A stretch of 64,000 nt of DNA from Alphaproteobacteria bacterium (GTDB lineage Bacteria; Pseudomonadota; Alphaproteobacteria; Bin95). Each line of letters begins with the position of its first letter. Position 1 is the first letter of the stretch. Below, piece by piece: positions 1 to 64,000 of the stretch. The stretch spans positions 962,407 through 1,026,406 of the forward strand of contig OZ244951.1 of the NCBI GenBank assembly GCA_965222315.1, given 5' to 3'. The notes under the pieces are model-generated. The model was not told the origin of the DNA. It saw only the letters and a list, made by a program, of their open reading frames with translations, and searched no databases. A program made the position numbers and the translations under genes.

Positions 1-23
1 GTTATAAGAGCACTTGATTAAGT

Positions 24-1355
24 ATGACTGTAGACGTTTTACTGTCACTAATTGCCAAGTTCCGGCCCCGGAAACCATACAGGATGTATAGAATCGCCCG
101 CGTATGCATTTGTCGAGCCTTGATGCTGGCGGCATTGCTAGTTCTAGCTGCATGCGCGACCTATTCGCCGCAATCTTATGACAAAGAAGCGCTAGAGGAT
201 CGCACGATTACCAAAGTGCAGGAAGGGCTGACGATCAGCGCCATCGCCCTCGGGCCTGACGAGGCGCGGGCGGTGTTTGGCGTACCCACATTCTCGAAAA
301 ATATCCAGCCGATCTGGCTACGCGTCGAGAACGAGGGCGACCGCAACGTCACGCTGCTGCCTCTGTTTTTCGACGCTCTCTACTACACGCCGGCAGAAGC
401 AGCGTTTATGCACCATGGTTGGCTGACAGGCGACGTCAACCGCATGATTGACCGCCAATTTGAGGACAATTCGTTACCCCTCACCGTTCCCGCCGGCGAG
501 TCGGTGGAAGGCTATCTCTATGGCACAACCGATATAGGTTGGAAGGCTCTCAATCTTATCTACATCGGCGACGGAGACAGCATCGAAGCATCAATGGTAG
601 TGCCAGTGCCGGGGCTAGCGCTTGAACAAGTCAAGCTTGAGGCACTTTATCAGCCTGACGAAATTCAGGAGATCACTTCGCCGAGCGACCTGCGCACCGC
701 GATAGAGGCGCTACCTTGTTGCGTCACCGACAAATCTGGTAAAACTGAGGCTGATCCACTTAACTTCGTTCTCATTGCTGATGTAGAGACCGCGCTTACG
801 GGGTTGGTCTCTGGTGGTTGGGACAGCGCGGAGGGGGTGACGGCGGCGTCGGCAATCGAGACCACCATGTCGTTTCTGTTCGGCACGTCATACCGCTATT
901 CCCCGGTCAGCGACCTTTATGCCTTTGGCCGCAAACAGGATGCAGCGTTCCAGATCGCCCGTGCTGACATTCACGAACGCAACCACCTAAGAATTTGGCT
1001 TGCGCCGATACGCTACCGGGGCACACCGGTGTGGATCGGCAGTATTAGCCGCGATATCGGCGTCATTCGTTCCGGCCTGGGTACGACACATAAGATTGAT
1101 CCAGATGTTGATGCGGAACGCTGGTATCTGGCCCAAAGCCTCGCACGCGCGCAAAATCTCGAGTGGTTTGCGTTTGCTGGCGGCGGGCCGTTATCCTCGC
1201 CTGAAAAGCCGCGCTCGTCGGTCGAGCCACAGAACATCTATTTTTCAGACGGTCTACGCATTGTACTGGAGCTGTCAGACACACCGATACCGCTGGACGA
1301 AATAGACTACGTTCCGTGGGTTGAAGCCGATGGACAACAGCCACCGGCCCTCTAA
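24..1355 (+). CDS. Lipoprotein with LssY-like C-terminal domain (443 aa). N-terminal signal/lipobox-like segment (LAACATYSP) and a conserved HERNHLRIW motif.
   Basis: Complete ORF. Hydrophobic N-terminus with a Cys after LAA. Motif recalled from LssY_C-type domains. No in-window homolog to confirm. Confidence 0.45.
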   Translation: MTVDVLLSLIAKFRPRKPYRMYRIARVCICRALMLAALLVLAACATYSPQSYDKEALEDRTITKVQEGLTISAIALGPDEARAVFGVPTFSKNIQPIWLRVENEGDRNVTLLPLFFDALYYTPAEAAFMHHGWLTGDVNRMIDRQFEDNSLPLTVPAGESVEGYLYGTTDIGWKALNLIYIGDGDSIEASMVVPVPGLALEQVKLEALYQPDEIQEITSPSDLRTAIEALPCCVTDKSGKTEADPLNFVLIADVETALTGLVSGGWDSAEGVTAASAIETTMSFLFGTSYRYSPVSDLYAFGRKQDAAFQIARADIHERNHLRIWLAPIRYRGTPVWIGSISRDIGVIRSGLGTTHKIDPDVDAERWYLAQSLARAQNLEWFAFAGGGPLSSPEKPRSSVEPQNIYFSDGLRIVLELSDTPIPLDEIDYVPWVEADGQQPPAL

Positions 1356-1379
1356 ACCCGCCCTGAATTTTGGGCTAGG

Positions 1380-1740
1380 CGTCCAAAATCACCCTTTGAC
1401 GTTTGCTGTCCGTCAGTCTCGGTCACCAACACGGCCCCGACAGGCTCTCCATGTTTGAACTCGCCCTTGACCAGCCATCCTTCCTTCGTTTTGACGACGC
1501 CTGAACCGGTTTTGATGCCGTCCGTCAACCGACCGATGAAACGTCCGCCGCTGTCTGTCTAAACGAAAGCGTCGCCTTCCGGCCGACCGTCTGCGAAGTG
1601 GCCTATGTACTCGTTGAAGCTACCGGCCTCGTTATCAAACAGATAAAGCCGGCCCGTACCGTGGAGCTTTTTTTCACGCATGCCGCCGACATAGAGAACC
1701 ACCAAGCCCTTGCCGTTTGCCTCCATGGTTCAGCACTGAG
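1380..1740 (-). pseudogene. Disrupted MORN-repeat-like protein fragment. The reverse-strand translation gives MEANGKGLVVLYVGG...GHFADGRPEGDAFV and TDSGGRFIGRLTDGIKTGSGVVKTKEGWLVKGEFKHGEPVG, interrupted by stops.
   Basis: Manual reverse-complement translation shows G-x-G/W-x-G periodic repeats typical of MORN, broken by stops and frame changes. No ORF of 60 aa or more in the track. Confidence 0.25.
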
Positions 1741-1768
1741 GAGCGTGCACCTCTGCTTTCTTTTTTAA

Positions 1769-1797
1769 TTGATGCTAACAATAATTGTTGTTATCAA
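1769..1797. promoter_or_regulatory. Near-perfect 29-bp palindrome TTGATGCTAACAATAATTGTTGTTATCAA, with a perfect core AACAATAATTGTT at 1777-1789. It lies immediately upstream of the MarR start and is a candidate MarR operator/promoter.
   Basis: Inverted repeat read directly from the sequence. AT-rich island in an otherwise GC-rich context. MarR proteins bind palindromic operators that overlap their own promoters. Confidence 0.4.
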
Positions 1798-1804
1798 GCA
1801 TACT

Positions 1805-2272
1805 ATGAAAAACGCATCTGACACATCTCGACCTCAGTCCATTCACGATAGTGTTGGGTATTGGGCATCGTTCCTTGCGAGAGCGATGGAGGCGGAGTTC
1901 AACGAGCGCCTGGCCGGCCACGGAATGACGCGGGTGGCCTATGCTGTTCTGGGGGCGATCCACTTCGACCGAAAGACGACCCCATCTGACTTGGCTGATT
2001 TTCTTGGGTTGGATCGGGGGGCTGTCACCAGGCTGCTCGATAAGCTTGAAGGTCAGAACCTGATTGCGCGAAGCCGGACGGACGCGGACCGGCGCGTGGT
2101 TTCCCTGTTGGTCACACCAAAGGGTGAAGTCCTGGCTGCTGAGCTTCGGCAGCAGTCGCAGGCTGTTAACGCGCAATTCACCACCGGACTGAAGCCACAA
2201 GAAATCTCGAAATATATCGAGATAGTCAAGAATATGGCTGAAAATGTAAGGGTCAATATTGAAACACTATAG
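1805..2272 (+). CDS. MarR-family transcriptional regulator. The start is probably at 1805 (MKNASD); the track ORF starts at 1769 inside an AT-rich palindromic promoter-like segment.
   Basis: Winged-helix MarR signature LGLDRGAVTRLLDKLEGQNLIARSRTDADRRVVSLLVTPKG. Size ~155 aa. Confidence 0.8.
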   Translation: MKNASDTSRPQSIHDSVGYWASFLARAMEAEFNERLAGHGMTRVAYAVLGAIHFDRKTTPSDLADFLGLDRGAVTRLLDKLEGQNLIARSRTDADRRVVSLLVTPKGEVLAAELRQQSQAVNAQFTTGLKPQEISKYIEIVKNMAENVRVNIETL

Positions 2273-2418
2273 TAGATGGTCTTGGGCAAGAAAATGAAAA
2301 ATCTAGAACGAGTATCGTCTACGCGGACCTTTTATTTTGGTCGTATTTTGGGAGGCTGCGATTCATTGGCTCTGGCGCCAGAGTGTCAAGTTAGTGCATG
2401 ACCAAGTGGGAGGTAATA

Positions 2419-3471
2419 ATGAAGTTTTCTGTCCTGGCCCTGTTCGTTGCAGCTTTGCTTGCTGTACCATTTTACATATCCTCCCACCAGGCTGACGCCG
2501 CTCCGGACGCCGCTGCTGATGCACGCAAGATCCCGGTGACCATCGACAATTTCGCGCGGGCTGCGAGCGATATTGAGTTCGACAAGTACGTCACGCTCGC
2601 CGGCGGCGTTAACCGCTTCTACCACTTCCGCGAGCCGACGCCGGTCGATAATCAGCCGACCATCCGGATGAACCGAGATACGCTCTACAGCACCGTGGTC
2701 GTCGACATCAGCGAAGGCGCGACGCTGACACTGCCGGACGTGGGCGAACGCTACATGTCAGCGATGGTGGTCAATCAGGATCACTACATCAACGAGGTGT
2801 TTCATGGTGGCGGCATCTACACGCTCGACATGGACACCTTCGATACGCCCTACGTGATTGTCTACATGCGTACGCTGGTCGATGCCGATGATCCTGAGGA
2901 CGTGGCGGCGGTGAATGCCATCCAGGACCAGATGACTATCGATGCGGCGGCGTCCAATCCCTTCATCTTGGCGGATTACGATCGGGAGTCCTACGAGGCG
3001 CTGATCGAACGCCTCAATGCGCTCCTGCCCTTCGCCGGCGGGATCAAGGGGACCTTCGGAAAACAGGAAAACGTTATTCCGGTTCGCCACCTCATCGGCA
3101 CTGCCGTCGGCTGGGGCGGCCTGCCCGAGACCGAGGCCATGTATCCCGCCAACGTCCCCAACCTGCCCGTTGGCGAATACAAGATAGAAGTGCCTGCCGA
3201 GGTGCCTGTGGGCGCGTTCTGGTCGGTCAGCCTCTACAACGCGGACGGGTTCTTCGAGAAGAACGAGCACGATGCTTACGTCGTCAACTCGGTCATGGGC
3301 GAGCGGAACGAGGATGGTTCGATCACCGTCCATTTTGGCGGCTGCGATGACGGCCGGGTGAACTGCCTGCCGATCATGGAGGGCTGGAACTACATCGTGC
3401 GGCTTTACCAGCCAGGACCGGAAATTCTCGACGGCAGCTGGACCTTTCCAGATGTCGAACTGGCAAACTGA
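2419..3471 (+). CDS. DUF1254/DUF1214-family secreted protein (paralog 1). Start taken at ATG 2419, which is preceded by GGGAGG.
   Basis: Signal peptide MKFSVLALFVAALLAVPF. Conserved motifs PVGAFWSVSLYN, DGS-ITVHFGGC and IVRLYQP, which are shared with the ORFs at 4580 and 8085. Confidence 0.7.
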   Translation: MKFSVLALFVAALLAVPFYISSHQADAAPDAAADARKIPVTIDNFARAASDIEFDKYVTLAGGVNRFYHFREPTPVDNQPTIRMNRDTLYSTVVVDISEGATLTLPDVGERYMSAMVVNQDHYINEVFHGGGIYTLDMDTFDTPYVIVYMRTLVDADDPEDVAAVNAIQDQMTIDAAASNPFILADYDRESYEALIERLNALLPFAGGIKGTFGKQENVIPVRHLIGTAVGWGGLPETEAMYPANVPNLPVGEYKIEVPAEVPVGAFWSVSLYNADGFFEKNEHDAYVVNSVMGERNEDGSITVHFGGCDDGRVNCLPIMEGWNYIVRLYQPGPEILDGSWTFPDVELAN

Positions 3472-3524
3472 GCCGCGAGGCCGAAGAAACTTCCCCTGTT
3501 CCGCCAGCCAAAGGAGCTGTTTCG

Positions 3525-4505
3525 ATGGGATCTCGCATAAATGGCATGGGCCAGAAGTTCCGCGCCGCCAGTGCCGCGGCGTTCCTTCTCATATCGTTAT
3601 CGATGGTGACCGCCATCGTTGATACGGCACGGGCCGCCGAAGGTGGAGGAAGCCATTATCTGCCCGGTGCACTGGGGGATATCTTTCTGGCATTGCCGCC
3701 CGAGCCCGGTTTCCAGGTCGCGAATGTGGTGTGGTACCAATCGGGAAGTGCCGGATCAGCGGTTCTGGAGGGTCAGGTCGGCCTCGGCCTCGATTTGGAC
3801 CTCGTCCTCAACATGACGTCCCTGACCTACACCTTCGAACAGCCGGTGCTCGGAGGCAGCTATACCATCGGCGCGGCAGTTCCCTTCGGCTATGCGGCGC
3901 TGGACGGCGCGCTGACTGGCCCGCTCGGTGGGCGGTTGCCCTTTTCGGATGACAGCTTCGCTCTGAGCGACATTGCTTTCACCCCGGTTCAACTGAACTG
4001 GAGCGCGGGGCCCTGGTCCTTCAGGCTTTCCGAGACAATCGTCGCGCCGACCGGAGCCTACAACACCTCGGACGGCAGCCTTGTCGATCTCGGTCGGAAC
4101 TATTGGAGTTTCGACACAATTGGGGGCGCGACCTGGTTCAATCCGGATTCCGGGACCGAGGTGTCGGCAGCGGCCGGCCTCATGATCAACACCGAGAACC
4201 AGGCCACCGACTACAGGACGGGGACGGAATTCCATTTGGACGCCGTTGCCAACCAGTTTCTGTCGCCAGGCTTCGCCATTGGCCTGCGCGGTTATTACTA
4301 CCAGCAGCTGACGGCGGACAGCGGGTCGGGTGCAACCCTCGGCAGCTTCAAATCTTCGTCCTTAGGGTTTGGCCCGGGCTTCGTCTGGATCCCAGAATTC
4401 GCCGGCGGACGGCTCTCCATCTTCGGAAAGTGGATGCACGACTTCGGTTCCGAGAACCGCTTCGACTCCGACTACGTCACGCTTACGGGCGCCTGGAAGT
4501 TCTGA
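3525..4505 (+). CDS. Outer-membrane beta-barrel channel of the MetA-pathway/phenol-degradation-like transporter type (326 aa).
   Basis: Signal peptide. Alternating amphipathic beta-strand pattern. Terminal aromatic residue (..GAWKF). Gly/aromatic-rich composition typical of PF13557-like OM proteins. Confidence 0.55.
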   Translation: MGSRINGMGQKFRAASAAAFLLISLSMVTAIVDTARAAEGGGSHYLPGALGDIFLALPPEPGFQVANVVWYQSGSAGSAVLEGQVGLGLDLDLVLNMTSLTYTFEQPVLGGSYTIGAAVPFGYAALDGALTGPLGGRLPFSDDSFALSDIAFTPVQLNWSAGPWSFRLSETIVAPTGAYNTSDGSLVDLGRNYWSFDTIGGATWFNPDSGTEVSAAAGLMINTENQATDYRTGTEFHLDAVANQFLSPGFAIGLRGYYYQQLTADSGSGATLGSFKSSSLGFGPGFVWIPEFAGGRLSIFGKWMHDFGSENRFDSDYVTLTGAWKF

Positions 4506-4579
4506 ATCGGGCCGACAGGCCCGACCCTAGCATTCTGGACCTTCCTCGCAATCGAACGAACCACCAAGGAGCAATGTTG

Positions 4580-6040
4580 ATGAAACGTCTTGCAAGGTCC
4601 CTCGCGCTTGCTGCGTGTCTTTCCATTCCAATGGGGGCGGCAGCGCAGCAAGGCCAACTGGTGGAACTCACCGACGCCCAGATGGAGGAACTGGTCCGCC
4701 GCTCCTACCAGTACGTCGCCATGTTCAACGTGAACCAAAAGGGCGCGCTCGACCCCGACAATCCCCAGAACACGGGTGGCTACAACCGGGTCAAGGCCAA
4801 CACCGAGCTGGCCGATCACACGTTGCGGGTCATTGCGCGGCCCAACAATGACACGCTCTACACCGTCGCGATGATCGATGTCACGGAAGAGCCGGTCGTG
4901 CTGAATATTCCGGCCTTCGATTCGACCTATGTCTCGCTGATGGTCACGGCCTATGATCACTATGTGAATATCCCGTTGTCGACCACAAAGGGCGATTTCG
5001 ACGAACCGGCCACCATGGTGTTCTACAGCGAACGCACGCCCAGCTACGACGGCGAACCGGTAGATGGTGTCGATATGATCGTGGAGACCACGGGTGACTT
5101 CGTCAGCGCCGTGTTTCGCGTGATGCCGCACGCTGCCGAACCGGAGCGGATGGAGCGCAATCTCGCCGCCATGCGAAGCGTCGATGTGGAGCCGCTGTCG
5201 GAATTCCTGGGCAAGGGCGATCGTGAAGCGCATGTCCGCTCCTGGGGCAGCCCAGACATGGTCGGCCGCAACCTCGATCTGCGCGAGGACACGGCCCGAT
5301 TTCCACCCTATGGCTCGGATTTCGAGATCTTCGAGGATCGCTTCATCGAGGTGATGCAGTTCGTAGTGAACCACACGACGTTCGATCCAAACGACGAACT
5401 GGACGCGGGTCTGCTGGCGGTTTTGGAACCGCTCGGCATCGCACCGGGCAACGCTTACGATCCCGACACGGCACCGGAAATCGACGGTGACGCCCTGCGC
5501 GCCGTGGCGCAGGAGGTTGCCGCAGGAGAACTGGCCAAGTTCGGCGATCAGGATTTTCTGGACAAGAACCTCACCGGCCTGTTCCAGCCCAAAGGGCAGA
5601 TATCTCTTGAACTTCAAACCTTCCAATCCGTGTCCGGGCCCATAGGACAACCCGCCGCGGAGGCGCTCTACCCCGCTATCCTCACCGAGGACGGAGCGCC
5701 AATGAACGATATGCACGACTACGAGATCGTAATGACTGCCGAGGAGCTGCCGCCGGTCAATGCCTTCTGGTCGGTGACGCTCTACGAGAACGAAACCGGC
5801 TTTTTCATTCCCAATGACCGCTACAAGTACAGCGTGGGCGAGAACGCAGGCTTCAAGCTCGACGAAGACGGCGGAATCCGCATCGTCGTCGCCGCTGAAC
5901 AGCCCGAAGGCGTGCCAGAGGAGAACTGGCTGCCCATCAACCGGACTGACATGGACCTCGACATCATCATGCGCCTCTACGCGCCCGACCTGGAGAGATA
6001 TGCAACCTGGACCGCCCCCGTCGCCCGGCGGCTGGATTAA
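4580..6040 (+). CDS. DUF1254/DUF1214-family secreted protein (paralog 2). The start is at 4574/4580 (MLMKRLARSLALAACLSIP), not the 4103 in the ORF track.
   Basis: AAGGAG RBS at 4566-4570. Signal peptide. Motifs VNAFWSVTLYE, DGGIRIVVAAEQP and IIMRLYAP. The upstream 158 codons are Arg-rich, with no homology. Confidence 0.7.
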   Translation: MKRLARSLALAACLSIPMGAAAQQGQLVELTDAQMEELVRRSYQYVAMFNVNQKGALDPDNPQNTGGYNRVKANTELADHTLRVIARPNNDTLYTVAMIDVTEEPVVLNIPAFDSTYVSLMVTAYDHYVNIPLSTTKGDFDEPATMVFYSERTPSYDGEPVDGVDMIVETTGDFVSAVFRVMPHAAEPERMERNLAAMRSVDVEPLSEFLGKGDREAHVRSWGSPDMVGRNLDLREDTARFPPYGSDFEIFEDRFIEVMQFVVNHTTFDPNDELDAGLLAVLEPLGIAPGNAYDPDTAPEIDGDALRAVAQEVAAGELAKFGDQDFLDKNLTGLFQPKGQISLELQTFQSVSGPIGQPAAEALYPAILTEDGAPMNDMHDYEIVMTAEELPPVNAFWSVTLYENETGFFIPNDRYKYSVGENAGFKLDEDGGIRIVVAAEQPEGVPEENWLPINRTDMDLDIIMRLYAPDLERYATWTAPVARRLD

Positions 6041-6177
6041 GGGGGCCGCGCATTTAAGAAAGCCAGGGACGCCGAATGATCGCCGCGGCGTCCCCACCCC
6101 GGGAACCCGTTTCCAAAATGTTCGACGGCAGAGGGGGCTTCCCCGCAATCGACCCACACCAAACAAAGGATCTAGCG

Positions 6178-8070
6178 ATGTCGTTCAAACTCAATCGACG
6201 TGAAATGCTGCTCTCCAGCGCGGCGCTTGCGGCAGTGCCTGCAACGGCCGGAGCCTTCATCACTGTTCCCGCCCGTGCGCAAAGGGCGAGCACCCGGGAC
6301 CTGTCTGCCTCGACCGCGCAGATCGACGCCTATATGGGCGCGCCGGTCGAACTGGCGAAGGCAAAGAACGGGGCGATCGCCAACAAGCGGCTTCTCGACG
6401 GGATCGACAAGGTCGCCTGGCCCGAACCCACGATCGAACAGCCGGCCGAGGGGATCTGGGTGTTCGGCGGCTATGGGCTGGCGCCCATGGCCGTGATCGA
6501 TACCGATGAGGGGCTGATCTGCTTTGATACCGGCGACACCAAGCACGACGGTGAGTTAATGTTCGAGGCGCTGCGCACGGTGAGCGACAAGCCTGTCAAA
6601 GCGATCATTTATGGGCACTCGCACACCTGCTTAGGCGCCGGCGTCCTCGCCGAAGGCAAGGACGATATCATGATCATCGGCCACCCCGACCTGAATGCCG
6701 TGGTGGAGCAGAATGCCGGCGGCGCGCCGGCCTATTTCCCCGAGATCGGGCCCTATCTGACGGCGCGATTGCTGATCCAGTTCAACACCTTCATGCCGGA
6801 CAAGGGCGATGACGCCTGGGTCGTGCCGACCAATCTCGAAGTGGACGAAGGAGCGTTCATCCCGGTGAATACGCCGGTCGATGATGAGCAGGAAATGACC
6901 GTGCTCGGCGTGCGGATGCAATTCTTCACCCGCTACGGGTCGGACGACAAGGTTCACACGACGGTTTGGCTGCCAGACCGCGAGATTCTCTTCACCACCA
7001 TGCTGTGGTCGAGCCCGCCGCAGCTTTACTCGGTGCGCGGCGACGTGTTCCGCGATCCCCGCGAGTGGATCGCCGGCCTCAAGCACAATCGCGATCTTCA
7101 ACCCGAGGTGTTGATCTCCGCCGCTTGCCGGCCGGTTGTTGGCAAGGAGAAGATCCAGAAGACACTGGAAGGCTATCTTGACGGCGCGAGCTTCGTCCTC
7201 GACCAAAGCCTGCGCGGCATTCTCGGCGGCAAAGGGCCTAACGATCTGAGGCACCTCGTAACCTTCCCTGATTATCTCAAGGAGACCCCCCACAACCTTC
7301 AGAACTATGGGGAAATCTCGTCCTACGCGCCGGCGGTCCACTACCAGTGTGTCGGCTGGTACGACAACGACGCCGCCAACCTCAAGCCTGTTTCTCCGTG
7401 GGACGAGGCCGAGCGGATTGTGCCGCTCATGGGCGGGCGCGAGGCGGTTCTGGCTGCCGCGGCTAAGGCGATGGAAAAGAAAGAGTATGCCTGGGCCGCG
7501 CAACTGGTGAACTATCTGTTCAAGCTGGACCCGCAGGACGCCGAAGTCCGGCAGGCCAAGGCCGATGCGTTGCGCCAGATGGCTTATGTCTCGACCGGGG
7601 CAAACGACCGGGCGCACCTGATGTCACAAGCCCTCGCGCTCGAAGGCAAGGTGACGCTCCCACGGGTCATCCCGCCCGCACCGGCCTTCATCGCTGCGTC
7701 GCCCACCACCTTTGTCGATTACTTCCGCGTCCGCATCGATCCGACGAAAAGCGGCGAAACGGACAAGGTTCTGCGCTGTGATTTCCCGGATGGGAGCAGC
7801 GCGGCCTTGCACATCCGCCGGGCCGTGGCCGAATTCGTCCCATCGCCGGACGATCACTACCGGAAGCCCGACGTCGCCTTGGCCATGTCAGGCGAAGCCT
7901 GGGCGAAGATTTATCTGAGCCAGGCAACACCGCAGGAGTTAATCGAAAGTGGGGAAATCACGATGAGGGGCGACGCGGGCGAAGCGGCCCGGCTGATCGA
8001 CATGTTCGACCGTTATGTGCCGGAGAACGCCGTTGTCGTACCCCCGGCCGCGCGCTCGCCGCAACGATAA
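6178..8070 (+). CDS. MBL-fold alkyl/aryl-sulfatase-like hydrolase (SdsA1/YjcS type) with a Tat-like signal. It has a C-terminal dimerisation domain and an SCP2-like domain.
   Basis: Start at ATG 6178 after AAAGGA. RREMLLSSAALAAVPATAGA is a twin-arginine-like signal. Metal-binding motif IYGHSHTCLGAGV (HxHxxxH-like). Length ~630 aa, typical of alkylsulfatases. Confidence 0.65.
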   Translation: MSFKLNRREMLLSSAALAAVPATAGAFITVPARAQRASTRDLSASTAQIDAYMGAPVELAKAKNGAIANKRLLDGIDKVAWPEPTIEQPAEGIWVFGGYGLAPMAVIDTDEGLICFDTGDTKHDGELMFEALRTVSDKPVKAIIYGHSHTCLGAGVLAEGKDDIMIIGHPDLNAVVEQNAGGAPAYFPEIGPYLTARLLIQFNTFMPDKGDDAWVVPTNLEVDEGAFIPVNTPVDDEQEMTVLGVRMQFFTRYGSDDKVHTTVWLPDREILFTTMLWSSPPQLYSVRGDVFRDPREWIAGLKHNRDLQPEVLISAACRPVVGKEKIQKTLEGYLDGASFVLDQSLRGILGGKGPNDLRHLVTFPDYLKETPHNLQNYGEISSYAPAVHYQCVGWYDNDAANLKPVSPWDEAERIVPLMGGREAVLAAAAKAMEKKEYAWAAQLVNYLFKLDPQDAEVRQAKADALRQMAYVSTGANDRAHLMSQALALEGKVTLPRVIPPAPAFIAASPTTFVDYFRVRIDPTKSGETDKVLRCDFPDGSSAALHIRRAVAEFVPSPDDHYRKPDVALAMSGEAWAKIYLSQATPQELIESGEITMRGDAGEAARLIDMFDRYVPENAVVVPPAARSPQR

Positions 8071-8084
8071 GGAAGGAGACTTTC

Positions 8085-9083
8085 ATGAGATTTGTTCTGA
8101 TCCTAGCGCTTTGCCTCCCGACGCTGACCTTTGCTGAGGAGGTCACCCTCGAGAACCTCGTGCGAGCAGAGACGGATCATATGATCCGCGCCAATATGGA
8201 AGCCTACGGCGTCAAGGTGGGCGATCTCGCCCACCAACGCGAAATGGTGGATCTCAAAAATCAGCCGGTGATCCGGATGAATGTGGATACGCTCTACTCC
8301 TCGCTCGTCCTCGACCTGTCGGAGCCGGCGGAGATTACGCTGCCCGAGATCGGCGGGCGTTATCAGTCGATGCACGTGATGAGCCAGGATCACTACATGT
8401 TCGTCGAAGCGACGCCCGGTACCTACAGGCTGACCGAGGATGAGGTCGGCACAAGGTTCGCGGCCGTCGCCTTCCGGACCTTCGCCGACCCGGCAGACCC
8501 CGAGGACATCGCCGCTGCGCACAAGGCGCAGGACGGAATCGCGGTGTCCGGTGGCGGCGACGGACCGTTCGAAGCGCCGGACTGGGACCTTTCGCAACTG
8601 TCCGCGGCGCGCCAGGCGATAAATGACCTCGTGGCGGATATCGGCTTCAACACCCGCTATGCCTTTGGGCGCAAAGACGAGGTTCGCCCGGTCGACTACG
8701 TGGTCGGCGCGCTGGCGGGCTGGGCCGGTTTGCCTGTCAGCGCCGCCATGTATGTGTTGGATAGCGTGGAGAAGAACGACGGCAAAACTCCCCATGCGGT
8801 CACGGTCAAGGACGTGCCCGTGGATGCGTTTTGGTCGGTCACCGTTTATAACGAAGACGGCTACATGGAGCCCAATGATCTCAACCGGAACAGCTATAAT
8901 GGCGTCACCGCCAAGCCGAACGACGACGGTTCCATCACGCTCCATTTCGGCGGCTGCGGTGACGCCCAGGTGAACTGCATCCCGATCACGCCGGGTTGGA
9001 ACTACGCCATCCGCCTCTACCAGCCGCAGGAAGAAATTTTAGATGGAAGCTGGACTTTCCCGGCAATCGAGCCGGGCAACTAA
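8085..9083 (+). CDS. DUF1214-family secreted protein (paralog 3).
   Basis: Signal peptide MRFVLILALCLPTLTFA. Motifs PVDAFWSVTVYNEDGY, DGSITLHFGGCGD and AIRLYQP, near-identical to the 2419 paralog. Confidence 0.7.
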   Translation: MRFVLILALCLPTLTFAEEVTLENLVRAETDHMIRANMEAYGVKVGDLAHQREMVDLKNQPVIRMNVDTLYSSLVLDLSEPAEITLPEIGGRYQSMHVMSQDHYMFVEATPGTYRLTEDEVGTRFAAVAFRTFADPADPEDIAAAHKAQDGIAVSGGGDGPFEAPDWDLSQLSAARQAINDLVADIGFNTRYAFGRKDEVRPVDYVVGALAGWAGLPVSAAMYVLDSVEKNDGKTPHAVTVKDVPVDAFWSVTVYNEDGYMEPNDLNRNSYNGVTAKPNDDGSITLHFGGCGDAQVNCIPITPGWNYAIRLYQPQEEILDGSWTFPAIEPGN

Positions 9084-9127
9084 CATGAGATAAGAGACCG
9101 ATGAAATTGTGTCGATGGCTCGCGATC

Positions 9128-9445
9128 TTATTTAATAGCCCGACATTCTCCACGGGCGGAAACGCTGGTGATGCGGCAATCGGCATCCATATAGACGACG
9201 ATGCGGCCGGATTTACAACTGCTCGGTCGCGCATAGAATTGGTAGCCCGCGACGCGTTTGTAACCGGAGCTAGCTTGTTGTTCGTCAACATCCCACTTGA
9301 CGTCATTTAGGCTGTCCCAAGACACCCCTTCTTCTGCGAGCTCAGCCTTAACTTCTGCCTCGCACTGATTATCGGCCGCCAGCGCCAGCGTACTGGTCAG
9401 AGCAAAAGCGCAAGCAACCCCTGCGTTGAGCAAAAACTTCGTCAT
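9128..9445 (-). CDS. Small secreted Cys-containing hypothetical protein (105 aa).
   Basis: GGAGGTGA RBS 8 nt upstream. Clear signal peptide MTKFLLNAGVACAFALTSTLALA. Four Cys residues. It is convergent with the 8085 gene. Confidence 0.45.
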   Translation of the reverse strand: MTKFLLNAGVACAFALTSTLALAADNQCEAEVKAELAEEGVSWDSLNDVKWDVDEQQASSGYKRVAGYQFYARPSSCKSGRIVVYMDADCRITSVSARGECRAIK

Positions 9446-9879
9446 TCTTTGTCACCTCCGCTTGACTAAAGATAAAACACTACTTGAAAAAGCGAGTGCC
9501 CAACAAACGAGCGTACTCTGAGCATCGACTATATACAGCAAAGGAAGCATCGGTGAAAAGTCGATTAATGTCATTAATGTCAGTTGCAGTAAGAAAATTT
9601 ACCGTCGCGGCGGCGCAAAAATGGATTATTCTGCGGGCTTCAACTGGGCACCCGCATTAACCATGTCTGGTAGCGACTTTGCCGGTAACATTCGCCGTTG
9701 AGGAATATGGGTAGGTCAGATCGGTCAGTTTGGAACGCTTCAAGCGTTTGTTTGGTGTTGTCAGGCTAACTGGTTGGTGCTCGGTGCGAGGTTGCGATAT
9801 CAATCGGCATGCGCCAGATCCCCTATAGCCGCCATCGCTTTCCCCCTGCCAGTATCCGGCATGTTGTCTGGCTCTACTT

Positions 9880-10670
9880 CCGCTTCGCACTCAGCGACCG
9901 GACGTAGAGGATCTGTTGGTCGAACGAGGGATTGATGTCTCTTGCGAAACCGTGCGCTGCTGGGTGCTCGAGTTCGGTCGTGCCTACGCAGGCCGGATCC
10001 GGCATAACCGCCCAAAACCATCGGATCGCTGACATCTGGATGAGGTGTTCATCCGTGTCGTGGGACGGACCCAGTATCTCTGGCGGGCGGTCGATGATGA
10101 GGGCGAGGTGCACGACATCATCGTCCAGCCGCGCCGGGACCGGAAAGCGGCTCTCTAGCTGTTGCGGAACTTATTGAAGCGTCAGGGATATGTGCCCGAT
10201 GCCATCGTCACTGATCGCCTTCGCTCCTATGGTGCCGCCCTGCGTATCCTCGGACTGACCGACCACCACGTCACGGTTGGGCGCTCGAACAATGGGGCCG
10301 GGGTTTCGCACCAGCCGACCCGACAAAGGGAGCGCCAGCGCCGGAACTTCCGACCGCTAGGCTCAGCCCAACAATTCCTTGCCGTCCATGCCGCTATCTA
10401 CAACCTGTTCAACATCCAACGCCATCTGATCTCACGCCGAACTTTGAAGACCTTCTGAGCCGCCGCCTTTGCCAGGTGCCAGGACACCGTTATGGCCTGA
10501 GTGGCCGCAAGAAACGTCCTTCGCTCGATCTGAAGGCGTTAACGTGTCAAAACCCGTGACGCTATCCGTCAGGCTGGATGCGACGCCGGGAACATGCTTA
10601 TAGCCTCGCCCAATACTATACGGTCCATCGCGTCGCGCGGCTGGGCTCATGTGGGTCGGTAACCAGTGCC
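9880..10670 (+). mobile_element. Degenerate IS6-family insertion sequence remnant (~0.8 kb). The transposase is N-terminally truncated and has two in-frame stops (TGA ~10027, TAG ~10156).
   Basis: A single reading frame gives ..YVEDLLVERGIDVSCETVRCWVLEF..HLDEVFIRVVGRTQYLWRAVDDEGEVHDIIVQPRRDRKAAL*LLRNLLKRQGYVPDAIVTDRLRSYGAA..HQPTRQRERQRRNFRPLGSAQQFLAVHAAIYNLFN. This matches the IS26/IS6100 transposase architecture. Possible terminal repeat GGCTCT at ~9880, and AACCAGTGCC (IS26 IRR-like) at ~10661-10670. Confidence 0.6.
9905..10458 (+). pseudogene. IS6-family transposase pseudogene. The track ORFs 9932-10177 and 10162-10458 are fragments of it.
   Basis: See the mobile_element call above. The DDE-region motifs are conserved but interrupted by stops. 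Confidence 0.6.
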
Positions 10671-10905
10671 ATTAGTATAACACGGATACATTAAATACGT
10701 AGTAGTCCAAAAATTGTTTCAGTCTATGCCTGCCTCAGGTGCGGATTGTCGTCATGTCTTTTCGGCATCGCGTTTTTCACATTGATTTGGCGTTTGAGTC
10801 GGGACTAGGCTGAATCTCAGAAGAACTACTCGGACCCGGCTTTCTAGCGGAAGGTTGAGAGGTGATTGGATAGCCTCATCGACGTCTGAAAGGCTGAATG
10901 CGTAG

Positions 10906-10921
10906 GGCTCTTCAGAGCCCG
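10906..10921. promoter_or_regulatory. Perfect small hairpin/palindrome GGGCTC-TTCA-GAGCCC, ~20 nt upstream of the sheath-gene GTG/ATG, inside the AT-richer 10.46-10.94 kb leader of the eCIS operon.
   Basis: Read directly from the sequence. The position suggests a 5'UTR structure or an operator. Confidence 0.2.
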
Positions 10922-10977
10922 TTAGAAGCGCTCATGTTTCGGTGGCATGCGCGCTGGAAGCCAAGGAGCGCTTTGCT

Positions 10978-13275
10978 ATGGCAGTCGCAGTTTCATATCC
11001 GGGCGTCTATATCCAAGAGGTACCCAGTGGCTCGCGGGCCATTGCCGGGGTTCCGACATCGGTCGCCGCCTTTGTCGGCTACACGGCGCGGGGCGCGGTT
11101 AACGATGCGACCCAGATATTCTCGTTTGCCGATTTCGAGCGGCGCTTTGGCGGCCTGAGCCTTGACAGCGACCTCAGCTATACCGTGAACCATTTCTTTC
11201 TGAATGGCGGCGCGACGGCCTATATCGTAAGGGTCGCCTCAGGCGCTTCGGCGGCATCCGTAGGGTTGCTGACTGCACCCGGGGGCACGCTCACCCTGAC
11301 GGCGTCAGCCAAGTCCGAAGGGCAGTGGGGCAATGCGCTGCTGCTGAGCGTTGACTATGCAACGTCAAACCCGGCGAGCTTGTTCAACCTGACCGTCCGC
11401 GAGTTGGTGGAACGCAGCGGCCGCTTGGTCGAAGCCCGGGTCGAGACCCACCGCAATCTCTCGATGAACGCCTTCTCCGGCAATTATGCGGTGGATGCCG
11501 TTAGCGCGGCCTCAGACCTGATCGAACTGACCAACGAGGGCGCGGCCATCAACGGGCGCGGCGAATCCCGTAGCGGTGATCTGCTGGCCCTGCCGGCCGC
11601 GCTCGGCGACGATGTCCGGCGGCTCGCGGTTTCTCTGGACGGCGGATCGTTCTACGAGTTCGACATTTTCGATGCAGGCGCGCTGCCAGCCGATCTGCCT
11701 ACGCTCGCCGGAGCTATCCAAACCCGTGTGCGGGGGCTTGAGCCCGGAAACGGCGCATTCGACAATTTCGACTGTGATATCGACAGCAACCAGATCCGCG
11801 CGCGCTCCGGCACCAGCAACGACCAGCGTTCGTCGGTCACTTTTGCGCCTGCCTCGATCCGCAGCGCGGCGGCGGCGCTGACGCTGGGCCTCGCCCACGG
11901 CGGACGGGAGACGTCTGCCGCGGCTTCTGTCCGGCCTGCCGTCACCGGCACGGCGAGTGACCGCATCCCAGATTTCGCGGCCCTGGTGTTCGCCGATCCG
12001 GAGCAAATGACGGTCAATCTGATCGATTCAGGCGGCACGACCCTCGCGAGCGAAACTGTAACGTTGCAGGACACGGGCGCGGCGACCCCGGTCAACGCGC
12101 CAACCACCTTGGATGAAGCCCGCTCCGCCATAGAGGCGGCGATGCGCGCCAGCAGCAACCCGTCCTTCTCGCAAGCGCGGGTGAGTGTCATCGACCGGAC
12201 GCTCTACATAGTACCAGGCGGCGATACAGCCTCGAACCGGTTCGAATTTACCGGCGCGGGTGCAGCGACTCTGACCCTTTCCAACGGCACTGGCGGCGTC
12301 CCCAATGTGGCGGCCTTTCAACTCGGCACCGGCCCGACGGTTCAGGCGCAGCAGGCAGGCACGCCCGGCAATGATGGCTCCCCGCCAAGTCCGGTTGAAA
12401 TTCAGGGCTCGCGGGCGGCCAAAACCGGCCTCTTTGCCCTCGAAGACGCGGATCTGTTCAATATGCTGAACATTCCCGGCCTTTCCGACGCCGGCGTCCT
12501 CGCAACCGCGATCAGCTACGCCGAAGAGCGCCGGTCGATGATCCTGATTGATATGCCGTCGACAGTTAACGATTTCGATGAGGCGCGGGACTGGATCAAC
12601 GATCCGGCGAATGCCGGGCTCCGCCACCGCAACGCCGTGAGCTATTTCCCACGGGTGCGGCTCGCCGATCCATTGCAGGGCAACCGCCTGCGCACCTTCG
12701 CCAATGCCGGGTTGATGGCAGGGCTCTATGCCCGCACGGATGCCGCGCGCGGCGTCTGGAAAGCACCGGCTGGGATCGAAGCACGGTTGCGCGGGGTGCA
12801 GGCGCTGGAATATGTGCTGAGCGATCCGGAAAACGGCGTTCTGAACCCGCTCGGCCTGAACTGCCTCCGCACCTTCCCCGTGACGGGCTCCGTCAGTTGG
12901 GGCGCGCGTACCATGGTCGGGGCGGACGCCCTGGCGAGTGAGTGGAAATATGTTCCGGTCCGCCGCATCGCGCTCTTCATCGAAGAAAGCCTCTACCGCG
13001 GCACCCAGTTCGTCGTGTTTGAGCCGAATGACGAGCCGTTGTGGGCGCAAATTCGGCTTTCGGTCGGCGCCTTCATGAACAACCTGTTCCGCCAGGGCGC
13101 GTTCCAGGGCTCTACCCCGCAGGAAGCCTATTTCGTGCGCTGCGACAGTTCGACGACGACCCAGGCCGACATTGACCTGGGCATCGTCAACATCGCCGTA
13201 GGCTTCGCGCCGCTGAAACCGGCTGAGTTTGTCGTCATTCAAATCCAACAACTTGCCGGGCAAAGCCAGGCTTAA
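10978..13275 (+). CDS. eCIS/phage contractile tail sheath protein (766 aa). ATG 10978 is preceded by AAGGAG; the track ORF starts at GTG 10942.
   Basis: Hallmark N-terminus VSYPGVYIQEVPSGSRAIAGVPTSVAAFVGYTARG of the contractile sheath (Afp2-4/Pvc2-4/T4 gp18 family). The C-terminal conserved sheath core is present. Confidence 0.85.
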   Translation: MAVAVSYPGVYIQEVPSGSRAIAGVPTSVAAFVGYTARGAVNDATQIFSFADFERRFGGLSLDSDLSYTVNHFFLNGGATAYIVRVASGASAASVGLLTAPGGTLTLTASAKSEGQWGNALLLSVDYATSNPASLFNLTVRELVERSGRLVEARVETHRNLSMNAFSGNYAVDAVSAASDLIELTNEGAAINGRGESRSGDLLALPAALGDDVRRLAVSLDGGSFYEFDIFDAGALPADLPTLAGAIQTRVRGLEPGNGAFDNFDCDIDSNQIRARSGTSNDQRSSVTFAPASIRSAAAALTLGLAHGGRETSAAASVRPAVTGTASDRIPDFAALVFADPEQMTVNLIDSGGTTLASETVTLQDTGAATPVNAPTTLDEARSAIEAAMRASSNPSFSQARVSVIDRTLYIVPGGDTASNRFEFTGAGAATLTLSNGTGGVPNVAAFQLGTGPTVQAQQAGTPGNDGSPPSPVEIQGSRAAKTGLFALEDADLFNMLNIPGLSDAGVLATAISYAEERRSMILIDMPSTVNDFDEARDWINDPANAGLRHRNAVSYFPRVRLADPLQGNRLRTFANAGLMAGLYARTDAARGVWKAPAGIEARLRGVQALEYVLSDPENGVLNPLGLNCLRTFPVTGSVSWGARTMVGADALASEWKYVPVRRIALFIEESLYRGTQFVVFEPNDEPLWAQIRLSVGAFMNNLFRQGAFQGSTPQEAYFVRCDSSTTTQADIDLGIVNIAVGFAPLKPAEFVVIQIQQLAGQSQA

Positions 13276-13297
13276 CCACGCGAAGGAGGGCACCGTC

Positions 13298-13813
13298 ATG
13301 GCCGAATTCAGCGTTAACCCGCAGCGCTTCGACCCCTACAAAAACTTTAAGTTCCGCGTGCGCTGGGATGGCCGGTTTGTCGCCGGAGTCTCCAAGGTCG
13401 GCGCACTGAAGCGCACGACGGAAGTCGTGGAGCATCGCGTCGGCGGTGACAGCTCGACCAGCCGCAAATCCCCCGGGCGCTCCAAGTTCGAACCGATTAT
13501 GCTGGAGCGCGGCGTCACCCACGACGCCGACTTTGAGGCCTGGGCCAACCTCGTTTGGAATGTCGAAGCGGGATTGGGGGCGGAAGTCTCGCTCGCGAAC
13601 TTCCGCAAAGACATCATCATCGAGATGTATAACGAGGCCGGCCAACTCGCGATTGCCTACAAGGTGTTCCGCTGCTGGGTCTCGGAATTCCAGGCTCTGC
13701 CGGAATTGGACGCTAATGCGAATGCCGTCGCCATTCAGTCAATCAAACTCGAAAATGAGGGCTGGATTCGCGATACCGAGGTGGCCGAGCCAACCGAGCC
13801 GACGCTTGGTTAG
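13298..13813 (+). CDS. eCIS inner tube protein (T4 gp19/Afp1-like, 172 aa). Start at ATG 13298 after GAAGGAGGG.
   Basis: MAEFSVNPQRFDPYKNFKFRVRWDGRFVAGVSKVGAL.. matches the conserved N-terminal strand pattern of the tube family. It sits immediately after the sheath. Confidence 0.75.
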   Translation: MAEFSVNPQRFDPYKNFKFRVRWDGRFVAGVSKVGALKRTTEVVEHRVGGDSSTSRKSPGRSKFEPIMLERGVTHDADFEAWANLVWNVEAGLGAEVSLANFRKDIIIEMYNEAGQLAIAYKVFRCWVSEFQALPELDANANAVAIQSIKLENEGWIRDTEVAEPTEPTLG

Positions 13814-13844
13814 GCCGGGCGCTGGAGCCGAATGGAGGTGAACC

Positions 13845-14537
13845 ATGACCTCTACCCTCTCGCCTGCCGCACTGCTCCAGGCTTGGGAAACCGCTGAAGG
13901 ACGAAGCACCATCGACCGGCCGCTGGTTCTGCTGTGGGCGGCGGGCGGCGGTGCTGATTTGGCCGATCGCCCCTTGGTGGAGCGCGACCGGGCGCTGCTG
14001 GCGCTCCGCCGGGCGACGTTCGGGGATGAGATGGTCTGCGTGACCGACTGCCCGGCCTGTGGTGAACGCCTGGAGATGGCTGTATCAGCCGCCGCCTTGG
14101 TCGATGCCCTGCCTGCGGCGGAGCCTGAAGTGCTGATGGCGGCGGGCCAAAGTGTGACGGTGCGACCGTTCTCCAGCCGCGACGTGGCCTTGGCCGCTTC
14201 AGATGCGGACGATTCGGAAACCGCCCTGGTGCGGCTTGCCTCCACGTGTGAGGGCGAGCCGTGGCAAGCGGCGCTCGCCTTGGCGGCAGAGCGCTTGCAG
14301 GAAATCCAGGCGGCCGCCGAATTGCGCTTCACGCTGACATGCGGGGCATGCGGCGAGGTTTGGACAGAGGTGCTGGACGTTGCTGCCTATGTCTGGGCGG
14401 AAGTGAGGACCGCCGCCTACCGCCTGTTGGGTGAGGTGGCGGAGATCGCAAGGGCGCTCGGCTGGTCAGAACGGGAGATTCTGGCTTTGAGCCCGGCCCG
14501 CCGCGCCGCCTATCTCCAGATTGCGAGAAGCGGATGA
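13845..14537 (+). CDS. eCIS-associated hypothetical protein (230 aa). It contains CxxC...CxxC pairs (CPACGERLE; CGACGEV), suggesting a zinc-ribbon.
   Basis: RBS GGAGGTG. Translationally coupled to downstream genes (ATGA overlap at 14534). Two CxxC motifs seen directly. Confidence 0.45.
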   Translation: MTSTLSPAALLQAWETAEGRSTIDRPLVLLWAAGGGADLADRPLVERDRALLALRRATFGDEMVCVTDCPACGERLEMAVSAAALVDALPAAEPEVLMAAGQSVTVRPFSSRDVALAASDADDSETALVRLASTCEGEPWQAALALAAERLQEIQAAAELRFTLTCGACGEVWTEVLDVAAYVWAEVRTAAYRLLGEVAEIARALGWSEREILALSPARRAAYLQIARSG

Positions 14538-15277
14538 CGAATCCTCTCGTCAATCTGATCGCCCGTGTCACCGGCCAGGCCGAGCCCCGCCTTCGCCCGC
14601 GCATCGCCTCGCGCTTTGAGGGCGGTGCGATGGCGGGCGAAGGCTTCCAGGAAGTGGCGGGCGAGCAGATTGTCCGCGCCCCGGAAACGCCAGCGCCTTC
14701 AATCGCTCCCCGGCCGCCCCAGCAACCGGCGCCAGCCGCCGAAACGATTGCTACCCAGCAGGGGAACACGGCAGCGCCTGTCGGGCAGCACGAACCCATC
14801 TTTCAGACATCAATCCGGGTAGAGCAGGAGGTTCCTGCTGCCCTGGTGCGCTCAACCGGAACCGCCACTCCGCCACCGCCCTTGATGCCGGAGGTTACGT
14901 CCTCCCCGGAAAACCATCACGAGACGGCACGGGAACCGGCTCTACCAGCGAGCCCGTTTGAGCCGGAGCAGGGGCCTCTATCGCAAGAGCCTCCCGAGCC
15001 CTTGCTCCCCCTGGAACCTCGGAAATTTGAACAAGGCCCGCCACAGCCTGCGCCGGATAGCGAGCCTTTCGCAGGGCTCTCCGCCCCCCAACCCAGCCGC
15101 CAACAGTCGGCAGCCTCCGGTGCCGTGCAGAACGAGCCACCGGAAATCGTCATCAATATTGGCCGTATTGACCTCCGTTCCCCGCCAGCCGCGCCGCCCG
15201 CGCCTCGCCCGCGCCCGCAGCGGCCCAAAACGACCGATCTCGGCGACTATCTGCGCGGCAAGGGGGGCAAGCGATGA
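14534..15277 (+). CDS. Pro/Ala/Gln-rich low-complexity protein (247 aa). Candidate tail-length tape-measure-like (Afp14 analog) or disordered scaffold.
   Basis: 4-nt start/stop overlaps on both sides. Extreme Pro/Glu/Gln content. Position upstream of the DUF4255 and ATPase genes, as for Afp14. Confidence 0.35.
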   Translation: MTNPLVNLIARVTGQAEPRLRPRIASRFEGGAMAGEGFQEVAGEQIVRAPETPAPSIAPRPPQQPAPAAETIATQQGNTAAPVGQHEPIFQTSIRVEQEVPAALVRSTGTATPPPPLMPEVTSSPENHHETAREPALPASPFEPEQGPLSQEPPEPLLPLEPRKFEQGPPQPAPDSEPFAGLSAPQPSRQQSAASGAVQNEPPEIVINIGRIDLRSPPAAPPAPRPRPQRPKTTDLGDYLRGKGGKR

Positions 15278-16611
15278 GCAACGTGCTTGCGATTGCGGCG
15301 GTGACCCAGTTGCTGAAGGACATGCTGAACGATGCCATGATCAATGGCGAGGTGAGTCAGGTGATGGGCGCGGATTTCGCCGTGACCGCGCTCCCGCCCG
15401 ACCGGGTGGTGAACGACCAGGCCGATCAGCAGCAGCCGACCCTGAACGTGTTTCTGCACCGCATCACGCCGAACGCGGCGCTCCAGCAGGATGACTTCCC
15501 GACCCGGGACAGCTCCGGCAGGCTAATCCGGCGGCCGCGGCTCGCGCTCAACCTGCATTATATGCTGACGGCCATCGGGGCTGACGAGCTTCAGGCGGAG
15601 ATCCTGCTCGGCTACGCCATGCAGATGTTTCACGAAACGCCGATCCTGGGCCGCGAGCAAATCCGAAGCGCGCTGCAACTCGCCGGCCCGCCCGATGACT
15701 TGCTGCCAGACAATCTGGGCTTGGTTCAGGCCGCCGCCCTCGCCGATCAGGCGGAACTCATCAAGATCACGCCGCATACGCTGTCCATGGACGATATGTC
15801 GAAGATGTGGACAGCGTTGCAGGCCCGCTACCGCACTACGGTCGCCTATGACGTGTCCCTGGTGCTGATCGAGCGTGAACTGCCGACCCGCCCGACCCTG
15901 CCGGTCCTCAGCCGCGGCGGCCTGCCGGACCCAGTAACGGGCCGCGACCCCGGCGTGCTGGTCCAGCCTAACCTGAATGCAACCGCGCCCTGCCTGCTTT
16001 CCATTGAGCCGCTGGACGGCCAGCCGGTGATGCGCCTCGGCGGGCAGGTGGCCCTGACCGGCGTCGGCTTCACCCGTGGCGATGCCCGCGTTCTTTTCAC
16101 CGAGCCCGGCACCGGCAGCGTGCTCGAACTCGCCCCGTTGGCCCCGGCAACCGACCGGCGGTTGGTCGTGCAACTGCCCGCGGGGCCGCCGCTCGCGGGC
16201 GCGCATCCGCTCGCCAACAGCGCCGCGGATCCGGGTGCATGGCGCATCGGGCCGTTTCACATAGAGGTGCGTCTGACTGAGCCCGATGGCCGCGAAACCC
16301 TGACCAACGCCCTGCCAGCCGCACTAGCGCCCGCAGCGGTACCCATGGCTGCGCCGGACCCCGGCGGCACCCTCATCACCATCGATACCGAGCCGCGCAT
16401 CCGCGCCGGTCAGCGCGTTGCCATCATCGTCGGGGGGGAGATGCAATTGCTGACTTCCCCCGGCGCACCGGCGGCGCAGGTGCAGGCGGTCTTTGCGGGC
16501 CTGCCATCCGGGGTTTCCCTGCCGATCCGCCTGCGGGTGGATGATGTCGATAGTCCGGTGATTGACCGCAGCACCGATCCGCCGAGCCTGATTACGGTGG
16601 CGATCCCATGA
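15274..16611 (+). CDS. DUF4255-type eCIS tail terminator/cap-like protein (Afp16/Pvc16 analog, 445 aa).
   Basis: N-terminus MSNVLAIAAVTQLLKDMLNDAM matches the conserved start of DUF4255 proteins found in eCIS loci. It is directly upstream of the AAA+ ATPase. Confidence 0.55.
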   Translation: MSNVLAIAAVTQLLKDMLNDAMINGEVSQVMGADFAVTALPPDRVVNDQADQQQPTLNVFLHRITPNAALQQDDFPTRDSSGRLIRRPRLALNLHYMLTAIGADELQAEILLGYAMQMFHETPILGREQIRSALQLAGPPDDLLPDNLGLVQAAALADQAELIKITPHTLSMDDMSKMWTALQARYRTTVAYDVSLVLIERELPTRPTLPVLSRGGLPDPVTGRDPGVLVQPNLNATAPCLLSIEPLDGQPVMRLGGQVALTGVGFTRGDARVLFTEPGTGSVLELAPLAPATDRRLVVQLPAGPPLAGAHPLANSAADPGAWRIGPFHIEVRLTEPDGRETLTNALPAALAPAAVPMAAPDPGGTLITIDTEPRIRAGQRVAIIVGGEMQLLTSPGAPAAQVQAVFAGLPSGVSLPIRLRVDDVDSPVIDRSTDPPSLITVAIP

Positions 16612-18533
16612 ACCAACCTGCCGCCTTCGAACCTCGACCATCTGCAACCGGGCGCATGCGCCAGGCGATGGCGGCGGCGGTTGCTGACCTTGGCGAGCGA
16701 TTGGCCGCCTTGTCGACTGGCGAGGAGCCGCAGCCCAAAGACGTGGCCCGCGATCTGGACTCACCGCTTTCCATGCTGGCGGACCTTTTCGGTCTGAATG
16801 GGGCGGAGCAGACCATGCTGCTGCTCGCCGCTGCGGCGGAACTGGAGCCACGCCTTTCCGACCAGATCCGTGCCATTTGCGGCAGCGAGCGCCCGGATGC
16901 CGGCCTCGCCCTGGCGCTAACGGCGGAGGAGGGGTGGGAGGCGCTCTGCCCGGAAGCGCCCCTGCGGCGCTGGCGGCTGGTCGAGCTTGTCGGCAACGGC
17001 CCGATGCTGCGGCGCTCGCTGGTGCTGGACGAGCGCATCACGCATTTTCTGATGGGCATTAACTATTGCGACGGGCGGCTGGAAGGAGTGGTCCGGCTGA
17101 TCGAACCCTCCCGACGCATCGGCGAACGGGAGCAGGCAGCCGCCGGCGCCATCACCGCCGCGTGGGATGAAACCGGCTGCCCGCTGACGGTCATCTTGCT
17201 GGCCAGTCCCGACCGCATCGCAAACCGCGAGGTAGCGGCTCACGGCGCCCGTGGTCTCCGCCTGCGTCTGCTGGCGATCGACGCCGCCGATATTCCGGGC
17301 GACCCGGCGGCGAGGCATGGCTTTGCGGTCCTTCTGGAGCGCGAACTGGTGCTCTCCGGCGCTGCGGCCTTCATTGAAGTTTCCGATGCGGCCGCCGCCC
17401 CGCAAGCCCAGCGTCTGGCCGACAGCCTGCAGGGGCCAACAATACTGGCAGGCGGCGATCCCCCGTTGCCCGCGCGTAGCCCCCGCCGCCGCATCGACCT
17501 TGCCGCGCCGGATCGGTTCGAGCGCCGGGCGTTTTGGCAGGATGCCCTCGGCATTCAGGCGCATGCGCTGGGGCCGGGTCTCGACCGGCTGGCGGAGCAG
17601 TTTGCGCTGGACAGGGGCGGGATCACGGCTACCGTCGAGAGTGCCGTCAATAGCGCGCCCGTCCCGCCGGAAAAGCTGCTGGGTAGCCTCTGGCAGGCGG
17701 CTCGGGTGCAGGGGCGCCGCCATCTGGACAGCCTTGCGAGCCGGATCGAAAGCCGTGCTACCTGGGATGACCTGGTGCTGCCCGCCGAGCCGATGGCGCA
17801 ACTGCGCGATTTGGCGGGGCATGTCCGTGAGTCCTGGCGTGTCCACCAGGAATGGGGCTGGGCCGCGAAGAGTGACCGCGGCCTGGGGGCGGCGGCGCTT
17901 TTCGCCGGGGCCTCCGGCACGGGCAAGACCCTGGCGGCAGAGGTGCTGGCCGGCGAATTGCAGCTCGATCTCTATCGCATCGACCTCAGCCAGGTGATCA
18001 GCAAATATATCGGCGAGACAGAAAAGAACCTTGCCCGCATTTTCGCGGCGGCGGAGGACGGCGGCGCAATCCTGCTGTTCGACGAAGCTGACGCCCTTTT
18101 CGGCAAGCGGAGCGAGGTGAAGGACAGCCACGACCGCTACGCCAACGTTGAAGTCTCCTACCTCCTCCAGCAGATGGAAGCCTACCGTGGCCTGGCGATC
18201 CTCACCACGAACCTGAAGAGCGCGGTCGATACCGCATTCCTTCGACGGCTGCGGTATGTGGTGAACTTTCCGTTCCCAGATGCTGCGGCGCGAGCCGCGA
18301 TCTGGGCGCGGATCTTCCCGCCTCAAACCCCTCTGGACCGTGTTGAGCCTGCACAGCTTGCCCGGCTGAGCATTACCGGTGGCGCAATCCGCTCCATCGC
18401 TTTGAATGCCGCATTCCTCGCCGCCGCCGATGCCAAAGCGGTAGCGTCCGCTCACATTCTGACCGCGGCAAGGCGCGAATACGCGAAGCTGGAGAAGCCC
18501 TTCACCCAGGCGGAGCAGGGGGCCTTCCGATGA
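16608..18533 (+). CDS. eCIS AAA+ ATPase (Afp15/Pvc15-like, 641 aa).
   Basis: Walker A GASGTGKTLAAEVLA. Walker B ILLFDEADALFGKR. Sensor/arginine finger region. Single C-terminal AAA module with a long N-terminal domain, typical of the eCIS ATPase. Confidence 0.85.
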   Translation: MNQPAAFEPRPSATGRMRQAMAAAVADLGERLAALSTGEEPQPKDVARDLDSPLSMLADLFGLNGAEQTMLLLAAAAELEPRLSDQIRAICGSERPDAGLALALTAEEGWEALCPEAPLRRWRLVELVGNGPMLRRSLVLDERITHFLMGINYCDGRLEGVVRLIEPSRRIGEREQAAAGAITAAWDETGCPLTVILLASPDRIANREVAAHGARGLRLRLLAIDAADIPGDPAARHGFAVLLERELVLSGAAAFIEVSDAAAAPQAQRLADSLQGPTILAGGDPPLPARSPRRRIDLAAPDRFERRAFWQDALGIQAHALGPGLDRLAEQFALDRGGITATVESAVNSAPVPPEKLLGSLWQAARVQGRRHLDSLASRIESRATWDDLVLPAEPMAQLRDLAGHVRESWRVHQEWGWAAKSDRGLGAAALFAGASGTGKTLAAEVLAGELQLDLYRIDLSQVISKYIGETEKNLARIFAAAEDGGAILLFDEADALFGKRSEVKDSHDRYANVEVSYLLQQMEAYRGLAILTTNLKSAVDTAFLRRLRYVVNFPFPDAAARAAIWARIFPPQTPLDRVEPAQLARLSITGGAIRSIALNAAFLAAADAKAVASAHILTAARREYAKLEKPFTQAEQGAFR

Positions 18534-18784
18534 GCCGTCAGCGCGTGACACTGCATATCGATCGCATCGTTATCGACGGGCCGCACATGTCCCGCGCCGC
18601 CCTGGCGGACGTAATTTTGGCGGAATTGCAGCGTGCGCTGTCAGCGCCCGGCGCGCTGGATGCCTTGAAGGGGGCCGGGTCCGTGCCGCGGGTTAACGCG
18701 GGCGAAGTGCGCCCCGCCAATTCGGGTCCCACGGGTCTCGGCACCGCCATCGCCCACGCAACCATGGGAGCGTTGAAGCGATGA
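18530..18784 (+). CDS. Small hypothetical protein (84 aa) translationally coupled between the ATPase and the first cargo candidate. Possible adaptor/chaperone.
   Basis: ATGA overlaps at both ends. No recognisable motif. Confidence 0.35.
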   Translation: MSRQRVTLHIDRIVIDGPHMSRAALADVILAELQRALSAPGALDALKGAGSVPRVNAGEVRPANSGPTGLGTAIAHATMGALKR

Positions 18785-20226
18785 AGACCCGCGCCAAACG
18801 CTCTCAAACAACCGCCAATCCTATTGCATTCGCCGGAAATGGCGGCCCGGCGGCCGCTGCGCCAGCGAGCGCGCCGCAACCCAAGCTGCAGGACCCGAAC
18901 CGCTTTCAGCAGGTTCACCAGAAGGTCCGGGTCTCCGGTCCTACCCGCCCGCCGCCCTCCGGCGGTGGCCCCGCGCAGAAGCGTAAGCCCTGGGTCGATC
19001 CCTCGGCGCCTGGCAAGATGGACGGTACTGATGGCGTCATCTTCAACCAGGCGTTCAATTTCCTCGATATGCGGAACTTCACGACCCCGTCGTCGAAAAA
19101 CACGACGGAGGCGAACCTGGACACCGATGCGGTCGATGCCCACAACCGGGTAAAGGGTCACTATCCGCAAATAACCTCTCCGCTCTCCGACAGCGCGATT
19201 GAGGGTGCGGTCAGCGTGTTCAAGCCATCGTCGATCAAAGGCGACATGGATTACCTGAATCAGTGGATGGACAATTTTATCGGCAAAATGTCGAAGGCCG
19301 ATGAATTTGACATTGATCCTTCGAACGCGGCCTACCGCGCGATGATCGAGAAACTGATCAAGGACAAGACCGTCGGCCCCAAAATCCTGATCCTCGCCTC
19401 CCGGCAATCGGCCTTCGCCCGTGGTGACGGCAGCAAGCGGGAGGTTTTCGTCCATTCGAAAGTGAAAGCCGCCGACCGGCGCACCACGCTGATCCACGAG
19501 CTGGTGCACTTCTACGCACACAAGACCTACCGGAAGTGGGTCGAAGCCTCGAAGGACGAGCGCCATTACAACGAGGGCCTGACCGAGTGGCTCGCGCGGA
19601 AAGTGATGACCGCCTCGGAATTGAGCGGCCGGAACAAATACCAGAACCGCGTCGATACGGTGAATAAGCAGATCGCGGCGCACATCCCGGAAGACGGAAT
19701 CGCCAGGGCCTTTTTCGGCGGGGAGGTCTGGCGCTTCGAAACCCGCAGCGACGAGGCGCGCGCGGCCTTCAAGACCGCGACGGGGATCGAGGAGGGAGCC
19801 AGCGCCGATGTGGAGCGGGAAGCGTCCCGTACCGGCGCGGGTCTGGTCCAGACCGTGGAACCGCGCAAGCACTACCGTTTCCTGAACCTGGGCTTTGCCG
19901 AGTCCCAGCCGAAAAGCGAGCATGAGGCGACCTTCAAGGGGGTAAAGGCTCAGACATTCGATAAGGATTCCTCGCTGAAATTCCGCTTTGTCGGCCATGC
20001 TTCCAGCCCCGGCAGTGAGGCCGCTAACAGGGAAGTCGCGCGCAAACGCTCGGTTGCCTTCTACCGGATGGCCCGGCGGGAAGGCGTTCCGTGGAACCGG
20101 CTGGCTGATGCCGCCCGCCCGCCGCATTTCGGCGAGAGCAAGCCCACCGTGACCGAAGAGGACGCCATCACCCGCGCCATGAACCGGCGGGTAGAGATGT
20201 TCCTGGTGAAGGGAACTGGGCCATGA
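18781..20226 (+). CDS. Putative eCIS cargo/effector. It has a disordered Pro/Gly-rich N-terminus, a central HExxH zinc-metallopeptidase-like motif (LIHELVHFYAH) and a C-terminal OmpA/MotB-like peptidoglycan-binding domain.
   Basis: HELVH motif seen directly. C-terminal ..FRFVGHASSPGSEAANREVARKRSVAFYRMARREGVPWNRLADAARPPHFGESKPTVTEEDAITRAMNRRVEMFLV matches the OmpA_C consensus (GHxD/S..G...N..LS..RA...L...G......GES.P.....NRRVE). Confidence 0.5.
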   Translation: MKTRAKRSQTTANPIAFAGNGGPAAAAPASAPQPKLQDPNRFQQVHQKVRVSGPTRPPPSGGGPAQKRKPWVDPSAPGKMDGTDGVIFNQAFNFLDMRNFTTPSSKNTTEANLDTDAVDAHNRVKGHYPQITSPLSDSAIEGAVSVFKPSSIKGDMDYLNQWMDNFIGKMSKADEFDIDPSNAAYRAMIEKLIKDKTVGPKILILASRQSAFARGDGSKREVFVHSKVKAADRRTTLIHELVHFYAHKTYRKWVEASKDERHYNEGLTEWLARKVMTASELSGRNKYQNRVDTVNKQIAAHIPEDGIARAFFGGEVWRFETRSDEARAAFKTATGIEEGASADVEREASRTGAGLVQTVEPRKHYRFLNLGFAESQPKSEHEATFKGVKAQTFDKDSSLKFRFVGHASSPGSEAANREVARKRSVAFYRMARREGVPWNRLADAARPPHFGESKPTVTEEDAITRAMNRRVEMFLVKGTGP

Positions 20227-22199
20227 GCGAGCGCGTCTTTACCGGTAACGATTTCGCCCCCGTTGCCGCCCGCAGACCGGAACCGGCGGAAAAGGTCCGC
20301 ATGGCCCTCGGCCTGCAAGCGAAGTTGCGGGTAAACGCCCCCGGCGACCACTGGGAACGGGAAGCCGACCGGATTGCCGATGCTGTCGTCGCAGAGCGAC
20401 CGGTCCCTCTCCAAAGCCCATTGCCGGTATCGCCGGCGCTCCAACGCCAGCCGGAGGAGGAAGAAGAGGAACTCCAGGCCAAGCCGGAGCCGCTACAGCG
20501 TCAGGCCGAGGAGGAGGAAGAAGAGGAATTGCTTCAGCCGAAGGCAGAGTCGCTACAGCGTCAGGCGGAGGAGGAGGAGGAAGAAGAAGAGATGCTCCAA
20601 CCCAAAGCCGGTGGCATCGCTCATGCTGAGTCCACGCCTGGCCCCGGTTTCGCAGCCGCGCTGGCCAGTGAAAGCCAAAGCGGCCAGGGCATCGACCATG
20701 CGACCCGCGCTGCCTTCGAGCCCCGCTTCGGCCGCGACCTCTCCTCGGTGCGATTGCACACGGGCGCGAGAGCCGAGCACCTCAGCCGTCAGATCAACGC
20801 GCGGGCCTTCACGCATCGCAACCACATCTATTTTGCCAACGGCCAGTTGGATACCCAAAGCCGTGAAGGCCGCCGTCTCCTCGCCCATGAGATCACCCAC
20901 ACCTTGCAACAGGGCGAGGACAGAGGCGATCTGGCGCGCGAGCCGCTACAGCGTCAAACCGGCCCGGGAACGCCTGCGGCTGCGCCCGCTCCCGGTGCCG
21001 CCCCTGGACCCGCCGCAGCACCGGCGGCTCCGACGCGACCGACTTCCGTCACGTTTAACTTTGATCCGACCATCGCCATTCCGCAAACACCGGGCGGGCT
21101 CACAGGCATGACCGCGAGCACGAACGGCACCAATGTCACTTGGTCGATCGCGGCTCATACCGCAGCCTCTGTAGCCGCGGGCACAACCATAAACGCTTCT
21201 ACGGGCGCTATCGCGCTCGATGCCGGACAGGTTGGGGGCCAGCTTCGGGTGACGGCAACCAATTCCGCAGGTTTTGCATTCAGCGATTTCCGGGTCGCCT
21301 CCACACCCACCGGCATCGATGCAACCTCGGTCTTGTCTGCTCTCAGCGGGACATCCAGCCCCTATGGCGCTGCCTTCCAGCACACCTTCACTAGCGCCAA
21401 TGGGTCTGCGACCGTGCTAGAGCAGCTGCGTATTGGCGAGCGGTTTCCGACAGCACCGACGCCGGCGGCTGCGACTCACCGTTTCGTCCCGCCGGCTTGG
21501 CCGTTTCACCCGCCGAGCTTCACCTTGAGCACTGGCACGCTTGCCAACAATGCTGCCGGCGCGTTCGTGCTCGACGCTAACGGGGAGTTCAATGCGCCGC
21601 CCGCAGGCTCGACCCTGATCCGGGGGGACAATGTCTCGGTTCCGCACGCCGCCATTGATGCAGGCGATCATGTGCAGAGCCATACGACGCCAGCGCCCAC
21701 GAACCGACTGCCGGTGACATTCTCGCTGGACCAGCAGTTCCACTTCTTCAATCCGCGCGCCGCTTCCGGCAGCCGCTGGACGCATTTCACTACGACGAAC
21801 CACAGCCGCACGCTCAGACGTAGCGGCACAGATCTGGAGGTGGTGACGACGGTCAACGGTGAGGAGCATGTGGACGATTACCAAGGCCCGCCCGCGTTCA
21901 CGAACCTCACTGCATCGCCCGTCAACACGCCGAAAAGCCGGCCGGCCCCGCCAGGCGGAGGAGCAGCCCCAGCTGCACGGACGGTTGCCCTCAGCGTCGA
22001 GCAAATCGGCGACCTGCCGGCTGGCCAAAGTGTGAGGTGGCGCTTCATCGGCAACCGGCGCGGCTGCACCCTCACACCCGATCCGAGCGACGCCACCCAG
22101 GCTGAGTTGACCGTCGGCACGACGGCTGGAACCGTTACAATCGAAGTATCGTTGAATACTGGCGGTAATGCCGACCGCGTTCAGGTGAGGATCGTTTGA
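20223..22199 (+). CDS. DUF4157-domain putative eCIS toxin/effector (658 aa) with an inserted Glu-rich tandem repeat and a C-terminal beta-rich domain of unknown function.
   Basis: DUF4157 hallmarks: GDHWEREADRIADAVV ... FEPRFGRDLSSVRLHTGARAEHLSRQINARAFTHRNHIYFANGQ...GRRLLAHEITHTLQQG (HExxH). DUF4157 is known to mark eCIS-associated toxin genes. Confidence 0.7.
   Translation: MSERVFTGNDFAPVAARRPEPAEKVRMALGLQAKLRVNAPGDHWEREADRIADAVVAERPVPLQSPLPVSPALQRQPEEEEEELQAKPEPLQRQAEEEEEEELLQPKAESLQRQAEEEEEEEEMLQPKAGGIAHAESTPGPGFAAALASESQSGQGIDHATRAAFEPRFGRDLSSVRLHTGARAEHLSRQINARAFTHRNHIYFANGQLDTQSREGRRLLAHEITHTLQQGEDRGDLAREPLQRQTGPGTPAAAPAPGAAPGPAAAPAAPTRPTSVTFNFDPTIAIPQTPGGLTGMTASTNGTNVTWSIAAHTAASVAAGTTINASTGAIALDAGQVGGQLRVTATNSAGFAFSDFRVASTPTGIDATSVLSALSGTSSPYGAAFQHTFTSANGSATVLEQLRIGERFPTAPTPAAATHRFVPPAWPFHPPSFTLSTGTLANNAAGAFVLDANGEFNAPPAGSTLIRGDNVSVPHAAIDAGDHVQSHTTPAPTNRLPVTFSLDQQFHFFNPRAASGSRWTHFTTTNHSRTLRRSGTDLEVVTTVNGEEHVDDYQGPPAFTNLTASPVNTPKSRPAPPGGGAAPAARTVALSVEQIGDLPAGQSVRWRFIGNRRGCTLTPDPSDATQAELTVGTTAGTVTIEVSLNTGGNADRVQVRIV
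20439..20604 (+). repeat. Three in-frame ~57-60 nt tandem repeats encoding LQRQ(P/A)EEEEEEE(L)LQ(A/P)K(P/A)E(P/S) inside the DUF4157 gene.
   Basis: Direct repeat visible in both the DNA and the protein (PEEEEEELQAKPEPLQRQAEEEEEEELLQPKAESLQRQAEEEEEEEEMLQPKA). Confidence 0.8.
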
Positions 22200-22855
22200 T
22201 GACCGGCTATCCCCGCTCCCCCCGTCTGACCCGCGCGGGCATCGTCCTGATCGGCCCGGAAAATGGCGCGGTCGAGCGGATCATCACGCTGCAATACACG
22301 CCCGACTCGCTCTCCCGCTCGCTGGAAGTGCAGGGCGTCGCCGATGAGCCGGACCGCTCCCAGCCGCTGCGTCTGACCGGACCTGCTGTTGAGACCATCA
22401 CGCTGGAGGCGGAACTGGACGCCACCGACCAGCTAGAATTCCCCGACCAGAACGCGGATGCGGCGGAGGTTGGGCTCTTCCCGATCCTCTCCGCGCTGGA
22501 AACAATGATCCATCCGACCGTGGCCCAGTTGGAACGCCAGAACCAACAAGCGGGCGCGGGTTCTTTCAGCATCACACCTGCGGAAACGTCGCTCGCTCTC
22601 TTCATCTGGAGCAAGAACCGGATAGCGCCGGTTCGCCTTACCAATCTTTCGATCACGGAGGAGTTTTTCGACCCCGCCCTGAACCCGATCCGGGCCAAGG
22701 TCAGCCTGACGTTGCGCGTGTTGAGCGTCGATGATCTGGGCTTCCGCCACCGCGGCGCGGGCCTCTATCTCTCCTACCTCCAAGCCAAAGAGCAGCTAGC
22801 TGCCCGCGCGCAAGGCGGCGAACTCTCCGCGTTTGGCATTGCCGGATTGCCCTGA
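22196..22855 (+). CDS. Second tube-family-like protein (219 aa; possible tube initiator, Afp5/Afp7 analog).
   Basis: ITLQYTPDSLSRSL.. and C-terminal KVSLTLRVLS strands resemble the gp19/Hcp-like tube fold. It sits just upstream of the LysM and spike genes. Weak, motif-level evidence only. Confidence 0.35.
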   Translation: MMTGYPRSPRLTRAGIVLIGPENGAVERIITLQYTPDSLSRSLEVQGVADEPDRSQPLRLTGPAVETITLEAELDATDQLEFPDQNADAAEVGLFPILSALETMIHPTVAQLERQNQQAGAGSFSITPAETSLALFIWSKNRIAPVRLTNLSITEEFFDPALNPIRAKVSLTLRVLSVDDLGFRHRGAGLYLSYLQAKEQLAARAQGGELSAFGIAGLP

Positions 22856-22886
22856 GCCATGAAGAACAAGCCTTGAGGGACGAGCC

Positions 22887-23246
22887 ATGAAGAACCCGAT
22901 CCAAGCCCTATTCGAAGCCGGCATCGTTGAGCGAACGGATTTCCCGGCCGACAGCCGCTACCACGGCATCCCCACTACCTCCATCGAGGGAAGCGCCGCC
23001 GGCGCCGTCACCTACCTGAAGCGCCGTTTCGCGCCCGCGCCGGAGGCGTTTGCCACGCTCCGCTATCGCCGCGTGACGCAGGGGGATCGCCTCGACCAGA
23101 TCGCCGCTGCCGAAGTCGGTAATCCGGAGGCTTTCTGGATGCTCGCGGATGCGAACGGCGTCATTTGGGCGGAAGAATTGGAGGAGCCTGGCAAGACGCT
23201 ACGCCTGACCCTCCCGGCCGGCGTTCCCGGGGCGGAAGAGGACTAG
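22887..23246 (+). CDS. LysM-like tail protein (P2 gpX-like, 119 aa).
   Basis: VTQGDRLDQIAAAEVGNPEAFWMLADANGV matches the LysM/tail-X pattern. Conserved position before the gpD-like hub. Confidence 0.55.
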   Translation: MKNPIQALFEAGIVERTDFPADSRYHGIPTTSIEGSAAGAVTYLKRRFAPAPEAFATLRYRRVTQGDRLDQIAAAEVGNPEAFWMLADANGVIWAEELEEPGKTLRLTLPAGVPGAEED

Positions 23247-23260
23247 AGACAGGCGTAACC

Positions 23261-24388
23261 ATGATCAAAACGATCGACCTCTCGCTGATGTTCGGGCCCG
23301 GCATTCCGGTTGCCGCCCCGCGCGAGGTTGTGGAAGCGTTGCAGTCAGTCTCAATCCAAGACAATGTGGGCGACACGCCCAGCGGCTTCGATCTGGTGTT
23401 CTCGCTGGAGAAGGACTCTCCACTCAATACCGTGTTCCTGTTGGCGGGCGGCGGCGCTCTGCCGATCCTGCGGGTCGCCCTGATCGCGACCATTAGCGGC
23501 CAGGCCACAACCTTAATCAACGGCGTCGTGACCCGTACCGAGATGACGCCCGGCAAAGGCAGTCAGCCCGCGACGCTGAAGGTGATGGGCCGCGACCTGA
23601 CGGCGACCATGGAAATCATCGATTTCTCCGGCATTCCTTATGTCGGCATGCCGCCCTTTGCCCGCGTCGCCTTGATCCTAGCGAAATACGCCTGGCTTGG
23701 CGTGATCCCGCAGGTGATTCCCTCTGCCGAAGGGCCGCCTTTGCCGACCGACCGCATTCCGCGGCATCAGGATTCCGACCTCGCCTATATCCGCCGCCTG
23801 GCTGACGAGGCCGGCTATACCTTCTTCATGAAGCCGGGACCGGCCCCGGCAACCAGCTTTGCCTATTGGGGGCCGGAAGTCCGGGTGGGGCAGGTGCAAC
23901 CGGCGCTGACGGTGGAGAGCGGCGTCACGACCAATGTCGAGGAACTGAGCTTCACCTTCGACAAGGACGGGACGGAGATACCCATCGTCTACATCCACAA
24001 TAAAGAGACCAAGGCGCCGATACCGATCCCCATCCCAAGCGCCATCCCGTTCCAGCCGCCCCTGGGCGCCGTCCCGCCCATTCCGCCGAAGATCACGCGG
24101 CTGACCAACACGGCCCAATTGAACCCGTTCGAGGCCATCGTCCGTGGGTTCGCTTATGCTGCGCGCCATTCCGATGCGGTGACCGGCACCGGGACGCTGG
24201 ATGTGCTTCGCTACGGGCGGCCGCTGAAGGCGCGCGGGCTCGTCGGCGTGCGCGGCGCGGGGCATGCCTTCGATGGCGTCCATTATGTCGAGTCCGTGCG
24301 GCACGAGTTGCAGCGCGGCTCCTACAAGCAGTCGTTCACGCTCAAGCGGTCCGGCCTTCTCCCCACGCAATCGGCGATACCGGCATGA
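23261..24388 (+). CDS. Phage late-control gpD-like baseplate hub protein (VgrG-N/gp27-like, 375 aa). Start at ATG 23261, not the track's 23165.
   Basis: MIKTIDLSLMFGPGIPVAAPREVVEALQSVSIQDNVGDTPSGFDLVFSLEK is characteristic of gpD/Afp8 N-termini. Confidence 0.7.
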   Translation: MIKTIDLSLMFGPGIPVAAPREVVEALQSVSIQDNVGDTPSGFDLVFSLEKDSPLNTVFLLAGGGALPILRVALIATISGQATTLINGVVTRTEMTPGKGSQPATLKVMGRDLTATMEIIDFSGIPYVGMPPFARVALILAKYAWLGVIPQVIPSAEGPPLPTDRIPRHQDSDLAYIRRLADEAGYTFFMKPGPAPATSFAYWGPEVRVGQVQPALTVESGVTTNVEELSFTFDKDGTEIPIVYIHNKETKAPIPIPIPSAIPFQPPLGAVPPIPPKITRLTNTAQLNPFEAIVRGFAYAARHSDAVTGTGTLDVLRYGRPLKARGLVGVRGAGHAFDGVHYVESVRHELQRGSYKQSFTLKRSGLLPTQSAIPA

Positions 24389-24894
24389 CACAGACCTACT
24401 ACGGCAAATATCGCGGCACGGTGGTGAACAATGTGGATCCGATGCTCATTGGCCGGGTGCAGGCGATTGTCCCGGCGGTTTCCTCCGTGGCGCTGACAAG
24501 CTGGGCCATGCCATGCTTCCCGATGAGCGGTATCCAGACCGGCTCGCTAGCCGTGCCGCCCATCGGGGCCGGTGTCTGGGTCGAGTTCGAAGGCGGCGAC
24601 CCGGACTATCCGATCTGGAGCGGCTGTTTCTACGGTAGCGCTGCGGAGGTCCCTGCGCTGCACCAGCTAACCCCGCCCGGCGTCTCCGCCGTCACCATGC
24701 AGACGATGCTGCAAAACGGCATCACGGTAACAGACCTGCCCGGCCCGACCGGCGGCATTGTCCTGAAGACGACGGCGGGCGCATCGCTGATCGTGAATGA
24801 CACCGGCATCTATATTTCCAATGGCCGCGGCGCGATGATCACGCTCGTCGGGCCGACCGTGACCGTGAACAACGGCGCGCTCACGGTGATTTAG
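24385..24894 (+). CDS. gpV/gp5-like baseplate spike (OB-fold + beta-helix tip, 169 aa).
   Basis: YRGTVVNNVDPMLIGRVQAIVP..GVWVEFEGGDPDYPIW is the conserved gpV/VgrG OB-domain signature. Confidence 0.75.
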   Translation: MTQTYYGKYRGTVVNNVDPMLIGRVQAIVPAVSSVALTSWAMPCFPMSGIQTGSLAVPPIGAGVWVEFEGGDPDYPIWSGCFYGSAAEVPALHQLTPPGVSAVTMQTMLQNGITVTDLPGPTGGIVLKTTAGASLIVNDTGIYISNGRGAMITLVGPTVTVNNGALTVI

Positions 24895-24914
24895 GAAGGG
24901 AGGCGCGAGACACC

Positions 24915-25235
24915 ATGCCCGGACCAATCCTGCATCTCGGCGCGACGCTTACCTGCAGCCATGGCGGCCAGGCACTGCCAGCCGCACCGTTCCCTCGGGT
25001 GACCGTTTCCGGCCAGCCGGTGGTGACCCAGACCTCGCCCTGGATGATAGCCGGGTGTCCGTTCGTGCCGACCGCTGGCAATGGGCCATGCGTGACCGGC
25101 ACGTTCGTGACGGCAGCGACCAGAGTGTTCGCAGGCGGCCAGCCGGTCGTTCTGATGGACAGCGTCAGCACCTGCATTCCTACCGGTACGCCAATGATCC
25201 CAGTGCAGGCGCAAACCCGCGTGATCGCGACCTGA
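24915..25235 (+). CDS. PAAR-repeat spike-tip protein (106 aa).
   Basis: Two PAAR-like motifs (GQPVVTQTSPWM.., GQPVVLMDSVSTCIPTG). Size and position after the spike gene. Confidence 0.7.
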   Translation: MPGPILHLGATLTCSHGGQALPAAPFPRVTVSGQPVVTQTSPWMIAGCPFVPTAGNGPCVTGTFVTAATRVFAGGQPVVLMDSVSTCIPTGTPMIPVQAQTRVIAT

Positions 25236-25254
25236 CGGGAGGCTCTGGACAGCC

Positions 25255-25617
25255 ATGCAGCTCGACTTCCCCTATCACTTCGACGGACGCAACCGGACCG
25301 CCGCGACCAGCGAGGCGGATCATATCCGGGACATGATCGAGCAAATCCTGTTCACCACGCCGGGTGAGCGGGTGAACCGGCCGGATTTCGGGGCGGGCGT
25401 GCTGCAATTGGTCTTTGGCCCGGCAAGCCCCGAAGCAGCCGCCACCGCTGAGTTGATGATTACCGGCGCGCTGCAACAATATCTCGGCCGCCGCATCACA
25501 CTCGCCGGGGTATCGACCGATGCGGACGACTCGACCCTGCGCATCCGCATCGCCTACCAGTTGAACAGCACCGGCGCGCAGGTGGTTGAAGAATTTGAGC
25601 GGGGGCTTGGCCCATGA
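25255..25617 (+). CDS. gp25/GPW-like baseplate wedge protein (120 aa).
   Basis: DHIRDMIEQILFTTPGERVNRPDFGAGV matches the conserved gp25 lysozyme-like core. Confidence 0.75.
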   Translation: MQLDFPYHFDGRNRTAATSEADHIRDMIEQILFTTPGERVNRPDFGAGVLQLVFGPASPEAAATAELMITGALQQYLGRRITLAGVSTDADDSTLRIRIAYQLNSTGAQVVEEFERGLGP

Positions 25618-28139
25618 TCTACCATTGCTGCGACCCGCGCCGCCGCGAACTCGTGCTTGCGCATCCGACGCTGAACGGCATCGATTTTATCGAAGTGCTG
25701 GACAATGAAGCCCCGCCACTGACGCCACGCCAGCGCACGCTGCTCGTGCGTTTCCTGAAGCCTGCGCCTGTACTGACCACCGATAATTTTGAGATCGAAG
25801 GCGGCGAGCGCATCGCTGACGTAGGGGTGGAGTGGGTCTCCCCGGCAGACGTGCCGGACCTTGCGGTGATCGATCCGATTGAGGCGGGACTGCCCGCCTA
25901 TCTGACCGGCCTGCCGCAACCGGACCATGTCGTCGCGGTCAGGACCAGTTCGAGCGGCGATTACTCCATCTACCGCCTGCGCCTGGTGGCGGCCCCCGGT
26001 TCGCTCAGCCCGCCGAATGGCATCGACCGGCTGCTGGCGGAGATCGCGTTCTCGTTCAAGGTCGAATGCCCGACCGACTTCGATTGCAAGCCCGCGCTCG
26101 ACTGTCCGCCGGAACTGGAAGAAACGCCGGCGCTTTCCTACCTCGCGAAGGACTATCAGAGCTTCCGCCGTTTGATGCTGGGCCGGATGGCGCAACTCAT
26201 GCCCGACTGGCGGGAGCGCAGTCCCGCAGACCTGGGCGTCACCATGGTCGAGGCGCTGGCCTATACCGCCGACCGCCTCAGCTATGCCCAGGATGCGGTC
26301 GCGACCGAGGCTTATCTCGCCACCGCCCGGCGGCGCTCCTCAGTCCGGCGGCATGCGCGGCTGGTCGACTACTACATGCACGATGGCGGCAACGCACGCG
26401 CCTGGGTGCAAGTGCGGACCTCCCTGAACGGCACAAGCATCCAGGCTGGGCGCGAGCGCTTCCTGACCCAGGTCACCGGTTTCGACGCCCAGATTCCCTT
26501 GGCGGAAGAAGACGACGCCCTGAACCGCTCGCCCGTGGTGTTCGAGCCGCTCTACGACACGGTCCTCTGGGTCGCGCACAATCAGATCTTTTTCTACGAC
26601 TGGGGTGATGAGGAATGCTGCCTGCCCGCAGTGGCAACGCGGGCGACCTTGGCGGGCAACCTCTCGAACCTGGCCATTGGCGACACCCTGATCTTCGAGG
26701 AGCGGATAGCCCCCCATACCGGTCTCGCCGCCGATGCCGATCCGAACCACCGCCACGCCGTGCAGCTTTGCGCGGTCGAAAGTGGCCTGACCGATGAACT
26801 GACCGGCGCGGCCATCACCGAAATCCGCTGGGCGGAGGAAGACGCGCTTCCGTTCCCGCTCTGCATTTCCGCCCGTGCTGACGAGACCGCGGGCGGCGGC
26901 CTGATCGAGAATGTTTCGCACGCCCTCGGCAATATCGTGCTGGTGGACCATGGCCGCAGCATCGCGGACGAGGACCTGGGGGCGGTGCCGCAGCCGCACT
27001 TGTACCTAGTGCCTCAGCCTGCCAATGTGGCCTGTGACCGGCAGGAGCCGCAGGCTGTGCCGCCGCGTTTCCGCCCGCTCCTGGCGGAAGGGCCGGTTAC
27101 CCAGGCAGAGCCATGGCCCACGCTGAATTCGCCTGCCTCCGCCTTCGCCGCGATCCGCCAGACGATGGACGCACGCCGCCCGGCAGTGACGCTTGCCGGT
27201 ACGACGGCCATCGGCACCGATCCGTGGGATGCGCGGCGCGACCTGCTGGGCACCGCAGCCGACGACCGCTACTTCGTGGTTGAGACGGAGCGCGACGGCA
27301 GCGCCCGCCTGCGCTTCGGCGATGACCGTAACGGCCTCCGCCCCAATTCCGGCACGGCGTTCCTCGCAAGCTACCGGGTTGGCAATGGCGTCGAAGGCAA
27401 TGTCGGCGCGGACGCGATCCGCCATGCCATCTCCGACCAGGGCGGCATCCTCGCAGTGCGCAATCCGCTGCCGGGCCTGGGCGGCATAGAACCGGAAAGC
27501 ATGCAGGCGGTGCGGGAGGCCGCGCCCTATGCCTACCGGACCCAGGAACGCGCCGTAACGCCTGCTGACTATGAGGAAGTGGCGAAGCGCTTCCCGGATG
27601 TGCAGCGCGCTGCCTGCACCTTCCGCTTTAACGGCCATGGCCACACGGTGTTCCTGACGGTGGACCGCTTTGGCGGCCGCCCGATCACGGCGGAGTTCGA
27701 AGCCGATCTGATCGTGTTCCTCGACCGGTTCCGCATGGCCGGTTATGACCTGGAAATCGATGCGCCGCGCTACGTCGCGCTGGAACTCGACCTGTTCGTC
27801 TGCGTTTGTCCGGACCACTTCCGCGCGCAAGTGCGCGAGGAGGTGTTGCGCGTGCTCGGGACGGGGCGCACTGCGGACGGCTCAACGGGCTTCTTCCATC
27901 CGGATAGTTTCAGCTTCGGCGATCCGGTTTACCTGAGCGCCATCTACGCCGCCGTCATGGATGTTGAGGGCGTCACCTCGGTCGAGGCAACGCTGTTCCG
28001 CCGCCGCGGGCGGCCCGATCCGGTTCCCTTGGAGGACGGCGTGATCGAGATGGGGCGGCTCGAAATCGCCCAGCTCGAGAACAACCCGAACTTCCCAGAG
28101 CGCGGCGCGCTCCGGCTGGAGATGGGAGGCGGCAAATGA
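25614..28139 (+). CDS. Baseplate J-like protein (gp6/Afp11 analog, 841 aa).
   Basis: VTPADYEEVAKRFPDVQRAAC is the typical baseplate-J C-terminal signature. Size and position are consistent. Confidence 0.7.
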   Translation: MIYHCCDPRRRELVLAHPTLNGIDFIEVLDNEAPPLTPRQRTLLVRFLKPAPVLTTDNFEIEGGERIADVGVEWVSPADVPDLAVIDPIEAGLPAYLTGLPQPDHVVAVRTSSSGDYSIYRLRLVAAPGSLSPPNGIDRLLAEIAFSFKVECPTDFDCKPALDCPPELEETPALSYLAKDYQSFRRLMLGRMAQLMPDWRERSPADLGVTMVEALAYTADRLSYAQDAVATEAYLATARRRSSVRRHARLVDYYMHDGGNARAWVQVRTSLNGTSIQAGRERFLTQVTGFDAQIPLAEEDDALNRSPVVFEPLYDTVLWVAHNQIFFYDWGDEECCLPAVATRATLAGNLSNLAIGDTLIFEERIAPHTGLAADADPNHRHAVQLCAVESGLTDELTGAAITEIRWAEEDALPFPLCISARADETAGGGLIENVSHALGNIVLVDHGRSIADEDLGAVPQPHLYLVPQPANVACDRQEPQAVPPRFRPLLAEGPVTQAEPWPTLNSPASAFAAIRQTMDARRPAVTLAGTTAIGTDPWDARRDLLGTAADDRYFVVETERDGSARLRFGDDRNGLRPNSGTAFLASYRVGNGVEGNVGADAIRHAISDQGGILAVRNPLPGLGGIEPESMQAVREAAPYAYRTQERAVTPADYEEVAKRFPDVQRAACTFRFNGHGHTVFLTVDRFGGRPITAEFEADLIVFLDRFRMAGYDLEIDAPRYVALELDLFVCVCPDHFRAQVREEVLRVLGTGRTADGSTGFFHPDSFSFGDPVYLSAIYAAVMDVEGVTSVEATLFRRRGRPDPVPLEDGVIEMGRLEIAQLENNPNFPERGALRLEMGGGK

Positions 28140-30928
28140 GTGACGCACCGATCCGCATTGGCCTTCCCGACACGGCGCAAGCGCTGGACATTTGCGGGTG
28201 CTGCGATGGCATCGCCGTCAGTACGCTGCAACCGATCTGGAACCGCCCGAACCTCTCCGCCATCGCGTATCGCGCCGGCACGCATGCCCAGTTCAAGGCG
28301 TCGATCCTGACGGCGCTGGCCTCCGCCGAACATGCGCCGCTCGCAGACCTCAAAACCCGCGACAACGATGATTTCACCATCGCCCTTATCGACGCCTGGG
28401 CCAGCGCCTGCGAAGTGCTGAGCTTCTACCAGGAACGCTATGCCAATGAGGCCTTTATCGGCACGGCGCTGGAACGGCTGTCGATTGGCGAGATTGCACG
28501 TCTGATCGGCTACCGCCTGCATCCGGGCGCGGCGGCGGAGACGGATCTGGTCTTCCTGATGGACGATCCGCCGGGGGCCGAGCCGGATGTCGCCGACCTG
28601 ACCATTCCGCTCGGCACGCGCGTGCAAAGTCAGCCGGGGCCGGAAGAAACGCCGCAAGTGTTTGAGACACTGGCGCCCCTCCAAGCCCGCGTTGCCTGGA
28701 ACCGCTTCCAGCCGCGCCAGAACCGGCAGATCGCCCCGAACACGGGCGATCTGGGCGCATGGTTGCAGGGGCAGGCGACCGGCCTGCAAATGGGCGACGC
28801 CATCCTGATTGTCGGGGATGACCGGGGCAGCAATGCCGGGTCCGAACTGTGGGATTTCCGCCGGGTCACCAGGGTGGAGGCTTTCCCCGATCTCGACCGG
28901 ACCTTTGTTACCTGGGACCGGCCGCTCGGCTCCATCAATCCGCCGGGCGAGGCGGCGCAGGCAGGGCATCGTTTCTACCACCTCCGCACCCGCGCTTCTC
29001 TGTTTGGCTATAACGCGCCGCATCCGGGCGTTTTGACCGCAGAGCAGCGGGATAATCTCGGCTATCCCGATATCATCATCGTTGCGGCCGTAAGCGGTCC
29101 GGGCGGCCTGACCTCTTCGAAACTGCCGATACCGGACTGGGATTTCGATTTTCCCGCATCCAACAAGATCGCCCTCGATGCGGTCTATAAGGGCTTTGTC
29201 CTGGGCGGCTGGGTCGTCCTCACCCTGCCGGGTGGCTTGGTGGAGCTGTACAGCATCACCAACGCCGCAGAGGACGCGGAAGCCCGTTGGGGCGTCAGCG
29301 GCAAGACAACCTTGCTGACTGTAGCAGGCGAGCATCTTTCCTCGTTCGAGAATGGCTACCGTACCGTTGGTGTCTATGGCGAAAGCGTGGAACTCGCGCT
29401 GGCCGAAACGCCGCTTTACGGCTGGATCGCCGGATCAACCGTCGAGCTGGACCGCCGCGCCGCCGACCTGCCGGAAGAGCGGCTGCTCATGTTCGCGGGG
29501 CGCCGCGCCCAGGTCCAAGTGGTCGCGGACACGCTCACACTGACCGCCGACGACGGCATTTCCATGAGAACGCTCTTTACCGAAGACCGCCTGACCCTGA
29601 TGGCCGACCCGGAGGCAATCCCGGCCAGCACCGATCTGCTTTGGCGCTTGCGCGATGCGGACGGCTTCGAAGGGACGCTCGAGGCTCCGGAAACCGCGTT
29701 GCAGGCGGTGGAGGCCGCCGATGACACGGAAACGGTCGCGGAAACCGCGATATTGGCGGAAGTTCAGGCCATCGACGCCACCCAATCCCGGCTTGTCCTG
29801 GTCGAAGCGCTGACCCATGCCTATGACCGGCGCAATCTCTCGATCCACGCCAATGTCGCCCGCGCCTCGCACGGAGAGAGCGCAACGGAAATCCTGGGCG
29901 GTGGTGATCCCTCCCGGCCACATCAGAGCTTCCAGCTGAAGCAGAACCCGGTGACCCAATTGCTCGCGCCGGCGGAGTCGGGGATCGCTTCAACGCTGGA
30001 GTTGCGGGCCGATGGCGTGAAGTGGCGTGAAGTACCCTTCCTTTATGGCCAGGGGCCGCGTAACCGGGTATTCGCGACGGCCCTTGACGACGAGGGCAAA
30101 ACCACGATCCGCTTCGGGGATGGCGTCGAAGGCGCACGGCCGCCAGCTGGCCGGGATAATCTGGTTGCGGAGTACCGGGTTGGCCTCGGCCTCGCCGGGA
30201 ACGTCAGGGCAGGGCAGTTGAGCCTCGCCGTTGACCAGCCCCTCGGCCTGCGTTCGGTGCGGAATCCGCTGGCAGCGCTCGGCGGCGATGACCCGGAAAC
30301 CTCCGCCGATGCCCGCCGCAGCGCGCCAATCTATACGCTGACGCTCGGGCGTCTGGTCTCTATCACCGACTACCGAGACTTCGCGCTCGGCTATCCCGGT
30401 ATTGAGAAGGCGGATGCCCGCTGGGTCTGGACCGGTGAGACCCGGCGCATCATCGTCACGGTAGCGGGCACCAACGGCGCGATGATAACCGAGGACGGAC
30501 CGACCTATCCGGCCCTGTTGCAGGCTTACCGGGACCTGGGCGACCCGTTCGTGCAGTTCCAACTGCTCTCCTATGTGCCCGCCCATTTCCGGCTGGGCGT
30601 CCGCGTTGCCATCGACCCGGATTATGAAAACGACGCGGTTCTGAGTGCGGTTGAGGCAGCCCTTCGCGCGGCGTTCAGCTTCGATGCGCGCGACTTCGTC
30701 CAGCCAGTCGCCCTCTCCGCGGTAGCCGCGAAGGCGCATGAGGTGGCTGGTGTGCTTGCGGTTGATATCGAAAAGCTCTACCGCACCGCACCGCCGCAGG
30801 CTGACGCCATCGCCCATCCGTTGCTGTCGGCGCAGCCGGGCCGCCTGTCCGCGGCCGGCAAATTGCTGCCTGCCGAGATCCTGACCCTGTCGCCCGATCC
30901 GCTGGATCAGTTGGAGGCGATGTCATGA
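28136..30928 (+). CDS. Large baseplate wedge protein (Afp12/gp7-like second J-family protein, 930 aa).
   Basis: Translational coupling. It repeats a J-like C-terminal pattern (ITDYRDFALGYPGIEKADAR). The assignment is by context. Confidence 0.5.
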   Translation: MSDAPIRIGLPDTAQALDICGCCDGIAVSTLQPIWNRPNLSAIAYRAGTHAQFKASILTALASAEHAPLADLKTRDNDDFTIALIDAWASACEVLSFYQERYANEAFIGTALERLSIGEIARLIGYRLHPGAAAETDLVFLMDDPPGAEPDVADLTIPLGTRVQSQPGPEETPQVFETLAPLQARVAWNRFQPRQNRQIAPNTGDLGAWLQGQATGLQMGDAILIVGDDRGSNAGSELWDFRRVTRVEAFPDLDRTFVTWDRPLGSINPPGEAAQAGHRFYHLRTRASLFGYNAPHPGVLTAEQRDNLGYPDIIIVAAVSGPGGLTSSKLPIPDWDFDFPASNKIALDAVYKGFVLGGWVVLTLPGGLVELYSITNAAEDAEARWGVSGKTTLLTVAGEHLSSFENGYRTVGVYGESVELALAETPLYGWIAGSTVELDRRAADLPEERLLMFAGRRAQVQVVADTLTLTADDGISMRTLFTEDRLTLMADPEAIPASTDLLWRLRDADGFEGTLEAPETALQAVEAADDTETVAETAILAEVQAIDATQSRLVLVEALTHAYDRRNLSIHANVARASHGESATEILGGGDPSRPHQSFQLKQNPVTQLLAPAESGIASTLELRADGVKWREVPFLYGQGPRNRVFATALDDEGKTTIRFGDGVEGARPPAGRDNLVAEYRVGLGLAGNVRAGQLSLAVDQPLGLRSVRNPLAALGGDDPETSADARRSAPIYTLTLGRLVSITDYRDFALGYPGIEKADARWVWTGETRRIIVTVAGTNGAMITEDGPTYPALLQAYRDLGDPFVQFQLLSYVPAHFRLGVRVAIDPDYENDAVLSAVEAALRAAFSFDARDFVQPVALSAVAAKAHEVAGVLAVDIEKLYRTAPPQADAIAHPLLSAQPGRLSAAGKLLPAEILTLSPDPLDQLEAMS

Positions 30929-33075
30929 ACCGTATAACGCCACAAGCGCTCTACGAGTTGCTGCCCGCCATCATCCGAATGCGGGACGCTGACGAGGGCG
31001 AGCCGCTCCGGGCGCTTTTCGCCGTGCTCGCCCGCGAAGGCAGTGTCATTGAGGAAAATATAGAGCAACTGCTCGACGATCTTTTCATCGAAACCGCCGC
31101 CGACTGGGCTACGCCCTATATCGGCGGCGTGATCGGCTACCGCGCGCTGCATGAGATCGAAGGCACCGTTGTCAGCCCGCGGACAGAGGTCGCGAACACG
31201 ATCGGCTACCGCCGCCGCAAGGGCACGGCGGCTGTCCTTGAGCAGCTTGCCCACGATGTCACCGGCTGGCCCGCCCGTGTGGTGGAGTATTTCCAGCTCG
31301 TCGCCACCTGCCAGTACATGAACCACATCCGGCCAGGCCATCATTGGGCGCCCGATCTGGCCGATCCGCTGACCCTGGAGCCGGTGGGCCGCGCGTTCGA
31401 TCCGGTTGCCCGTACGGTGGATGTCCGCTCGATCAACCGCGCGGGCAGCCGTAAAAGTACCGGCGGCAAGCACAATCTGCCCAATATTGGTCTCTATCTC
31501 TGGCGGCTGGGGGCGATGCGGCAGAGCAATACGCCCGCTTCGATGGTGGATGCGCGGCGCTACCGGTTCGACCCGCTGGGCGCTGACCGGCCCCTGATTA
31601 ACCGGCCACTCGCCGAAGACCACATCACCCATCTGGCCAGGCCGGAAAACGTGCCGGGCTTCCTCACCCGGCGGCAATTGCATGATGAGCCCGCGCTCTG
31701 GTATCCGCGCGCGTTCGAGATATTTGTCGATGGCGTGGCCGTCCCGGTAGAGCAAATTCAGACCTGCGATTTGGCTGATGACGGTCCGGGGTGGAACCAC
31801 TCCCCGCATACCGCTGCCGGAGTCAATTTCCCGGTACGCGTCGATCCGGAGCGGGGCCGCTTCGCCTTCCCGGATGAAGAGGAGAGGGAGGTCCGCACAA
31901 CGTTCCACCTCGGCTTCCCCGGCCAGATTGGCGGCGGCGAGTACAACCGGGCGGCTGGACTGGCGCAACCCACGACCGAGCGCCCGCTTGTCGTCTTCCC
32001 CCATCCGGTCCACGCGACTATCCAGGACGCGCTGAACGCGCTGCCCGCGGCGGGCGGGATCGTGGAAATCCGCGCGAACGATATTTTTGCAGCGCCGGTA
32101 TTGCTCGACCTTGCCGCCGGGGCGGAGGTGGAGCTTCGCGCAGGCGATGGCCTGCGCCCGATCTTGAATGCAGCCGCGCCGTTCGTGCTTTCCGGCGGCT
32201 CAGATGCCTGCGTCAGCCTCAATGGGCTGGTGCTCATGGGCAGCCGGATCAGCATTGAGGCCAATGGCGGCGGCGAGTCGCTGGGCGAGGTCACGTTGCG
32301 CCATATGACCTTGGTCCCGGGCCTTGGCCTGACTGAGGTGGGCGGGCCGGCTTCGCCTGAAGCGGTGAGCCTCCAGGTCTCCGCCGTCGGCGTTGAACTG
32401 ACGCTGGACCGTTCGATTTCCGGGCCACTTCGCATGGTGGACACCACCAACGTCGAAATCCGCGATTCCCTGATCGATGCCGCTGCGCTCGACACACTCA
32501 ACAGTGCGGAAGCGCTGGCGATCAGCGGCATAGGCGCCGCGGCGGAACCGGCAGGCGCGCTCACCATTATCGCCTCGACGGTCATTGGCCGGATCACGGC
32601 GAGAGCATTCCCGCTGGTCTCGAACAGCATCCTGCATGCCCGCGCGTCCCAGCCGGGCGAGGTGCCGGTGCGGGCCTTCCAGCGCCAGGACGGCTGTATG
32701 CGCTTCAGCTTCGTGCCGCAGGGCTCGATCACGCCGCGGCGCTACCGCTGCCAGCCACAACTAGCCATCGACCAGGCAGTAAAGGCGCGGGAGGCCGAAA
32801 CCGGCGTCCAAATCACCCAGGCCCAGCGGGCGCTCATCACTAGCCGCATCGCCCGCTGGCTTATTCCGAGTTTCACCGCCCATTCCTACGCCCATCCGGC
32901 CTATGCGCAGTTGCGGGAGGCCGCGCCTGCGGAAATCCGCACCGGCGCCGACGATGAAAGCGAAATGGGCGTCTGGCACCACCTGTTCCAACCGCAGCGC
33001 GAGGCGAACTTGCGCATCCGGCTCGACGAATACCTGCGCTTCGGTCTGGAAGCCGGTGTCTTTTTCGAGACGTAA
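30925..33075 (+). CDS. P2 gpI-like baseplate protein (716 aa).
   Basis: N-terminus LLPAIIRMRDADEGEPLRALFAVLAREGSVIEENIEQLLDDLFIETAADWATPYIGGVIGY matches the tail-protein-I N-terminal pattern. Confidence 0.55.
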   Translation: MNRITPQALYELLPAIIRMRDADEGEPLRALFAVLAREGSVIEENIEQLLDDLFIETAADWATPYIGGVIGYRALHEIEGTVVSPRTEVANTIGYRRRKGTAAVLEQLAHDVTGWPARVVEYFQLVATCQYMNHIRPGHHWAPDLADPLTLEPVGRAFDPVARTVDVRSINRAGSRKSTGGKHNLPNIGLYLWRLGAMRQSNTPASMVDARRYRFDPLGADRPLINRPLAEDHITHLARPENVPGFLTRRQLHDEPALWYPRAFEIFVDGVAVPVEQIQTCDLADDGPGWNHSPHTAAGVNFPVRVDPERGRFAFPDEEEREVRTTFHLGFPGQIGGGEYNRAAGLAQPTTERPLVVFPHPVHATIQDALNALPAAGGIVEIRANDIFAAPVLLDLAAGAEVELRAGDGLRPILNAAAPFVLSGGSDACVSLNGLVLMGSRISIEANGGGESLGEVTLRHMTLVPGLGLTEVGGPASPEAVSLQVSAVGVELTLDRSISGPLRMVDTTNVEIRDSLIDAAALDTLNSAEALAISGIGAAAEPAGALTIIASTVIGRITARAFPLVSNSILHARASQPGEVPVRAFQRQDGCMRFSFVPQGSITPRRYRCQPQLAIDQAVKAREAETGVQITQAQRALITSRIARWLIPSFTAHSYAHPAYAQLREAAPAEIRTGADDESEMGVWHHLFQPQREANLRIRLDEYLRFGLEAGVFFET

Positions 33076-33093
33076 AGGAGGCACGCGAAAACC

Positions 33094-36000
33094 ATGAGTG
33101 GCGACTACAGCAGAGACACCTTCGACGCCCTCCGCGACTATGCCGGCGTCTTCCTGCAACAGGGCCGGGCCGCGCTCGATGCCGACTGGAACGAGATGGT
33201 CGCCATCTTCGAACGCCGCATCCGCGCCGCGACGGTCGATACCATCGGCCGGGCCGTGGTGCCGCTGGAAACGCCTCTTGGCTTCCAGATCCAGCTTGCG
33301 GCAGGCCCCTCCGTTTCCATCGGCCGCGGCCGCAAATACCTGCACGGCCTGTTGCTCGAGTGCCACGGCCAGTTTGATGCAAGCACCGCAGTATTCGACC
33401 GCGGGCGCGACGGCGCCAACGGGCCGGAGGGCGTGCTGGACGAACTGATTTCCCCGGCAGGTGGTGACTTCGTGCCCTACACCAGTCAGCCCTATTGGCC
33501 AACACCGGAACCCTTGCCACAGTCGAGTGGTCCGCATCTGGCCTATGTGGTCGCCTGGCAACGCGAGGTGACTGCGCTCGAAAACCTCGCCTTGCTGGAG
33601 CCCGCCCTGGGCGGGCTCGACACCGCAACGCGCTGGCAGACAGTCTGGCAGGTGCGGTTCCTGAGCAATGTCGGTGCGAATACGACGTGCGCCACGCCGG
33701 ACGATCAACTGGCCGGATGGGAGGCGGAAATCGCGCCCTCCACCGCCCGGCTCACCACGCGCACCATCGAAATCGAGGATCCGGAAGATCCCTGCCTGGT
33801 ACCGCCGACCGGTGGCTTTACCGGGATCGAGAACCAGCTTTACAGGGTCGAATTGCACACGGTCGGTGCGGCGCAGACCGACGCGCGCTTCAAGTTCAGC
33901 CGCGAAAACGCCTCGGTTGCCGCCAGTATCGAGAGCTTCGGCAACCCCGCCGACCGCATCACGGTGCAGCGCATCGGCCGTGACGAGGTTCTGCGCTTCC
34001 GCGCGGGCGACTGGGTGGAAGTCACCGACGACCACCGGGAGTTCAATCACCAGTCGGGCCAGATGCTGCGGGTCGCCGTCGCTAACGAGGAAACCCGCGA
34101 GATCGAACTGGAAGGCACCATCGCTGCTGATCTGGTGCCGAGCGGCATCGGCACGGACACGCCCGCCAACCGGCGCAGCCGCCTGATCCGGTGGGACCAG
34201 CGTGGCATCATCCGCGACACCGATGGCAATCAGTGGGTGGACCTGGATGCTCCCGCCTCTGACGGTCTGATCCCCGTGCCGCCAACCGGCACTGTGCTAG
34301 TGCTGGAATCGGGGATTACGGTGGAGTTTTCCGCTGCCGCCCAGCCCACAGGCGGTTTTCGTGCAATGGACTATTGGCGCTTCGCCGCCCGCACCGCCGG
34401 TACGCAGATCGAAGAGCTTACCAGCGCGCCACCGGATGGAATCCAGCGGCATTACAGCCGCCTCGCCATCGTGACATTCCCAAATTCGGTTCAGGATTGC
34501 CGCGTCTTCTGGCCGCCCAATTTCGGCAGCGAGGCAGAGAGTTGCTGCTGCACTGTCTGCGTTACGCCGGAAACCCACAATGCCGGCGCGCTGACCATCC
34601 AGGCCGCCATCGATCAGATCGGGTCGGAGGGCGGTACGGTCTGCCTTTCCGGCGGCACCTATGTCTTACAGGCGCCCGTTACCATCGACGGCGGCGTTGC
34701 GGTGACGGTGGAAGGGCAGGGGGCGCTGACCCTGCTGGTCTATCAGGGCACCGGTCCCGCGATCCGTGTCCGCCGCTCCGCCGATATTCAGTTGCAGCGC
34801 TTCAGCATCGTGGCGCGCCTCCAAGGGACCGACGATGTCGGTGTTCCGGCAACGCCGGTCGCGGGCATCGCCTTGGAGAACACCGCGCTTGCAGCACTCC
34901 GCCGTATTGCGGTGCTGGTTGTCGCCAGCGGCGATGTCCGCAGAGATCCGGCCATCGCGCTGGATGGTGTCGCCATCGGCACCAAGATCGAAGAATGCCT
35001 GGCGCTGGCGCCGGTCGCGCTCGGGTCACTTGGCACCAGCGATGCGTTCGGCGTGCAGCAGAGCCCGGATTTTCTGGCCCTTGCCGAGCTTCGGGTGCTC
35101 GACAATATCCTGTTCGGGTCGGAAGCCGGTGTGCAGTTCGGCGGCCTTGCCATCAATATCGCCAACGCGATTTTCGACCGGAACATGGTTCTGGGCGGCA
35201 CGTCGGGCATGGACGTCAATTGGTTTGAGGCCAACCTCGGCGCGACCGCCATCGACGGCAACGCGGTCACCTCGAACGGCACCGGTCTGCGCCTCGGCGT
35301 CAATCACCTGCGATTGCAGGACAATCAGATCAGCGGAGGAAGCCAGACTGGCGACGGTGTCGATCTGGTTCCGAACTTCGTACCAGCGACAGAGATAGAC
35401 GCCCAGGTGATAGGCAACAGCATCGGCGATCTGGCTGGCAGCGGCATCCGTCTGCAAGGCCAGTTCGGCACGCTGCTTATCAAGCGCAACATCATCCGCC
35501 GCTGCCGGGAAGCCGGTATCGCCGCCACCGGCAAGCAGATCATTCGCTACACGGCTATCGACAATAATATCATTGAGGATATCGCCGACAGCGTCGATCA
35601 GCTTGGCGCGGGCGCCATCGTGCTCTCCCGGATCGAGGAGGGGCTCGTTTCCGGAAACCGTATCCGGGGCGTTGGCCAGGGCGGCGACCAGAGCCAGACT
35701 TATGTTGGTGTCGCTGTCTATGGGGTCGGCATCGTCTCGGTTGAGAGCAACACCGTATCGGAGATTGGGCCGGGCAATGCCGCCAGTCCCGCTGCCGGTA
35801 TTTGGGGACGCTTGCCCTATTTCGAGCTTTCGGCCCGTGGCAATCGTGTGAGCGGCGCGCTGACCAACACGCAGAACGACCGCTCGCTCGCCTGGATCGG
35901 CCTGTTGATCGGGGAGGCCAACACAAGGCCGAATTCCCCGGCTGCTGGTGCATTTACAGCCAGCGTCCCAGGCCTGGCCGCCGACCAGATCGTCTTCGCA

Positions 36001-36408
36001 ACCGTCGGCAATCAATGGTTCGCCGTGACCAACGAAAGCCTGCGTGCCGTTGGTCCGGTCCGCGAGCGGCAAATTCTGATCAACGCCAACCAGATCTACC
36101 ATGCGGGCGAGACCAATCAGCCGCTAGTTTCCGCGATGGATACCGGCGATGCCACGACGACCTTCACCGACAACCAGGTCCGGCTGGAAGCCATCGGCGC
36201 GGTTCCAGCCATCGTTTCGATCACCGCGCCACGGGTGATCGCCGGAAACAACGCCGTCCGCCGCCGCTCCGACCAGGACGCCATGCACATCAATGTCGGC
36301 GAGGCCGGCGCTGCGACCGTCATCGGCAATATTACGTTCGGGAACATCCGCGTCTTCCCGAATGGGCTGAACCCGCCGTTCGACGCCCTCAACTTACTCG
36401 CCAGCTAA
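33094..36408 (+). CDS. Giant tail-fibre / receptor-binding protein with right-handed parallel beta-helix repeats (1104 aa; Afp13 analog).
   Basis: Long runs of ~22-25 aa repeats with NxxxG / IxGN periodicity (e.g. VIGNSIGDLAGSGIRLQG, IDNNIIEDIADSV, VSGNRIRGVGQGG). These are typical of pectate-lyase-like beta-helix fibres. Last large gene of the operon. Confidence 0.6.
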   Translation: MSGDYSRDTFDALRDYAGVFLQQGRAALDADWNEMVAIFERRIRAATVDTIGRAVVPLETPLGFQIQLAAGPSVSIGRGRKYLHGLLLECHGQFDASTAVFDRGRDGANGPEGVLDELISPAGGDFVPYTSQPYWPTPEPLPQSSGPHLAYVVAWQREVTALENLALLEPALGGLDTATRWQTVWQVRFLSNVGANTTCATPDDQLAGWEAEIAPSTARLTTRTIEIEDPEDPCLVPPTGGFTGIENQLYRVELHTVGAAQTDARFKFSRENASVAASIESFGNPADRITVQRIGRDEVLRFRAGDWVEVTDDHREFNHQSGQMLRVAVANEETREIELEGTIAADLVPSGIGTDTPANRRSRLIRWDQRGIIRDTDGNQWVDLDAPASDGLIPVPPTGTVLVLESGITVEFSAAAQPTGGFRAMDYWRFAARTAGTQIEELTSAPPDGIQRHYSRLAIVTFPNSVQDCRVFWPPNFGSEAESCCCTVCVTPETHNAGALTIQAAIDQIGSEGGTVCLSGGTYVLQAPVTIDGGVAVTVEGQGALTLLVYQGTGPAIRVRRSADIQLQRFSIVARLQGTDDVGVPATPVAGIALENTALAALRRIAVLVVASGDVRRDPAIALDGVAIGTKIEECLALAPVALGSLGTSDAFGVQQSPDFLALAELRVLDNILFGSEAGVQFGGLAINIANAIFDRNMVLGGTSGMDVNWFEANLGATAIDGNAVTSNGTGLRLGVNHLRLQDNQISGGSQTGDGVDLVPNFVPATEIDAQVIGNSIGDLAGSGIRLQGQFGTLLIKRNIIRRCREAGIAATGKQIIRYTAIDNNIIEDIADSVDQLGAGAIVLSRIEEGLVSGNRIRGVGQGGDQSQTYVGVAVYGVGIVSVESNTVSEIGPGNAASPAAGIWGRLPYFELSARGNRVSGALTNTQNDRSLAWIGLLIGEANTRPNSPAAGAFTASVPGLAADQIVFATVGNQWFAVTNESLRAVGPVRERQILINANQIYHAGETNQPLVSAMDTGDATTTFTDNQVRLEAIGAVPAIVSITAPRVIAGNNAVRRRSDQDAMHINVGEAGAATVIGNITFGNIRVFPNGLNPPFDALNLLAS

Positions 36409-36438
36409 CGCAGGCTTGCAGAAAGGAGCCCTTGCGCC

Positions 36439-36972
36439 ATGGCCCGAGGCATCACCCGCATCAGGAACGAAACGTCGCTCCGTTCGCTTGCCGAGCGCGT
36501 TTACGATATCAGCGGACCCAGCCGTGCGGAAAATCTGCGCAAGGCGGAATCCGCGCTTCTCAAAGCCAACCCCCAATTGCGCCGGGCCAACGGATTTGCG
36601 GCAGGCACCGTCATTATCGTTCCGGAGGTCGGCCTGGACCGGACCGGCAGCGTCGAACTGCCGTCGGCAGACCTGGACGGCGCGTTGAACGAGGCTGCTG
36701 CCCGCATCCAACAAGTCGCCGGGGAGGCGAAGAACGGCTTTTCGATTAGTCAGGATCAACGGAAAACCGCCCTCGCCAATCTGTCGGACGAGCGGTTCAT
36801 GGCTGAACTGGTCAAGTCTGACAGGAACGCCGTGAAGTTGGCGAAGCAAGCCCAGGACACGCTCCAAAAACAGGATGCGGTAGAGGAAGAGGCGATGGCG
36901 CGCTTGAGGCGTAGCCTCAGCGAGGCATCCAAAGAAATCGACCGGCTTCAACGCCTGACGAAGGGGCGGTAG
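36439..36972 (+). CDS. Hypothetical coiled-coil protein (177 aa), the last gene of the eCIS operon. Candidate fibre assembly factor.
   Basis: Complete ORF. The C-terminal half is predicted helical (EAKNGFSISQDQRKTALANLSDERFMAELVKSD...). Confidence 0.35.
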   Translation: MARGITRIRNETSLRSLAERVYDISGPSRAENLRKAESALLKANPQLRRANGFAAGTVIIVPEVGLDRTGSVELPSADLDGALNEAAARIQQVAGEAKNGFSISQDQRKTALANLSDERFMAELVKSDRNAVKLAKQAQDTLQKQDAVEEEAMARLRRSLSEASKEIDRLQRLTKGR

Positions 36973-37424
36973 GAGGTTGGATGCCCCTTCTATTCCGGAT
37001 CGGCTGTGTTGATTGATGGTCCAGCCGCGGCCTTTCAGGTCGTTTAGAAACCCGGTGATCGGGAAGGGCATTCCCATCCCATTTGCGCTTATCCGTCGGT
37101 AGCCGAACCCCGCCGCCGACTTTGACACTTTAACGCTTCCAGATAGAGCAAATCGCGTTTCCCTCGATCGCTAAGGCCATAACGGCGTCTTGCCAGCCGG
37201 CAAAGGCTGCAGCTCAGAAGGTCTTCATAGTTTGGCGTGAGATCAGATGGCGATGGACGTTGCACAGATTGTCGGGGTCTGTTGCATTGCCGCTTTTGGA
37301 CTGAAACGCCTTACCTTTCAGAAGGATCAGGCATTCGGGGCGAAAAGGTTTTCGATGAATGTAATCTTGCCACGGACTCCGGGCGTACGGTTGTAGGCGC
37401 TTCCCTTGACGATCATCCGGATCG

Positions 37425-37674
37425 TCTCGATGCCTACGACAATGCCATGTGCGAGAGCTTCTTCGCGACCTTGGAGTGCGAGTTGCTGGATCGCCGGCAG
37501 TTCCAGTCGCATGCAGAAGCCAGAATGGCGGTCTTCCACTTCATCGAAGGCTTCTACAATCCGACCCGCCGACACTCGGCGCTTGGATATCTATCGCCCA
37601 GCGAATACGAACGGAGGCAAGATGACCCGACACAAACTGAGTGACCCAAAAAAACTGTCCACGAAAGTGGGGCA
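37425..37674 (+). mobile_element. Truncated IS3-family element: the 3' end of orfB plus the right inverted repeat CCACGAAAGTGGGGCAACTCCA. It is ~95% identical to the complete copy at 57,541-58,868 but in opposite orientation.
   Basis: Its translation ..DAYDNAMCESFFATLECELLDRRQFQSHAEARMAVFHFIEGFYNPTRRHSALGYLSPSEYERRQDD is nearly identical to the C-terminus of the 57575-58465 product. The terminal 22 bp match the IS end. Confidence 0.75.
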
Positions 37675-37873
37675 ACTCCACCCTCCTCCTCCCGCAACGG
37701 GAAGCATAAGTGGAAAATTCCAGCTCAGAACGGTCCGATTTTTGGGAAGCAGGTCATAGGAAGTGAAGCACATCCTTCCGCCGATCAAGAAAGCCGCCTG
37801 ATTATGTCCGATCCAAGGGGCGTACTCTAGAGCTGAGTAAGTTTTGCATCGGCGCTAATAAGGTTACAGAATC

Positions 37874-38710
37874 CTATGACCTAAGGTGGGAGGACAAGGC
37901 CAATACCGCGATCTTGGTCCGGTTATCGACTTGCAACTTCCGCATTAAGTGGCGCACATGCAGCTTCACCGTCGATTCCGACAGGTTAAGCTCCCGCCCA
38001 ATGGCTTTGTTGGACAGGCCGCGTTCCAGTCCGTCCATCACATCAATCTGGCGCGGAGTCAGGTGGACCGTTTGCTTACCAACCTGCACCCCGATGCTCG
38101 GTTCGTCATCGCTCGCGGTCTCGTTAGGGGACAGGCAGGTACAGGATTCCGGCACGTGTTGTTCGGTCGGGGAGGGGATATGCGAACAGGGAGTCCCGTT
38201 CGCCAAGGGCCGGCTGTCCGCACCATTCTGCGCTACCGCCGTTTGCGTTGCGTGCTCGATACCGTGCGGGATTGACTTCGAATTCGGGTAGTAGTGTCCG
38301 CCTGCCTGTATGAAGTGAATGGCGGCGACTGCGAACTCGGACGGCATCCAGGTCGGAATTACGCCACGCACCTCGTGGGCGATCGCTATCTCAATGCCCT
38401 CAGCATCAATCTCGTCGACCAGAACAACGAGAGGCCGCCCCGTGAGCGCCAGCAAGCAGCGTCTCAGGGTCAGTTCTACTTCGGGCTCAACGAGCGACCG
38501 GCCGCCGATCACATATACGCAAGCTGCCGTGCCCTCCGCAAAGACGGCCTTGCCGGTACTATCCTCAGGAACCTTATCGGTCCAGGTCACACTGAGGGCA
38601 AATTCCTTGGCATGCTCCGCCAAAAGCGCCGAGATTGCGGTGCCGCGCAGAACGTGTCCGTCAAGTACGATAATTTCTCTTGGTCCATCGAACACCGTAA
38701 CCTCCCCCAC
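37874..38710 (-). CDS. LuxR-family transcriptional regulator with an atypical receiver-like N-domain (278 aa).
   Basis: C-terminal HTH LTPRQIDVMDGLERGLSNKAIGRELNLSESTVKLHVRHLMRKLQVDNRTKIAVLA. No obvious phospho-acceptor Asp context at the N-terminus. Confidence 0.65.
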   Translation of the reverse strand: MGEVTVFDGPREIIVLDGHVLRGTAISALLAEHAKEFALSVTWTDKVPEDSTGKAVFAEGTAACVYVIGGRSLVEPEVELTLRRCLLALTGRPLVVLVDEIDAEGIEIAIAHEVRGVIPTWMPSEFAVAAIHFIQAGGHYYPNSKSIPHGIEHATQTAVAQNGADSRPLANGTPCSHIPSPTEQHVPESCTCLSPNETASDDEPSIGVQVGKQTVHLTPRQIDVMDGLERGLSNKAIGRELNLSESTVKLHVRHLMRKLQVDNRTKIAVLALSSHLRS

Positions 38711-39195
38711 TCTGGATAGACAAAACCGTAATATCGCCGGTTTACCTCTTTATAGCATAAGTTGTACGCCTTCAGTGTTAACCAAACCTTACGAGTATAT
38801 GAGTTCACTGGTCAATATAATAATATCGTATACTGTTATAACTTAGGGTTGTATTTAGCACTCCTTTCACGAAATGTTGCTATGGCACCGTAACGGAAGG
38901 AAATTTTTGTCCGCAGGCTCCCATTGCCCGCGAGTTCGGCGCAGCCTGTATACCGTTTGGTTGTGGGGGAGGGCGGTACTTTTTTACCTACGCATTAAGC
39001 AGGTGTGGCCAGTGCGGACGGTGCCGCTATTATTATCGGGCGCAGTTTGAACCTGGTGCCAGGGATCGCCAGCTTAACAATCGCAGCATCCAAAAAGACC
39101 GGAAGCTGTAGGGCCTAAGAATGCCAACCAAAAGATTGTGTCAGTCACTTCCTCAAGAAGCTCTCTGCCGCCTCGGATAGGCCCAGCGCGGTCGT

Positions 39196-40629
39196 TCATT
39201 TTTTGTAAAGAGCATCGTTTTCTCCAAGGAACGCTAGGTAGTCGAACTTCATAAGCGCTCGAAAAGCGACAAAGAACGCCACGACAGCCATGATGAGAGC
39301 GCTGGAGAAAAGCCCATAAGCTGACATGCCGATTTGAAGATAAAAGCCGAGACTCACCGCAAAGTTGAGGAGGAGAAAGAGGGCTTGCAGAATGAGGAAG
39401 AGACGCGCCCGGTTGCAAACAAGGATCACGGCGCAACAGAGGTAAAAGACGGCATGGAGGAATACCGCGATCAACCCAACCCTAAGCGTCAATAGCTGGC
39501 CAAAGCTAAAATCGAGTGATTTTGCCAGCGCGGGCGCCATCAGGACCATAGCGGTGGTCAAAGCCGCCTGCAGAAAGACGATAGAAAACAACCCCGACCA
39601 AACCGTCTGCCCAAGCGCCTCGACGGAGTTGCGGATATTTTCATAGGTGGACCTGTCGGTTAGGCTAACGCGGAAAGCTCCGACCCCACTCATAAGCTTC
39701 GAGTCATGGAACAGGAATACCGCCGCAAAGGTTGGGATTGTTGAGATGTGGGCTACGAACATGACGCTGTCGTAAGGACTGTAGTGTAGGAAACCCGCAG
39801 CTGAACGCATAGCTTCTGGCGATAACCAATATACCCACTTGTCCGCCCACACCCCCATTACGGCAAGCAAAATACCGAGCCCGAGGACCCACAACCGGCG
39901 CACCGCATGCAGCATATCACGGACCGCCTGCATTAGGTCCGCATCGGATCCTGAAGCTGTCCGGCGCACTCGGATCACCGTCAGGGACACGCAGATAGCA
40001 ATGCCGACCGTAAACGACCAGATCAAGAGTTCGGTGTCGGTCTCCCCGCGCGTTCCCAGCATGATGCAGGCGACGGCAACGGTCATTCCGCCGGAGAAGG
40101 ACCAGATCAAATGGCGATAGGCCTTTAGTGCTGTCAGTGCCGCGAAGCTAGTCCACAATAGCGCCGCAGCGCCTGTCAGAAAGACGAACGCGGCTGCTAA
40201 CTCAAAAGGCGCTATACCAAGAAGTGGTACTAGGCCGAGCGCAAACCCTTCGGCCAATAGCGCGGAGCCGATGGCGGCAACCAGGAACAGCGCCGGCGCT
40301 TGGCGTACCTCGCCGCTATCCACCTCGGCCGCAATCAACCTTGCTGCGATGGCGCCTGATGGCCCTGCAACCAAGGGAGCAAGGCAGAACGCATAGACGA
40401 CGGTCAAGCGCAGATCCTCGACTGCCTCGAAGCCCAGCACCGGCGTCATTGTCACCGATACGATTGCCAGCGCGAAGATTGAGACCAGCCAAGGACCGGC
40501 CACGATGACAACTGCTCCCAGGAAAGTGATCACCGGACGCAGCAGACTGCCACCAAGTAACCATGTCAGCGCAGCGCCAGGCCCGCGGGCCGTCTCCGCT
40601 CCGTTGGCGCGATCCGTGTGAACGCTCAT
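39196..40629 (-). CDS. pelG: PelG-like 12-TM polysaccharide transporter (477 aa).
   Basis: Polytopic membrane protein of PelG size, encoded immediately downstream of, and overlapping, a PelF-like GT4. N-terminal GPWLVSIFALAIV resembles the PelG start. Confidence 0.5.
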   Translation of the reverse strand: MSVHTDRANGAETARGPGAALTWLLGGSLLRPVITFLGAVVIVAGPWLVSIFALAIVSVTMTPVLGFEAVEDLRLTVVYAFCLAPLVAGPSGAIAARLIAAEVDSGEVRQAPALFLVAAIGSALLAEGFALGLVPLLGIAPFELAAAFVFLTGAAALLWTSFAALTALKAYRHLIWSFSGGMTVAVACIMLGTRGETDTELLIWSFTVGIAICVSLTVIRVRRTASGSDADLMQAVRDMLHAVRRLWVLGLGILLAVMGVWADKWVYWLSPEAMRSAAGFLHYSPYDSVMFVAHISTIPTFAAVFLFHDSKLMSGVGAFRVSLTDRSTYENIRNSVEALGQTVWSGLFSIVFLQAALTTAMVLMAPALAKSLDFSFGQLLTLRVGLIAVFLHAVFYLCCAVILVCNRARLFLILQALFLLLNFAVSLGFYLQIGMSAYGLFSSALIMAVVAFFVAFRALMKFDYLAFLGENDALYKK

Positions 40630-42131
40630 GCCAACATTAGTTCCTCATAGAGAGCAGCATAGCGCTGCGCCGAGAGCTCTGAGGTGAAGTACGTTTCAAC
40701 TCGCTTGCGCAGTGTTTCGCCGCACCGCCGGCGCAGGTCGGCGTCACCCAGCAACTCTGCAATGGCCTCCCCGATTGCCTTGGCGTCCATTACCGGTGCG
40801 ACGCGGCCGGCAATACCAAGGTTTGGCACCTCGTCTGGCGCTCCTTCGATGATCTCCCGGCAGGACCCGACGTCGGTGGTAACGCAGGGCACCCGCGCCG
40901 CGCCAGCCTCAAGCAGTACCAGTGGTTGCGCCTCGCTGATTGAAGTAAGCACCAGGACGTCGATGCGGCCTAGATAGTCAACGATGTTGACTTTGCCCGT
41001 GAAAACAATGGTCTCCCCGAGGTCGAGTTCGTCAATCCGCCGCTTACAAAGTGCGAAATAGTCCTCGTCTTCATCGGTTGGCCCAATCAATAAAAACTCT
41101 ACGTCGGGGATCACGTTTCGCACAACTGCGGCGGCAGCGATGAAGGCCTCGATGTCCTTGATTGGCACTACGCGGCCGATCAGTGCCGCTGTTGGCCGCT
41201 TTGCCTGGCCAGACTCGATACTGTCGAAACGCTCGAGCTCAATGCCATTAGGGATAACCTGTAGCGATTTCTCACGCGCGCCGAGGGTTCGCTGGAACGA
41301 CTGGTTGGCGCCGTAGAGGGTGGTCACCTTGTCGGCGCCGGAATAGACAGCGCGAGCATAAGACTCAAAGGTCTCGATCCAGAAGGCCCTAACGTCAGTT
41401 CGTCCCTCGCTGCCAAGGCCTGTTCTGACGGTGTCGGCAATCCAGTCTGCCATCACCAGATCAATGCGGCGCTCGTTTGTGTAGATACCGTGCTCAGTGA
41501 TAGCTGACCGGGCTCCGTTCCGACCCGCAGCGCGGACCGCGAAAACCCCGGCATAGCCGGTCGAGATCGCATGATATACCCGCGCCGGTGGCGTTGGTGC
41601 CATGACTACGGAAAGCATGCCTCCAACGAGGTTCTGCCAAGCCCAAAAGAAGTCCGAAAAGGATGCATGCGGGGCGATCCGTTGGTAGCAGGTCACCATA
41701 GCAGCCCAGGCGGGCTCCGAGCACAATAGGTCCGAGTAACTGGGGGGCGTTCGCCGCAATAGCCGGCCGAGACCGGAGCGCCGCACAGGCTTTACCGCCA
41801 TCTCGGCCAATGCGTGAACCGCCTCAACGTCCCCCTCGCGGACAACCCGATAGAGCAGGTCGGCGAACGCCTCCACATCAATCAGCGGCCGCGACAGACC
41901 AGGTCGCTCAAGTTGGTGGGCGAGTGGCACCGTTTGGAAGTACGCCACATTATCCGGCAACTGGTACTTTAATTCGCGCGGCCGGTCGTCGGCGACCAGC
42001 GCGACGACTCCAAAGGCGGTGTTGGGTTGGTTTCGTATCAGCCAGTCCAACCACGACGACACGCCGCCCGCAATATACGGATAGCAGCCTTCGACAACGA
42101 TGCAGACATCCAATGTATTTGATGCACTCAC
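40626..42131 (-). CDS. pelF: PelF-like GT4 glycosyltransferase (501 aa).
   Basis: N-terminus LDVCIVVEGCYPYIAGGVSSWLDWLI matches the remembered PelF start (DVCLLLEGTYPYV.GGVSSWV). GT4 C-terminal E-x7-E region. 4-nt overlap with the pelG-like gene. Confidence 0.6.
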   Translation of the reverse strand: MSASNTLDVCIVVEGCYPYIAGGVSSWLDWLIRNQPNTAFGVVALVADDRPRELKYQLPDNVAYFQTVPLAHQLERPGLSRPLIDVEAFADLLYRVVREGDVEAVHALAEMAVKPVRRSGLGRLLRRTPPSYSDLLCSEPAWAAMVTCYQRIAPHASFSDFFWAWQNLVGGMLSVVMAPTPPARVYHAISTGYAGVFAVRAAGRNGARSAITEHGIYTNERRIDLVMADWIADTVRTGLGSEGRTDVRAFWIETFESYARAVYSGADKVTTLYGANQSFQRTLGAREKSLQVIPNGIELERFDSIESGQAKRPTAALIGRVVPIKDIEAFIAAAAVVRNVIPDVEFLLIGPTDEDEDYFALCKRRIDELDLGETIVFTGKVNIVDYLGRIDVLVLTSISEAQPLVLLEAGAARVPCVTTDVGSCREIIEGAPDEVPNLGIAGRVAPVMDAKAIGEAIAELLGDADLRRRCGETLRKRVETYFTSELSAQRYAALYEELMLA

Positions 42132-42931
42132 GCGATGCCTCCGCAGGCGTAGCGTTTCAGCGGAGGCGGCCGCACCAGCGCGCCTTTTCTCGGTAGGGGT
42201 GGTGCAGAACGCGTTGTCAGAGTGACGCGCCTTGCCAACGCCCTGAGTTCATTCGCAGAGTCCTTGTCGATAAAGCCCGACGCGGCAACCGCCTCGGCCT
42301 CCTCGGCGACGCTTCGGGTGAGTGGGCCCTGGACAGCGGCTGCGCGCACTGCCTTTGCACGATCATCAAAACTCCCTCGCAGCTTGGCATAGACCGCCGC
42401 GGCTTGCACCCGGATGGCCGGCACATCAGAAGCAAGGGCCAGTCTAAGCGCCGGCAGCATCTCCGGGCGGTAGCTCAGTGAGATCGCGGCAATTGCCTTT
42501 TGTTGCCGTTGCAGCGTGCCTGAAGCAAAAACCTCAGCAAAGGGAATCAGCGCCTCCCTACCCGCACGGTGACGGCGACCCTGCAGGATCTCCGCGTGCA
42601 AAAGCTCTGCTGTGCTGGACGGCGCTGTTGCCCTTTTTGCAGGGTTGATTTTTGATGCTAGCGCATCGCCATGGTCGAGGTCCAAGATTAGGAGAAAAAG
42701 TCCGCCGACTGGACCAAGTACAAAACCAAGCAGCAGCGAATTCGCTGTCTGCATCCGTTGGTGCGGCCAGAACACCAGCGCGACGCTGCCGATAATACCG
42801 AGAATGACGAAGTGATATCCCAATGTCAGCAACGTGGAATGGTCACCCGCAATCCAGAGCCACGTCAGCACGAGGTCAGCCGTAGCTAGGGTGGCAGACA
42901 CGGTCTGCACGTAGAGAATTGATCCAATCAT
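42128..42931 (-). CDS. PelE-like inner-membrane protein (N-terminal TM helices plus C-terminal helical/TPR-like domain, 267 aa).
   Basis: Topology and position in a coupled pelDEFG-like array. The assignment is context-based. Confidence 0.4.
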   Translation of the reverse strand: MIGSILYVQTVSATLATADLVLTWLWIAGDHSTLLTLGYHFVILGIIGSVALVFWPHQRMQTANSLLLGFVLGPVGGLFLLILDLDHGDALASKINPAKRATAPSSTAELLHAEILQGRRHRAGREALIPFAEVFASGTLQRQQKAIAAISLSYRPEMLPALRLALASDVPAIRVQAAAVYAKLRGSFDDRAKAVRAAAVQGPLTRSVAEEAEAVAASGFIDKDSANELRALARRVTLTTRSAPPLPRKGALVRPPPLKRYACGGIA

Positions 42932-43902
42932 TGCGATATCTGCTGATGATCTGAACAGGAGACCGGTCTGAGATGGATTGCCGGCCGGGAGTTATAGAAT
43001 GCCAATGCAGCTGCCAGTGCGACGGTGCACGTGACTGGCTCAGGCGACAGGATGGTTGAAGCGCTTTGATCCTCGACAATCGCGGCGCCGCCGCTATCTG
43101 TTATGGAGGCCGGGCGCCCGCGTGGCATTATCGTTACTAGGAAACCGCTGTTTCCTACGCCGACGGCAACCTCAGTGCCATCGGCAACGGCCCTCTCATT
43201 GGTTCGTCCGGCTGATGTCAGCCGACGTAGTTCCTCTGCTTCACATGCTGTCAATTTGAGCCGTACACCAACACCCAATGGCTCGTCGTCCCCGGCGTAG
43301 AATACTGCCCCCGCGAAACCAAGCGCCTCTGTAGCCTCCGTAAACTTGGCCTCGAACGACTCAGTGTCGGCCATTGCCAGCACCGACAGCGCTGGCAAGC
43401 TTCGCTCTACGCCGCCCGCGTGCGTAGTAGTAGCGATCTGCAACTCAAGCGCCGCGACGTCGCTATCCATACGATTTACTTCGGTGGCCAGATCCTCACT
43501 CATTCGCCTAAGCCGCGCGTTCTCGGTCCTAAGCTCCGCCTCCAGCCGGATCTGTGCTTGGCGGATTGAGCCAACAATGATCGCCATGAGAAGCCATTGC
43601 ACCGGAAGGATGGCGAGTTCAACGTAGTGGGCAGTGATGTCGATGCCAGCAGGCCGTGGCGGCCAATCCATGAGCAGTGCTGCCATTGCCGCAGTCGACA
43701 CGCCCACATAGAGGCCGCCCTGCACGGCGGCGAGGATCACGAAGAGCCAGTATGGATGAATTGTTAGGGCTGCGTAGAACCCTTCCCCGAAAAACAGCGG
43801 CTCAGCCGCCCGAGCCACGAGCAGCAAGACCACAGCGCCGAGCAGGCTGCGAAGGAACGGTTCATGTTCATTCGGTAAGTAAGGCTCTGATCCGGCGGTC
43901 AT
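42928..43902 (-). CDS. PelD-like membrane protein (4 TM plus cytoplasmic domain, 324 aa). It is shorter than canonical PelD, so the degenerate GGDEF module is possibly absent.
   Basis: Four N-terminal hydrophobic helices followed by a soluble domain. Operon position upstream of the pelE-like gene. Confidence 0.35.
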   Translation of the reverse strand: MTAGSEPYLPNEHEPFLRSLLGAVVLLLVARAAEPLFFGEGFYAALTIHPYWLFVILAAVQGGLYVGVSTAAMAALLMDWPPRPAGIDITAHYVELAILPVQWLLMAIIVGSIRQAQIRLEAELRTENARLRRMSEDLATEVNRMDSDVAALELQIATTTHAGGVERSLPALSVLAMADTESFEAKFTEATEALGFAGAVFYAGDDEPLGVGVRLKLTACEAEELRRLTSAGRTNERAVADGTEVAVGVGNSGFLVTIMPRGRPASITDSGGAAIVEDQSASTILSPEPVTCTVALAAALAFYNSRPAIHLRPVSCSDHQQISQ

Positions 43903-45578
43903 TTTGCGTCGTTTGCCGCTATACGCGATGACACTGGAATAACCAGATCACGCGAAGGGTTGAGATCGACCTCAGAGGCCGCCGGAACCTCGACCGGCCT
44001 GCTGTCGTCGCGGGTCATTGCAACCGTGACCAGATCTCCCGGCCGCACCGGCGTCTCTGGCGCTGCGATGAAGCGCTCAATGCCACCGGGCTCCGTACGC
44101 AGGATTGTTACGGTGAAGGTCTGTTCATCACTATGGTCTCTCGCCTCAAGTTGGGCTTGCACTGTGTTCAACTGCTCACGCACCGACGATCGTTCCATGG
44201 CGGTCGCCCGCGCAGCCATCGCCAACCTTTTGCGGCGCTCCGCCCGACGTACCGCCGCCTCTTGCCGAACAAGATTTAGTTCGGCTGTGAGGTTCAGGAG
44301 CACGTCCCGGCGCTCGAGTACCGTGCGCTCCATTGCCATCATCCGATCCTTGGCCACCTTGACCTTGTTCTCGGTGGTAATGCCCTGACTGCGTCGCTTT
44401 GCAACCGCCTCGTAGTGTTCGGCGAGGTAGGCTAGCTGCGATTTAATAACCTCGAGATGCTCTTGCGCTGCCGAGATCCGGACATCTAGGACGTCGATCC
44501 GATCCGAACTAAGATCATTTCGTACCTTCTCCTCGGCGAGCTCCGCGAGGAGGACGCCACGCTCGGTCTTGACCCTGTCAGCACCGATTGTTTTGGCAAG
44601 GGTTTCCCAAGCCTGGGTGTTGGTCGCAAGCTCAATGTCGTCGGCAAGTGCGGCGTCGATCCGGACCCGTTCGAGCATCAGACCTGCAGCAAGCGCGTCC
44701 AACTCCTGCTGGCGGGCGCGCAGGGCGGCCATCTGTAACGGCGAGAGAAGTTCAGCCCTCTCGATCGCACCCGCCTGAGCAAGCACGCGCTCCACCGTGA
44801 GACCCGGCGAGTAGGCATGCGTCCCCGGCGCTCGAACCATGCCGCGCACCAGTATTGGAGGGCGCGACGCGAACGCGGCGCTGACGCTTCCGTTCAGCCG
44901 CAGACGCTCGCTTGCGGCACGTGTTACCAGCAGCTCAATACAGGGAAGGCTGCGATTGATGACATCGACATGCCCAATGGCCGGTAAAGATACAGCGCCG
45001 TTCGCCCCGACTTCATAGGAACCCGACAGGTCGAGCCGCTCAAAGACAATGTTCTCGCTTCTCGATGCGCCGTTTGTAGAGGGTGCCGCTGCCAGCGTAC
45101 TTTGCTCAAAGAAGCGCAAGGCAAGGCGGTCGCCAAGAACTGCGACATCGATACCGCCCCCTACCTGGTCACACATCCCAATGTTTTGGGAGTTGGACGC
45201 CCCCGCTTGCGGCAGGGCCAAAGCGCTGACGCCACCTAGTTTCTCCGCTTCCTTTTCGCGGTCCTTTGTGCTGCGATCAAGCTGATAATTTCCGGCGGGC
45301 ACGTGAGTGGCGATGACTTTGTCTGTCGCATTCGCAATGCCCACGTCGTTCTCCGCGTTCAGCCAGTGCTCAATGAAAGCTGAAAGTCTGTTTCCGCCAT
45401 CGGAAGCGAAAGACTCCAAGTGGCTGATTGCGGTCGACACGGGTTTGATAATGACCCCCGTACCATATTCCGAAACGATTTTATCAGTTGCGATGGCGGC
45501 CATGCCGACGCCCACTAGAGTTATTGAGCCAAAGATCCGACTGAAACCTCGCCAGTTCATTCCGAACTCCTCCAACAA
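43899..45578 (-). CDS. Polysaccharide export protein (Wza/ExoF-like, with SLBB domains and a long central coiled coil, 559 aa).
   Basis: ..LDLSGSYEVGANGAVSLPAIGHVDVINRSLPCIELLV.. polysaccharide-export motif. C-terminal SLBB-like PGDLVTV. First gene of the minus-strand polysaccharide operon. Confidence 0.5.
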   Translation of the reverse strand: MLEEFGMNWRGFSRIFGSITLVGVGMAAIATDKIVSEYGTGVIIKPVSTAISHLESFASDGGNRLSAFIEHWLNAENDVGIANATDKVIATHVPAGNYQLDRSTKDREKEAEKLGGVSALALPQAGASNSQNIGMCDQVGGGIDVAVLGDRLALRFFEQSTLAAAPSTNGASRSENIVFERLDLSGSYEVGANGAVSLPAIGHVDVINRSLPCIELLVTRAASERLRLNGSVSAAFASRPPILVRGMVRAPGTHAYSPGLTVERVLAQAGAIERAELLSPLQMAALRARQQELDALAAGLMLERVRIDAALADDIELATNTQAWETLAKTIGADRVKTERGVLLAELAEEKVRNDLSSDRIDVLDVRISAAQEHLEVIKSQLAYLAEHYEAVAKRRSQGITTENKVKVAKDRMMAMERTVLERRDVLLNLTAELNLVRQEAAVRRAERRKRLAMAARATAMERSSVREQLNTVQAQLEARDHSDEQTFTVTILRTEPGGIERFIAAPETPVRPGDLVTVAMTRDDSRPVEVPAASEVDLNPSRDLVIPVSSRIAANDAK

Positions 45579-45630
45579 CTTAGAAACACGCTATCAATTT
45601 TATCTTGGAAGTTTTTGGTTGAACACGAGC

Positions 45631-48030
45631 ATGAAGCAAAATAATAAGACCATCAACTCTGCACATGGATTAAGGGGGGTCGCTTTAGTATTGGATACTA
45701 ACCACCTAAAAGAAGTATATCCGTTAGTATTGCGCTCCATTTGGTTTAGGTTCCGGCTACCCCTTTTGGGATTTAACCTGGCTAGCGCCCTGTCTCTTGC
45801 GGCAGTCACTCTCCTGTCTGTGCCGGGAGTTGCCGCCGCAGCTTGCCGCGATGTCGCAGAGATCCCGCGCACGATCCTTGCGCTCTATGACGGTGCGCGC
45901 AGTGCTGAGCCACGTTACACACCCATTCACCGCTACGCCGAGATGCCGCTCAACCATCTCGGTTACCGCCTCGTCTACCACGATATTTCGACTGGCACGC
46001 CGCCGCCGCCTGACGCTCCACTGGCCGCCACCATCTCATGGTTCAACGGGGCAGTCGGCGATCCAGTCGGCTTTGCCACATGGCGCGCCGGATTCAAGGA
46101 CAGATGCGGCCGGGCACCGGCAACGATCGTGTTTGGGCATACCGGACTCACCAGTGCCGCAGCCGCGACAGAATCAGGTGCCGTCTACCTGAAAAGTTTC
46201 GGCGCAAAGCAAGCCGATGGAGACCTATCGGTCGGCCCGCTCACTTCGATCGCATTACTCGATCCTGGGACTATCGGATTCGAGACGGCGTTCGAGATCG
46301 CGAGAGGACCATACTCTCGTATCACCACTACGGACGAGGCCGAAAGTCGCCTCCGCCTATTGAGCGGCGATGCTGCGATCGATCTAGTGGTTCTGGCCCC
46401 GCAGGCGGTATATGCACACGATAGCGCTCTGGTCAGACACGACCCACGCGGCGGCCCGCTCTGGACCGTTGATCCGTTCGTCCTCTTTGCACACGCGCTC
46501 AACGGATCTCCGTGGCCCATTCCTGATACCACTACACTTAGCGGCCGGCGGATGTTCTTCGCTACTTTGACGCCGGAGGGCTGGTTGACGCAACTGCCGG
46601 CGTTGCAGTTCGGCGACCGCCCTCCGCTGGCATCCCAGGTCTTAGAATCCGCCTTGATTTCACAGTATCCCAGTCTTCCGTTTAGCGTCGCTCTGCTCGC
46701 GGGCGACCTTGATCCTAGCATTGCAGGGCCGGCTGCTTCGCGCGGCCGCGAAGCTGCTGTCCGTCTGTTGCAACTTCCCCACGTACAGCCGGCGACCATG
46801 GGTTTGACCATGATCCTGAATTGGGGATTTTTCGCAGAGTATGATGCAGAGGCGGAGTCTGCCGCGCTCGCGACCGGCGCAGCGCACCAGGCCGGTAGGG
46901 GCGTCCTGGTTACTGCCGTACAGAACCTCGGCACCGCGTTTTCCGAGCCTGCTGTCTCAGCACTGGACATTACACCGAACGCACCGCGCAAGTACAGCAG
47001 CGTGTCCTTTGACCTTGCCTCCGAAACCCGTGGCGCCCTCGACCGCATCGCTGCGCTGGCGCCCCCTAATCGCGCACCGCAGCTCTTCGTTTGGGGCGGG
47101 AATTCACTGCCATTTCCTGGTGCCATCGCCGCGACACGCGAAGCCGGTGCTTGGAACATGGGCGGCGGTGGCGGGCGGGCGTCGAACACAATGCCTTCAC
47201 TCTCGAACTTATGGCCGCTCGGTCTCGAAACCTCCGGCGGCCTCCAAGTCTACAACGCGCTGAGCGGCGACGCCGTTTACACTGATTTCTGGACCGGCAA
47301 CCTAATTGGCTTCCAGGCTCTAGCGCAAACCCTTGAGAGCACTGAGTTCCCGCGTCGGCTCAAGCCCTTCCAAGTATCGTTCGCTGCCCAATCGGCGCTC
47401 GCTTTCTCCAGCCTTCAAAGCGTTCGCAGCAACCTCGATTTGGCGCTCACGGCAAAGATCGCCCCGGTCCATGCGCTCCGCTATGCTGAGACTGTTGCTG
47501 GTTTCCAGGGTTTCCGCGTTATTGCCGGTGACGGTGGCCGCACTTGGCGTATCAAGGACCGTGGCGGACTGCACACGGCCCGCTTCGATGCCGCTAAAGG
47601 GCTTGCGCTCGACCTAGCCGAAAGTGACGGTGTGATCGGTGCGTCCCGCCATAATGGCTCTCTCTATGTGGGACTCGACCCGGGCAACGACTCACCGCAA
47701 ATCGTACTCGCCGATACCGACACGCCAGCCGCCATGGTTGGGGTGGGTTCGGCGCCGGCGCTGATACAGGCACGCGCGGAAATTCTCGACTTCAAGCGCG
47801 AAGGCTGCGCTGTCCGAGCCACTTTGCTTGGCTTTGACGTTGCAGATACAGAGTGGCTCGCTTCGTCCGGCCTAAGCTACGAAGTTACGCTCTACGAGGC
47901 TGACGGCGTAACACGGCGGCACTGGCAGCAGGTCACAGCCGGTCCCGATGGCCATATGGCGGTGGACCTCCCGTTGCCATCGGGTTTCCCTACCCAAATG
48001 TCCATCACTACGCCCTGTCCGCAAGGTTAG
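45631..48030 (+). CDS. Large secreted/periplasmic hypothetical protein of the polysaccharide locus (~800 aa). The start is uncertain (ATG 45631 or TTG 45730); the track ORF start of 45307 overlaps the convergent gene and is rejected.
   Basis: Signal-peptide-like RSIWFRFRLPLLGFNLASALSLAAVTLLSVPGVAAAA. No confident domain assignment. Confidence 0.4.
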   Translation: MKQNNKTINSAHGLRGVALVLDTNHLKEVYPLVLRSIWFRFRLPLLGFNLASALSLAAVTLLSVPGVAAAACRDVAEIPRTILALYDGARSAEPRYTPIHRYAEMPLNHLGYRLVYHDISTGTPPPPDAPLAATISWFNGAVGDPVGFATWRAGFKDRCGRAPATIVFGHTGLTSAAAATESGAVYLKSFGAKQADGDLSVGPLTSIALLDPGTIGFETAFEIARGPYSRITTTDEAESRLRLLSGDAAIDLVVLAPQAVYAHDSALVRHDPRGGPLWTVDPFVLFAHALNGSPWPIPDTTTLSGRRMFFATLTPEGWLTQLPALQFGDRPPLASQVLESALISQYPSLPFSVALLAGDLDPSIAGPAASRGREAAVRLLQLPHVQPATMGLTMILNWGFFAEYDAEAESAALATGAAHQAGRGVLVTAVQNLGTAFSEPAVSALDITPNAPRKYSSVSFDLASETRGALDRIAALAPPNRAPQLFVWGGNSLPFPGAIAATREAGAWNMGGGGGRASNTMPSLSNLWPLGLETSGGLQVYNALSGDAVYTDFWTGNLIGFQALAQTLESTEFPRRLKPFQVSFAAQSALAFSSLQSVRSNLDLALTAKIAPVHALRYAETVAGFQGFRVIAGDGGRTWRIKDRGGLHTARFDAAKGLALDLAESDGVIGASRHNGSLYVGLDPGNDSPQIVLADTDTPAAMVGVGSAPALIQARAEILDFKREGCAVRATLLGFDVADTEWLASSGLSYEVTLYEADGVTRRHWQQVTAGPDGHMAVDLPLPSGFPTQMSITTPCPQG

Positions 48031-48037
48031 CACAACA

Positions 48038-49390
48038 ATGCAGCGCTATACTTTCGCTCTCGTTGTCGTTTGCGTCTTCGCCATCTTTGCGGTTTTCCTG
48101 TTAAAACCTGACCCGGCCACCAAACTTGAAGCCGAGCTCGCTCGTATGGCGCCAGATGAAGCCCTTGCGCAGCTTGATGCGCTGAAGGGCGACATCGCCT
48201 TTACCGAAAACCTGCAGTTGATGCACGCTCGGTTGGCAGCTTCGGCAGGTAATTTTGAGACCGCTCAGACCGCCTACGGTCAAGTCATCGACATGGGTGG
48301 CCCGACTTCCCAGATGCTTGATGAGCTTGCGGAAGTCGCTGTGCTGGCTGGCGATCTTGGCAGGGCGGTCAATTATAAGGCGCAAGCTCAGGCGCTTAGC
48401 CCCAATGCCGAACGGCGGCAGACCTTGGGCTACTGGTACCGCTTGCTTGGCGATGATGTCAGAGAGACCGAGCTTCTTTCGGCAACCGTGCCGCGCCGCC
48501 TGACTACGTTTGAGCGAGAGCGTCTGGGCGAGCTTTATCTCGATGCTGGCAATGTTGATGCCTACCGCAAATTGCTTACGGCAATATCGGAGTCCAATGA
48601 TAATGACGCGCCTTTGGCGCGCCGGCAACTTCTCGAACTTAACATTGAGGCCGGTGAGCCGGATGTGGCGCTCCAGCAAGCGCTCGACTGGCTTACTGCC
48701 GCACCACACGATGGCGATGGACTTGAGGTAAGCTTGAAGACGTTCGTCGGACGTGGCGCACTCGATGCGGCGGTTGAGCTGGCAATACGCGCTAACGAGA
48801 TCAATGCGGAGTTGGGCGCCGTCACGGCAACGGTTTTCATTGGCACTGGCCATGGTGGCGTCGGCCGCCGCATGTTGGCGCTGTGGCTCGCCAGCGATCC
48901 CGCCCTCGATAACAAAGACTGGCAAGTACTCATTCGGATCATTGGCCAAACCGGCGACCTGAGCGCCCTCCGGCGGGCGCTTGCCCGCGGCGGAAGCAGG
49001 GGAGGGTCGAATGACGTGCGGGCACCGGCTGCTGCCTTTCTACAAATCTTGCGCTACCAAGGTGCTCGTGCTTTGTCACCCTATCAAAGTATGATGACGA
49101 GCAAAACATTCGAAGACGTGCCGCTGGTCGGAGCGGCGTGGTATGGGTGGCGCCGGCAACCGCAAGAGACTTACGCCTACCTGCTGTCCGCTGCAGCGGG
49201 GCCTCTAACTGACTGGGACCGCGCTATTTGGATGTTAGTTGCCAGTGACCTGCGCGGCACGCCGTTTTATCGGGAATTGTTGGCTGGTGCGCCGGACGAT
49301 GCTGGGTTGCGCGAACTCCTTCACCGCGGTATCCGCCCGCCCGTGCCTATTCCTTCCCGTGCAGGGCAATCGGCGCCCACAAGCGATTGA
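48038..49390 (+). CDS. TPR-repeat protein with an N-terminal membrane anchor (450 aa).
   Basis: Start at ATG 48038 (MQRYTFALVVVCVFAIFAVFLL). Helical repeat composition. Polysaccharide loci commonly include TPR scaffolds (PelB/PelE-like). Confidence 0.45.
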   Translation: MQRYTFALVVVCVFAIFAVFLLKPDPATKLEAELARMAPDEALAQLDALKGDIAFTENLQLMHARLAASAGNFETAQTAYGQVIDMGGPTSQMLDELAEVAVLAGDLGRAVNYKAQAQALSPNAERRQTLGYWYRLLGDDVRETELLSATVPRRLTTFERERLGELYLDAGNVDAYRKLLTAISESNDNDAPLARRQLLELNIEAGEPDVALQQALDWLTAAPHDGDGLEVSLKTFVGRGALDAAVELAIRANEINAELGAVTATVFIGTGHGGVGRRMLALWLASDPALDNKDWQVLIRIIGQTGDLSALRRALARGGSRGGSNDVRAPAAAFLQILRYQGARALSPYQSMMTSKTFEDVPLVGAAWYGWRRQPQETYAYLLSAAAGPLTDWDRAIWMLVASDLRGTPFYRELLAGAPDDAGLRELLHRGIRPPVPIPSRAGQSAPTSD

Positions 49391-50531
49391 AGCTGTGATC
49401 CTCGACAAGATAAGGATAGAAACCGGTGATTTGCGCCTCTTTCGCCAGAGTCTGACGCAGGTCGGTGAAATCCTCGGTGCCAGCGCGCGACACCACGTCC
49501 AGGGTCAAGACTTTTAGGCCGTAGTCGAGAAAATCACTCTTCACTACAACGCGGGTACTGGGGTTTGCCATTGGTGACAGGACGTTCTCGACCGTAACTG
49601 CGTCGATAGCATCGCGGTAACTGTCGAACACAGACTTAGTGCTATTATCCGTCAATGCCTCAGCCGCGTCGCGGCCGATAAAGACGCCATTGTTGGCAAA
49701 GACTAAGGCGTTACAGTTCCATTCCCGCACACGCTCGGCGATCGCGACCACCAGTTCCATCATCGCCCGGGCGAGGCCAGGCGCGTCCCGCGGCCCCTCT
49801 GGCCACCCTGAACGGGGCCAGCGCAAATTGGTGCCTTTTGCGTATGAGTAGTAGTGCAGCACGTCATCCAGAAACAGACCGTCAATACCCGACTCCATCA
49901 ACCGGTCGACCCGCGCCAATATCACGTCGCGCCAGGCTGGCATCCAATAGGCGGCCAGGTGGTCGCCGTGACCAGCGTGTGGTCCGTACCACTGAGGCAG
50001 CTCCACACTATCGTCCGGCACGCTCTGCATCACGAAGTCGATCCAGTAATCGCGATAGTTCTCAATCTCGCTGACGTTCAAATAGCCCAACACCGGACGC
50101 TCACCATCGCGCGAGATTATGGCGATTTCGTCGGAAGTGAAGAACACTTCTCTCCCCGATTCGCTATGCAGCGCACCTACCTTCGCTACCTCGATGATAA
50201 GGAGCCCATGTGGCTGCTCGGTCAGTCCCTCAGCGGTGTAGTCTTCGCCCCAGTATTGCACGCCGAAACCACCTGCCAGGGCTCGGGTAAGATGCATAAA
50301 GCGCCTGCGGCTGGCGCTTGGCTTGCATGGTATTCCTGAGGGCTCCAATTTGTTTGCAACTGCTACTCCGTCAACCGCTGCAACCTCGGGAGCAGGGGCT
50401 TCAGCCAGAACTCCTTGTGTCGCGGGTGCCTCCTGCGCACCGGCATCCTGAAGCAGCACCAGCGCGCCGGCACACATCGCAAGCATCCAAACCAACAGCC
50501 CCATCATTGTAGCCTGCGTCTCGATCGTCAT
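49347..50531 (-). CDS. GH114-family (TM1410/COG3868-like) polysaccharide hydrolase with a signal peptide (~395 aa).
   Basis: Start at the internal M (MTIETQATMMGLLVWMLAMCAGALVLL). A TIM-barrel GH114-like motif GIDGLFLDDV is seen. The family call is recall-based. Confidence 0.4.
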   Translation of the reverse strand: MTIETQATMMGLLVWMLAMCAGALVLLQDAGAQEAPATQGVLAEAPAPEVAAVDGVAVANKLEPSGIPCKPSASRRRFMHLTRALAGGFGVQYWGEDYTAEGLTEQPHGLLIIEVAKVGALHSESGREVFFTSDEIAIISRDGERPVLGYLNVSEIENYRDYWIDFVMQSVPDDSVELPQWYGPHAGHGDHLAAYWMPAWRDVILARVDRLMESGIDGLFLDDVLHYYSYAKGTNLRWPRSGWPEGPRDAPGLARAMMELVVAIAERVREWNCNALVFANNGVFIGRDAAEALTDNSTKSVFDSYRDAIDAVTVENVLSPMANPSTRVVVKSDFLDYGLKVLTLDVVSRAGTEDFTDLRQTLAKEAQITGFYPYLVEDHSFNRLWAPIALHGKE

Positions 50532-50761
50532 CTTACTCTCCTTTAGAAGACCGCTGCTGGTCCCAATCTGCAATTCCCGGCGAAACGGCATCCAAGGCCG
50601 CCGCTGGATGATAGAGCGTGGTGGGCTCGGGCACCGCGGCACCTATGAGGGTACCGCAACGTCCAACTGCGTTGCGAGGTTCACGACGGCGGTGAAAAGA
50701 ATGCAGGCGCGTCCGCGTCTTGCATATTGGCCTCTGTTTGCGTGGTTCGGTTGCTCGGTGG

Positions 50762-52588
50762 TCACTCGACGGTCACCGATTTTGCGAGGTTTCGGGGCTG
50801 GTCCACGTCGGTCCCGCGCGTAATGGCAGCGTGATAGGCAAGGAACTGGATCGCTACGGCGTAAGAGAAGGGCTCAATCAGCGCATCGGCATCGGGGAGC
50901 GCGACGCAGCGCCAGGCGGCATCCCCGAAATCACGGCAGGCGGTGGCGCTGCCGATGACCGCAACTCTGCCCTTGCGCGCGACCACCTCGCGCAGGTTCG
51001 ACAGTGTCTTGTCCATCAACTCGCCAGCCGGCACGAGGGCGATTACCGGCGTCGCCTCATCAACGAGCGCGATGGGTCCGTGCTTAATCTCGCCTGCTGC
51101 GTAGCCTTCGGCGTGAATGTAGGTGATCTCCTTCAGTTTGAGAGCACCTTCGAGCGCCAGCGGGAACATCATTCCCCGGCCGAGGAAGAGCACGCTGCTC
51201 GCGACCGAAATCTCCGCCGCGAGGTCAGCGAAGTGAGGTTCAAGCGCAATTGTTTCGGCCATCACCCGTGGCACGCTTGAAAGCGTCTTGATTGCCGCTT
51301 CTTCATCGTCTGCGTCTAGCATCCCGCGTCGGCGGGCCACCATCAATGTGAATGCCGCAAGACATATCATCTGGGCCGTGAAGGCCTTGGTCGAGGCGAC
51401 GCCGATCTCGGGTCCGGCATGGGTCGCCAGGACCACATCAGCCTCCCGGGCGATTGTTGACGTGGTGACGTTGACAAGCGCGAGTATCTTTTGGCCCGCA
51501 GCCTTGGCATAGCGCAGCGCCGCCAACGTATCAGCGGTTTCGCCGGATTGACTGATCACCATGGTCAAGTCGCCCGCAGAAAGTGGCGGCTCGCGGTAGC
51601 GGAACTCCGATGCGACCTCAATTTCGACCGGAAGCCGCGCTAGTTTCTCTATCCAAATTTTGGCCACGTGACCGGCCAGATAGGCCGTGCCGCAGGCGAC
51701 AATGGTGAGGCGGCTTACTGTAGACCAGTCAATCGCTTCGGCCGCCGATCTGACCTGGCTGCGATCGGCCGAGGTCCACGCGCCAAGCGCCCGCGCCGCG
51801 ACAGTCGGCTGTTCACTGATCTCCTTTGCCATGAAGTGGCGGTGTTCGCCCTTGTCAGCAAGGAGGCTTTCCAGCGGCACCGTCTGAACTGGCCGCTCGA
51901 CCAGGGACCCCGAGGCATCGTGGATACCCACCCCGCTCCGCGTCACGACTGCCCAGTCTCCGTCCTCCAGGTAGCATATCCGGTTGGTCATCGGCGCCAA
52001 TGCAATGGCATCCGAGCCGACGAAAACCTCGCTTTCTCCGAAGCCGATGACCAATGGCGAACCGCGCCGCGCGCAGATCAGCATGTCAGGTGCGTTCTCA
52101 AACAGGAAGCAGAGCGCATACGCGCCTTTAAGCCTTGCCAAGGTTTCCTTCGCTGCTTCTTCGTGGCCAAGACCGAGCCGGAGCAGTGCAGCGCAGAGCG
52201 TCGCGATGACCTCGCTATCAGTCTCGGACTCGAACGTAGCGCCTGCCGCAGCCAACTCCGATCTCAGTGTTTGGTAGTTCTCAATGATCCCATTGTGTAC
52301 CACGCACACCGGTCCTGAGCGGTGCGGATGGGCGTTCGACTCGGTCGGGCTGCCGTGGGTTGCCCATCGTGTATGACCGATGCCGCTGCTGCCAGGGAGT
52401 GGATTCTGGTCGAGTAGGTCAATCAAGGCTGCAAGTTTGCCCTGAGCACGCCGCCGATTAAGGTGGCCGCAATCGACAGCTCCCACACCGGCGCTATCAT
52501 AGCCGCGGTACTCAAGCCGCCGTAACGCATCAACCACGATCGGGATTGCCGGTCTTTCGTTGGCCAGGACGCCGATGATACCGCACAT
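50762..52588 (-). CDS. glmS: Glutamine--fructose-6-phosphate aminotransferase.
   Basis: N-terminal MCGIIGV (Cys2 nucleophile). Two SIS domains. C-terminal ..KSVTVE. Length 608 aa. Confidence 0.9.
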   Translation of the reverse strand: MCGIIGVLANERPAIPIVVDALRRLEYRGYDSAGVGAVDCGHLNRRRAQGKLAALIDLLDQNPLPGSSGIGHTRWATHGSPTESNAHPHRSGPVCVVHNGIIENYQTLRSELAAAGATFESETDSEVIATLCAALLRLGLGHEEAAKETLARLKGAYALCFLFENAPDMLICARRGSPLVIGFGESEVFVGSDAIALAPMTNRICYLEDGDWAVVTRSGVGIHDASGSLVERPVQTVPLESLLADKGEHRHFMAKEISEQPTVAARALGAWTSADRSQVRSAAEAIDWSTVSRLTIVACGTAYLAGHVAKIWIEKLARLPVEIEVASEFRYREPPLSAGDLTMVISQSGETADTLAALRYAKAAGQKILALVNVTTSTIAREADVVLATHAGPEIGVASTKAFTAQMICLAAFTLMVARRRGMLDADDEEAAIKTLSSVPRVMAETIALEPHFADLAAEISVASSVLFLGRGMMFPLALEGALKLKEITYIHAEGYAAGEIKHGPIALVDEATPVIALVPAGELMDKTLSNLREVVARKGRVAVIGSATACRDFGDAAWRCVALPDADALIEPFSYAVAIQFLAYHAAITRGTDVDQPRNLAKSVTVE

Positions 52589-52712
52589 GATCGCTGCTTC
52601 CCCTCCAGTATAGCTATCCCGGAAACCGCATCTGCGGGCTGCGGGCACCGAATATCTTGAAGGCCATTCCGGATTTCCCTTTCCTGCGACGCCTGATTAA
52701 ATCGGCAAGTGG

Positions 52713-55700
52713 CTAGGCAATCAGAAGCGGATCGACAACGAAGATGTAATTGACGTCAAGCTGAGCAGCGCTGATGCCGGAGAGCTGAACGCTTCCGCCC
52801 TGGTAGGTCAGAGTGGCTCCACCGGAACTGTCGAAAAAACCGTCCAAAACATCGGCGGCTAGGGCATAGCCTACGTCCTCGAACTCCAGGATGTCGGCGC
52901 CGACGACGAAATCGTCGATCGTATCGTCACCGTCGCCGCCTCGGAAGACAAAGGTATTCTGTCCGCCTTGACCGCTAAGAATGTCATTACCGCTGCCGCC
53001 CTCCAGCCGGTCATCTCCGAGACCGCCTTCCAGGGTGTCGTCGCCCAGCCCGCCAAGCAGCAGGTCGTTGCCCTCCTGGCCGCGAACCGTGTCGGCGTTG
53101 CTGCCGCCGATCAAGATGTCGTCCGTAGCGCCACCGTTCAGGGCGGTGGTAGCCGCCTCCATGTCGAGCGCAACGCTGTGTTGCCCGCCAGCGTTAAAGC
53201 TGAGCACCAGATCGCCATCGACCGCAAAGCGGGCGAAGTCAGCGCCGGTGACAGCGACCGTCTGGCTGCCTTGGGTTTGAAGTCCGATGTGTACGTCGCT
53301 CTGGCCGTCGAAGTCGAAATTCAGATCGGTGCCGTCGCCCGACAGCAAGATCAAATCGTTGCGCTGCCCCAGATCGTTAACATGAGTGACGTCGGCAGGC
53401 GTCGTGCCGAGCACGATCTCAAAGGTTCCGCCGGTCTGCGGCAGGAAAACGCTGGTATCATCGTAAGCGTACCATCCCGTGACGCTGTCGATTGTGCCCT
53501 CGCTGCTAACGTCCAGCGCAAAGCGCCCGGCGTCGGAAGACGTGACAGAGGCGGTGAGAATGTTCCCCGACCGCGACGTGGTAAGGCTCGATGTCCCAAA
53601 GCTCGCGATACGATCCGCCAGATCGGCTCCGGTGACAAATTCTGCGCCGTCTGTCGCGGCCTGCCCAATCAGTGCCTCGAACATCTGAAGCGTGTAGTTG
53701 GTGGGGTCGCCGATATCCCAATTCGTCGGGCCGTAATCGTGCCAGGGAAACGCAATGATCGGCGCGGTCGCATTGCTGGTGATCTCAGCGTACTCGTCCA
53801 GCCAAACCGCGGCCGCCTCCGCCGGTGTCAATCCCTGGAACCCGATCAGCGAAAAGTCGAAGCTCATGTTGGGGGCTAGGTATACCGCCCCTGTCTCACT
53901 CGGCGTCACAAAGCCGAAGGCGCCTGGATAGCCCGCGCCGGTGCCGGAGAAACCTCCCGAGAGATAGTCGTAAAAGCGGATTATCTCGCGTGTCGTGTCG
54001 ATATTCTCTGGCGCGCCAGGCACTGCTGCGCCTGCCACATTGATGCCGAGTTCATGCTCGATTATCAGTTTGGAGGTCTCGAACTGAAAGCGGTACGAGG
54101 AGAAGAGAAGATCCTGCTCCGCCTGTGTCAGCGTGGAGGGATCGACCGCGTTCGGATTGCGCGGGTCCACCAGGGCGACCAGCGCTAGAATTTCCGGCGT
54201 GTCGGGCAGGAGCTCGTTGGTATCATGTGGATGAGTGTAGGAGTGCGAGCCGATCTCGCTCTCCAATGCGAGGATCGCGTCGTAGTATGGCTTCGAGACA
54301 GTCCAGTCAGTGTACTGATCGGGCGGGTTCGCGCCGATGTCGATGTAGTATGAGCCGACAAAGCCCCAGGTGTCGTACCAGTTCTGGATGATTGGCAGCA
54401 TCGCGTCGTAAATGCTTGGGTCCTGCTCAATGACGTCCCACGACTCCTGCGCCTGATCCATATCGTTGCGCGAGTAGAACAGCGACGAACCGCGGGTTAT
54501 CAGCAGCGACACGTCCGGCGCGTTGTCTGTCGATACCCAGTCAATTGCCTCGCCAAGGATGTTGTTGTTGCCGATGATCGCGTCCGTGGCGAAGTGGACG
54601 TTGCGCGCCACGTTCTGGGTCGCAATCACCGCGTCAAGGGTCGCTGTCCCGCCGGTAGGGGTGGTTACAACTTGGTCGAACAGTACCTGACCAGCCCCGG
54701 TCGTGTCAGTGAAGTTTAAGTAGGAGAGGTTGTCGTAGGCGCCCACAAGCTGGCCGTTGGTATAGCCGTTGAGGATAGGGTGCCCCGCCCCCGTGGCGAC
54801 CAAGTCTACCCCATCGGTCTGCCCGAAACCCTCTAGCGTGACACCGAGAAGCGACGACATCCGCGCATACGAGTTTCCAGGAAGCGCCGCGCCGGTCTCG
54901 TCATTGGTCAGGAAATTGCCCGCAGCGATCAGGCCGACCCCGTAATTGCTCTGAGCGTCGGCAAGACTGGTTGCGATGGCGTCGACTTCAGCACTCTTGA
55001 CATGGCTGAACCCGGGAAAGACCAAAGCATCGTACTGGGCCAGGTTCGCCGGGTCGATGAGGTCTCCCTCGGTCAGCAGATCGAACGGGATGCCGGCCTG
55101 CATCGCCTGGTTCTGCATCGACATGAACAACTGGCCGTAGTTCGTTATGTTGTAATAGTTTGCCGCGGTGGTGTCGGAATAAACAATGCCGATCCTGAGT
55201 TGCGGGTCGTCGACCGGTCCGCCGGTCGGTGCCGGGTGGATCACCAGGTTTGCCCCGGCATACGAGTCGGGCATGAAGATGTGCTCGTTAACATCGGCCA
55301 GAACTCGAACTGAGGTGGGGGTGCCGGCCATCAGCCCTTGCGGCAGCGCCACCTCCAAGCCTGACCCATCCGCTGCGAGGCTGAAGTCGAGATCGGCGAC
55401 AAAGGTCGCACCGGCGCCGCCGGAATAAAGCTTGGCGACACCGTCCACACCGATGTTGATGTTGTACTCTGCGCCGCCGGCCCAGCCCCAGATCTGGTGG
55501 CCGGTAGCAGTGTCGCGGTCGGTGTCGATCCAAATCGTGGTGTTGGCGCCGATCGCCGCAAGCTCGCTCTCGATCGCCAAAACGAACACGTCGCCCAGTG
55601 TGGCGTCCTGCTCGATCGCGCCGTAGAGCCGATAACCCCCAGGTTGCTGCCCGGCGCCGGTCTCGAACAGAAGCTCTGAGCCGAGCCACTCTCCGGGATC

Positions 55701-56744
55701 AATCACCCCGTCGAGCGTCTTTCCGCCGGCTACGACTATTGGCACGGACCCTATGATAAAGTTGGCAAGCGCGTAATCGTTCGGCAGGTACACACTGTCG
55801 TTGACGTCGCTATAGATGCGAACCGCATTGGGCGATCCCATCAGCGAGCCGTCGATGGCGAGCTCGAGCGTGGCGCCGTCTGTGGACAGGGCGTAGTCGA
55901 TGTCGCCAATCAGCGTCTGGCCCGCCGCCCCGGAATAGAGCCGCGCTACGCCATCAGCCCCGAAGTTGACGTTGTACTCCGCGCCGCCGGACCATCCCCA
56001 AATCAGATGACCGCTCGCCCGGTCGAGATCGGAGTCGATCCAGATTGTGGTATTCGCGCCAATGGACAGGCCGTCGGTGGTGATCGCGACCGTGTAGACG
56101 CCGCCTTGCAGATCGCCGTAGATGGCATAGCCCGGCATGCCGGTTCCAGGCCCGTCGAGCCGCGCCGACGCTGCCCATTCGCCAATATCGCCGTCGAGCG
56201 TCTTCCCGCCGGCGACCACCGGCGGCACGTCGTCTATGATAAAGTTGGCAAGCGCGTAGTCATTCGGCAGGTAGACACTATCGTTGACATCGCTATAGAC
56301 GCGGATCGCGTTGGGCGATCCCATGAGCGAGGCGTCGATGGCTAGTTCGAGCGTGGCGCCGTCTGCGGAGAGCGCATAGTCGATATCTCCGACCAGAGTC
56401 TGGCCTGCCGCGCCGGAATAGAGCCGGGCCACGCCATCAGCTCCGAAATTGACGTTGTACTCCGCGCCGTTGGACAGGCCCCAGATCTGATAGCCGGTCG
56501 TTCGGTCTAAATCGGCATCGACCCAGATCGTGGTATTCGGGCCAATGGACAGGCCGTCGGTGGTGATCGCGACCGTGTAGACGCCGCCTTGCAGATCGCC
56601 GTAGATGGCATAGCCCGGCATGCCGGTTCCAGGCCCGTCGAGCCGCGTTGAGGCTGCCCATTCGCCAATATCGCCGTCGAGCGTCTTTCCACCGATGATG
56701 ATACTCATCTGACCGAACCTGTTCGGCATGAAGTGATCAGGCAA
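52713..56744 (-). CDS. Giant secreted multi-domain protein (1343 aa). It has three N-terminal ~161-aa tandem repeats, a central carbohydrate-active-like domain (HS-x-x-HP motif) and C-terminal RTX GGxGxD calcium-binding repeats; a probable T1SS substrate.
   Basis: Repeats GGKTLDGDIGEWAAS(T/A)RLDGPGTGMPGYAIYGDLQGGVYTVAITTDGLSIG.NTTIW.D.DLDR..G..IWG.S.GAEYNVNFGADGVARLYSGAAGQTL.GDIDYAL.(A/T)DGATLELAID.SLMGSPNA.R.YSDVNDSVYLPNDYALANFII occur three times. C-terminal LLGGLGDDTLEGGLGDDRLEGGSGNDILSGQGG. Confidence 0.65.
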   Translation of the reverse strand: MPDHFMPNRFGQMSIIIGGKTLDGDIGEWAASTRLDGPGTGMPGYAIYGDLQGGVYTVAITTDGLSIGPNTTIWVDADLDRTTGYQIWGLSNGAEYNVNFGADGVARLYSGAAGQTLVGDIDYALSADGATLELAIDASLMGSPNAIRVYSDVNDSVYLPNDYALANFIIDDVPPVVAGGKTLDGDIGEWAASARLDGPGTGMPGYAIYGDLQGGVYTVAITTDGLSIGANTTIWIDSDLDRASGHLIWGWSGGAEYNVNFGADGVARLYSGAAGQTLIGDIDYALSTDGATLELAIDGSLMGSPNAVRIYSDVNDSVYLPNDYALANFIIGSVPIVVAGGKTLDGVIDPGEWLGSELLFETGAGQQPGGYRLYGAIEQDATLGDVFVLAIESELAAIGANTTIWIDTDRDTATGHQIWGWAGGAEYNINIGVDGVAKLYSGGAGATFVADLDFSLAADGSGLEVALPQGLMAGTPTSVRVLADVNEHIFMPDSYAGANLVIHPAPTGGPVDDPQLRIGIVYSDTTAANYYNITNYGQLFMSMQNQAMQAGIPFDLLTEGDLIDPANLAQYDALVFPGFSHVKSAEVDAIATSLADAQSNYGVGLIAAGNFLTNDETGAALPGNSYARMSSLLGVTLEGFGQTDGVDLVATGAGHPILNGYTNGQLVGAYDNLSYLNFTDTTGAGQVLFDQVVTTPTGGTATLDAVIATQNVARNVHFATDAIIGNNNILGEAIDWVSTDNAPDVSLLITRGSSLFYSRNDMDQAQESWDVIEQDPSIYDAMLPIIQNWYDTWGFVGSYYIDIGANPPDQYTDWTVSKPYYDAILALESEIGSHSYTHPHDTNELLPDTPEILALVALVDPRNPNAVDPSTLTQAEQDLLFSSYRFQFETSKLIIEHELGINVAGAAVPGAPENIDTTREIIRFYDYLSGGFSGTGAGYPGAFGFVTPSETGAVYLAPNMSFDFSLIGFQGLTPAEAAAVWLDEYAEITSNATAPIIAFPWHDYGPTNWDIGDPTNYTLQMFEALIGQAATDGAEFVTGADLADRIASFGTSSLTTSRSGNILTASVTSSDAGRFALDVSSEGTIDSVTGWYAYDDTSVFLPQTGGTFEIVLGTTPADVTHVNDLGQRNDLILLSGDGTDLNFDFDGQSDVHIGLQTQGSQTVAVTGADFARFAVDGDLVLSFNAGGQHSVALDMEAATTALNGGATDDILIGGSNADTVRGQEGNDLLLGGLGDDTLEGGLGDDRLEGGSGNDILSGQGGQNTFVFRGGDGDDTIDDFVVGADILEFEDVGYALAADVLDGFFDSSGGATLTYQGGSVQLSGISAAQLDVNYIFVVDPLLIA
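55130..56680 (-). repeat. Three tandem ~483-nt coding repeats; the first two are nearly identical at the DNA level.
   Basis: The off-frame ORFs 55954-56178 and 56437-56661 encode near-identical peptides 483 nt apart. This matches the in-frame protein repeats. Confidence 0.75.
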
Positions 56745-57574
56745 CCCACTGATCTGTCGTTAAGCCGTCCGGCAGATATGCGCATGTTGGTTGACTTTCG
56801 CTTAAGCAGTGAGCGTCGCAGAGAGTCCCACTTATGCAGACAATTTCTCCCACCTCAGCTTGCCGCGCCAACTAACCTTGCGGCCAGCTAGCCCAAATAG
56901 CTGCCTGGCAATGCTAGCCGGCCTCTTCCTGGCACGCCGGAGTGAGCGAGGTTGATGTCATTGCAACGAAATGATCGGGCGGATGCCCCTTCACGTTGGC
57001 CATCTCGCGGCGCTGCGGTGGCGTTATTAACGGAGGAACCCACGTCAGACGTTCATGTCTCGAAGATTCATTTCCCCAGACGAAACTTCCCGGCTTGCGG
57101 AGAGGTTGCCCTGGTCGTTTGGACAAGTGGTCAACTTTAGCATGGGGGTTCAGGGTCGCATAAAACTTGTCCTCTGCATAATCCGGCGTGCGAACCGCAC
57201 CGGGTTTACCGGAGGCTGATTGACGTTAGTTGCGCGGCCATGGCTTCAGTTTCCAGAGTTGCGTAGTAGTTGGCTTCGGCTTCCGCGGGCGGGATGTTCC
57301 CGATGGGTTCAAGCAGACGACGGTTGTTGAACCAGTCGACCCATTCCAATGTGGCGTATTCGACGGCCTTAAAGCTGCCGCCAGATCTTCCGGACGCCGT
57401 AGATTGGCCCTTTATCTTCGAACACGCGACGGATCTCGGGGCGCAAAGCCTCATCCCGGCGGGCATGATCTGACAGCCGGCCCGGATCGGCCCGCTTGGC
57501 CAGATGATCAAAATAGGTAGACGGGTAGGAGTGTCATAGCTGGAATTGCCCCACTTTCGTGGACAGTTTTTGGG

Positions 57575-58465
57575 TCACTCAGTTTGTGTCAGGTCATCTT
57601 GCCTTCGTTCGTATTCGCTGGGCGATAGGTATCCAAGCGCCGAGTGGCGGCGGGTCGGATTGTAGAAGCCCTCGATGAAGTGGAAGACCGCCATCCTGGC
57701 TTCTGCATGCGACCGGAACCGCCGGCTATCCAGCAACTCGCACTCCAAGGTCGCGAAGAAGCTCTCGCACATGGCATTGTCATAGGCATCGCCGACCGAT
57801 CCGGTTGAAGGACGAACCCCAGCCTCCTTGCAACGGTTGCCAAAAGCCAACGACGTATATTGCGAGCCATTATCGGAGTGATGGATGACATCGCCGGGCT
57901 TGCGTACCGCGACCGCCATATCAAGGGCAGCCAGCACCAGCCGTGTCTTCAGGTTTGTTGAAAAGGCCCAGCCGACGATCCGGGGGACCAAGCATCTAAC
58001 ACGACAGCCAGATAGATGAAGCCCACCACGGTTGGGACGTAGGTGGTGTCGGCTACCTGTTAGCCGGTAGGCGATGCTAGCATCGCCGTAAGGCCGGAGT
58101 GCATTGGCACTTTTGGCAGCAAAGTTCCGGCGCACCAGGTCGTTTGCAGACTGGTGATCCGGATGCGGCCACGTCGTTGCCGGCGCATTCCGGCGGCGGC
58201 TGACGCCTGTCAGAGAGGCCTTCCGCATCAACCGGGCCACGCGCTTCTGGCCAACGGCCACACCTTCGGCATGCAGTTCTGCGCGGATGCGGGGCGCGCC
58301 ATAGGTGCCATGGGATCGCGCATGGATCGTGCGGATCTGCCGGGTCAGATTGGCATCCGCCGCAGCCCGAGCCGATGCTAGCCGTTTGCGCCACGCATAA
58401 TAGCCGGATCCAGAGACCTTCAGGACGCGTGCCATCGTGCGGATGGGATAAATGGCCTGGTGCAC
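57575..58465 (-). CDS. IS3-family transposase OrfB (integrase-core DDE). It is possibly inactivated; see the frame anomaly under findings.
   Basis: ..YPIRTMARVLKVSGSGYYAWRKR.. and DDE core motifs. Confidence 0.75.
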   Translation of the reverse strand: MHQAIYPIRTMARVLKVSGSGYYAWRKRLASARAAADANLTRQIRTIHARSHGTYGAPRIRAELHAEGVAVGQKRVARLMRKASLTGVSRRRNAPATTWPHPDHQSANDLVRRNFAAKSANALRPYGDASIAYRLTGSRHHLRPNRGGLHLSGCRVRCLVPRIVGWAFSTNLKTRLVLAALDMAVAVRKPGDVIHHSDNGSQYTSLAFGNRCKEAGVRPSTGSVGDAYDNAMCESFFATLECELLDSRRFRSHAEARMAVFHFIEGFYNPTRRHSALGYLSPSEYERRQDDLTQTE

Positions 58466-58466
58466 G

Positions 58467-58841
58467 CTAATGAACTGCCAGACCCGTTCGGGTTGGCCTT
58501 GCTCTCCCGCGCGAACCAGGCTGCCGCCCCCGGATCAGGTCCGGGACATGCTTTGCCAAGATATCGCGCTCCTGCCACAGGCGGCGGTTTTCACTACGTA
58601 GTTTGGATAATTCCTCGCGCTCGGCACTGGTCGTGCCATCCACACGCTTGCCGGCGTCGCGGTCCGCTTGCCGAACCCACTTCGCGATTGACTGTGCGGT
58701 TGGCTCGAATTCTTCGGAGAGCTCTTCCGGCGTTCGGCCCGAGTGGACCAAATCCACCATTTGACGGCGAAATTCCGGCGGATAAGCCGGTCGGTACCTT
58801 TGCATAGCGTACACCTCCGCTGATAGCTTCAAGGTGTCCAC
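58467..58841 (-). CDS. IS3-family transposase OrfA (HTH/leucine-zipper).
   Basis: See the mobile_element call above. RBS GGAGGTGT. Confidence 0.8.
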   Translation of the reverse strand: MDTLKLSAEVYAMQRYRPAYPPEFRRQMVDLVHSGRTPEELSEEFEPTAQSIAKWVRQADRDAGKRVDGTTSAEREELSKLRSENRRLWQERDILAKHVPDLIRGRQPGSRGRARPTRTGLAVH

Positions 58842-58898
58842 TGAAACGGGTCAACTCCAGGCGTCACCATCTCCCTGGCTATCACCACATTCGTAAAC

Positions 58899-59312
58899 AT
58901 GCTGGGCTGCAAAAGTAACGGCGTGGTTAACGACCAAACGCATGAACTCTCCGTGCCGGCGCGTCTGCAGCGGGCGGGGATGGAGATGCGGCTCATTGAC
59001 GAGAGAGCGTCGGGAGCTGGACCCGATGCCGCATTGGTTCGCCTGCTGACAAAGGCTTGGCGCATCCGCACCGCCGCGCTCAGGGGCACCGGCCGGTCCC
59101 TGACCGAGATCGCCGCTGGCCACAGCATCGGTGACAGCTATTCCGGCTGTCTGCTGCGCATCGCATTCCTTGCACCGGAGATTGTCGAGGCCACCCTCGC
59201 CGGCAAGCAGCCGGTCGACCTGACCCCCAACCGACTGGCGGCTATTCCGGAAATCCCGGTCGACTGGGGCGAGCAGCACATGTTGATACTTGGTGCCGAA
59301 GCGCAGGCTTAA
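58899..59312 (+). CDS. Hypothetical protein / possible fragment of a recombinase-associated gene (137 aa) between the IS3 and the tRNA.
   Basis: Complete ORF without a convincing RBS. The motif ..LAPEIVEATLAGKQPVDLTPNRLAAIPEIPVDWGEQ.. resembles C-terminal segments seen in integrative-element recombinase partners. Weak. Confidence 0.25.
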   Translation: MLGCKSNGVVNDQTHELSVPARLQRAGMEMRLIDERASGAGPDAALVRLLTKAWRIRTAALRGTGRSLTEIAAGHSIGDSYSGCLLRIAFLAPEIVEATLAGKQPVDLTPNRLAAIPEIPVDWGEQHMLILGAEAQA

Positions 59313-59582
59313 GCGCTCAATGCCCGGTATTGCAGAGAGGCCATTTCTGCCGAATCGGCGGGAAGACAGTGCCGGTTCTCAAAATCCTGGCAAAGATGCA
59401 GCGCTAACCGTACCGCCGAATTCCCAACCTGAGATAGCATCGCTATCAGCATCGTCTGCCAATGAATTGCCGCGTCTCAGCCAGCCAAAGGTAGGGAGAT
59501 GTCCCGCTAAGCCTGGGGAAAACACAGTTGAATATTGCTCAACTAAAGGAATTTAACTATTTAATATCAAAATGTTAAGTCG

Positions 59583-59673
59583 TGGCGGAGAGAGAGGGAT
59601 TCGAACCCTCGATACGCTGTTAACGTATACACACTTTCCAGGCGTGCGCCTTCAACCACTCGGCCACCTCTCC
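59583..59673 (-). tRNA. tRNA-Ser (anticodon GGA), 91 nt, with a long variable arm and encoded CCA.
   Basis: Reverse complement GGAGAGGTGGCCGAGTGGTTGAAGGCGCACGCCTGGAAAGTGTGTATACGTTAACAGCGTATCGAGGGTTCGAATCCCTCTCTCTCCGCCA. 7-bp acceptor stem. GTGGTTGAA D-loop. Anticodon loop CTGGAAA. TTCGAATCC T-loop. Confidence 0.85.
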
Positions 59674-59704
59674 AGATTGGAACGGCGGAACTTAGTCAAA
59701 TCAG

Positions 59705-60088
59705 ATGCGTTGCGCAACGTCTCGCGCCATGGTTCGGTGCTCCGCAACGCCGCATGGCATGATAGGCCTGACCGGCATGGGTGAGACAGGGATGGGTATG
59801 ATGGTGGTTGGACGGATCTTCGGCGCGGTGCTGTTGCTCGCCGGTATTGCTAGCGGCGTTGGCGACCTGCTGAGCTGGCAGGAAACAGGCGCCTTCCGCT
59901 TGTCGGCAGCCGGCGAGCGCTGGTTCCAGTTCTCGCCGGACACGCTGAACCTTGCCCAGGCATTGACCCAACGTTACTTGGCCCCGGAGGTTTGGGACCC
60001 TTACATGCAAACCGTTTTGCTGTGGCCGGCGGTTTTGGTGCTGGGCGTTCCCGGTCTGGTTCTGTTGTGGCTGTTCCGGCGGCGCTGA
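59705..60088 (+). CDS. Small integral membrane hypothetical protein (127 aa).
   Basis: Two to three hydrophobic helices. Complete ORF. No motif. Confidence 0.3.
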   Translation: MRCATSRAMVRCSATPHGMIGLTGMGETGMGMMVVGRIFGAVLLLAGIASGVGDLLSWQETGAFRLSAAGERWFQFSPDTLNLAQALTQRYLAPEVWDPYMQTVLLWPAVLVLGVPGLVLLWLFRRR

Positions 60089-60119
60089 TCGTCAGCACCG
60101 CCGGACAACGGGCGGAAAA

Positions 60120-60908
60120 TCAGGCGCCCTTCCAGACGGGCGGGCGTTTTTCCATGAAGGCGGTGCGGCCTTCCTTGTAGTCGGCGCTGTCGAAGCACAT
60201 CTTGGCGACTTCGTCGATTTTGCTCATGTCCGGTTGCTTCTTGGAGAGTTCGCCCAGAATTACCTTGTGCGCCTTGATCGAGAGCGGCGCGTTGTTCGCC
60301 AGCGTCTCGCAATAGGCGCGGGTCTCGTCCTCCAGGGCTTCCGGTGAGAAGACCCGGTTGATCAGGCCGATGGAGAGCGCTTCCTGCTCGTCCAGGCGGC
60401 GCGCGCTGTAGAGGATATCCTTGGCGCGGGACGGACCGACCAGATTGTAGAGGTTGACGATGTTCTCGCCCGTATAGGCGATGGACAGGCGCGCTGCCGG
60501 GATACCGAAGGTGGAGCCTTCCGCGGCGAAGCGCATGTCCGCGGACATGGCGATGCCGAGCCCACCGCCCATGCAGAAGCCGCGGATCATGGCGATGATG
60601 GGGCGGTCGAAATCGCGGATGGCGGAGCGGCCGGCGTCGGCGCGCTGGTTGTAAAGCTCTGTCATGGCGGCGTCGGCGCGCATTTTTTCGAACTGGCTGA
60701 TGTCAGCGCCGGAGACGAAGGCCTTGTCGCCTGCGCCATGCATGACGACGACGCGGATGTCCGGGTCGGCCTTGAAATTGGCCATGATCTCGCCAGCAGC
60801 TTCCCACATCTCCAGCGACATGGCGTTGCGGCGTTCGGGGTTGTTGAAGGTCATCCAGCCAATGTGGCCGTCCTTCTTGCCAATCATTTTGTCGGTGGAA
60901 AGTTGCAT
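60120..60908 (-). CDS. Enoyl-CoA hydratase/isomerase (crotonase-fold) protein.
   Basis: ..GHIGWMTFNNPERRNAMSLEMWEAAGEIMANF..VVVMHGAGDKAFVSGADISQF.. is the typical crotonase oxyanion-hole region. 262 aa. Confidence 0.85.
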   Translation of the reverse strand: MQLSTDKMIGKKDGHIGWMTFNNPERRNAMSLEMWEAAGEIMANFKADPDIRVVVMHGAGDKAFVSGADISQFEKMRADAAMTELYNQRADAGRSAIRDFDRPIIAMIRGFCMGGGLGIAMSADMRFAAEGSTFGIPAARLSIAYTGENIVNLYNLVGPSRAKDILYSARRLDEQEALSIGLINRVFSPEALEDETRAYCETLANNAPLSIKAHKVILGELSKKQPDMSKIDEVAKMCFDSADYKEGRTAFMEKRPPVWKGA

Positions 60909-60994
60909 TTGGGCAAGCCTCGTATCGGAGATTAGAGATGGTGTGTTTTACGGCCTAGCGCCGGCTTGCGCCAGAGAAAGCCGTAATGTCCGCT

Positions 60995-62026
60995 CTAATG
61001 CGGGCCAAAGGGGGCGAGGTGGCGGCGGAACAGGGCGGCGCAGGCGGTCCAGGAGAAACCTTCCGCATAGGCACGACAATTGCTGCGGGCGGCGGGCAAG
61101 GCGCGGTCGATGGCAGTGCCGAGATCATCGTTGAGGCAGCCGATGGAGGCCGGACCGCCGACTGCGGGGCCGATCACGTCCACCGGGCCCATGACGGGAT
61201 ATGCCGCGACGGGCACGCCGCTTGCGAGTGCCTCCAGCATGACCAGGCCGAACGTGTCGGTGCGGCTGGGGAAGACGAAAACGTCGGCGGCGCGATAGAC
61301 CTCCGCCAACTGTTCGCCGAATTTTGCGCCCATGAAATGAACTTCGGGGTGCGCACGCACCAAGTCGGCGCGGGCAGGACCGTCGCCGACTACCAGCTTC
61401 ATGCCAGGCCGGTCGAGGCTCAGGAAATCGGGCAGACCCTTTTCGACTGCCAGCCTACCGACATAGAGCATCACTGGCTCTGGCAATGCGGCGGCCCAGG
61501 TGGGTTTCGGGCCGGGCCGGAACAGGGCTGTGTCCACGCCGCGGGTCCATTGCGCCAGGTTGCGGAAGCCGCGGGCTTCCAAGTCGCGCAGCACGCTGGG
61601 CGTCGGTGGCATGACCCGGGCAGCCGGGCCGTGGAACCAGCGGATCATCGCGTAGGACCAGCGCACCGGCAGGCGGACGCGGGCATGGATATATTCGGGA
61701 AACCGGGTGTGGAAGGATGTTGTGAAGGGCAGATTGCGTTTGCGCATATAGCGCCGCGCCAGGAATCCGAGCGGCCCCTCCGTCGCGATGTGCACGGCGT
61801 CGGGCTGGAATGCCTCTATCCGCCGGGCGATGGCGCGCGGTCCTGCAATGGCGAGCCGGATTTCCGGGTAGGTGGGGCAGGGAATGTTGCGGAATTCGGC
61901 GGGGGTCACGAATTCCACCACGTCGCCGCCGCGGCGCAATTCCTCTCCGACCAAGGAAAGGGTCCGCACCACGCCGTTGACCTGCGGGTGCCAAGCGTCG
62001 GTAACGATCAGGATGCGCAGGCTCAA
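60995..62026 (-). CDS. GT4 (group 1) glycosyltransferase, 343 aa.
   Basis: N-terminal RILIVTDAWHPQVNGVVRT. C-terminal GT4 fold (..FVFPSRTDTFGLVMLEALASGVPV..). Confidence 0.8.
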   Translation of the reverse strand: MSLRILIVTDAWHPQVNGVVRTLSLVGEELRRGGDVVEFVTPAEFRNIPCPTYPEIRLAIAGPRAIARRIEAFQPDAVHIATEGPLGFLARRYMRKRNLPFTTSFHTRFPEYIHARVRLPVRWSYAMIRWFHGPAARVMPPTPSVLRDLEARGFRNLAQWTRGVDTALFRPGPKPTWAAALPEPVMLYVGRLAVEKGLPDFLSLDRPGMKLVVGDGPARADLVRAHPEVHFMGAKFGEQLAEVYRAADVFVFPSRTDTFGLVMLEALASGVPVAAYPVMGPVDVIGPAVGGPASIGCLNDDLGTAIDRALPAARSNCRAYAEGFSWTACAALFRRHLAPFGPH

Positions 62027-62029
62027 TTG

Positions 62030-62851
62030 CTAAGCCCGCGCGGTGACGCCAGTGGCAAACGGAATGCTTTCGATGCCTTGCCCGGCGGCCTGGCGGTCGG
62101 TCAGGGGCACGGTCCAGCGTAGCAGTTCGAGGCGGCCATCCTCGTGCTCCACCAGGGCGGTGCAGCTTTCCACCCAGTCGCCGTCATTGGCATAGAGGAT
62201 GCCGCCGATCTCCCGCACCTCCGGGTGGTGGATGTGACCGCAGACGACGCCGTCCGCACCGCGCTGTCTGGCCATGTCCGCCACGCTTTTCTCGAACTTG
62301 CCGATATGGGCGACAGCGTTTTTGACCCTGTATTTCAGGTAGGCCGAGAGCGACCAGTAGCGGTAGCCGAGCTTTTTCCGGGCAAGATTGAAGAACACAT
62401 TAATGACCATGGCTGCCCGGTAGGCCCAGTCGCCGATATGGGCGAGCCACTTGGCCGACTGCACCACCGCGTCCAACTCGTCGCCATGTATAATCAGCAG
62501 GCGGCGGCCATCGGCGGTCTCATGAATCAGGTCCCGGTGAACCTCAATCCCGCCGAATTGGTGATCGACGAAGGGACGGGCGAACTCGTCGTGATTGCCG
62601 GGCACGAAGAGAACGCGGGTGCCTTTCCGCGCCTTGCGCAGCAGCTTCTGCACCACGTCATTGTGCGCCTGCGGCCAGTACCATGCACTTTTCAGCCGCC
62701 AGCCATCGACAATGTCGCCGACGAGATACAGGGTATCGCTCTCGGTATGCTTCAGGAAATCGAGCAGCAGTTCGGCCTGGCAGCCTTTGGAGCCCAGATG
62801 CACGTCTGATATCCAGATGGTGCGGTAGCGGTAGGTCTGCGTCATCAGCAT
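62030..62851 (-). CDS. Calcineurin-like metallophosphoesterase (LpxH/UDP-2,3-diacylglucosamine hydrolase-like), 273 aa.
   Basis: IWISDVHLGSKGCQAELLLDFL..LYLVGDIVDGW..VPGNHDE metallophosphoesterase motifs (DxH..GD..GNHD/E). Confidence 0.7.
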   Translation of the reverse strand: MLMTQTYRYRTIWISDVHLGSKGCQAELLLDFLKHTESDTLYLVGDIVDGWRLKSAWYWPQAHNDVVQKLLRKARKGTRVLFVPGNHDEFARPFVDHQFGGIEVHRDLIHETADGRRLLIIHGDELDAVVQSAKWLAHIGDWAYRAAMVINVFFNLARKKLGYRYWSLSAYLKYRVKNAVAHIGKFEKSVADMARQRGADGVVCGHIHHPEVREIGGILYANDGDWVESCTALVEHEDGRLELLRWTVPLTDRQAAGQGIESIPFATGVTARA

Positions 62852-62967
62852 CGGCTAGCTCCGGGCCGCGTGGGGAGGCAGTCGGTCGCGGGGTAGTGAA
62901 AGGTCTAAAACGCCAACGCCTCGTAATCAACTAAGGTTACGATTCGACGACGATCCGGGAGTGATCG

Positions 62968-64000
62968 ATGCCTGCGCCAACCATTGTTCTTTTCCGCCGC
63001 GATTTGCGTGCCGCCGACAACCCGGCGTTGACCGCTGCCATGCAGGCCGGACCTGCCGTTGCGCTCTATGTTCTGGACGATGCGGCGGATGGCAGACCCT
63101 TGGGCGGTGCAGGGCGGTGGTGGCTGTACCATGCCCTGTCGCGTTTGCGCGAGCAATTGGCCGCGCTTGGCGTGCCACTGATTCTCCGCCGCGGTGGCCA
63201 GAAGGAACACGCGGTGGCGGTGGTGGAGACCATCGGGGCAGGGGGGGTGTATTGGAACCGCCGCTACACGCCCTGGGGTGTTGCGATCGATCGCCAGTTG
63301 AAGACGGAAGCCAGGGATAAAGGGCTTGCCGCCGAAAGCTTTGCGTCGAACTACCTGCGTGAGCCCTGGGAGGCGAAGACCAAGCAGGGCGGCTGGTTCA
63401 AGGTATTCACCCCATTCTATAAGGCCTGCATGGCTTTGGGGGAGCCGTCCGCGCCGCTGCCCGCGCCAGAAGCGCAGGCAAGCCCGCAGCTCGCCGTTCC
63501 GTCTGATGCGTTGGACGATTGGGGCCTTCTGCCAACGAAGCCGGACTGGGCAGGGGGGCTGCGGGAGACCTGGCCATCTGGATCTGGCGCAGGTGAGGCG
63601 CGGTTGGCACATTTTCTGGACGAGGCCGTGCAGGACTACGGAACGGCGCGTAACCGGCCTGACCTGGATGGCACGTCGGCCTTGTCGCCGTATCTGGCCT
63701 TTGGGGAACTGTCGCCCCGGCAGATTTGGCATGCGGCACGCTATGCCCAGGACGCCGAGCCGGCCAAGAGCGCGGGCGCAGAATCCTTCCTGCGGGAACT
63801 GGTCTGGCGGGATTTCTCCTCGAACTTGCTCTACCATTTCCCGGAACTGGGCGAGCGGCCTTTTCAGGCGAAATTCGAAGATTTTCCCTGGGCTAACGAT
63901 CCTGCTGCCTTGAAAGCCTGGCAGAAAGGTGAAACCGGCTATCCTTGGATTGATGCAGGAATGCGCCAGCTTTGGCACTCGGGCTGGGTGCATAACCGCG
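62968..64000 (+). CDS. phrB: Deoxyribodipyrimidine photolyase (class I CPD photolyase/cryptochrome family). It is 3'-truncated by the window end.
   Basis: Open frame from ATG 62968 to the window end. Motifs IVLFRRDLRAADNPAL, GWFKVFTPFYKA, LSPYLAFGELSPRQIW and LVWRDFSSNLLYHFPE. Confidence 0.85.
   Translation, partial: MPAPTIVLFRRDLRAADNPALTAAMQAGPAVALYVLDDAADGRPLGGAGRWWLYHALSRLREQLAALGVPLILRRGGQKEHAVAVVETIGAGGVYWNRRYTPWGVAIDRQLKTEARDKGLAAESFASNYLREPWEAKTKQGGWFKVFTPFYKACMALGEPSAPLPAPEAQASPQLAVPSDALDDWGLLPTKPDWAGGLRETWPSGSGAGEARLAHFLDEAVQDYGTARNRPDLDGTSALSPYLAFGELSPRQIWHAARYAQDAEPAKSAGAESFLRELVWRDFSSNLLYHFPELGERPFQAKFEDFPWANDPAALKAWQKGETGYPWIDAGMRQLWHSGWVHNR

Follow-up and report, generated by a model that had tools for sequence, protein, structure and literature searches.

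A DUF4157 protein in an alphaproteobacterial eCIS operon, possibly a loaded protein with a conserved, binding-type passenger

A DUF4157 protein of 658 residues, encoded within a complete eCIS operon of an alphaproteobacterium (contig OZ244951.1, of which a window of 64,000 nucleotides was analysed), has in our judgement about an even chance of being a loaded protein of the AlgoCIS Cgo1/Cgo2 type, in which a portable delivery head carries a conserved passenger that is not a toxin. No marker of eCIS cargo is more widespread than DUF4157, yet several papers still describe its role as unknown or elusive. The passenger of the present protein is a cassette of three beta domains at its tail end that is conserved together with the machine and looks like a binding module and not like a swappable toxin. 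Its role is most likely binding and not that of an enzyme toxin, and the annotation of this gene as a toxin is probably wrong.

The gene is a real open reading frame of the plus strand (Table 1), and its AlphaFold2 (AF2) model has a mean pLDDT of 76. Translational coupling inside a structural operon, as proposed in the initial annotation, is borne out by overlaps at both gene ends, ATGA at 20223-20226 and TGATG at 22197-22201; in the latter, the start ATG of the tube-initiator-like gene overlaps with the DUF4157 stop codon. The operon contains sheath, tube, Pvc16_N, AAA+, gpD, gpV, PAAR, gp25 and Baseplate_J genes. No recognisable or conventional alpha-helical tape-measure gene was detected in it; orf247, which is Pro-rich and looks disordered, and a beta-rich ORF of 716 aa were both rejected for that role. 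Judging by work on AlgoCIS Alg15, the Cis15-type AAA+ ATPase presumably loads cargo whose N-terminus is disordered. Upstream lies orf481, a cargo-type neighbour whose presence varies among related loci and whose ortholog in locus L089 also carries a DUF4157 core; it is a better effector candidate than the DUF4157 gene. The nearest named relatives come from Rhodovulum, and metagenome scans recovered 0 and 1 loci.

Table 1. Positions of the DUF4157 gene, its parts and its neighbours in the window.
Feature	Position	Strand	Description and basis
Cis15-type AAA+ ATPase	16608..18533	+	PF00004 and PF22977
orf481	18781..20226	+	Second HExxH region and OmpA-like C-terminus
Whole DUF4157 gene	20223..22199	+	658 aa; portable DUF4157 head and three-domain beta cassette; ORF list, Pfam, AF2 model
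Conserved N-terminal helix motif	20313..20396	+	aa 31-58 (LQAKLRVNAPGDHWEREADRIADAVVAE); proposed as third zinc ligand: E45, the counterpart of BepA E201
Three tandem acidic units, LQRQ-E(6/7/8)-LQ(A/P)K	20439..20615	+	aa 73-131; TRF; disordered spacer
DUF4157/eCIS_core zincin-like core	20691..20918	+	aa 157-232; HExxH at aa 222-226 (nt 20886-20900); PF13699
Pro/Ala-rich linker	20919..21044	+	aa 233-274; disordered (aa 232-259 at pLDDT below 50); contains a fourth LQRQ, aa 242
Cassette domain 1, Ig-like beta-sandwich	21045..21293	+	aa 275-357; AF2 pLDDT ~90; Foldseek matches to multi-Ig chains
Cassette domain 2, elaborated beta-sandwich of ~215 aa	21294..21938	+	aa 358-572; no close known relative
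Cassette domain 3, Ig-like beta-sandwich	21969..22196	+	aa 583-658; AF2 pLDDT above 90
Tube-initiator-like gene (Cis5-like)	22199..22855	+	PF19266 CIS_tube, E 4e-4, under the curated cut-off; TGATG junction

Within the head, the DUF4157 domain is confirmed, as PF13699 (DUF4157, now eCIS_core) matches with E 1.8e-26 and 92.6 bits against a cut-off of 22, over profile positions 2-77 of 79. The core is modelled with pLDDT 80-89, and its HExxH is intact (H222-E-I-T-H226), with H222, E223 and H226 invariant among 19 homologs. A second core that lacks the N-terminal motif (Table 1) is known, as are motif-only proteins. Ahead of the core lies a strongly acidic arm, with a net charge of -19 in the N-terminal region, that is disordered by AF2 (pLDDT below 50 for aa 1-37, 60-104 and 118-137) around an N-terminal helix (residues 43-56, pLDDT ~75). 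Its tandem units start with LQRQ at aa 73, 91 and 111, followed by runs of 6, 7 and 8 Glu, each with LQAK or LQPK behind it; TRF assigns them a 60-nt period, 2.3 copies and a score of 185, and 38% of the segment is Glu. The copy-number variation among homologs that the initial annotation had proposed looking for is present, at 0-3 units, and codon-slippage indels distinguish these repeats from those of the 97.5%-identical locus L088.

The same annotation had described the domain as split by the repeats. Because the HMM match is one unbroken stretch (aa 157-232) lying 3' of the repeats, the Pfam domain itself is not split; what stands is that the repeats have a conserved N-terminal element on one side and the HExxH core on the other. 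Nor are the repeats an unusual insertion into a compact domain. As measured by a loose regular expression in 71/80 other DUF4157 loci, GDxxExEAD and HExxH lie a median of 154 aa apart, with a range of 85-256, so that the 177 aa found here fall within the family range, and the spacers of those loci are likewise acidic and variable, with D/E runs of up to 9. A short motif, [LIVM]Q[RAP][KQ], is about 24-fold enriched in the disordered parts of DUF4157 heads, at 1.94 per head compared with 0.08 in shuffles; the arm of the 658-aa protein holds eight copies, six of them from the tandem poly-Glu units. The linker behind the core ranges from 14 to 80 aa among homologs.

The last ~384 aa are all-beta and give no significant Pfam, NCBIfam or PHROG match, in agreement with the earlier description of a beta-rich region without recognisable motif. 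They fold confidently in AF2 as Ig-like, elaborated beta-sandwich and Ig-like domains. The first of these has a weak PKD_6 match (E 0.005) and a profile of our own, ig1, that recurs across the family, while the profile of the third, ig3, always follows that of the middle domain, mid. Foldseek matches of the cassette are to titin, contactin, S-layer proteins, cadherins and the adhesin FdeC, and include no enzyme, toxin or tail-component fold; the known structural tail fold that would have counted against the earlier view was likewise looked for in this region and not found, and both a known tail component and a phage origin were rejected. The cassette family is small (112 representatives in 1.84 billion proteins), and only 24/62 of its members carry DUF4157. 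The Ig1-mid-Ig3 cassette is seen with motif and core, with core and motif, with the motif only, or with no head at all, and the domains fused to it elsewhere (RibLong, PG_binding_1, LRR, PPC and Big_2) are of binding or surface types, not toxins. Members without a head start with a disordered N-terminus and lack a Sec signal peptide, which argues against ordinary Sec-secreted adhesins. The head, in turn, is portable between unrelated passengers: in locus L003 a Tme-like protein of 1,290 aa, with helical and TM-like segments, bears this head, and the cassette is a separate gene beside it.

In all related loci the cassette gene is found at one and the same place in the operon, always next to the tube-initiator gene, and the adjacency of DUF4157 gene and tube initiator is repeated in L001, L004, L088, L089 and L090. 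Lying mid-operon between orf481 and the tube initiator, it diverges in step with structural genes: cassette identities are 60-62% and 41-42%, those of the AAA+ ATPase 59-62% and 47-59%, and those of gp6 64-70% and 48-58%. Such a fixed position and structural-gene rate of divergence are not the behaviour of interchangeable toxins.

The overall layout is less unusual than the initial annotation assumed, because the same arrangement has been published for AlgoCIS Cgo1/Cgo2, in which a central DUF4157 follows a disordered N-terminal region and precedes a C-terminal domain that varies; loading of these proteins requires the N-terminal region, whereas DUF4157 is dispensable. By AF2 pLDDT compared with the published description, the 658-aa protein likewise runs from a disordered N-terminus through DUF4157 to an ordered C-terminal domain, in an eCIS cluster with a Cis15-type AAA+ ATPase, and the sharing of head features by the two AlgoCIS cargo genes has its parallel in the DUF4157 core of the L089 orf481 ortholog. 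In contrast, the predicted passenger here is a clade-conserved Ig/beta-sandwich/Ig cassette adjoining the tube-initiator gene, and the spacer is enlarged to three poly-Glu units. Toxins of the EAT class with N-terminal DUF4157 (PMC8213781; PMC11297309) also join DUF4157 and a linker to an unrelated C-terminal domain; the present protein differs from them in its conserved, binding-type beta module and mid-operon location, and where an EAT has a toxic or enzymatic C-terminal fold, its matches were to Ig-like chains and beta-sandwiches. Streptomyces DUF4157 proteins bind or co-purify with spike and tube-initiator proteins. One of them, the tape-measure-related effector Tme of the Streptomyces davawensis CIS, exceeds 2,000 aa, is mostly disordered or helical, and has transmembrane helices, tape-measure homology and an EndA-like nuclease (PMC11126660). 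Tme and the 658-aa protein share a DUF4157 near the N-terminus and a gene placed directly ahead of those for tube initiator, spike hub and spike. The 658-aa protein, however, is far from the long ORF with helical or coiled-coil region and transmembrane helices that marks Tme-like proteins, and its C-terminal domain is all-beta.

Read as a loaded protein, the gene product would work as follows. The disordered, strongly acidic arm that opens the head (aa 1 to ~245) would be recognised by the AAA+ ATPase of the operon, which would feed the protein into the tube lumen beside the tube initiator and spike. The helix E45-x-x-A-D49 may fold back on the core, H222-E-x-x-H226, and complete an M48-like mini-zincin, with the poly-Glu spacer looping out between the two. 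After the Pro/Ala linker, the Ig/beta-sandwich/Ig cassette would bind a component of the target surface or envelope, or else a partner inside the machine. The anatomy, conservation, synteny, folds and motif statistics given above are direct results; loading, luminal location and binding are all projected onto the 658-aa protein by analogy.

Could the protein be a structural or assembly component instead, a fixed part of this eCIS clade such as a lumen plug or adaptor on the tube initiator and spike, or a tape-measure surrogate, and not delivered cargo? We regard this as rather unlikely. The constant operon position, the overlap with the tube-initiator start codon and the structural-protein rate of divergence of the C-terminal domain would all suit such a part, and since no tape measure is recognisable in the operon, the position of the DUF4157 gene could carry that role; S. 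davawensis Tme, a tape-measure-related DUF4157 protein, has the same position and co-purifies with the spike and tube initiator. Yet the cassette is all-beta and globular, whereas tape measures have long helical middles, and the mainly alpha-helical middle, scaling in length with the tail, that characterises Cis14 tape measures is missing from the AF2 secondary structure of the 658-aa protein. Since L003 encodes a long Tme-like DUF4157 protein as well as the cassette, one is not the equivalent of the other. Moreover, the Anabaena CIS structure did not resolve DUF4157 proteins as ordered parts, and in AlgoCIS they behaved as lumen cargo; members of the clade range from 406 to 658 aa in total length; and some head-less cassette genes adjoin unrelated genes, though on short contigs. 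The contigs of P0037, P0041 and P0060 were too short for gene context. The initial annotation had taken another view, in which DUF4157 marks a toxin and the C-terminal ~400 aa form a new toxic domain delivered by the eCIS. This draws on the enrichment of DUF4157 in validated eCIS toxins and on a middle domain without known relative, which could be an enzyme of a new kind because several of its polar residues (Y381, H387, E406, D469, Q504 and Y553), invariant or nearly so, could form a catalytic site. We nevertheless consider a new toxin domain improbable. Ig-like and beta-sandwich folds are typical of binding modules and none of the matches is an enzyme, the fusion partners of the cassette point the same way, several secreted DUF4157 proteins were non-toxic in published assays, and in this operon the variable gene is orf481, whereas the cassette keeps its place throughout the related loci and diverges as fast as the structural genes. 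The presumption of a toxic module is thus not sustained; the alternative wording of the same annotation, a host-interaction module, is plausible, and the cassette is the better candidate for a binding or adaptor module.

A further question concerns the conserved N-terminal helix, which the Pfam model leaves out and which, from sequence comparison, looks like the element bearing the third zinc ligand of an M48-type protease. The helix GDHWEREADRIADAVV lies upstream of HExxH in 71/80 cross-phylum DUF4157 loci. BepA, in two pieces with E-values of about 0.8, was the sole PDB match. By hhalign, the DUF4157 core matches the BepA NAFAF...HEISH segment (probability 83%, P 9e-6) and the helix motif matches BepA 199-214, the E201 helix (P 3.5e-4), E201 being the third zinc ligand of the M48 site (PMC7950410). 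The four best natural matches of the core HMM are the four E. coli M48 peptidases BepA, HtpX, LoiP and YcaL, with which it shares the NAxA...HExxH strand-plus-helix segment. In M48 the Glu of an E-x-x-A-D helix is the third ligand, the same helix pattern occurs in DUF4157 proteins, and the DUF4157 motif EQEADR(V/I)A is nearly identical to EQEADRIG of BepA (PMC7950410). HExxH and the E-x-x-A-D helix thus align to BepA H136/H140 and E201, but in permuted order: most DUF4157 proteins have the putative ligand helix upstream of the core, on a tether of 60-150 disordered residues. They also differ from M48 (PMC7950410) in the lack of an H246-type plug and in a far smaller domain. The link to M48 is weak in sequence terms, and direct M48 membership has no Pfam support, since PF01435 (Peptidase_M48) gave no match at E up to 10 to the native protein, to natural core-then-motif proteins or to a synthetic permuted construct.

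Two readings of the helix compete. It may be purely a loading or partner-binding peptide with no zinc role, beside a self-contained DUF4157 whose M48 likeness is convergent or due to chance; we hold this possible, though short of probable. The N-terminal region that AlgoCIS needs for loading would include the motif, and the core is not needed; motif-only proteins and a second core that lacks the motif would suit such a peptide as well, as would the missing Pfam M48 match and a motif HMM that is significant against BepA only and not against HtpX, LoiP or YcaL. On the other hand, the Pfam core stops directly after HExxH and offers no obvious third ligand, the BepA helix matched by the motif is exactly the one that bears the ligand, the core is M48-like in an independent comparison, and helix-core and core-helix orders both exist naturally, as would be expected if the helix packs on the core via a flexible tether. 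Because the upstream helix aligns to the third-ligand helix of BepA, the earlier notion of a split domain may hold in substance, with DUF4157 as a permuted M48-like zincin. In its full form, which we judge unlikely, DUF4157 would be not a self-contained domain of 79 residues but a split, usually circularly permuted M48-like zincin, whose third ligand belongs to a separate ExxAD helix on a disordered acidic tether with [LIVM]Q[RAP][KQ] motifs. It could stay unfolded and inactive during threading into, and storage in, the tube lumen, assemble only after ejection, and might then cut at the QR[KQ] motifs that flank each module and free the passenger; trans complementation between motif-only and core-only proteins could also link cargo to adaptor. 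If a split zincin were real, the number of poly-Glu repeats would tune the length of the tether or the number of motifs. For the wider family, the enriched motif, the omitted helix and the portable head offer testable handles on cargo loading and possible processing, which matter for engineering eCIS as protein-delivery tools.

The DUF4157 gene was found exactly where the initial annotation had placed it, within a complete operon for an extracellular contractile injection system (eCIS) on the forward strand, and it lies among the structural genes with overlapping junctions on both sides (ATGA, 20223–20226; TGATG, 22197–22201), as had also been claimed. Promoter-like and terminator-like sites were no more frequent than in shuffled sequence.

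Components of the eCIS operon in the window
Feature	Position	Strand	Remark
Sheath	10942–13275	+	
gp19-type tube	13229–13813	+	
230-aa ORF	13845–14537	+	weak T4_baseplate match
orf247	14534–15277	+	247 aa, Pro-rich
Pvc16_N terminator	15274–16611	+	
AAA+ ATPase	16608–18533	+	
small84	18530–18784	+	84-aa ORF
orf481	18781–20226	+	481 aa
DUF4157 gene	20223–22199	+	658 aa
Tube initiator	22199–22855	+	CIS_tube-like
119-aa ORF	22887–23246	+	
gpD-like hub	23165–24388	+	
gpV OB spike	24385–24894	+	
PAAR-like	24915–25235	+	
gp25	25255–25617	+	
Baseplate_J-like proteins	25614–30928	+	two
Fibre-like proteins	30925–36408	+	

No conventional alpha-helical tape-measure gene (Cis14) is recognisable across the operon (10942–36408). 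orf247, of which only the termini are conserved between loci (17% coverage) and which has no match in Pfam, NCBIfam or PHROG, could be a length determinant or chaperone of an unusual type. The product of small84 matches no family; the gene overlaps both the ATPase gene and the gene in the adjoining cargo slot, and ORFs of 70–92 aa occupy its position in the related loci L001, L003, L004, L088, L089 and L090. At the distal end (33094–36408, +), a 1,104-aa protein that combines DUF6519 (E 1.5e-34) with a right-handed beta-helix probably serves this eCIS as its fibre or receptor-binding component. On the other side, ahead of the sheath gene, 9445–10942 is ORF-poor and holds a 98-aa ORF (10162–10458, +) containing VPDAIVTDRLRSYGAALR, which we take to resemble a C-terminal fragment of an IS6-family transposase; if so, this suggests an insertion-sequence remnant bordering the operon.

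The DUF4157 assignment is secure (PF13699, now eCIS_core; Pfam, E 1.8e-26), and the three acidic tandem units are present, with LQRQ at aa 73, 91 and 111 followed by Glu runs of 6, 7 and 8 and then LQAK or LQPK (nt 20439–20615; 60-nt period, TRF score 185). As to the claim that these repeats split the domain, the Pfam match is one piece (aa 157–232) downstream of them, but the upstream element GDHWEREADRIADAVV (aa 41–56) is a genuine conserved partner of the core. Copy number varies among homologs, as the proposed check had asked: none in P0006, P0007 and P0009, about one in P0003, P0004, P0011 and P0012, a single degenerate unit in P0010, two in P0002, P0005 and P0013–16, and three in the window protein and P0001. 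In the L088 gene, 97.5% identical to that of the window, two compensating 3-bp indels fall within the GAG/GAA runs.

A genome scan found 548 relatives in cyanobacteria, Chloroflexota, Bacteroidota, Acidobacteriota, Proteobacteria, and methanogenic and halophilic archaea, with tblastn matches mostly running from about query residue 31 to about 231–241. In 71 of 80 loci, a loose regex placed the helix element ahead of HExxH; two of these matches (L057, L081) appear spurious. Because the regex imposed the E.EA[DE] positions, independent evidence comes solely from the flanks, where K (82%), L (86%), D (98%), A (97%) and V (91%) are conserved. The distance from motif to HExxH has a median of 154 aa (range 85–256), so that the 177 aa of the window protein are ordinary, and spacers in other loci are likewise acidic, with D/E runs of up to 9. 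On both counts, the poly-Glu repeats are an expansion of an acidic tether that is variable by nature, and are not inserted into a compact domain. Across 127 DUF4157 heads, the short motif [LIVM]Q[RAP][KQ] averages 1.94 copies per head, vs 0.08 in shuffles and 0.05 in equal-length downstream regions, and it is concentrated in three places: the spacer (153 sites), the stretch immediately preceding the helix motif (69) and that immediately following HExxH (22). The window protein has 8 copies (aa 31, 73, 84, 91, 104, 111, 125 and 242; expected 0.10), six of them from the tandem repeat, which thus multiplies a family-wide motif. Many heads also have, close to the N-terminus and ahead of LQxK and ExEAD, a Cys motif, (Q)R-x-C-A-C-G-x(6-10)-C-x(2)-C, which could be a small zinc knuckle; it is carried by P0003, P0005, P0011, P0019–P0021 and the L003 protein at 4958–8830, and is absent from the window protein.

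When the family profile was compared with all PDB sequences, the sole match was the M48 metallopeptidase BepA, weak (E ~0.8) and in two pieces, the core aligning with NAFAF...VMAHEISHVTQR and the N-terminal motif with QNEQEADRIGIQVLQ. With an hhalign profile of 133 cross-phylum sequences, the core matched the same BepA segment (probability 83%, P 9e-6), and the best match of the motif alone was BepA 199–214 (P 3.5e-4). When the core HMM was run on 68 natural E. coli ORF segments, its top four matches were the M48 peptidases BepA, HtpX, YcaL and LoiP, whose scores were reached by 0, 0, 3 and 3 shuffled sequences per 500 trials; all four have E..AD 59–83 residues downstream of HExxH, and the motif HMM was significant among them for BepA only. 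The zinc ligands of BepA are H136, H140, H246 and, in the helix that comes next, E201 (PMC7950410). E45 of the window protein would correspond to this E201, which opens the EQEAD stretch; the Pfam core stops just past HExxH, with no obvious third ligand. Both orders occur naturally, helix–core and, in P0019, P0025, P0028 and P0035, core–helix. These alignments, the E201/E45 correspondence and the two orders make it plausible that helix 41–58 and core 143–232 could assemble into a single M48-like mini-zincin from which the poly-Glu spacer loops out, in which case the split-domain remark was right in substance. Against this pairing stand motif-only proteins and a core lacking its own motif, and Pfam M48 gave no match, even to a synthetic permuted construct. 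Within the literature library searched, no paper names DUF4157 alongside M48.

The C-terminal region (aa 275–658) was modelled as all beta with pLDDT ~90 (AF2, 19-sequence family alignment), with predicted Ig-like domains at 275–357 and 583–658 flanking a larger sandwich at 358–572 (pTM 0.82 when modelled alone). Foldseek matches in the PDB were Ig-like chains (titin, contactin, S-layer SbsC and SbsB, cadherins, FdeC adhesin and the lambda gpV Ig domain), with zero enzymes among them; BFVD gave no match, no viral contig encoding the domain was found, and Pfam, NCBIfam and PHROGs gave nothing significant. The family is small, with 22 clusters in a word-indexed search and 112 representatives among 1.84 billion proteins. 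Own HMMs show that these three domains stay together as a fixed cassette while the head changes: it may be motif+core, core+motif, the motif alone or absent, or the cassette may come first. DUF4157 occurs in only 24 of 62 members, and the other fused domains are of surface or binding types. In members lacking a head, the N-terminus is disordered and no Sec signal is present; many have a LALQRSAGNAAV-type motif. An LxLQRSAGNxAV-type motif in the disordered leader, common to head-less P0054, P0056, P0060, P0061, P0064, P0068–P0070 and P0078, may represent another, second type of N-terminal tag linked to CIS. A conserved functional site, either binding or catalytic, is indicated by polar residues that are invariant or nearly so (Y381, H387, E406, D469, Q504 and Y553).

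Gene order is identical in R. steppense (L001), L004, L088, L089 and L090, with the cassette protein directly upstream of the tube initiator. The cassettes of L001, L089 and L090 are 60–62% identical to that of the window protein, and those of L003 and L004 41–42%, a divergence paralleling that of the AAA+ ATPase, Pvc16, gp6 and gp7. L001 and L090 have no gene in the slot just upstream; the window has orf481 there, L088 a split orf481 (324 + 138 aa; 99% identical), and L089 a 578-aa ortholog (61% identity) with an extra N-terminal DUF4157 core. orf481 and the DUF4157 gene share 4 bp. The orf481 product starts with a disordered region rich in Pro, Ala and Gly, contains an HExxH (IHELVH) with a weak Peptidase_M78 match, and ends in an OmpA-like region of peptidoglycan-binding type (NCBIfam, E 5e-9); as an effector of this locus, orf481 is the better candidate. 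The cassette stands as a gene of its own in L003 (P0018), where it is followed by a 1,290-aa protein (4958–8830) bearing a window-type head (Cys motif, LQAK, GDPFELEADRAAEAVM, acidic spacer, DUF4157 core) and a second core without its own ExxAD helix; together with helical and TM-like segments, these make it resemble a tape-measure-related effector (Tme). These comparisons indicate that the head is portable, the cassette is a conserved passenger, and orf481 behaves as a presence/absence-variable, cargo-type gene would.

DUF4157 is a statistical marker of eCIS toxins whose own function is still termed elusive. [quoted passage not shown] In Streptomyces, spike and tube-initiator proteins are bound by DUF4157 proteins or co-purify with them; the DUF4157 proteins of Anabaena were not resolved in the CIS structure and are proposed lumen cargo, and a haloarchaeal system secretes DUF4157 proteins, some non-toxic. 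From sequence and models, the window protein shares the tripartite plan of Cgo1/Cgo2 and every Cgo-type feature that could be checked; as a Tme, tape measure or eCIS-associated toxin, it failed on the features that could be checked. The initial annotation was mostly correct, but its reading of the C-terminus as a toxin is unsupported, given Ig-like and sandwich folds, no enzyme match and conservation alongside structural genes.

We give about even credence to the explanation, taken whole, that this is a loaded cargo-type protein, whose head would serve in delivery and possibly processing and whose conserved beta cassette would be a binding or adaptor passenger. The main rival, a structural or assembly role, is favoured by the strict synteny of the cassette gene and by an operon without a recognisable tape measure, and we judge it rather unlikely. 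Read as loaded cargo, the window protein is itself a variation on an already known layout; what is possibly new concerns the DUF4157 family at large, namely a putative M48-like zincin in two parts, the enrichment of the short motif and a head that is portable.

What the first reader, a model, noticed from the sequence alone, without database searches (positions are those of the whole stretch)
37425..58868. Pel-like polysaccharide locus bracketed by inverted IS3 copies (one truncated)
A 250-bp 3' fragment of an IS3 element (37425-37674, + orientation) and a full copy (57541-58868, - orientation) share ~95% identity, including the terminal repeat. They flank ~20 kb that encodes a LuxR regulator, pelG/pelF/pelE/pelD-like genes, a Wza-like exporter, a TPR protein, a GH114-like hydrolase, glmS and a giant RTX protein. 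This is a composite-transposon-like or recombination-scarred arrangement. Homologous recombination between the copies could invert the locus.
Basis: seen in the sequence. Interest (0 to 1): 0.55.

Follow-up and report, generated by a model that had tools for sequence, protein, structure and literature searches.

The report
Pel biofilm gene module between dead IS relics
A horizontally acquired, unusual version of the Pel biofilm-polysaccharide gene cluster lies inside a larger island next to a tRNA gene; the two related IS3 copies at its borders are old, dead relics, not a working transposon or inversion switch.

Summary
The repeat is real. A 268-bp 3' end of an IS3-family element (37413-37680, +) matches the end of a 1319-bp copy (57541-58859, -) at 93.7% identity.

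It is not a functional composite transposon.
- The left copy has only its right-hand inverted repeat.
- Both surviving right-hand repeats point into the block.
- The "full" copy carries a 23-nt insertion, a 37-nt insertion and a 1-nt deletion that break the frameshift logic and the DDE domain.
- There is no target-site duplication.

A 97-98% identical metagenome scaffold has the same junction in the same orientation, with the fragment eroded by a further 218 bp. Both borders also hold debris of other IS elements (IS6-family on the left, a second rve-type transposase on the right). A tRNA-Ser lies 0.7 kb beyond the right copy.

The cargo is one conserved 11-gene module, LuxR to the giant RTX protein. 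It is syntenic with an alphaproteobacterial MAG (77-85% nt) and with Cereibacter plasmids (31-66% aa).

It is a derived Pel variant.
It lacks the hydrolase domain and the deacetylase catalytic motifs.
- The "Wza-like" protein is a Poly_export/HlyD-hairpin hybrid.
- No PelD, PelE or PelB similarity is detectable.
- The giant RTX protein carries an intact CE4 deacetylase-like core.

The parts
37121..37287 (-). 3' remnant of an IS6-family element, the partner of 10162-10551 (+)
   Evidence: 152-nt inverted repeat at 82% identity. The partner copy encodes a DDE_Tnp_IS240 C-terminus. The remnant is present in L009.
37413..37680 (+). Truncated IS3-family copy: the last ~75 codons of orfB plus the right terminal inverted repeat. 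The repeat faces the Pel module.
   Evidence: 93.7% identical to 57541-57808. rve_3/rve_2 hits. In L009 only 37506-37680 survives.
37874..38695 (-). LuxR/GerE-type transcription regulator, the first gene of the conserved module
   Evidence: GerE E 8e-19. 70% aa identity to L001 and 31% to the Cereibacter response regulator. Gene call taken from L009.
39196..40629 (-). pelG
   Evidence: PF16933 PelG, 192 bits against a cutoff of 29.
40626..42131 (-). pelF (GT4 glycosyltransferase)
   Evidence: NF038011 PelF, 398 bits against a cutoff of 100. DUF3492 plus Glycos_transf_1.
42128..42931 (-). 267-aa protein with 2 TM helices in the PelE position; family unknown
   Evidence: No Pfam, NCBIfam or PDB hit. 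No similarity to Caballeronia PelE. Conserved in L001 and L008. TM scan.
42928..43902 (-). 324-aa protein with 4 TM helices, a coiled coil and a small alpha/beta domain, in the PelD position; no GGDEF domain
   Evidence: Weak DUF4118 hit. hhalign against canonical PelD gives probability 0.7%. Model pLDDT 64, with only weak GAF/roadblock-like Foldseek hits. One distant homolog has GAF_3.
43899..45560 (-). 553-aa hybrid protein: N-terminal TM helix, Wza-type Poly_export domain, HlyD/LipC-like alpha-helical hairpin, small C-terminal beta domain
   Evidence: Poly_export 22.5 bits. 21 of 26 homologs carry PF02563. AlphaFold model. Foldseek hits: Wza 2w8i E 2.4e-4; LipC 5nen TM-score (target) 0.78; HlyD 5c22 TM-score (target) 0.64.
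45631..48030 (+). PelA homolog without the N-terminal hydrolase domain and with degenerate deacetylase motifs. The start may instead be 45691.
   Evidence: PDB PelA 9cgy E 2e-29. 28% identity to Caballeronia PelA residues 285-884. Motif loss HIDGDG->TLTPEG and SHTYTHP->TMGLTMI.
48038..49390 (+). 450-aa signal-anchored TPR-like protein in the PelB position, with no porin domain
   Evidence: TPR_16 E 2.8e-4. Matches designed TPR proteins in PDB. No similarity to canonical PelB. 38% identity to the Cereibacter ortholog.
49347..50531 (-). Secreted GH114/TM1410-type glycoside hydrolase (stand-alone PelA-hydrolase analogue)
   Evidence: TIGR01370 E 2e-21. PDB TM1410 E 2e-11 and GH114 9ep5 E 1e-7. 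The Cereibacter ortholog (44% identity) is annotated endo alpha-1,4 polygalactosaminidase.
50762..52588 (-). glmS paralog belonging to the module
   Evidence: GATase plus SIS domains. N-terminus is MCGI. 66% identity to the glmS in the Cereibacter module. Deleted in L001 apart from a 98-bp remnant.
52713..56744 (-). 1343-aa secreted protein: three ~161-aa N-terminal repeats, a conserved core with a CE4 deacetylase-like signature (residues ~750-1010), and C-terminal RTX repeats
   Evidence: RTX repeats. Tandem repeats. Core family linked to pelF/pelG-like genes. Polysacc_deac_1 in 7 of 9 members, best E 9e-8. Invariant RNDMDQ, HSYTH and PWHDYG motifs. 317 representative clusters at E <= 1e-30.
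57206..57390 (-). C-terminal fragment of a second, unrelated rve-type (IS3-like) transposase
   Evidence: 91% aa identity to sequences in Paracoccus and Haematobacter plasmids, annotated 'integrase catalytic subunit' where annotated. ORF listed.
57541..58859 (-). Full-length but inactivated IS3-family copy. The right inverted repeat at 57541 faces the Pel module.
   Evidence: HTH_Tnp_1 and HTH_21/rve hits. Alignment to the Bosea IS3. Inverted repeats 24/40 identical, TG...CA ends. Flanks are GCC and GCT, so no target-site duplication.
58529..58551 (-). 23-nt hairpin-forming insertion directly after the A-AAG slip site. It puts orfB at +1 instead of -1 relative to orfA.
   Evidence: Unique in the window.
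58061..58097 (-). 37-nt insertion containing the 18-bp palindrome GGCGATGCTAGCATCGCC. With a 1-nt deletion near 57990 it scrambles ~36 codons, including the first catalytic Asp.
   Evidence: Unique in the window and in the fetched loci.
59583..59673 (-). tRNA-Ser(GGA). Its 3' end faces the IS3 copy and the island. It is the likely island anchor.
   Evidence: Rfam and ARAGORN. GC rises from ~0.60 to 0.64 to its right.

Best explanation
The ~19-kb interval is a single, evolutionarily conserved cargo module: a derived alphaproteobacterial version of the Pel exopolysaccharide system with its own regulator, precursor enzyme (GlmS) and a secreted giant protein. It sits as one block in a larger mosaic island of at least 59 kb that ends at tRNA-Ser(GGA), on a 5.16-Mb contig. 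The blocks of this island (accessory genes, an eCIS locus, the Pel module) are joined at junctions littered with IS debris.

The two IS3 copies are such debris. One is a 268-bp stump. The other is a full-length pseudogene. Both predate the split from a 97-98% identical strain and are decaying by small deletions and insertions. They mark old insertion, deletion or recombination junctions. In their present state they can neither transpose the block nor act as an efficient inversion switch.

Shown: the repeat, the lesions, the end orientation, the synteny and the shared junction. Inferred: acquisition of the module by horizontal transfer, and the island's tRNA anchoring.

Inferred function of the module. 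PelF and PelG polymerise and export a GalNAc/GlcNAc-type polymer from precursors boosted by GlmS. A stand-alone GH114-type hydrolase and a catalytically degenerate PelA scaffold handle the polymer in the periplasm. A Poly_export/HlyD-hairpin hybrid replaces PelC and the PelB porin. The RTX protein's CE4-like core supplies deacetylation outside the cell.
For: Repeat and ends.

Inactivation of the full copy: alignment to the Bosea IS3 shows +23 nt, +37 nt and -1 nt. Removing these restores orfA, a -1-frame orfB and the DDE residues.

No target-site duplication: flanks are GCC and GCT.

Other IS debris: IS6 remnant at 37121-37287; second transposase fragment at 57206-57390.

Shared ancestry of the junction: L009 is 96.8-98.5% identical and collinear. 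It lacks 37288-37505 through a deletion at a GCAT microhomology.

Module conservation without this IS3: L001 is 77-85% nt identical from 37873 to 56901 and has a different transposase remnant next to LuxR. Cereibacter azotoformans plasmid p1 has all 11 genes in the same order and strands at 31-66% aa identity.

Composition: block GC is 0.58-0.61 and GC3 0.61-0.69 (RTX gene 0.76), against 0.64-0.68 and 0.75-0.83 in the eCIS locus and the right flank.

tRNA-Ser. Chromosome-sized contig.

Pel components.
Against: - Two related IS3 copies sitting exactly at the two borders of the conserved module is what a decayed compound transposon would look like. Chance placement in two junction hot spots is an assumption.
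- No integrase and no att direct repeat of the tRNA 3' end were found in the window, so the tRNA-island reading is circumstantial.
- Only one window was available. Other intact copies of this IS3 elsewhere in the genome could supply transposase in trans.
- The right border could not be seen in L001 or L009.
- The functional statements on the Pel variant rest on motifs, weak profile hits and medium-confidence models (pLDDT 64-68). They are not based on experiment.
Confidence: 0.7

Rival explanations
1. Decayed compound transposon. An IS3-Pel module-IS3 unit once transposed as a whole into this site. Afterwards the left copy lost its 5' 1050 bp to a deletion or to IS6-mediated rearrangement, and the right copy accumulated indels.
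For: The two copies are the same element (93.7%). They are inverted and lie within 200-640 bp of the limits of the block that is syntenic with L001 (37873-56901). The block has lower GC than both flanks.
Against: No outer-end target duplication can be shown. The left outer end is gone. The same module in L001 and Cereibacter is associated with other IS types, not this one. The 6.3% divergence between copies shows no recent common origin. A further transposase fragment (57206-57390) lies between the module and the right copy, so that copy is not directly adjacent to the cargo.
Confidence: 0.17
2. Active invertible segment. RecA-dependent recombination between the two inverted IS3 stretches flips the 20-kb Pel block, giving two isomers in the population.
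For: Inverted homology of 268 bp with a 54-bp perfect run exceeds the minimal length usually needed for homologous recombination (established knowledge, not tested here).
Against: The near-identical metagenome scaffold L009 has the same orientation. Homology is short and mismatched every ~20 bp. An inversion would not change the promoter context of any module gene in an obvious way, because each unit carries its own upstream region. No sign of gene conversion between the copies was seen.
Confidence: 0.04
3. Assembly artefact. The stump and the indels in the full copy are errors of a long-read or metagenome assembly at a repeat.
For: L001, from a nanopore-type MAG, shows frameshifted genes. Repeats often break assemblies, and the L009 contig ends about where the right-border IS debris begins.
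Against: An independent assembly from another sample (L009) reproduces the left junction and the IS3 stump base for base apart from a clean 218-bp deletion. The insertions are 23 and 37 nt with internal palindromes, unlike homopolymer errors. All module genes in the window are intact.
Confidence: 0.04

Closest known systems
Canonical pelABCDEFG system (Pseudomonas aeruginosa; here compared with the annotated locus on Caballeronia grimmiae plasmid p1, L011)
   Same: PelF and PelG are clear orthologs. A PelA homolog is present. A TPR protein follows pelA. Two small membrane proteins precede pelF. A GH114-type hydrolase activity is encoded.
   Different: - pelA and the TPR gene are divergent from the rest.
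- PelA lacks the hydrolase domain and the Asp/His-His deacetylase motifs.
- The TPR protein is 450 aa without a porin.
- There is no PelC.
- No similarity to PelD or PelE is detectable, and there is no GGDEF/I-site receptor.
- Extra genes: a Poly_export/HlyD-hairpin hybrid, glmS, a LuxR regulator and a giant RTX protein with a CE4-like core.
Unstudied pel-type cluster on Cereibacter azotoformans / C. sphaeroides plasmids (NZ_CP090023, CP031752) and relatives in Paracoccus and Rubellimicrobium
   Same: Same 11 genes in the same order and orientation, including glmS and the giant protein. Same loss of the PelA deacetylase motifs.
   Different: 31-66% aa identity. The Cereibacter cluster is plasmid-borne, has galE, a shorter PelD-position protein (189 aa), an IS481 between the regulator and pelG, and a VWA protein beyond the giant gene. 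It has no IS3 at the borders.
IS3-family insertion sequences (closest sequenced: an element on the Bosea vestrisii A18/4-2 plasmid, NZ_CP126308)
   Same: orfA (HTH_Tnp_1) and orfB (HTH_21 plus rve), an A-AAG slip motif, TG...CA terminal repeats, ~1.3 kb length. OrfB is 68% aa identical and the shared stretch is 77% nt identical.
   Different: The window copy has two insertions and one deletion that inactivate it. No flanking duplication is present. The second copy is a 268-bp stump.
Compound transposons (Tn5, Tn10, Tn9 type)
   Same: Cargo between two inverted copies of one IS.
   Different: One copy lacks its outer end, no transposase is active, there is no target duplication, and the cargo occurs elsewhere without these IS copies.
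AlgE-type secreted RTX mannuronan C-5 epimerases of Azotobacter (polymer-modifying enzymes exported by type I secretion)
   Same: An enzyme-like domain acting on an exopolysaccharide is fused to C-terminal RTX repeats and encoded with the polysaccharide genes. The RTX block hits AlgE R-modules at E 7e-6.
   Different: The putative activity here is CE4 deacetylase, not epimerase. It is inferred from motifs only.
Class-3 OPX proteins (Poly_export-SLBB without Wza_C; Saidi et al. 2022, PMC9603273)
   Same: A Poly_export-type domain without an outer-membrane helix. Weak Foldseek match to class-3 WzaB 9n9a, E 7.6e-3.
   Different: The protein has an N-terminal TM anchor instead of a lipoprotein signal. 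It has an inserted ~200-residue HlyD-like hairpin. It is part of a synthase-dependent Pel locus, a pathway for which that paper states no crossover with OPX/PCP proteins had been identified.

Membership tests
IS3 family insertion sequence (copy at 57541-58859) | Two consecutive ORFs: orfA with an HTH and orfB with an rve/DDE domain | tested here: met
   HTH_Tnp_1 E 2e-6; HTH_21 E 9e-20; rve, rve_3 and rve_2 hits.
IS3 family insertion sequence (copy at 57541-58859) | orfB in the -1 frame relative to orfA, with a slippery motif in the overlap | tested here: not met
   The A-AAG motif is present, but a 23-nt insertion right after it puts orfB at +1. Removing the insertion restores -1.
IS3 family insertion sequence (copy at 57541-58859) | Terminal inverted repeats ending TG...CA | tested here: met
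   TGGAGTTGACCC... and ...GGGGCAATTCCA. 24 of 40 positions identical. Ends coincide with those of the Bosea element.
IS3 family insertion sequence (copy at 57541-58859) | Short (3-bp) target-site duplication | tested here: not met
   Flanks are GCC and GCT, and neither a 3-bp nor a 4-bp duplication matches. The exact ends are inferred by alignment only.
IS3 family insertion sequence (copy at 57541-58859) | Intact DDE catalytic domain | tested here: not met
   A 37-nt insertion plus a 1-nt deletion put ~36 codons, including the first Asp, out of frame.
Compound (composite) transposon | Two IS copies, each able to supply a functional outer end | tested here: not met
   The left copy retains only 268 bp with its right inverted repeat, which faces inward. 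Its left inverted repeat is absent.
Compound (composite) transposon | Active transposase from at least one copy | tested here: not met
   The only full-length copy is a pseudogene. Other copies elsewhere in the genome could not be examined.
Compound (composite) transposon | Target-site duplication flanking the whole unit, or the same IS-cargo-IS unit at other sites | tested here: not met
   No duplication is present. L001 and the Cereibacter loci carry the cargo with other IS types. L009 shares the junction by descent.
Pel exopolysaccharide system | PelF GT4 glycosyltransferase | tested here: met
   NF038011, 398 bits against a cutoff of 100.
Pel exopolysaccharide system | PelG multi-pass membrane protein | tested here: met
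   PF16933, 192 bits against a cutoff of 29. About 12 hydrophobic segments.
Pel exopolysaccharide system | Bifunctional PelA (hydrolase plus CE4 deacetylase) | tested here: not met
   Homologous to PelA (9cgy E 2e-29). It aligns only to residues 285-884 of canonical PelA, so there is no hydrolase domain. The Asp and His-His motifs are replaced.
Pel exopolysaccharide system | PelD c-di-GMP receptor (GAF plus degenerate GGDEF) | tested here: not met
   No PelD_GGDEF or GGDEF hit. hhalign probability against canonical PelD is 0.7%. The fold search gave only weak GAF/roadblock-like matches.
Pel exopolysaccharide system | PelE | tested here: inconclusive
   The 267-aa protein has 2 TM helices and lies at the PelE position, but BLASTP against canonical PelE is not significant. 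No PelE profile was available.
Pel exopolysaccharide system | PelB (TPR plus outer-membrane beta-barrel) and PelC lipoprotein | tested here: not met
   Only a 450-aa TPR-like protein with no similarity to PelB. No PelC/LpoB-like gene is present. A Poly_export hybrid occupies that position.
OPX (Wza-like) outer-membrane polysaccharide export proteins | Poly_export (PF02563) domain | tested here: inconclusive
   The window protein scores 22.5 bits, below the cutoff of 28. 21 of 26 homologs carry PF02563. Foldseek hit to Wza 2w8i at E 2.4e-4.
OPX (Wza-like) outer-membrane polysaccharide export proteins | Lipoprotein or secretory signal and a C-terminal Wza_C outer-membrane helix (class 1) | tested here: not met
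   The N-terminus is a TM helix without a lipobox Cys. No Wza_C hit was found and the C-terminus is modelled at low confidence. A HlyD/LipC-like hairpin is inserted.
CE4 polysaccharide deacetylase (core of the giant RTX protein) | Asp plus His-His metal triad and catalytic motifs; match to Polysacc_deac_1 | tested here: inconclusive
   Invariant RNDMDQ, HSYTH and PWHDYG motifs in 9 of 9 members. PF01522 hits 7 of 9 members, best E 9e-8, but not the window protein itself. PDB CE4 hits only at E 0.02-0.06.
tRNA-linked genomic island | tRNA gene at the border and deviant composition | tested here: met
   tRNA-Ser(GGA) at 59583-59673. GC shift at ~60 kb.
tRNA-linked genomic island | Adjacent integrase and a direct repeat of the tRNA 3' end at the far border | tested here: not met
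   No integrase domain was found in the ORF next to the tRNA. No repeat of 12 nt or more occurs in the window. The far border may lie outside the window.

The most novel reading that the evidence does not exclude
In this alphaproteobacterial Pel lineage (this genome, the related MAG, and Cereibacter, Paracoccus and Rubellimicrobium plasmids or chromids) the periplasmic tailoring and export half of the Pel machine has been rebuilt.
- PelA survives only as a catalytically dead scaffold.
- Its hydrolase is a separate GH114-type protein.
- Deacetylation is outsourced to a giant, type-I-secreted RTX protein with a CE4 core that acts on the polymer outside the cell, as AlgE epimerases do for alginate.
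- PelC and the PelB porin are replaced by an inner-membrane-anchored Poly_export/HlyD-hairpin hybrid, which may dock to a TolC-like channel. That would be a crossover between synthase-dependent and OPX/type-I-like export.
- c-di-GMP control by PelD is replaced by a LuxR-type regulator.
Probability: 0.3. Interest if true: 0.65.

Novelty: new variant of a known kind. Interest (0 to 1): 0.4.

Why it matters
As flagged, the finding is ordinary. IS stumps at the seams of a mosaic genomic island are common, and this pair is dead.

The value lies in the cargo. It defines a conserved, mobile 11-gene Pel variant shared by plasmids and chromosomes of several alphaproteobacterial orders, and its annotation in public records is mostly 'hypothetical protein'. 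If the motif-based inferences hold, Pel modification and export can be solved in a different way:
- an extracellular RTX-linked deacetylase;
- a pseudo-enzyme PelA;
- an OPX/HlyD-like adaptor instead of PelBC;
- no c-di-GMP receptor.

That bears on how synthase-dependent polysaccharide systems evolve and exchange parts with other export pathways.

Tried and rejected
- **Exact-sequence look-ups.** Look-ups of window proteins (PelF, GlmS, the 324-aa and 553-aa proteins) in the contig index found nothing. The organism is therefore known only as an unnamed alphaproteobacterium on a 5.16-Mb contig.
- **Plasmid DNA searches.** Searches with the IS, the right flank and the module found only distant relatives. 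The LuxR-pelG spacer has no match.
- **Single-sequence PDB searches.** The 267-, 324- and 553-aa proteins gave nothing useful. Profiles of the 324- and 553-aa families hit only coiled coils.
- **Fold search of the 324-aa model.** Inconclusive, with no hit at E <= 0.001.
- **Comparison with canonical Pel proteins.** hhalign and BLASTP against canonical PelD, PelE and PelB found no similarity, so the 'pelD/pelE-like' labels were dropped.
- **Recombinase idea.** From memory I suspected the ORF next to the tRNA (58845-59312) to be a serine-recombinase C-terminus. Pfam, NCBIfam and plasmid searches did not support this, so the claim was dropped.
- **Island att repeat.** A search for a repeat of the tRNA 3' end was negative.
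- **Small IS insertions.** Searches for further copies in the window and in the fetched loci were negative. The RNA fold around the slip site is no better than shuffles (z = 0.05).
- **Rfam.** Only the tRNA was found. There is no riboswitch upstream of the pel units.
- **Target-site duplication.** None was found for the IS3 copy.

Full report
**1. The observation**

The two segments are homologous beyond doubt.
- blastn aligns window 37413-37680 (+) to 57808-57541 (-) at 93.7% over 270 columns, E 5e-112.
- The repeat finder reports an ungapped 225-nt core at 96%.
- A global alignment has 13 mismatches and 4 gap columns, and the longest perfect run is 54 bp.
- Left of 37413 the similarity is at background, so the left copy is a 268-bp 3' stump.

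The long copy runs from 57541 to 58859 (1319 bp). I fixed its ends by aligning it to the closest sequenced relative, an IS3-family element on a Bosea vestrisii plasmid (77% nt over the shared stretch, 68% aa in OrfB). I also compared its terminal inverted repeats, TGGAGTTGACCC... and ...GGGGCAATTCCA, which are 24/40 identical. OrfA carries HTH_Tnp_1 and OrfB carries HTH_21 plus rve domains.

**2. State of the IS copies**

The "full" copy is a pseudogene. Against the Bosea element it has three lesions.
- A 23-nt hairpin-forming insertion (58529-58551) lies immediately after the A-AAG slip motif.
- A 37-nt insertion (58061-58097) contains the perfect 18-bp palindrome GGCGATGCTAGCATCGCC.
- A 1-nt deletion lies in the W-S-R-R-I-V-G-W coding stretch near 57990.

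The first insertion moves orfB to +1 instead of -1 relative to orfA. The second insertion and the deletion together keep a 296-codon ORF open but read about 36 codons out of frame, including the first catalytic Asp. Deleting the two insertions and restoring one base in silico gives a normal OrfA, a -1-frame OrfB and the DDE residues, so these are the only lesions.

The flanks are GCC and GCT, so there is no target-site duplication.

The right-hand inverted repeat of each copy points into the block. The stump has no left-hand repeat. The outer end a compound transposon would need on the left therefore does not exist. The only pair of ends that could be used together would mobilise everything except the block.

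**3. Both borders are IS graveyards**

Left border. The stump is preceded by 125 bp of unassigned sequence and then by a 152-167-bp 3' remnant of an IS6-family element (37121-37287, -). Its 82%-identical partner at 10162-10551 (+) still encodes a DDE_Tnp_IS240 C-terminus. This pair brackets a complete extracellular contractile injection system locus at 10.9-36.4 kb: sheath, gp19 tube, Pvc16_N, AAA ATPase, eCIS_core, Phage_base_V, gp25, baseplate J and DUF6519.

Right border. Between the RTX gene and the IS3 copy lies the C-terminus of a different rve-type transposase (57206-57390, -; 91% aa identity to sequences on Paracoccus and Haematobacter plasmids). Beyond the IS3 copy, 0.7 kb away, is tRNA-Ser(GGA) (59583-59673, -) with its 3' end facing the island. 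To its right, GC rises to 0.64 and GC3 to 0.80-0.83, and the genes there (enoyl-CoA hydratase, a GT4 and a metallophosphatase (LpxH-like)) look like core genes.

I found no integrase and no att repeat in the window, so the tRNA anchoring is an inference. The window comes from a 5.16-Mb contig, so it is chromosomal.

**4. Comparative evidence on the borders**

L009, a metagenome scaffold. It is 96.8-98.5% identical to window 33670-55560 and fully collinear: eCIS DUF6519 gene, 177-aa gene, IS6 remnant, IS3 stump, LuxR and so on to the RTX gene. Its only structural difference is the absence of window 37288-37505. This is a 218-bp deletion between two GCAT microhomologies, and it leaves just 175 bp of the stump. 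Three conclusions follow.
- The stump already existed in the common ancestor of the two strains and is being eroded.
- The block has the same orientation in both, so no inversion isomer is seen.
- The two IS3 copies (6.3% apart) are older than the strain split (1.5-3%).

L001, an alphaproteobacterial MAG. It is syntenic with window 37873-56901 at 77-85% nt, and the homology starts exactly at the LuxR stop. Its left neighbour is an unrelated enoyl-CoA hydratase plus a remnant of a different transposase. It has lost glmS apart from a 98-bp remnant.

Cereibacter azotoformans plasmid p1, with relatives in C. sphaeroides and Paracoccus. It carries all eleven genes in the same order and on the same strands at 31-66% aa identity. 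An IS481 lies between the regulator and pelG, and there is an extra galE.

The cargo is thus an old, conserved, horizontally mobile module that turns up in different replicons next to different IS types. The IS3 pair is specific to this lineage. Block GC is 0.58-0.61 and GC3 0.61-0.69, against 0.64-0.68 and 0.75-0.83 in both neighbours, which fits foreign origin.

**5. What the cargo is**

There are three transcription units.

*Unit 1 (minus strand, 45560 to 39196, with 4-nt start/stop overlaps).*
- A 553-aa protein.
- A 324-aa protein.
- A 267-aa protein.
- pelF (NF038011, 398 bits).
- pelG (PF16933, 192 bits).

*Unit 2 (plus strand).*
It hits the PelA structure 9cgy at E 2e-29 and canonical PelA residues 285-884 at 28% identity.
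- A 450-aa signal-anchored TPR-like protein.

*Unit 3 (minus strand).*
- The 1343-aa RTX protein.
- glmS.
- A secreted GH114/TM1410-type hydrolase.

The LuxR/GerE regulator lies at the end of the module.

Differences from canonical Pel (Caballeronia pelABCDEFG).
- The PelA homolog has no hydrolase domain. Its CE4 motifs are replaced: HIDGDG becomes TLTPEG and SHTYTHP becomes TMGLTMI. The Cereibacter ortholog shows the same loss. More distant relatives (L002-L006) and canonical PelA keep both motifs.
- The 324-aa, 267-aa and TPR proteins show no detectable similarity to PelD, PelE or PelB. The 324-aa protein has 4 TM helices, a long helix and a small alpha/beta domain with only weak GAF/roadblock-like fold matches, and no GGDEF domain.
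- No PelC is present. The 553-aa protein has an N-terminal TM helix and a Poly_export-type domain. The window sequence scores below the Pfam cutoff, but PF02563 is recorded in 21 of 26 homologs. It also has a ~200-residue helical hairpin and a small C-terminal beta domain. Foldseek matches Wza (2w8i, E 2.4e-4) for the first part and the type-I-secretion adaptors LipC and HlyD (TM-score to target 0.64-0.78) for the hairpin. "Wza-like" is therefore only half the description.

An Azospirillum locus shows an intermediate state: separate GH114, a PelA without hydrolase, a split PelB, a PelC-like protein and a GAF-type PelD.

**6. The giant RTX protein**

It has three ~161-aa N-terminal repeats, a ~700-aa conserved core and C-terminal RTX repeats.

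Relatives of the core are common in metagenomes: 317 representative clusters at E <= 1e-30. In many loci they sit next to pelF- or pelG-like genes. Three of those loci have a pelF, pelG, 553-aa-like, giant-gene order.

The core holds three motifs that are invariant in nine diverse members: RNDMDQ (760-765), HSYTH (834-838) and PWHDYG (1000-1005). Pfam Polysacc_deac_1 is detected in 7 of the 9 members, best E 9e-8, though not in the window protein itself. The family profile hits only CE4 enzymes in PDB, weakly (E 0.02-0.06), aligned on the His-His motif.

I infer a CE4-type deacetylase exported by type I secretion. It could replace the dead deacetylase of the PelA homolog. This is the most novel reading and it is untested. 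No type I secretion genes are in the window.

**7. Mechanism and verdict**

Best-supported account, with confidence about 0.7. A conserved Pel-variant module was acquired as a block into a tRNA-Ser-linked mosaic island. The seams of that island collected IS insertions that later suffered deletions. The two IS3 copies are relics of that history and are inert today.

A decayed compound transposon cannot be excluded as the original vehicle (about 0.17), but nothing positive supports it. An active inversion switch (about 0.04) and an assembly artefact (about 0.04) are unlikely.

As flagged, the finding is ordinary. The cargo is a new variant of a known kind and is moderately interesting to people working on exopolysaccharide systems. 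Known surveys of pel operon diversity report rearrangements of pelA and pelB and divergence of PelB, PelC and PelE, but do not describe this architecture. A recent OPX survey states that no crossover between OPX/PCP proteins and synthase-dependent pathways had been identified.

Noticed in passing
window 10906-36408 (+), bracketed by 10162-10551 (+) and 37121-37287 (-): A complete extracellular contractile injection system (eCIS/PVC-like) locus: sheath, gp19 tube, Pvc16_N, AAA ATPase, eCIS_core, Phage_base_V, gp25, baseplate J and a DUF6519/beta-helix protein. It is itself bracketed by inverted 3' remnants of an IS6-family element (82% identity), the same geometry as the IS3 pair around the Pel module.
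   Followed up: partly
window 59583-59673 (-): tRNA-Ser(GGA) lies 0.7 kb from the IS3 copy with its 3' end facing the island, and GC and GC3 rise to its right. It is the likely anchor of a multi-module genomic island of at least 59 kb. No integrase or att repeat was found in the window.
   Followed up: partly
window 58529-58551 and 58061-58097 (inside the IS3 copy): Two short insertions with internal palindromes (23 nt with a 6-bp stem; 37 nt with a perfect 18-bp palindrome) are, together with a 1-nt deletion, the only lesions in the transposase genes. They occur nowhere else in the window or in the 50 loci held at the time of the search. Their origin (templated repair, a very small mobile palindrome, or something else) is unexplained.
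   Followed up: partly
window 45631-48030 (+); L008:12034-14193: The PelA homologs of this genome and of Cereibacter have lost the CE4 Asp and His-His motifs that more distant relatives keep. They look like pseudo-enzymes retained as scaffolds.
   Followed up: yes
window 52713-56744 (-); loci L012-L050: The core of the giant RTX protein defines a sizeable uncharacterised family (317 clusters at E <= 1e-30). It has invariant CE4-like motifs and recurrent linkage to pelF/pelG-like genes in metagenomes. The copy number of the ~161-aa N-terminal repeat varies between relatives (one to several).
   Followed up: partly
L001:15240-16243 compared with window 50545-52713: The related MAG lacks the module's glmS and keeps only a 98-bp remnant of its 5' end. 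Several of its module genes appear frameshifted, which may be assembly error or decay.
   Followed up: no
L008:4882-5841 (Cereibacter azotoformans plasmid p1) and L001:1708-1947: In other hosts the same module is also touched by IS elements of other families: an IS481 between the regulator and pelG, and a transposase stump next to LuxR. The LuxR end of the module seems to be a recurrent IS landing or junction site.
   Followed up: partly
window 36394-37128 (-) and 36439-36972 (+): Two overlapping ORFs lie on opposite strands after the eCIS locus. The gene call in the near-identical scaffold and the GC3 value favour the 177-aa plus-strand ORF. It has no family hit.
   Followed up: no
window 1-9100: An accessory region of lower GC (0.55-0.62) holds an LssY_C protein, three DUF1214/DUF1254 proteins, a MetA-pathway outer-membrane channel and an alkyl sulfatase. 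Its relation to the island was not examined.
   Followed up: no

Follow-up and report, generated by a model that had tools for sequence, protein, structure and literature searches.

A rare Pel cluster variant, mainly of Paracoccus-type alphaproteobacteria, led by an OPX-like protein with a long helical hairpin

Introduction

The best-known Pel system, pelABCDEFG of Pseudomonas aeruginosa, resembles the locus described here in its PelF and PelG orthologues, in the membrane, coiled-coil and GAF parts of PelD, in the deacetylase/β-rich fold of PelA, in a TPR protein beside the PelA-like gene and, probably, in a UDP-hexosamine substrate. However, the window (the whole stretch of DNA that was analysed, 64 kb of a ~5.2-Mb alphaproteobacterial genome) lacks the PelB porin, PelC and the GGDEF-like receptor of PelD. 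Its PelA carries neither the hydrolase domain nor any CE21 catalytic residue, a gene of its own encodes the GH191-type hydrolase, the operon starts with an OPX/hairpin gene, and the genes form divergent units.

Some of these traits are known from Gram-positive pel loci (PMC7112168). Bacillus cereus pelDEA(DA)FG with pelA(H) likewise combines a deacetylase-only PelA with a separate hydrolase, the B. cereus and streptococcal loci have no PelB or PelC, and streptococcal PelD also lacks a GGDEF domain. These hosts are monoderm and need no outer-membrane export, whereas the host here is a diderm proteobacterium; moreover, their PelA(DA) is active and required, and their loci hold no OPX-like or TPR gene.

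OPX proteins of the Wza type (Class-1) have the signal peptide of a lipoprotein and cross the outer membrane with an amphipathic helix at the C-terminus, Wza_C. The class-3 proteins WzaX, WzaS and WzaB of Myxococcus (PMC9603273, PMC12819527) are closer to the protein that leads our operon: both consist of Poly_export-SLBB without the Wza_C outer-membrane helix, which implies that they depend on a separate channel in the outer membrane and on contact with a helical partner in the inner membrane. Class-3 proteins belong to Wzx/Wzy pathways, measure ~256 aa, are mostly lipoproteins and have a separate PCP and an adjacent porin. In contrast, the window protein is encoded in a synthase-dependent operon, is 553 aa long, has an N-terminal hydrophobic anchor and no adjacent porin, and carries a long helical hairpin in the same chain. 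According to a 2022 survey, no OPX/PCP crossover into synthase-dependent pathways had been identified.

Results

The core of the locus is a minus-strand operon, 39196-45578, of five co-directional, translationally coupled ORFs (43899-45578, 42928-43902, 42128-42931, 40626-42131 and 39196-40629) with a 4-nt overlap at each junction. Between this operon and the hydrolase gene sit two divergent plus-strand genes, for a PelA-like and a TPR protein. A preliminary description, made from the sequence alone, had recognised the operon and overlooked this pair (~45631-48030 and 48038-49390). All window ORFs at the locus are intact. The locus is real and belongs to a rare form of the Pel biofilm-polysaccharide cluster, whose carriers are mostly Paracoccus-type alphaproteobacteria; judged by its sequence, it lacks the usual outer-membrane pore, c-di-GMP sensor domain and active deacetylase and has instead an exporter-like protein with a long helical hairpin.

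The clearest Pel genes are the last two of the operon. PelF (40626..42131, minus) matches the equivalog model NF038011 over its full length (profile 1-489 of 489) with 397.9 bits, the cutoff being 100 bits. Its domains, DUF3492 (PF11997, E=9.5e-68) and GT1 (Glycos_transf_1), are those of a cytoplasmic GT4 glycosyltransferase, the polymerase, and it is 37% identical to Cupriavidus PelF (E=1.9e-92). PelG (39196..40629, minus) matches PF16933 with 191.9 bits (E=2.6e-56; profile positions 17-452 of 452), is 23.6% identical to Cupriavidus PelG (E=2.6e-21) and has ~12 or more hydrophobic segments, as a polytopic inner-membrane protein of the Pel synthase complex. By these profile matches the two proteins are unambiguous orthologues of Pel proteins, the polymerase and its partner in the membrane, and the PelF-like and PelG-like genes of the preliminary description are borne out by the HMM scan.

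Upstream of pelF lies a PelD homologue of 324 aa (42928..43902, minus), whose homology shows only via profiles. HMMER relatives, a PDB profile search and hhalign agree on it: the best PDB matches of the family profile are P. aeruginosa PelD structures 4euv and 4dmz (E~1e-6), and hhalign aligns the profile to Cupriavidus PelD with 96.1% probability (E=2.9e-9). In the protein, ~4 TM helices precede a coiled coil, and it ends after a degenerate GAF region. Among 817 relatives retrieved by exhaustive HMMER, many are 445-480 aa long, with GAF_3 and an extra C-terminal domain; the window protein stops at aa 324, the point at which the GGDEF region of relatives, Cupriavidus PelD in the hhalign alignment included, starts. 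Cluster-linked homologues, ORF-calling artefacts aside, all measure 317-350 aa and, like the window protein, lack the GGDEF-like c-di-GMP receptor domain. A c-di-GMP binding test of this protein would therefore probably be negative, and binding is improbable. The PelD-like gene proposed before is thus a homologue by profile, minus its c-di-GMP domain.

The 267-aa protein between them (42128..42931, minus) is PelE-like only by gene order and architecture. Known PelE consists of two TM helices and a TPR-like domain, and the position and membrane/helical-repeat layout of the window protein fit this: in an AF2 model (pLDDT 85), helices 2-27, 33-54 and 56-95 precede a helical repeat domain, giving N-terminal membrane helices and a C-terminal HEAT-like α-solenoid. 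The protein has no match in Pfam or NCBIfam, its best PDB folds (alphaRep/HEAT proteins) are not significant, and hhalign against Cupriavidus PelE returns 2% probability, which does not confirm homology to PelE and leaves a positional and architectural resemblance. Two of its homologues contain HEAT_2, and one is named PelE by JGI.

The lead gene (43899..45560, minus; ORF extendable to a TTG at 45578) encodes a 553-aa protein in which a hydrophobic segment (aa 6-24) is followed by a variable linker of ~100 aa, and a Poly_export domain (aa 143-217, nt 45134-44910). The SLBB domain that comes next is interrupted by an α-helical hairpin of ~200 aa (aa 274-475, nt 44741-44136). Poly_export (PF02563) is found in all 21 aligned homologues (best E=9.7e-9), the score of the window protein itself being 22.6 bits against a Pfam cutoff of 28; SLBB is detected in 6 of the 21 (best E=1.3e-5). 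These domains assign the protein to the OPX family, and the view that an OPX-family gene leads the operon holds. The more specific proposal of a Wza/ExoF-like SLBB exporter was right about the OPX domains and wrong about the type: we reject a Wza-type (Class-1) exporter because the protein lacks both the lipoprotein signal and the Wza_C helix and carries a HlyD-like hairpin. Searches found no Wza_C Pfam match, lipobox or outer-membrane helix in it, and its C-terminal 40 aa are variable, non-hydrophobic and disordered in the AF2 model. Its hydrophobic N-terminus may serve as an inner-membrane anchor or be a cleaved signal peptide (AIA-TD). Two cysteines, C130 and C207, are invariant and consistent with a periplasmic location; aa 1-129 of the window protein contain no Cys.

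The hairpin is modelled with pLDDT above 90, the β domains with low confidence (overall pLDDT 66). The top Foldseek matches in the PDB are two type I secretion adaptors, LipC (5nen, E=7.6e-4, TMt up to 0.79) and HlyD (5c22), with EmrA (4tko) next. With these membrane fusion proteins of the HlyD/LipC/AprE type and EmrA, its best structural matches, the lead protein shares a single N-terminal anchor and, inside a small β domain, a hairpin whose length we estimate at ~100 Å from its helices. In HlyD/AprE-type proteins the hairpin splits a lipoyl domain, a β-barrel domain is also present, and the partners are an ABC transporter and TolC. The likeness established is one of fold: here the hairpin sits in SLBB behind Poly_export, no lipoyl or β-barrel domain is present, and no HlyD/AprE-type Pfam model matches at E<=0.001. 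Three homologues show faint matches to PF25994 (HH_AprE). The locus contains no gene for a partner ABC transporter or TolC. Homologues of the lead protein form only 26 clusters among 5.8 billion proteins.

The first divergent gene (45631..48030, plus) encodes a PelA homologue without hydrolase domain. Its reading frame is open from 45307, and tblastn aligns it from 45862; the true start is probably downstream of 45631. A signal peptide ending in AxA directly precedes a conserved Cys. The protein aligns with residues 242-809 of P. thermotolerans PelA (PDB 9cgy, E=1e-29) and residues 318-929 of Cupriavidus PelA (E=7e-46). Since both alignments start past the hydrolase domain, the N-terminal GH166 hydrolase domain is absent.

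The deacetylase catalytic residues of PaPelA are H526, D528, D530, H600, H604 and H761 (PMC12022489). The window protein has replacements at the catalytic base, throughout the metal triad and at the catalytic acid: H-I-D-G-D of MT1 by T-L-T-P-E (nt 46561-46584), HTYSH of MT2 by MGLTM (nt 46792-46824) and the acid His of MT5 by Ala (nt 47371-47394), so that the six CE21 positions read T, T, E, M, M and A. None of the 15 family members keeps the full catalytic set, and the family has strongly conserved motifs of its own, GGGGG and PRRLKPF. The protein is a predicted pseudo-deacetylase with a catalytically degenerate CE21 fold. A division of PelA functions had been suggested before, with a deacetylase-like domain inside the RTX protein; the separate hydrolase is real, but the deacetylase module is this dedicated divergent gene, its catalytic residues lost.

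Only 7 nt downstream, and in the same order in all 17 related loci, follows a gene for a membrane-anchored, all-helical TPR protein (48038..49390, plus; TPR_16 E=2.6e-4) with a hydrophobic N-terminal segment at aa 4-22. Its family profile finds generic TPR proteins at E~1e-16, PelB not being among the matches; hhalign against Cupriavidus PelB gives 3% probability, and the protein has no porin domain. It is possibly a functional analogue of the PelB TPR scaffold. With Cupriavidus queries, neither the TPR-porin PelB nor PelC, the protein of the lipoprotein ring, has a tblastn match at E<=0.01 in the window or the 17 loci, in agreement with the absence noted before.

The separate hydrolase (49347..50531, minus; ORF extending to 50642) is a TM1410/GH191-type TIM-barrel protein, secreted or anchored. 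It matches TIGR01370 (TM1410/MJ1477 family) with E=1.9e-21, its 76 bits lying below the 181-bit equivalog cutoff, and the TM1410 PDB entries 2aam and 9euz with E=2e-11. The GH114 match is weak (E=8.6e-4), so that of the GH114-like hydrolase claimed earlier the separate gene stands, with TM1410/MJ1477 as the better family match. GH191 is defined in PMC12054363, where one member is described to cleave Pel. GH191 proteins (TM1410, Env-GH191; PMC12054363) are the best sequence matches and share the catalytic Asp/Glu pair, but identity is ~20-25% (estimated from the alignment) and the window protein has an extra N-terminal region and insertions. The Asp of FLDD (nt 49874-49863) and the Glu of TVEN (nt 49595-49581) are the same in all 14 homologues compared and correspond, in the alignment, to the nucleophile and acid/base of the PelA hydrolase; hhalign to that domain of Cupriavidus PelA (residues 105-306) gives 68% probability (E=4.8e-5). 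The enzyme is a candidate endo-α-1,4-(N-acetyl)galactosaminidase in place of the PelA hydrolase domain.

Beyond the hydrolase lies glmS (50762..52588, minus; GATase_6, GATase_7 and two SIS domains), encoding glutamine-fructose-6-phosphate aminotransferase. The ORF extends to 52648, and the MCGIIG motif probably marks the true start. The preliminary description had placed glmS immediately adjacent to the operon; it is present, at 50762-52648, and adjoins the hydrolase gene rather than the pel operon. glmS is cluster-linked in 11 of 17 loci. An NAD-dependent sugar epimerase adjoins the cluster in all three loci with annotated flanks (two Paracoccus, L002 and L003, and Amaricoccus L004), and both Paracoccus loci also hold a PGM/PMM mutase; neither gene is in this window.

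Next to glmS is a gene for a large RTX protein of the type I secretion substrate type (52713..56744, minus), with three N-terminal repeats of ~160 aa and RTX repeats at aa 1163-1335. In domain and profile searches only this C-terminal RTX block matches anything, with no deacetylase signal, and we reject a deacetylase in this protein. RTX homologues neighbour the cluster in about 10 of 17 loci, the tie being one of synteny. Downstream of pelG, a LuxR/GerE-type gene (37874..38710, minus; PF00196 GerE, E=8.4e-19) has a homologue in the same place in 13 of 17 loci; where pelFG are missing the homologue sits past the PelE-position gene, and in locus L006 it is inverted. Its product is a candidate regulator of the locus.

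An inverted repeat brackets the whole locus. Its left arm (225 nt, 37428..37652) is an IS3-family end in a truncated transposase fragment (rve_3/rve_2, 37237-37644), and its right arm (57567..57791) lies inside an intact IS3-family orfAB (57575-58841, minus). The arms are 96% complementary and 19,914 nt apart.

The neighbourhood of eleven genes is found again in 17 species, most of them Paracoccaceae, giving 17 loci (about 21 kb each compared) among 185,579 species genomes. We found no paper describing this Pel variant, and the suggestion of an undescribed, mainly alphaproteobacterial form is upheld. Two gammaproteobacterial MAGs are among the carriers of the same domain losses. The OPX-like gene is linked to the PelD-like and PelE-position genes in every locus (17/17), and three Amaricoccus-type loci keep the accessory genes with no adjacent pelF or pelG. 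Every cluster gene, including those for the pseudo-deacetylase and the OPX-like protein, has a dN/dS of 0.14-0.30; the cluster is under purifying selection. It is plasmid-borne in Paracoccus liaowanqingii. In the closest relative, a MAG, the PelA-like, PelD-like and hydrolase genes are frameshifted.

Discussion

We propose, with a probability of roughly 0.6, that the locus encodes a diverged, synthase-dependent, Pel-type machine for an amino-sugar exopolysaccharide that works as follows. GlmS, joined in relatives by the mutase and 4-epimerase, would feed UDP-GlcNAc/UDP-GalNAc to PelF. PelF, PelG, the truncated PelD and the PelE-position protein would polymerise the chain and translocate it across the inner membrane; synthesis would proceed without c-di-GMP gating and would probably be controlled at the level of transcription, by the LuxR-type regulator next to the operon. 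The inactive PelA-like protein and the TPR protein may form a non-catalytic binding scaffold in the periplasm, where the GH191-like enzyme would trim the chain. The inner-membrane-anchored OPX/hairpin protein would oligomerise into a periplasm-spanning conduit that replaces the PelB-TPR/PelC funnel and delivers the polymer to a channel in the outer membrane whose gene lies elsewhere. With the dedicated deacetylase apparently dead, the chain may keep all its N-acetyl groups, unlike cationic Pel.

The strongest rival is an ordinary Pel system whose PelB and PelC (or another TPR-porin) and active deacetylase are encoded outside the window; accessory roles, for example in chain-length control or surface anchoring of the polymer, would then fall to the OPX-like, PelA-like and TPR proteins. 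The window covers 64 kb, and a PelB/PgaA-like porin, PelC and an active CE4/CE21 deacetylase may be encoded elsewhere in the genome. Class-3 OPX proteins, which have no outer-membrane helix, are known to pair with separately encoded PgaA-like porins, and unlinked parts of the system do occur, in the Amaricoccus-type loci. Yet 17 loci of ~21 kb, in which the other components are tightly syntenic, contain no PelB, PelC or porin; the OPX-like gene is first in the operon, coupled and always linked to the PelD homologue; and a pseudo-deacetylase under purifying selection holds the place of PelA. We consider this explanation, accessory roles included, on balance unlikely.

Our proposal can be sharpened. 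A single protein combining an OPX ring with a pump-style hairpin, anchored in the inner membrane, might dock onto a TolC-like or other unlinked channel and fully replace TPR-porin and PelC, with the PelA pseudoenzyme and the TPR protein as non-catalytic chaperones and a fully N-acetylated polymer made without c-di-GMP control. This complete version is a speculative, rather unlikely one; if true, it would represent a new kind of trans-envelope conduit for a synthase-dependent (Pel-type) polysaccharide.

Decay of a horizontally acquired island, in which erosion after IS-mediated transfer removed the c-di-GMP domain, the porin and the catalytic residues of the deacetylase, is distinctly improbable. 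The 96% inverted IS3 repeat around the locus, a GC content lower than that of the upstream DNA, the plasmid of P. liaowanqingii and the frameshifts in the closest-relative MAG, which could be assembly errors, would suit it. However, the window ORFs are all intact and coupled, the losses are common to 15-17 species, two gammaproteobacterial MAGs among them, at the low dN/dS given above, and the pseudo-deacetylase keeps its conserved family motifs.

The outcome that the preliminary description named as its refutation, a pel look-alike among generic GT4/Wzx-type clusters for O-antigen or capsule, could draw on the OPX-family gene, typical of Wzx/Wzy and ABC-transporter pathways, and on a second GT4 gene in the window (60995-62026), but is ruled out to near certainty by the HMM results, PelF scoring 398 bits against <=77 bits for all other GT4 models and carrying the PelF-specific DUF3492, PelG matching PF16933 end to end, PelD and PelA homologues being present, and the repeat-bounded locus containing no Wzy, Wzz/Wzc, initiating phosphoglycosyl transferase or ABC transporter; the earlier separation of the locus from such clusters as Pel-type stands.

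Some observations weigh against our proposal: the β domains of the OPX-like model have low confidence, the N-terminal segment of this protein could be a signal peptide, the PelE-position and TPR proteins have no demonstrated homology to PelE and PelB, and three Amaricoccus-type loci have no pelF or pelG next to the accessory genes. A further one concerns the hydrolase family. The one characterised GH191 enzyme prefers deacetylated, GalN-rich Pel (PMC12054363), a preference that fits poorly with a non-deacetylated product.

A five-gene operon with a predicted Pel synthase core

The operon comprises five minus-strand ORFs, 43899-45578, 42928-43902, 42128-42931, 40626-42131 and 39196-40629, which encode, in this order, an OPX-like lead protein, a PelD-like protein, a protein in the PelE position, PelF and PelG. 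Neighbouring ORFs share 4 nt at every junction, as is typical of translationally coupled operons. PelF contains DUF3492 and matches the NCBIfam equivalog NF038011 with 397.9 bits (cutoff 100), with all other GT4 models scoring 77 bits or less; PelG matches PF16933 with 191.9 bits over almost the full profile length. The preliminary description had proposed pelDEFG-like genes, to be checked by an HMM scan for PelF and PelG, and had named generic GT4/Wzx genes of an O-antigen cluster as the competing reading. Both models matched, and their scores refute the generic O-antigen reading, which we regard as extremely improbable; judged by these profile matches, the core of the locus is predicted to be Pel.

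Direct searches with the 324-aa PelD-like protein returned only a weak DUF4118 match and nothing useful from PDB or NCBIfam, and BLASTP and hhalign comparisons of the cluster families with the single Cupriavidus PelD sequence were non-significant. An exhaustive HMMER search started from a six-sequence profile identified 817 relatives, many of them 445-480 aa long with a GAF_3 domain and an additional C-terminal domain. With a family profile of 50 sequences, including the window protein, the top PDB matches were P. aeruginosa PelD structures (4euv, 4eu0, 4etz, 4etx and 4dmz; E ~1e-6), and hhalign to PelD from the canonical pelABCDEFG operon of Cupriavidus metallidurans gave 96.1% probability (E=2.9e-9, 388 columns). 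Homology to PelD became visible only once the exhaustive profile search had brought in intermediate sequences. The alignment covers ~4 TM helices, the coiled coil and the GAF-like region, and the protein ends where the GGDEF-like domain of Cupriavidus PelD starts; all cluster-linked homologues are comparably short. These observations argue for a PelD homologue that lacks the c-di-GMP receptor, so that the proposed PelD identity holds but the GGDEF-like domain is missing. Streptococcal PelD likewise lacks the receptor, and Gram-positive pel loci provide precedents for both a split PelA and a GGDEF-less PelD, as in the window (PMC7112168). No proteobacterial precedent for a receptor-less PelD was found in the literature searched; the locus offers such a case.

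The 267-aa protein in the PelE position has N-terminal membrane helices (AF2 model and hydrophobicity) and a confidently modelled HEAT-like helical repeat domain (AF2, pLDDT 85). Direct PDB and NCBIfam searches yielded nothing useful, a fold search with the model returned no significant match, and comparison of the family with the single Cupriavidus PelE sequence was non-significant by BLASTP and hhalign, a 49-sequence profile reaching only 2% probability in hhalign. Thus, the label 'PelE-like' describes gene order and gross architecture, both of which fit, and the homology that it implies is unsupported.

The lead gene encodes an OPX-family protein with an adaptor-style hairpin

The lead protein (553 aa, counted from the ATG at 45560) gave nothing useful in direct PDB and NCBIfam searches, and its Poly_export score of 22.6 bits lies under the Pfam cutoff. 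At family level, Poly_export is nevertheless recognised in each of the 21 aligned homologues (best E=9.7e-9), and SLBB in six of them. The alignment reveals a single N-terminal hydrophobic segment followed by a ~100-aa variable linker, and two invariant cysteines, C130 and C207. A typical SLBB start motif (VRGxVRxPG...LAQAG) directly follows the Poly_export domain; the SLBB domain is then split by ~200 helical residues, after which it closes with its typical end (VTIxR...VRPGDLVTV). In the AF2 model the inserted helices (aa 274-475) form a long hairpin with pLDDT >90, whereas the β domains are modelled poorly (overall pLDDT 66). A fold search of the PDB puts two type I secretion adaptors first, LipC (5nen; E=7.6e-4, TMt up to 0.79) and HlyD (5c22), then EmrA, with Wza no higher than rank 47. 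The protein has neither a lipobox nor a Wza_C-like C-terminal helix. Thus, it belongs to the OPX-family proteins that lack an outer-membrane helix, with an adaptor-style hairpin fused in and a probable inner-membrane anchor. The Wza-type exporter suggested earlier survives as an OPX assignment, but the Wza type itself is ruled out by the missing lipobox and helix and the low fold-search rank. Lack of the outer-membrane helix is shared with Class-3 OPX proteins in the scheme of PMC9603273.

In current models, synthase-dependent polysaccharides of diderm bacteria exit via a β-barrel porin coupled to a TPR domain. OPX and PCP proteins are assigned to Wzx/Wzy and ABC-transporter pathways, and a 2022 OPX survey identified no OPX/PCP crossover into synthase-dependent pathways (PMC9603273). 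Tblastn with Cupriavidus PelB and PelC queries gave no match at E<=0.01, either in the window or in the related loci, and comparing the cluster families with these single Cupriavidus sequences by BLASTP and hhalign gave non-significant results. No porin, TolC or type I secretion gene lies near the locus in the 64-kb window. The locus is a natural case in which a Pel synthase core is combined with an OPX-family protein that bears an adaptor-type hairpin, while the conserved neighbourhood contains no porin. Neither an adaptor-hairpin OPX-family protein within a synthase-dependent operon nor a diderm pel neighbourhood conserved without porin and PelC was reported in the literature searched. These absences could also mean that genes for export and deacetylation are located elsewhere in the genome, a possibility that we consider rather unlikely; the same neighbourhood recurs among the related loci, and the route proposed below itself calls for an outer-membrane channel encoded outside the locus.

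A maintained PelA pseudo-deacetylase is predicted beside the operon

Two divergent plus-strand genes had been overlooked in the preliminary description. The first (~45631-48030) encodes a PelA-like protein that aligns to chain residues 242-809 of the P. thermotolerans PelA crystal structure (9cgy, E=1e-29) and to residues 318-929 of Cupriavidus PelA (E=7e-46); the starting points of these matches suggest a PelA minus its hydrolase domain. Seven residues take part in PelA catalysis: D528 is the base and H526 activates it, D530, H600 and H604 form the metal triad, H761 is the acid, and E723 activates the acid (PMC12022489). We compared six of the seven positions, all except E723. In the alignment to Cupriavidus PelA, H526, D528, D530, H600, H604 and H761 are replaced by T, T, E, M, M and A, respectively, and the HMMER alignment to 9cgy concurs on residue replacement at MT1. 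None of the 15 cluster-linked homologues keeps the full catalytic set. Family-specific motifs (GGGGG and PRRLKPF) are conserved, and dN/dS is 0.14-0.30, similar to PelF and PelG. Together, these features point to a maintained pseudo-deacetylase; no conserved pseudo-CE21 PelA was reported in the literature searched. Replaced catalytic residues might instead mark a decaying island, which is improbable, as features common to several species and purifying selection contradict it. P. aeruginosa cannot produce Pel without deacetylation, and a conserved PelA pseudoenzyme offers a test of whether PelA has a scaffold role independent of that activity.

The second gene (48038-49390), 7 nt downstream, encodes a membrane-anchored protein of 450 aa. 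It is predicted to be a genuine TPR protein because its family profile matches TPR structures at E ~1e-16; the profile matches generic TPR proteins, with no PelB-specific similarity in hhalign against Cupriavidus PelB, and a porin domain is absent.

A separate hydrolase, glmS and an RTX protein accompany the operon

The preliminary description had distributed PelA functions between a GH114-like hydrolase and a deacetylase-like domain in the RTX protein. The hydrolase gene (49347-50531, minus strand) is present, but its best family is TM1410/MJ1477 (TIGR01370, E=1.9e-21; PDB 2aam and 9euz, E=2e-11) and its GH114 match is weak. CAZy family GH191 was recently founded on the TM1410 structure, and one member of the family cuts Pel, preferring GalN-rich stretches (PMC12054363); the locus provides a native genetic context for this newly defined family. 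The family profile aligns to the Cupriavidus PelA hydrolase domain with 68% probability (E=4.8e-5), and the invariant Asp of FLDD and Glu of TVEN align to its nucleophile and acid/base, which bears out the proposed split for the hydrolase.

In the window, glmS (50762-52588, minus strand) directly abuts the hydrolase gene. In two related Paracoccus loci (L002 and L003, 594-4990), glmS is flanked by a phosphoglucosamine/phosphomannomutase-type gene and an NAD-dependent sugar epimerase, a candidate UDP-GlcNAc 4-epimerase; an Amaricoccus locus (L004, 3962-4981) has the epimerase only, and the 64-kb window has neither gene.

The RTX protein (52713-56744, minus strand; 1343 aa) matches known families only in its RTX block (aa 1163-1335), the first ~1160 aa having no match in Pfam, NCBIfam or PDB phmmer searches. 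These searches, together with BLAST against PelA, revealed RTX repeats alone, leaving the proposed deacetylase domain unsupported. Three N-terminal repeats of ~160 aa each are present, and the gene contains a DNA direct repeat (55700-55999 / 56183-56482, 84% identical). A homologue adjoins the pel-like cluster in ~10 of 17 species, which suggests a functional link, possibly as a secreted adhesin or a protein that binds the polymer.

Proposed route of polymer export

The analysis establishes protein identities, from which we infer the following mechanism. PelF would polymerise GlmS-derived UDP-hexosamine, and PelG, the truncated PelD and the PelE-position protein would translocate the chain without c-di-GMP gating, with control probably transcriptional via the adjacent LuxR-type regulator (37874-38710, minus strand). 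In the periplasm, the TPR protein could join the inactive PelA-like protein in a binding scaffold comparable to the PelA-PelB TPR complex, and the GH191-type enzyme would trim the chain. The OPX/hairpin protein may serve as the periplasmic conduit, a role played elsewhere by PelB-TPR/PelC, and hand the polymer to an outer-membrane channel encoded outside the locus. With a dead deacetylase, full N-acetylation of the product may result if no unlinked deacetylase modifies it.

The neighbourhood is rare, conserved and separable from the synthase genes

Members of the OPX-like family are rarely found, with 26 clusters in a set of 5.8 billion proteins and 17 loci across 185,579 species genomes. The neighbourhood occurs in seven Paracoccus species, Rubellimicrobium, Loktanella, Jannaschia, Cereibacter azotoformans, one Rhodobacteraceae MAG, four alphaproteobacterial MAGs (two of them Amaricoccus) and two gammaproteobacterial MAGs, the last with the same genes in colinear arrangement; the best match among species-genome representatives is 72% identical. 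The full set comprises genes for RTX, GlmS (with mutase and epimerase in some relatives), hydrolase, TPR, PelA-like, OPX-like, PelD-like, PelE-position, PelF, PelG and LuxR proteins, and in the related loci the PelD-like and PelE-position genes invariably come next after the OPX-like gene. Three loci, from two Amaricoccus MAGs and one alphaproteobacterial MAG (L017, L018 and L020; ~10000-14200), have no pelF/pelG between the PelE-position and LuxR genes. They retain the OPX-like, PelD-like, PelE-position, PelA-like, TPR, hydrolase and RTX genes; thus, the accessory module can be separated from the synthase genes. In Paracoccus liaowanqingii the operon (125-7229) opens a non-mobilizable plasmid record of 255 kb (NZ_CP040764.1), where the NCBI annotation names only pelF and pelG and lists the OPX-like, PelD-like and PelE-position genes as 'hypothetical protein'. 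Earlier surveys probed with PelC would miss this variant.

In the window, an inverted repeat of 225 nt (96% complementary; arms 37428-37652 and 57567-57791) encloses a segment of 20 kb that begins with LuxR, includes pel and glmS and ends with the RTX gene. A truncated IS3-family transposase fragment (37237-37644, plus strand) supplies the left arm, and an intact IS3 orfAB (57575-58841, minus strand) the right. This repeat and the GC content of the segment (0.55-0.61 versus 0.64-0.70 upstream) suggest mobility. In the closest relative (L001) an enoyl-CoA hydratase gene is the neighbour of LuxR; in the window such a gene is found on the far side of the RTX gene and IS element, suggesting IS-mediated rearrangement. 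Just outside the segment, all on the minus strand, are the enoyl-CoA hydratase gene (60120-60908), a second GT4 glycosyltransferase (60995-62026) and a metallophosphoesterase (62030-62851).

The 25 kb upstream of the locus hold an unrelated large extracellular contractile injection system (eCIS/PVC-like; 10942-36408, plus strand), with a tail sheath (PF17482), Pvc16_N, an AAA ATPase with a winged-helix domain, an eCIS core domain protein, a 1104-aa DUF6519/β-helix protein and several 700-930-aa proteins without a family match. Also unrelated to the pel-like locus, the left end of the window carries plus-strand genes for a MetA-pathway (Phenol_MetA_deg) outer-membrane-type protein (3525-4505) and two DUF1214/DUF1254 proteins (2398-3471 and 8085-9083), and an alkyl sulfatase-like gene (6076-8070).
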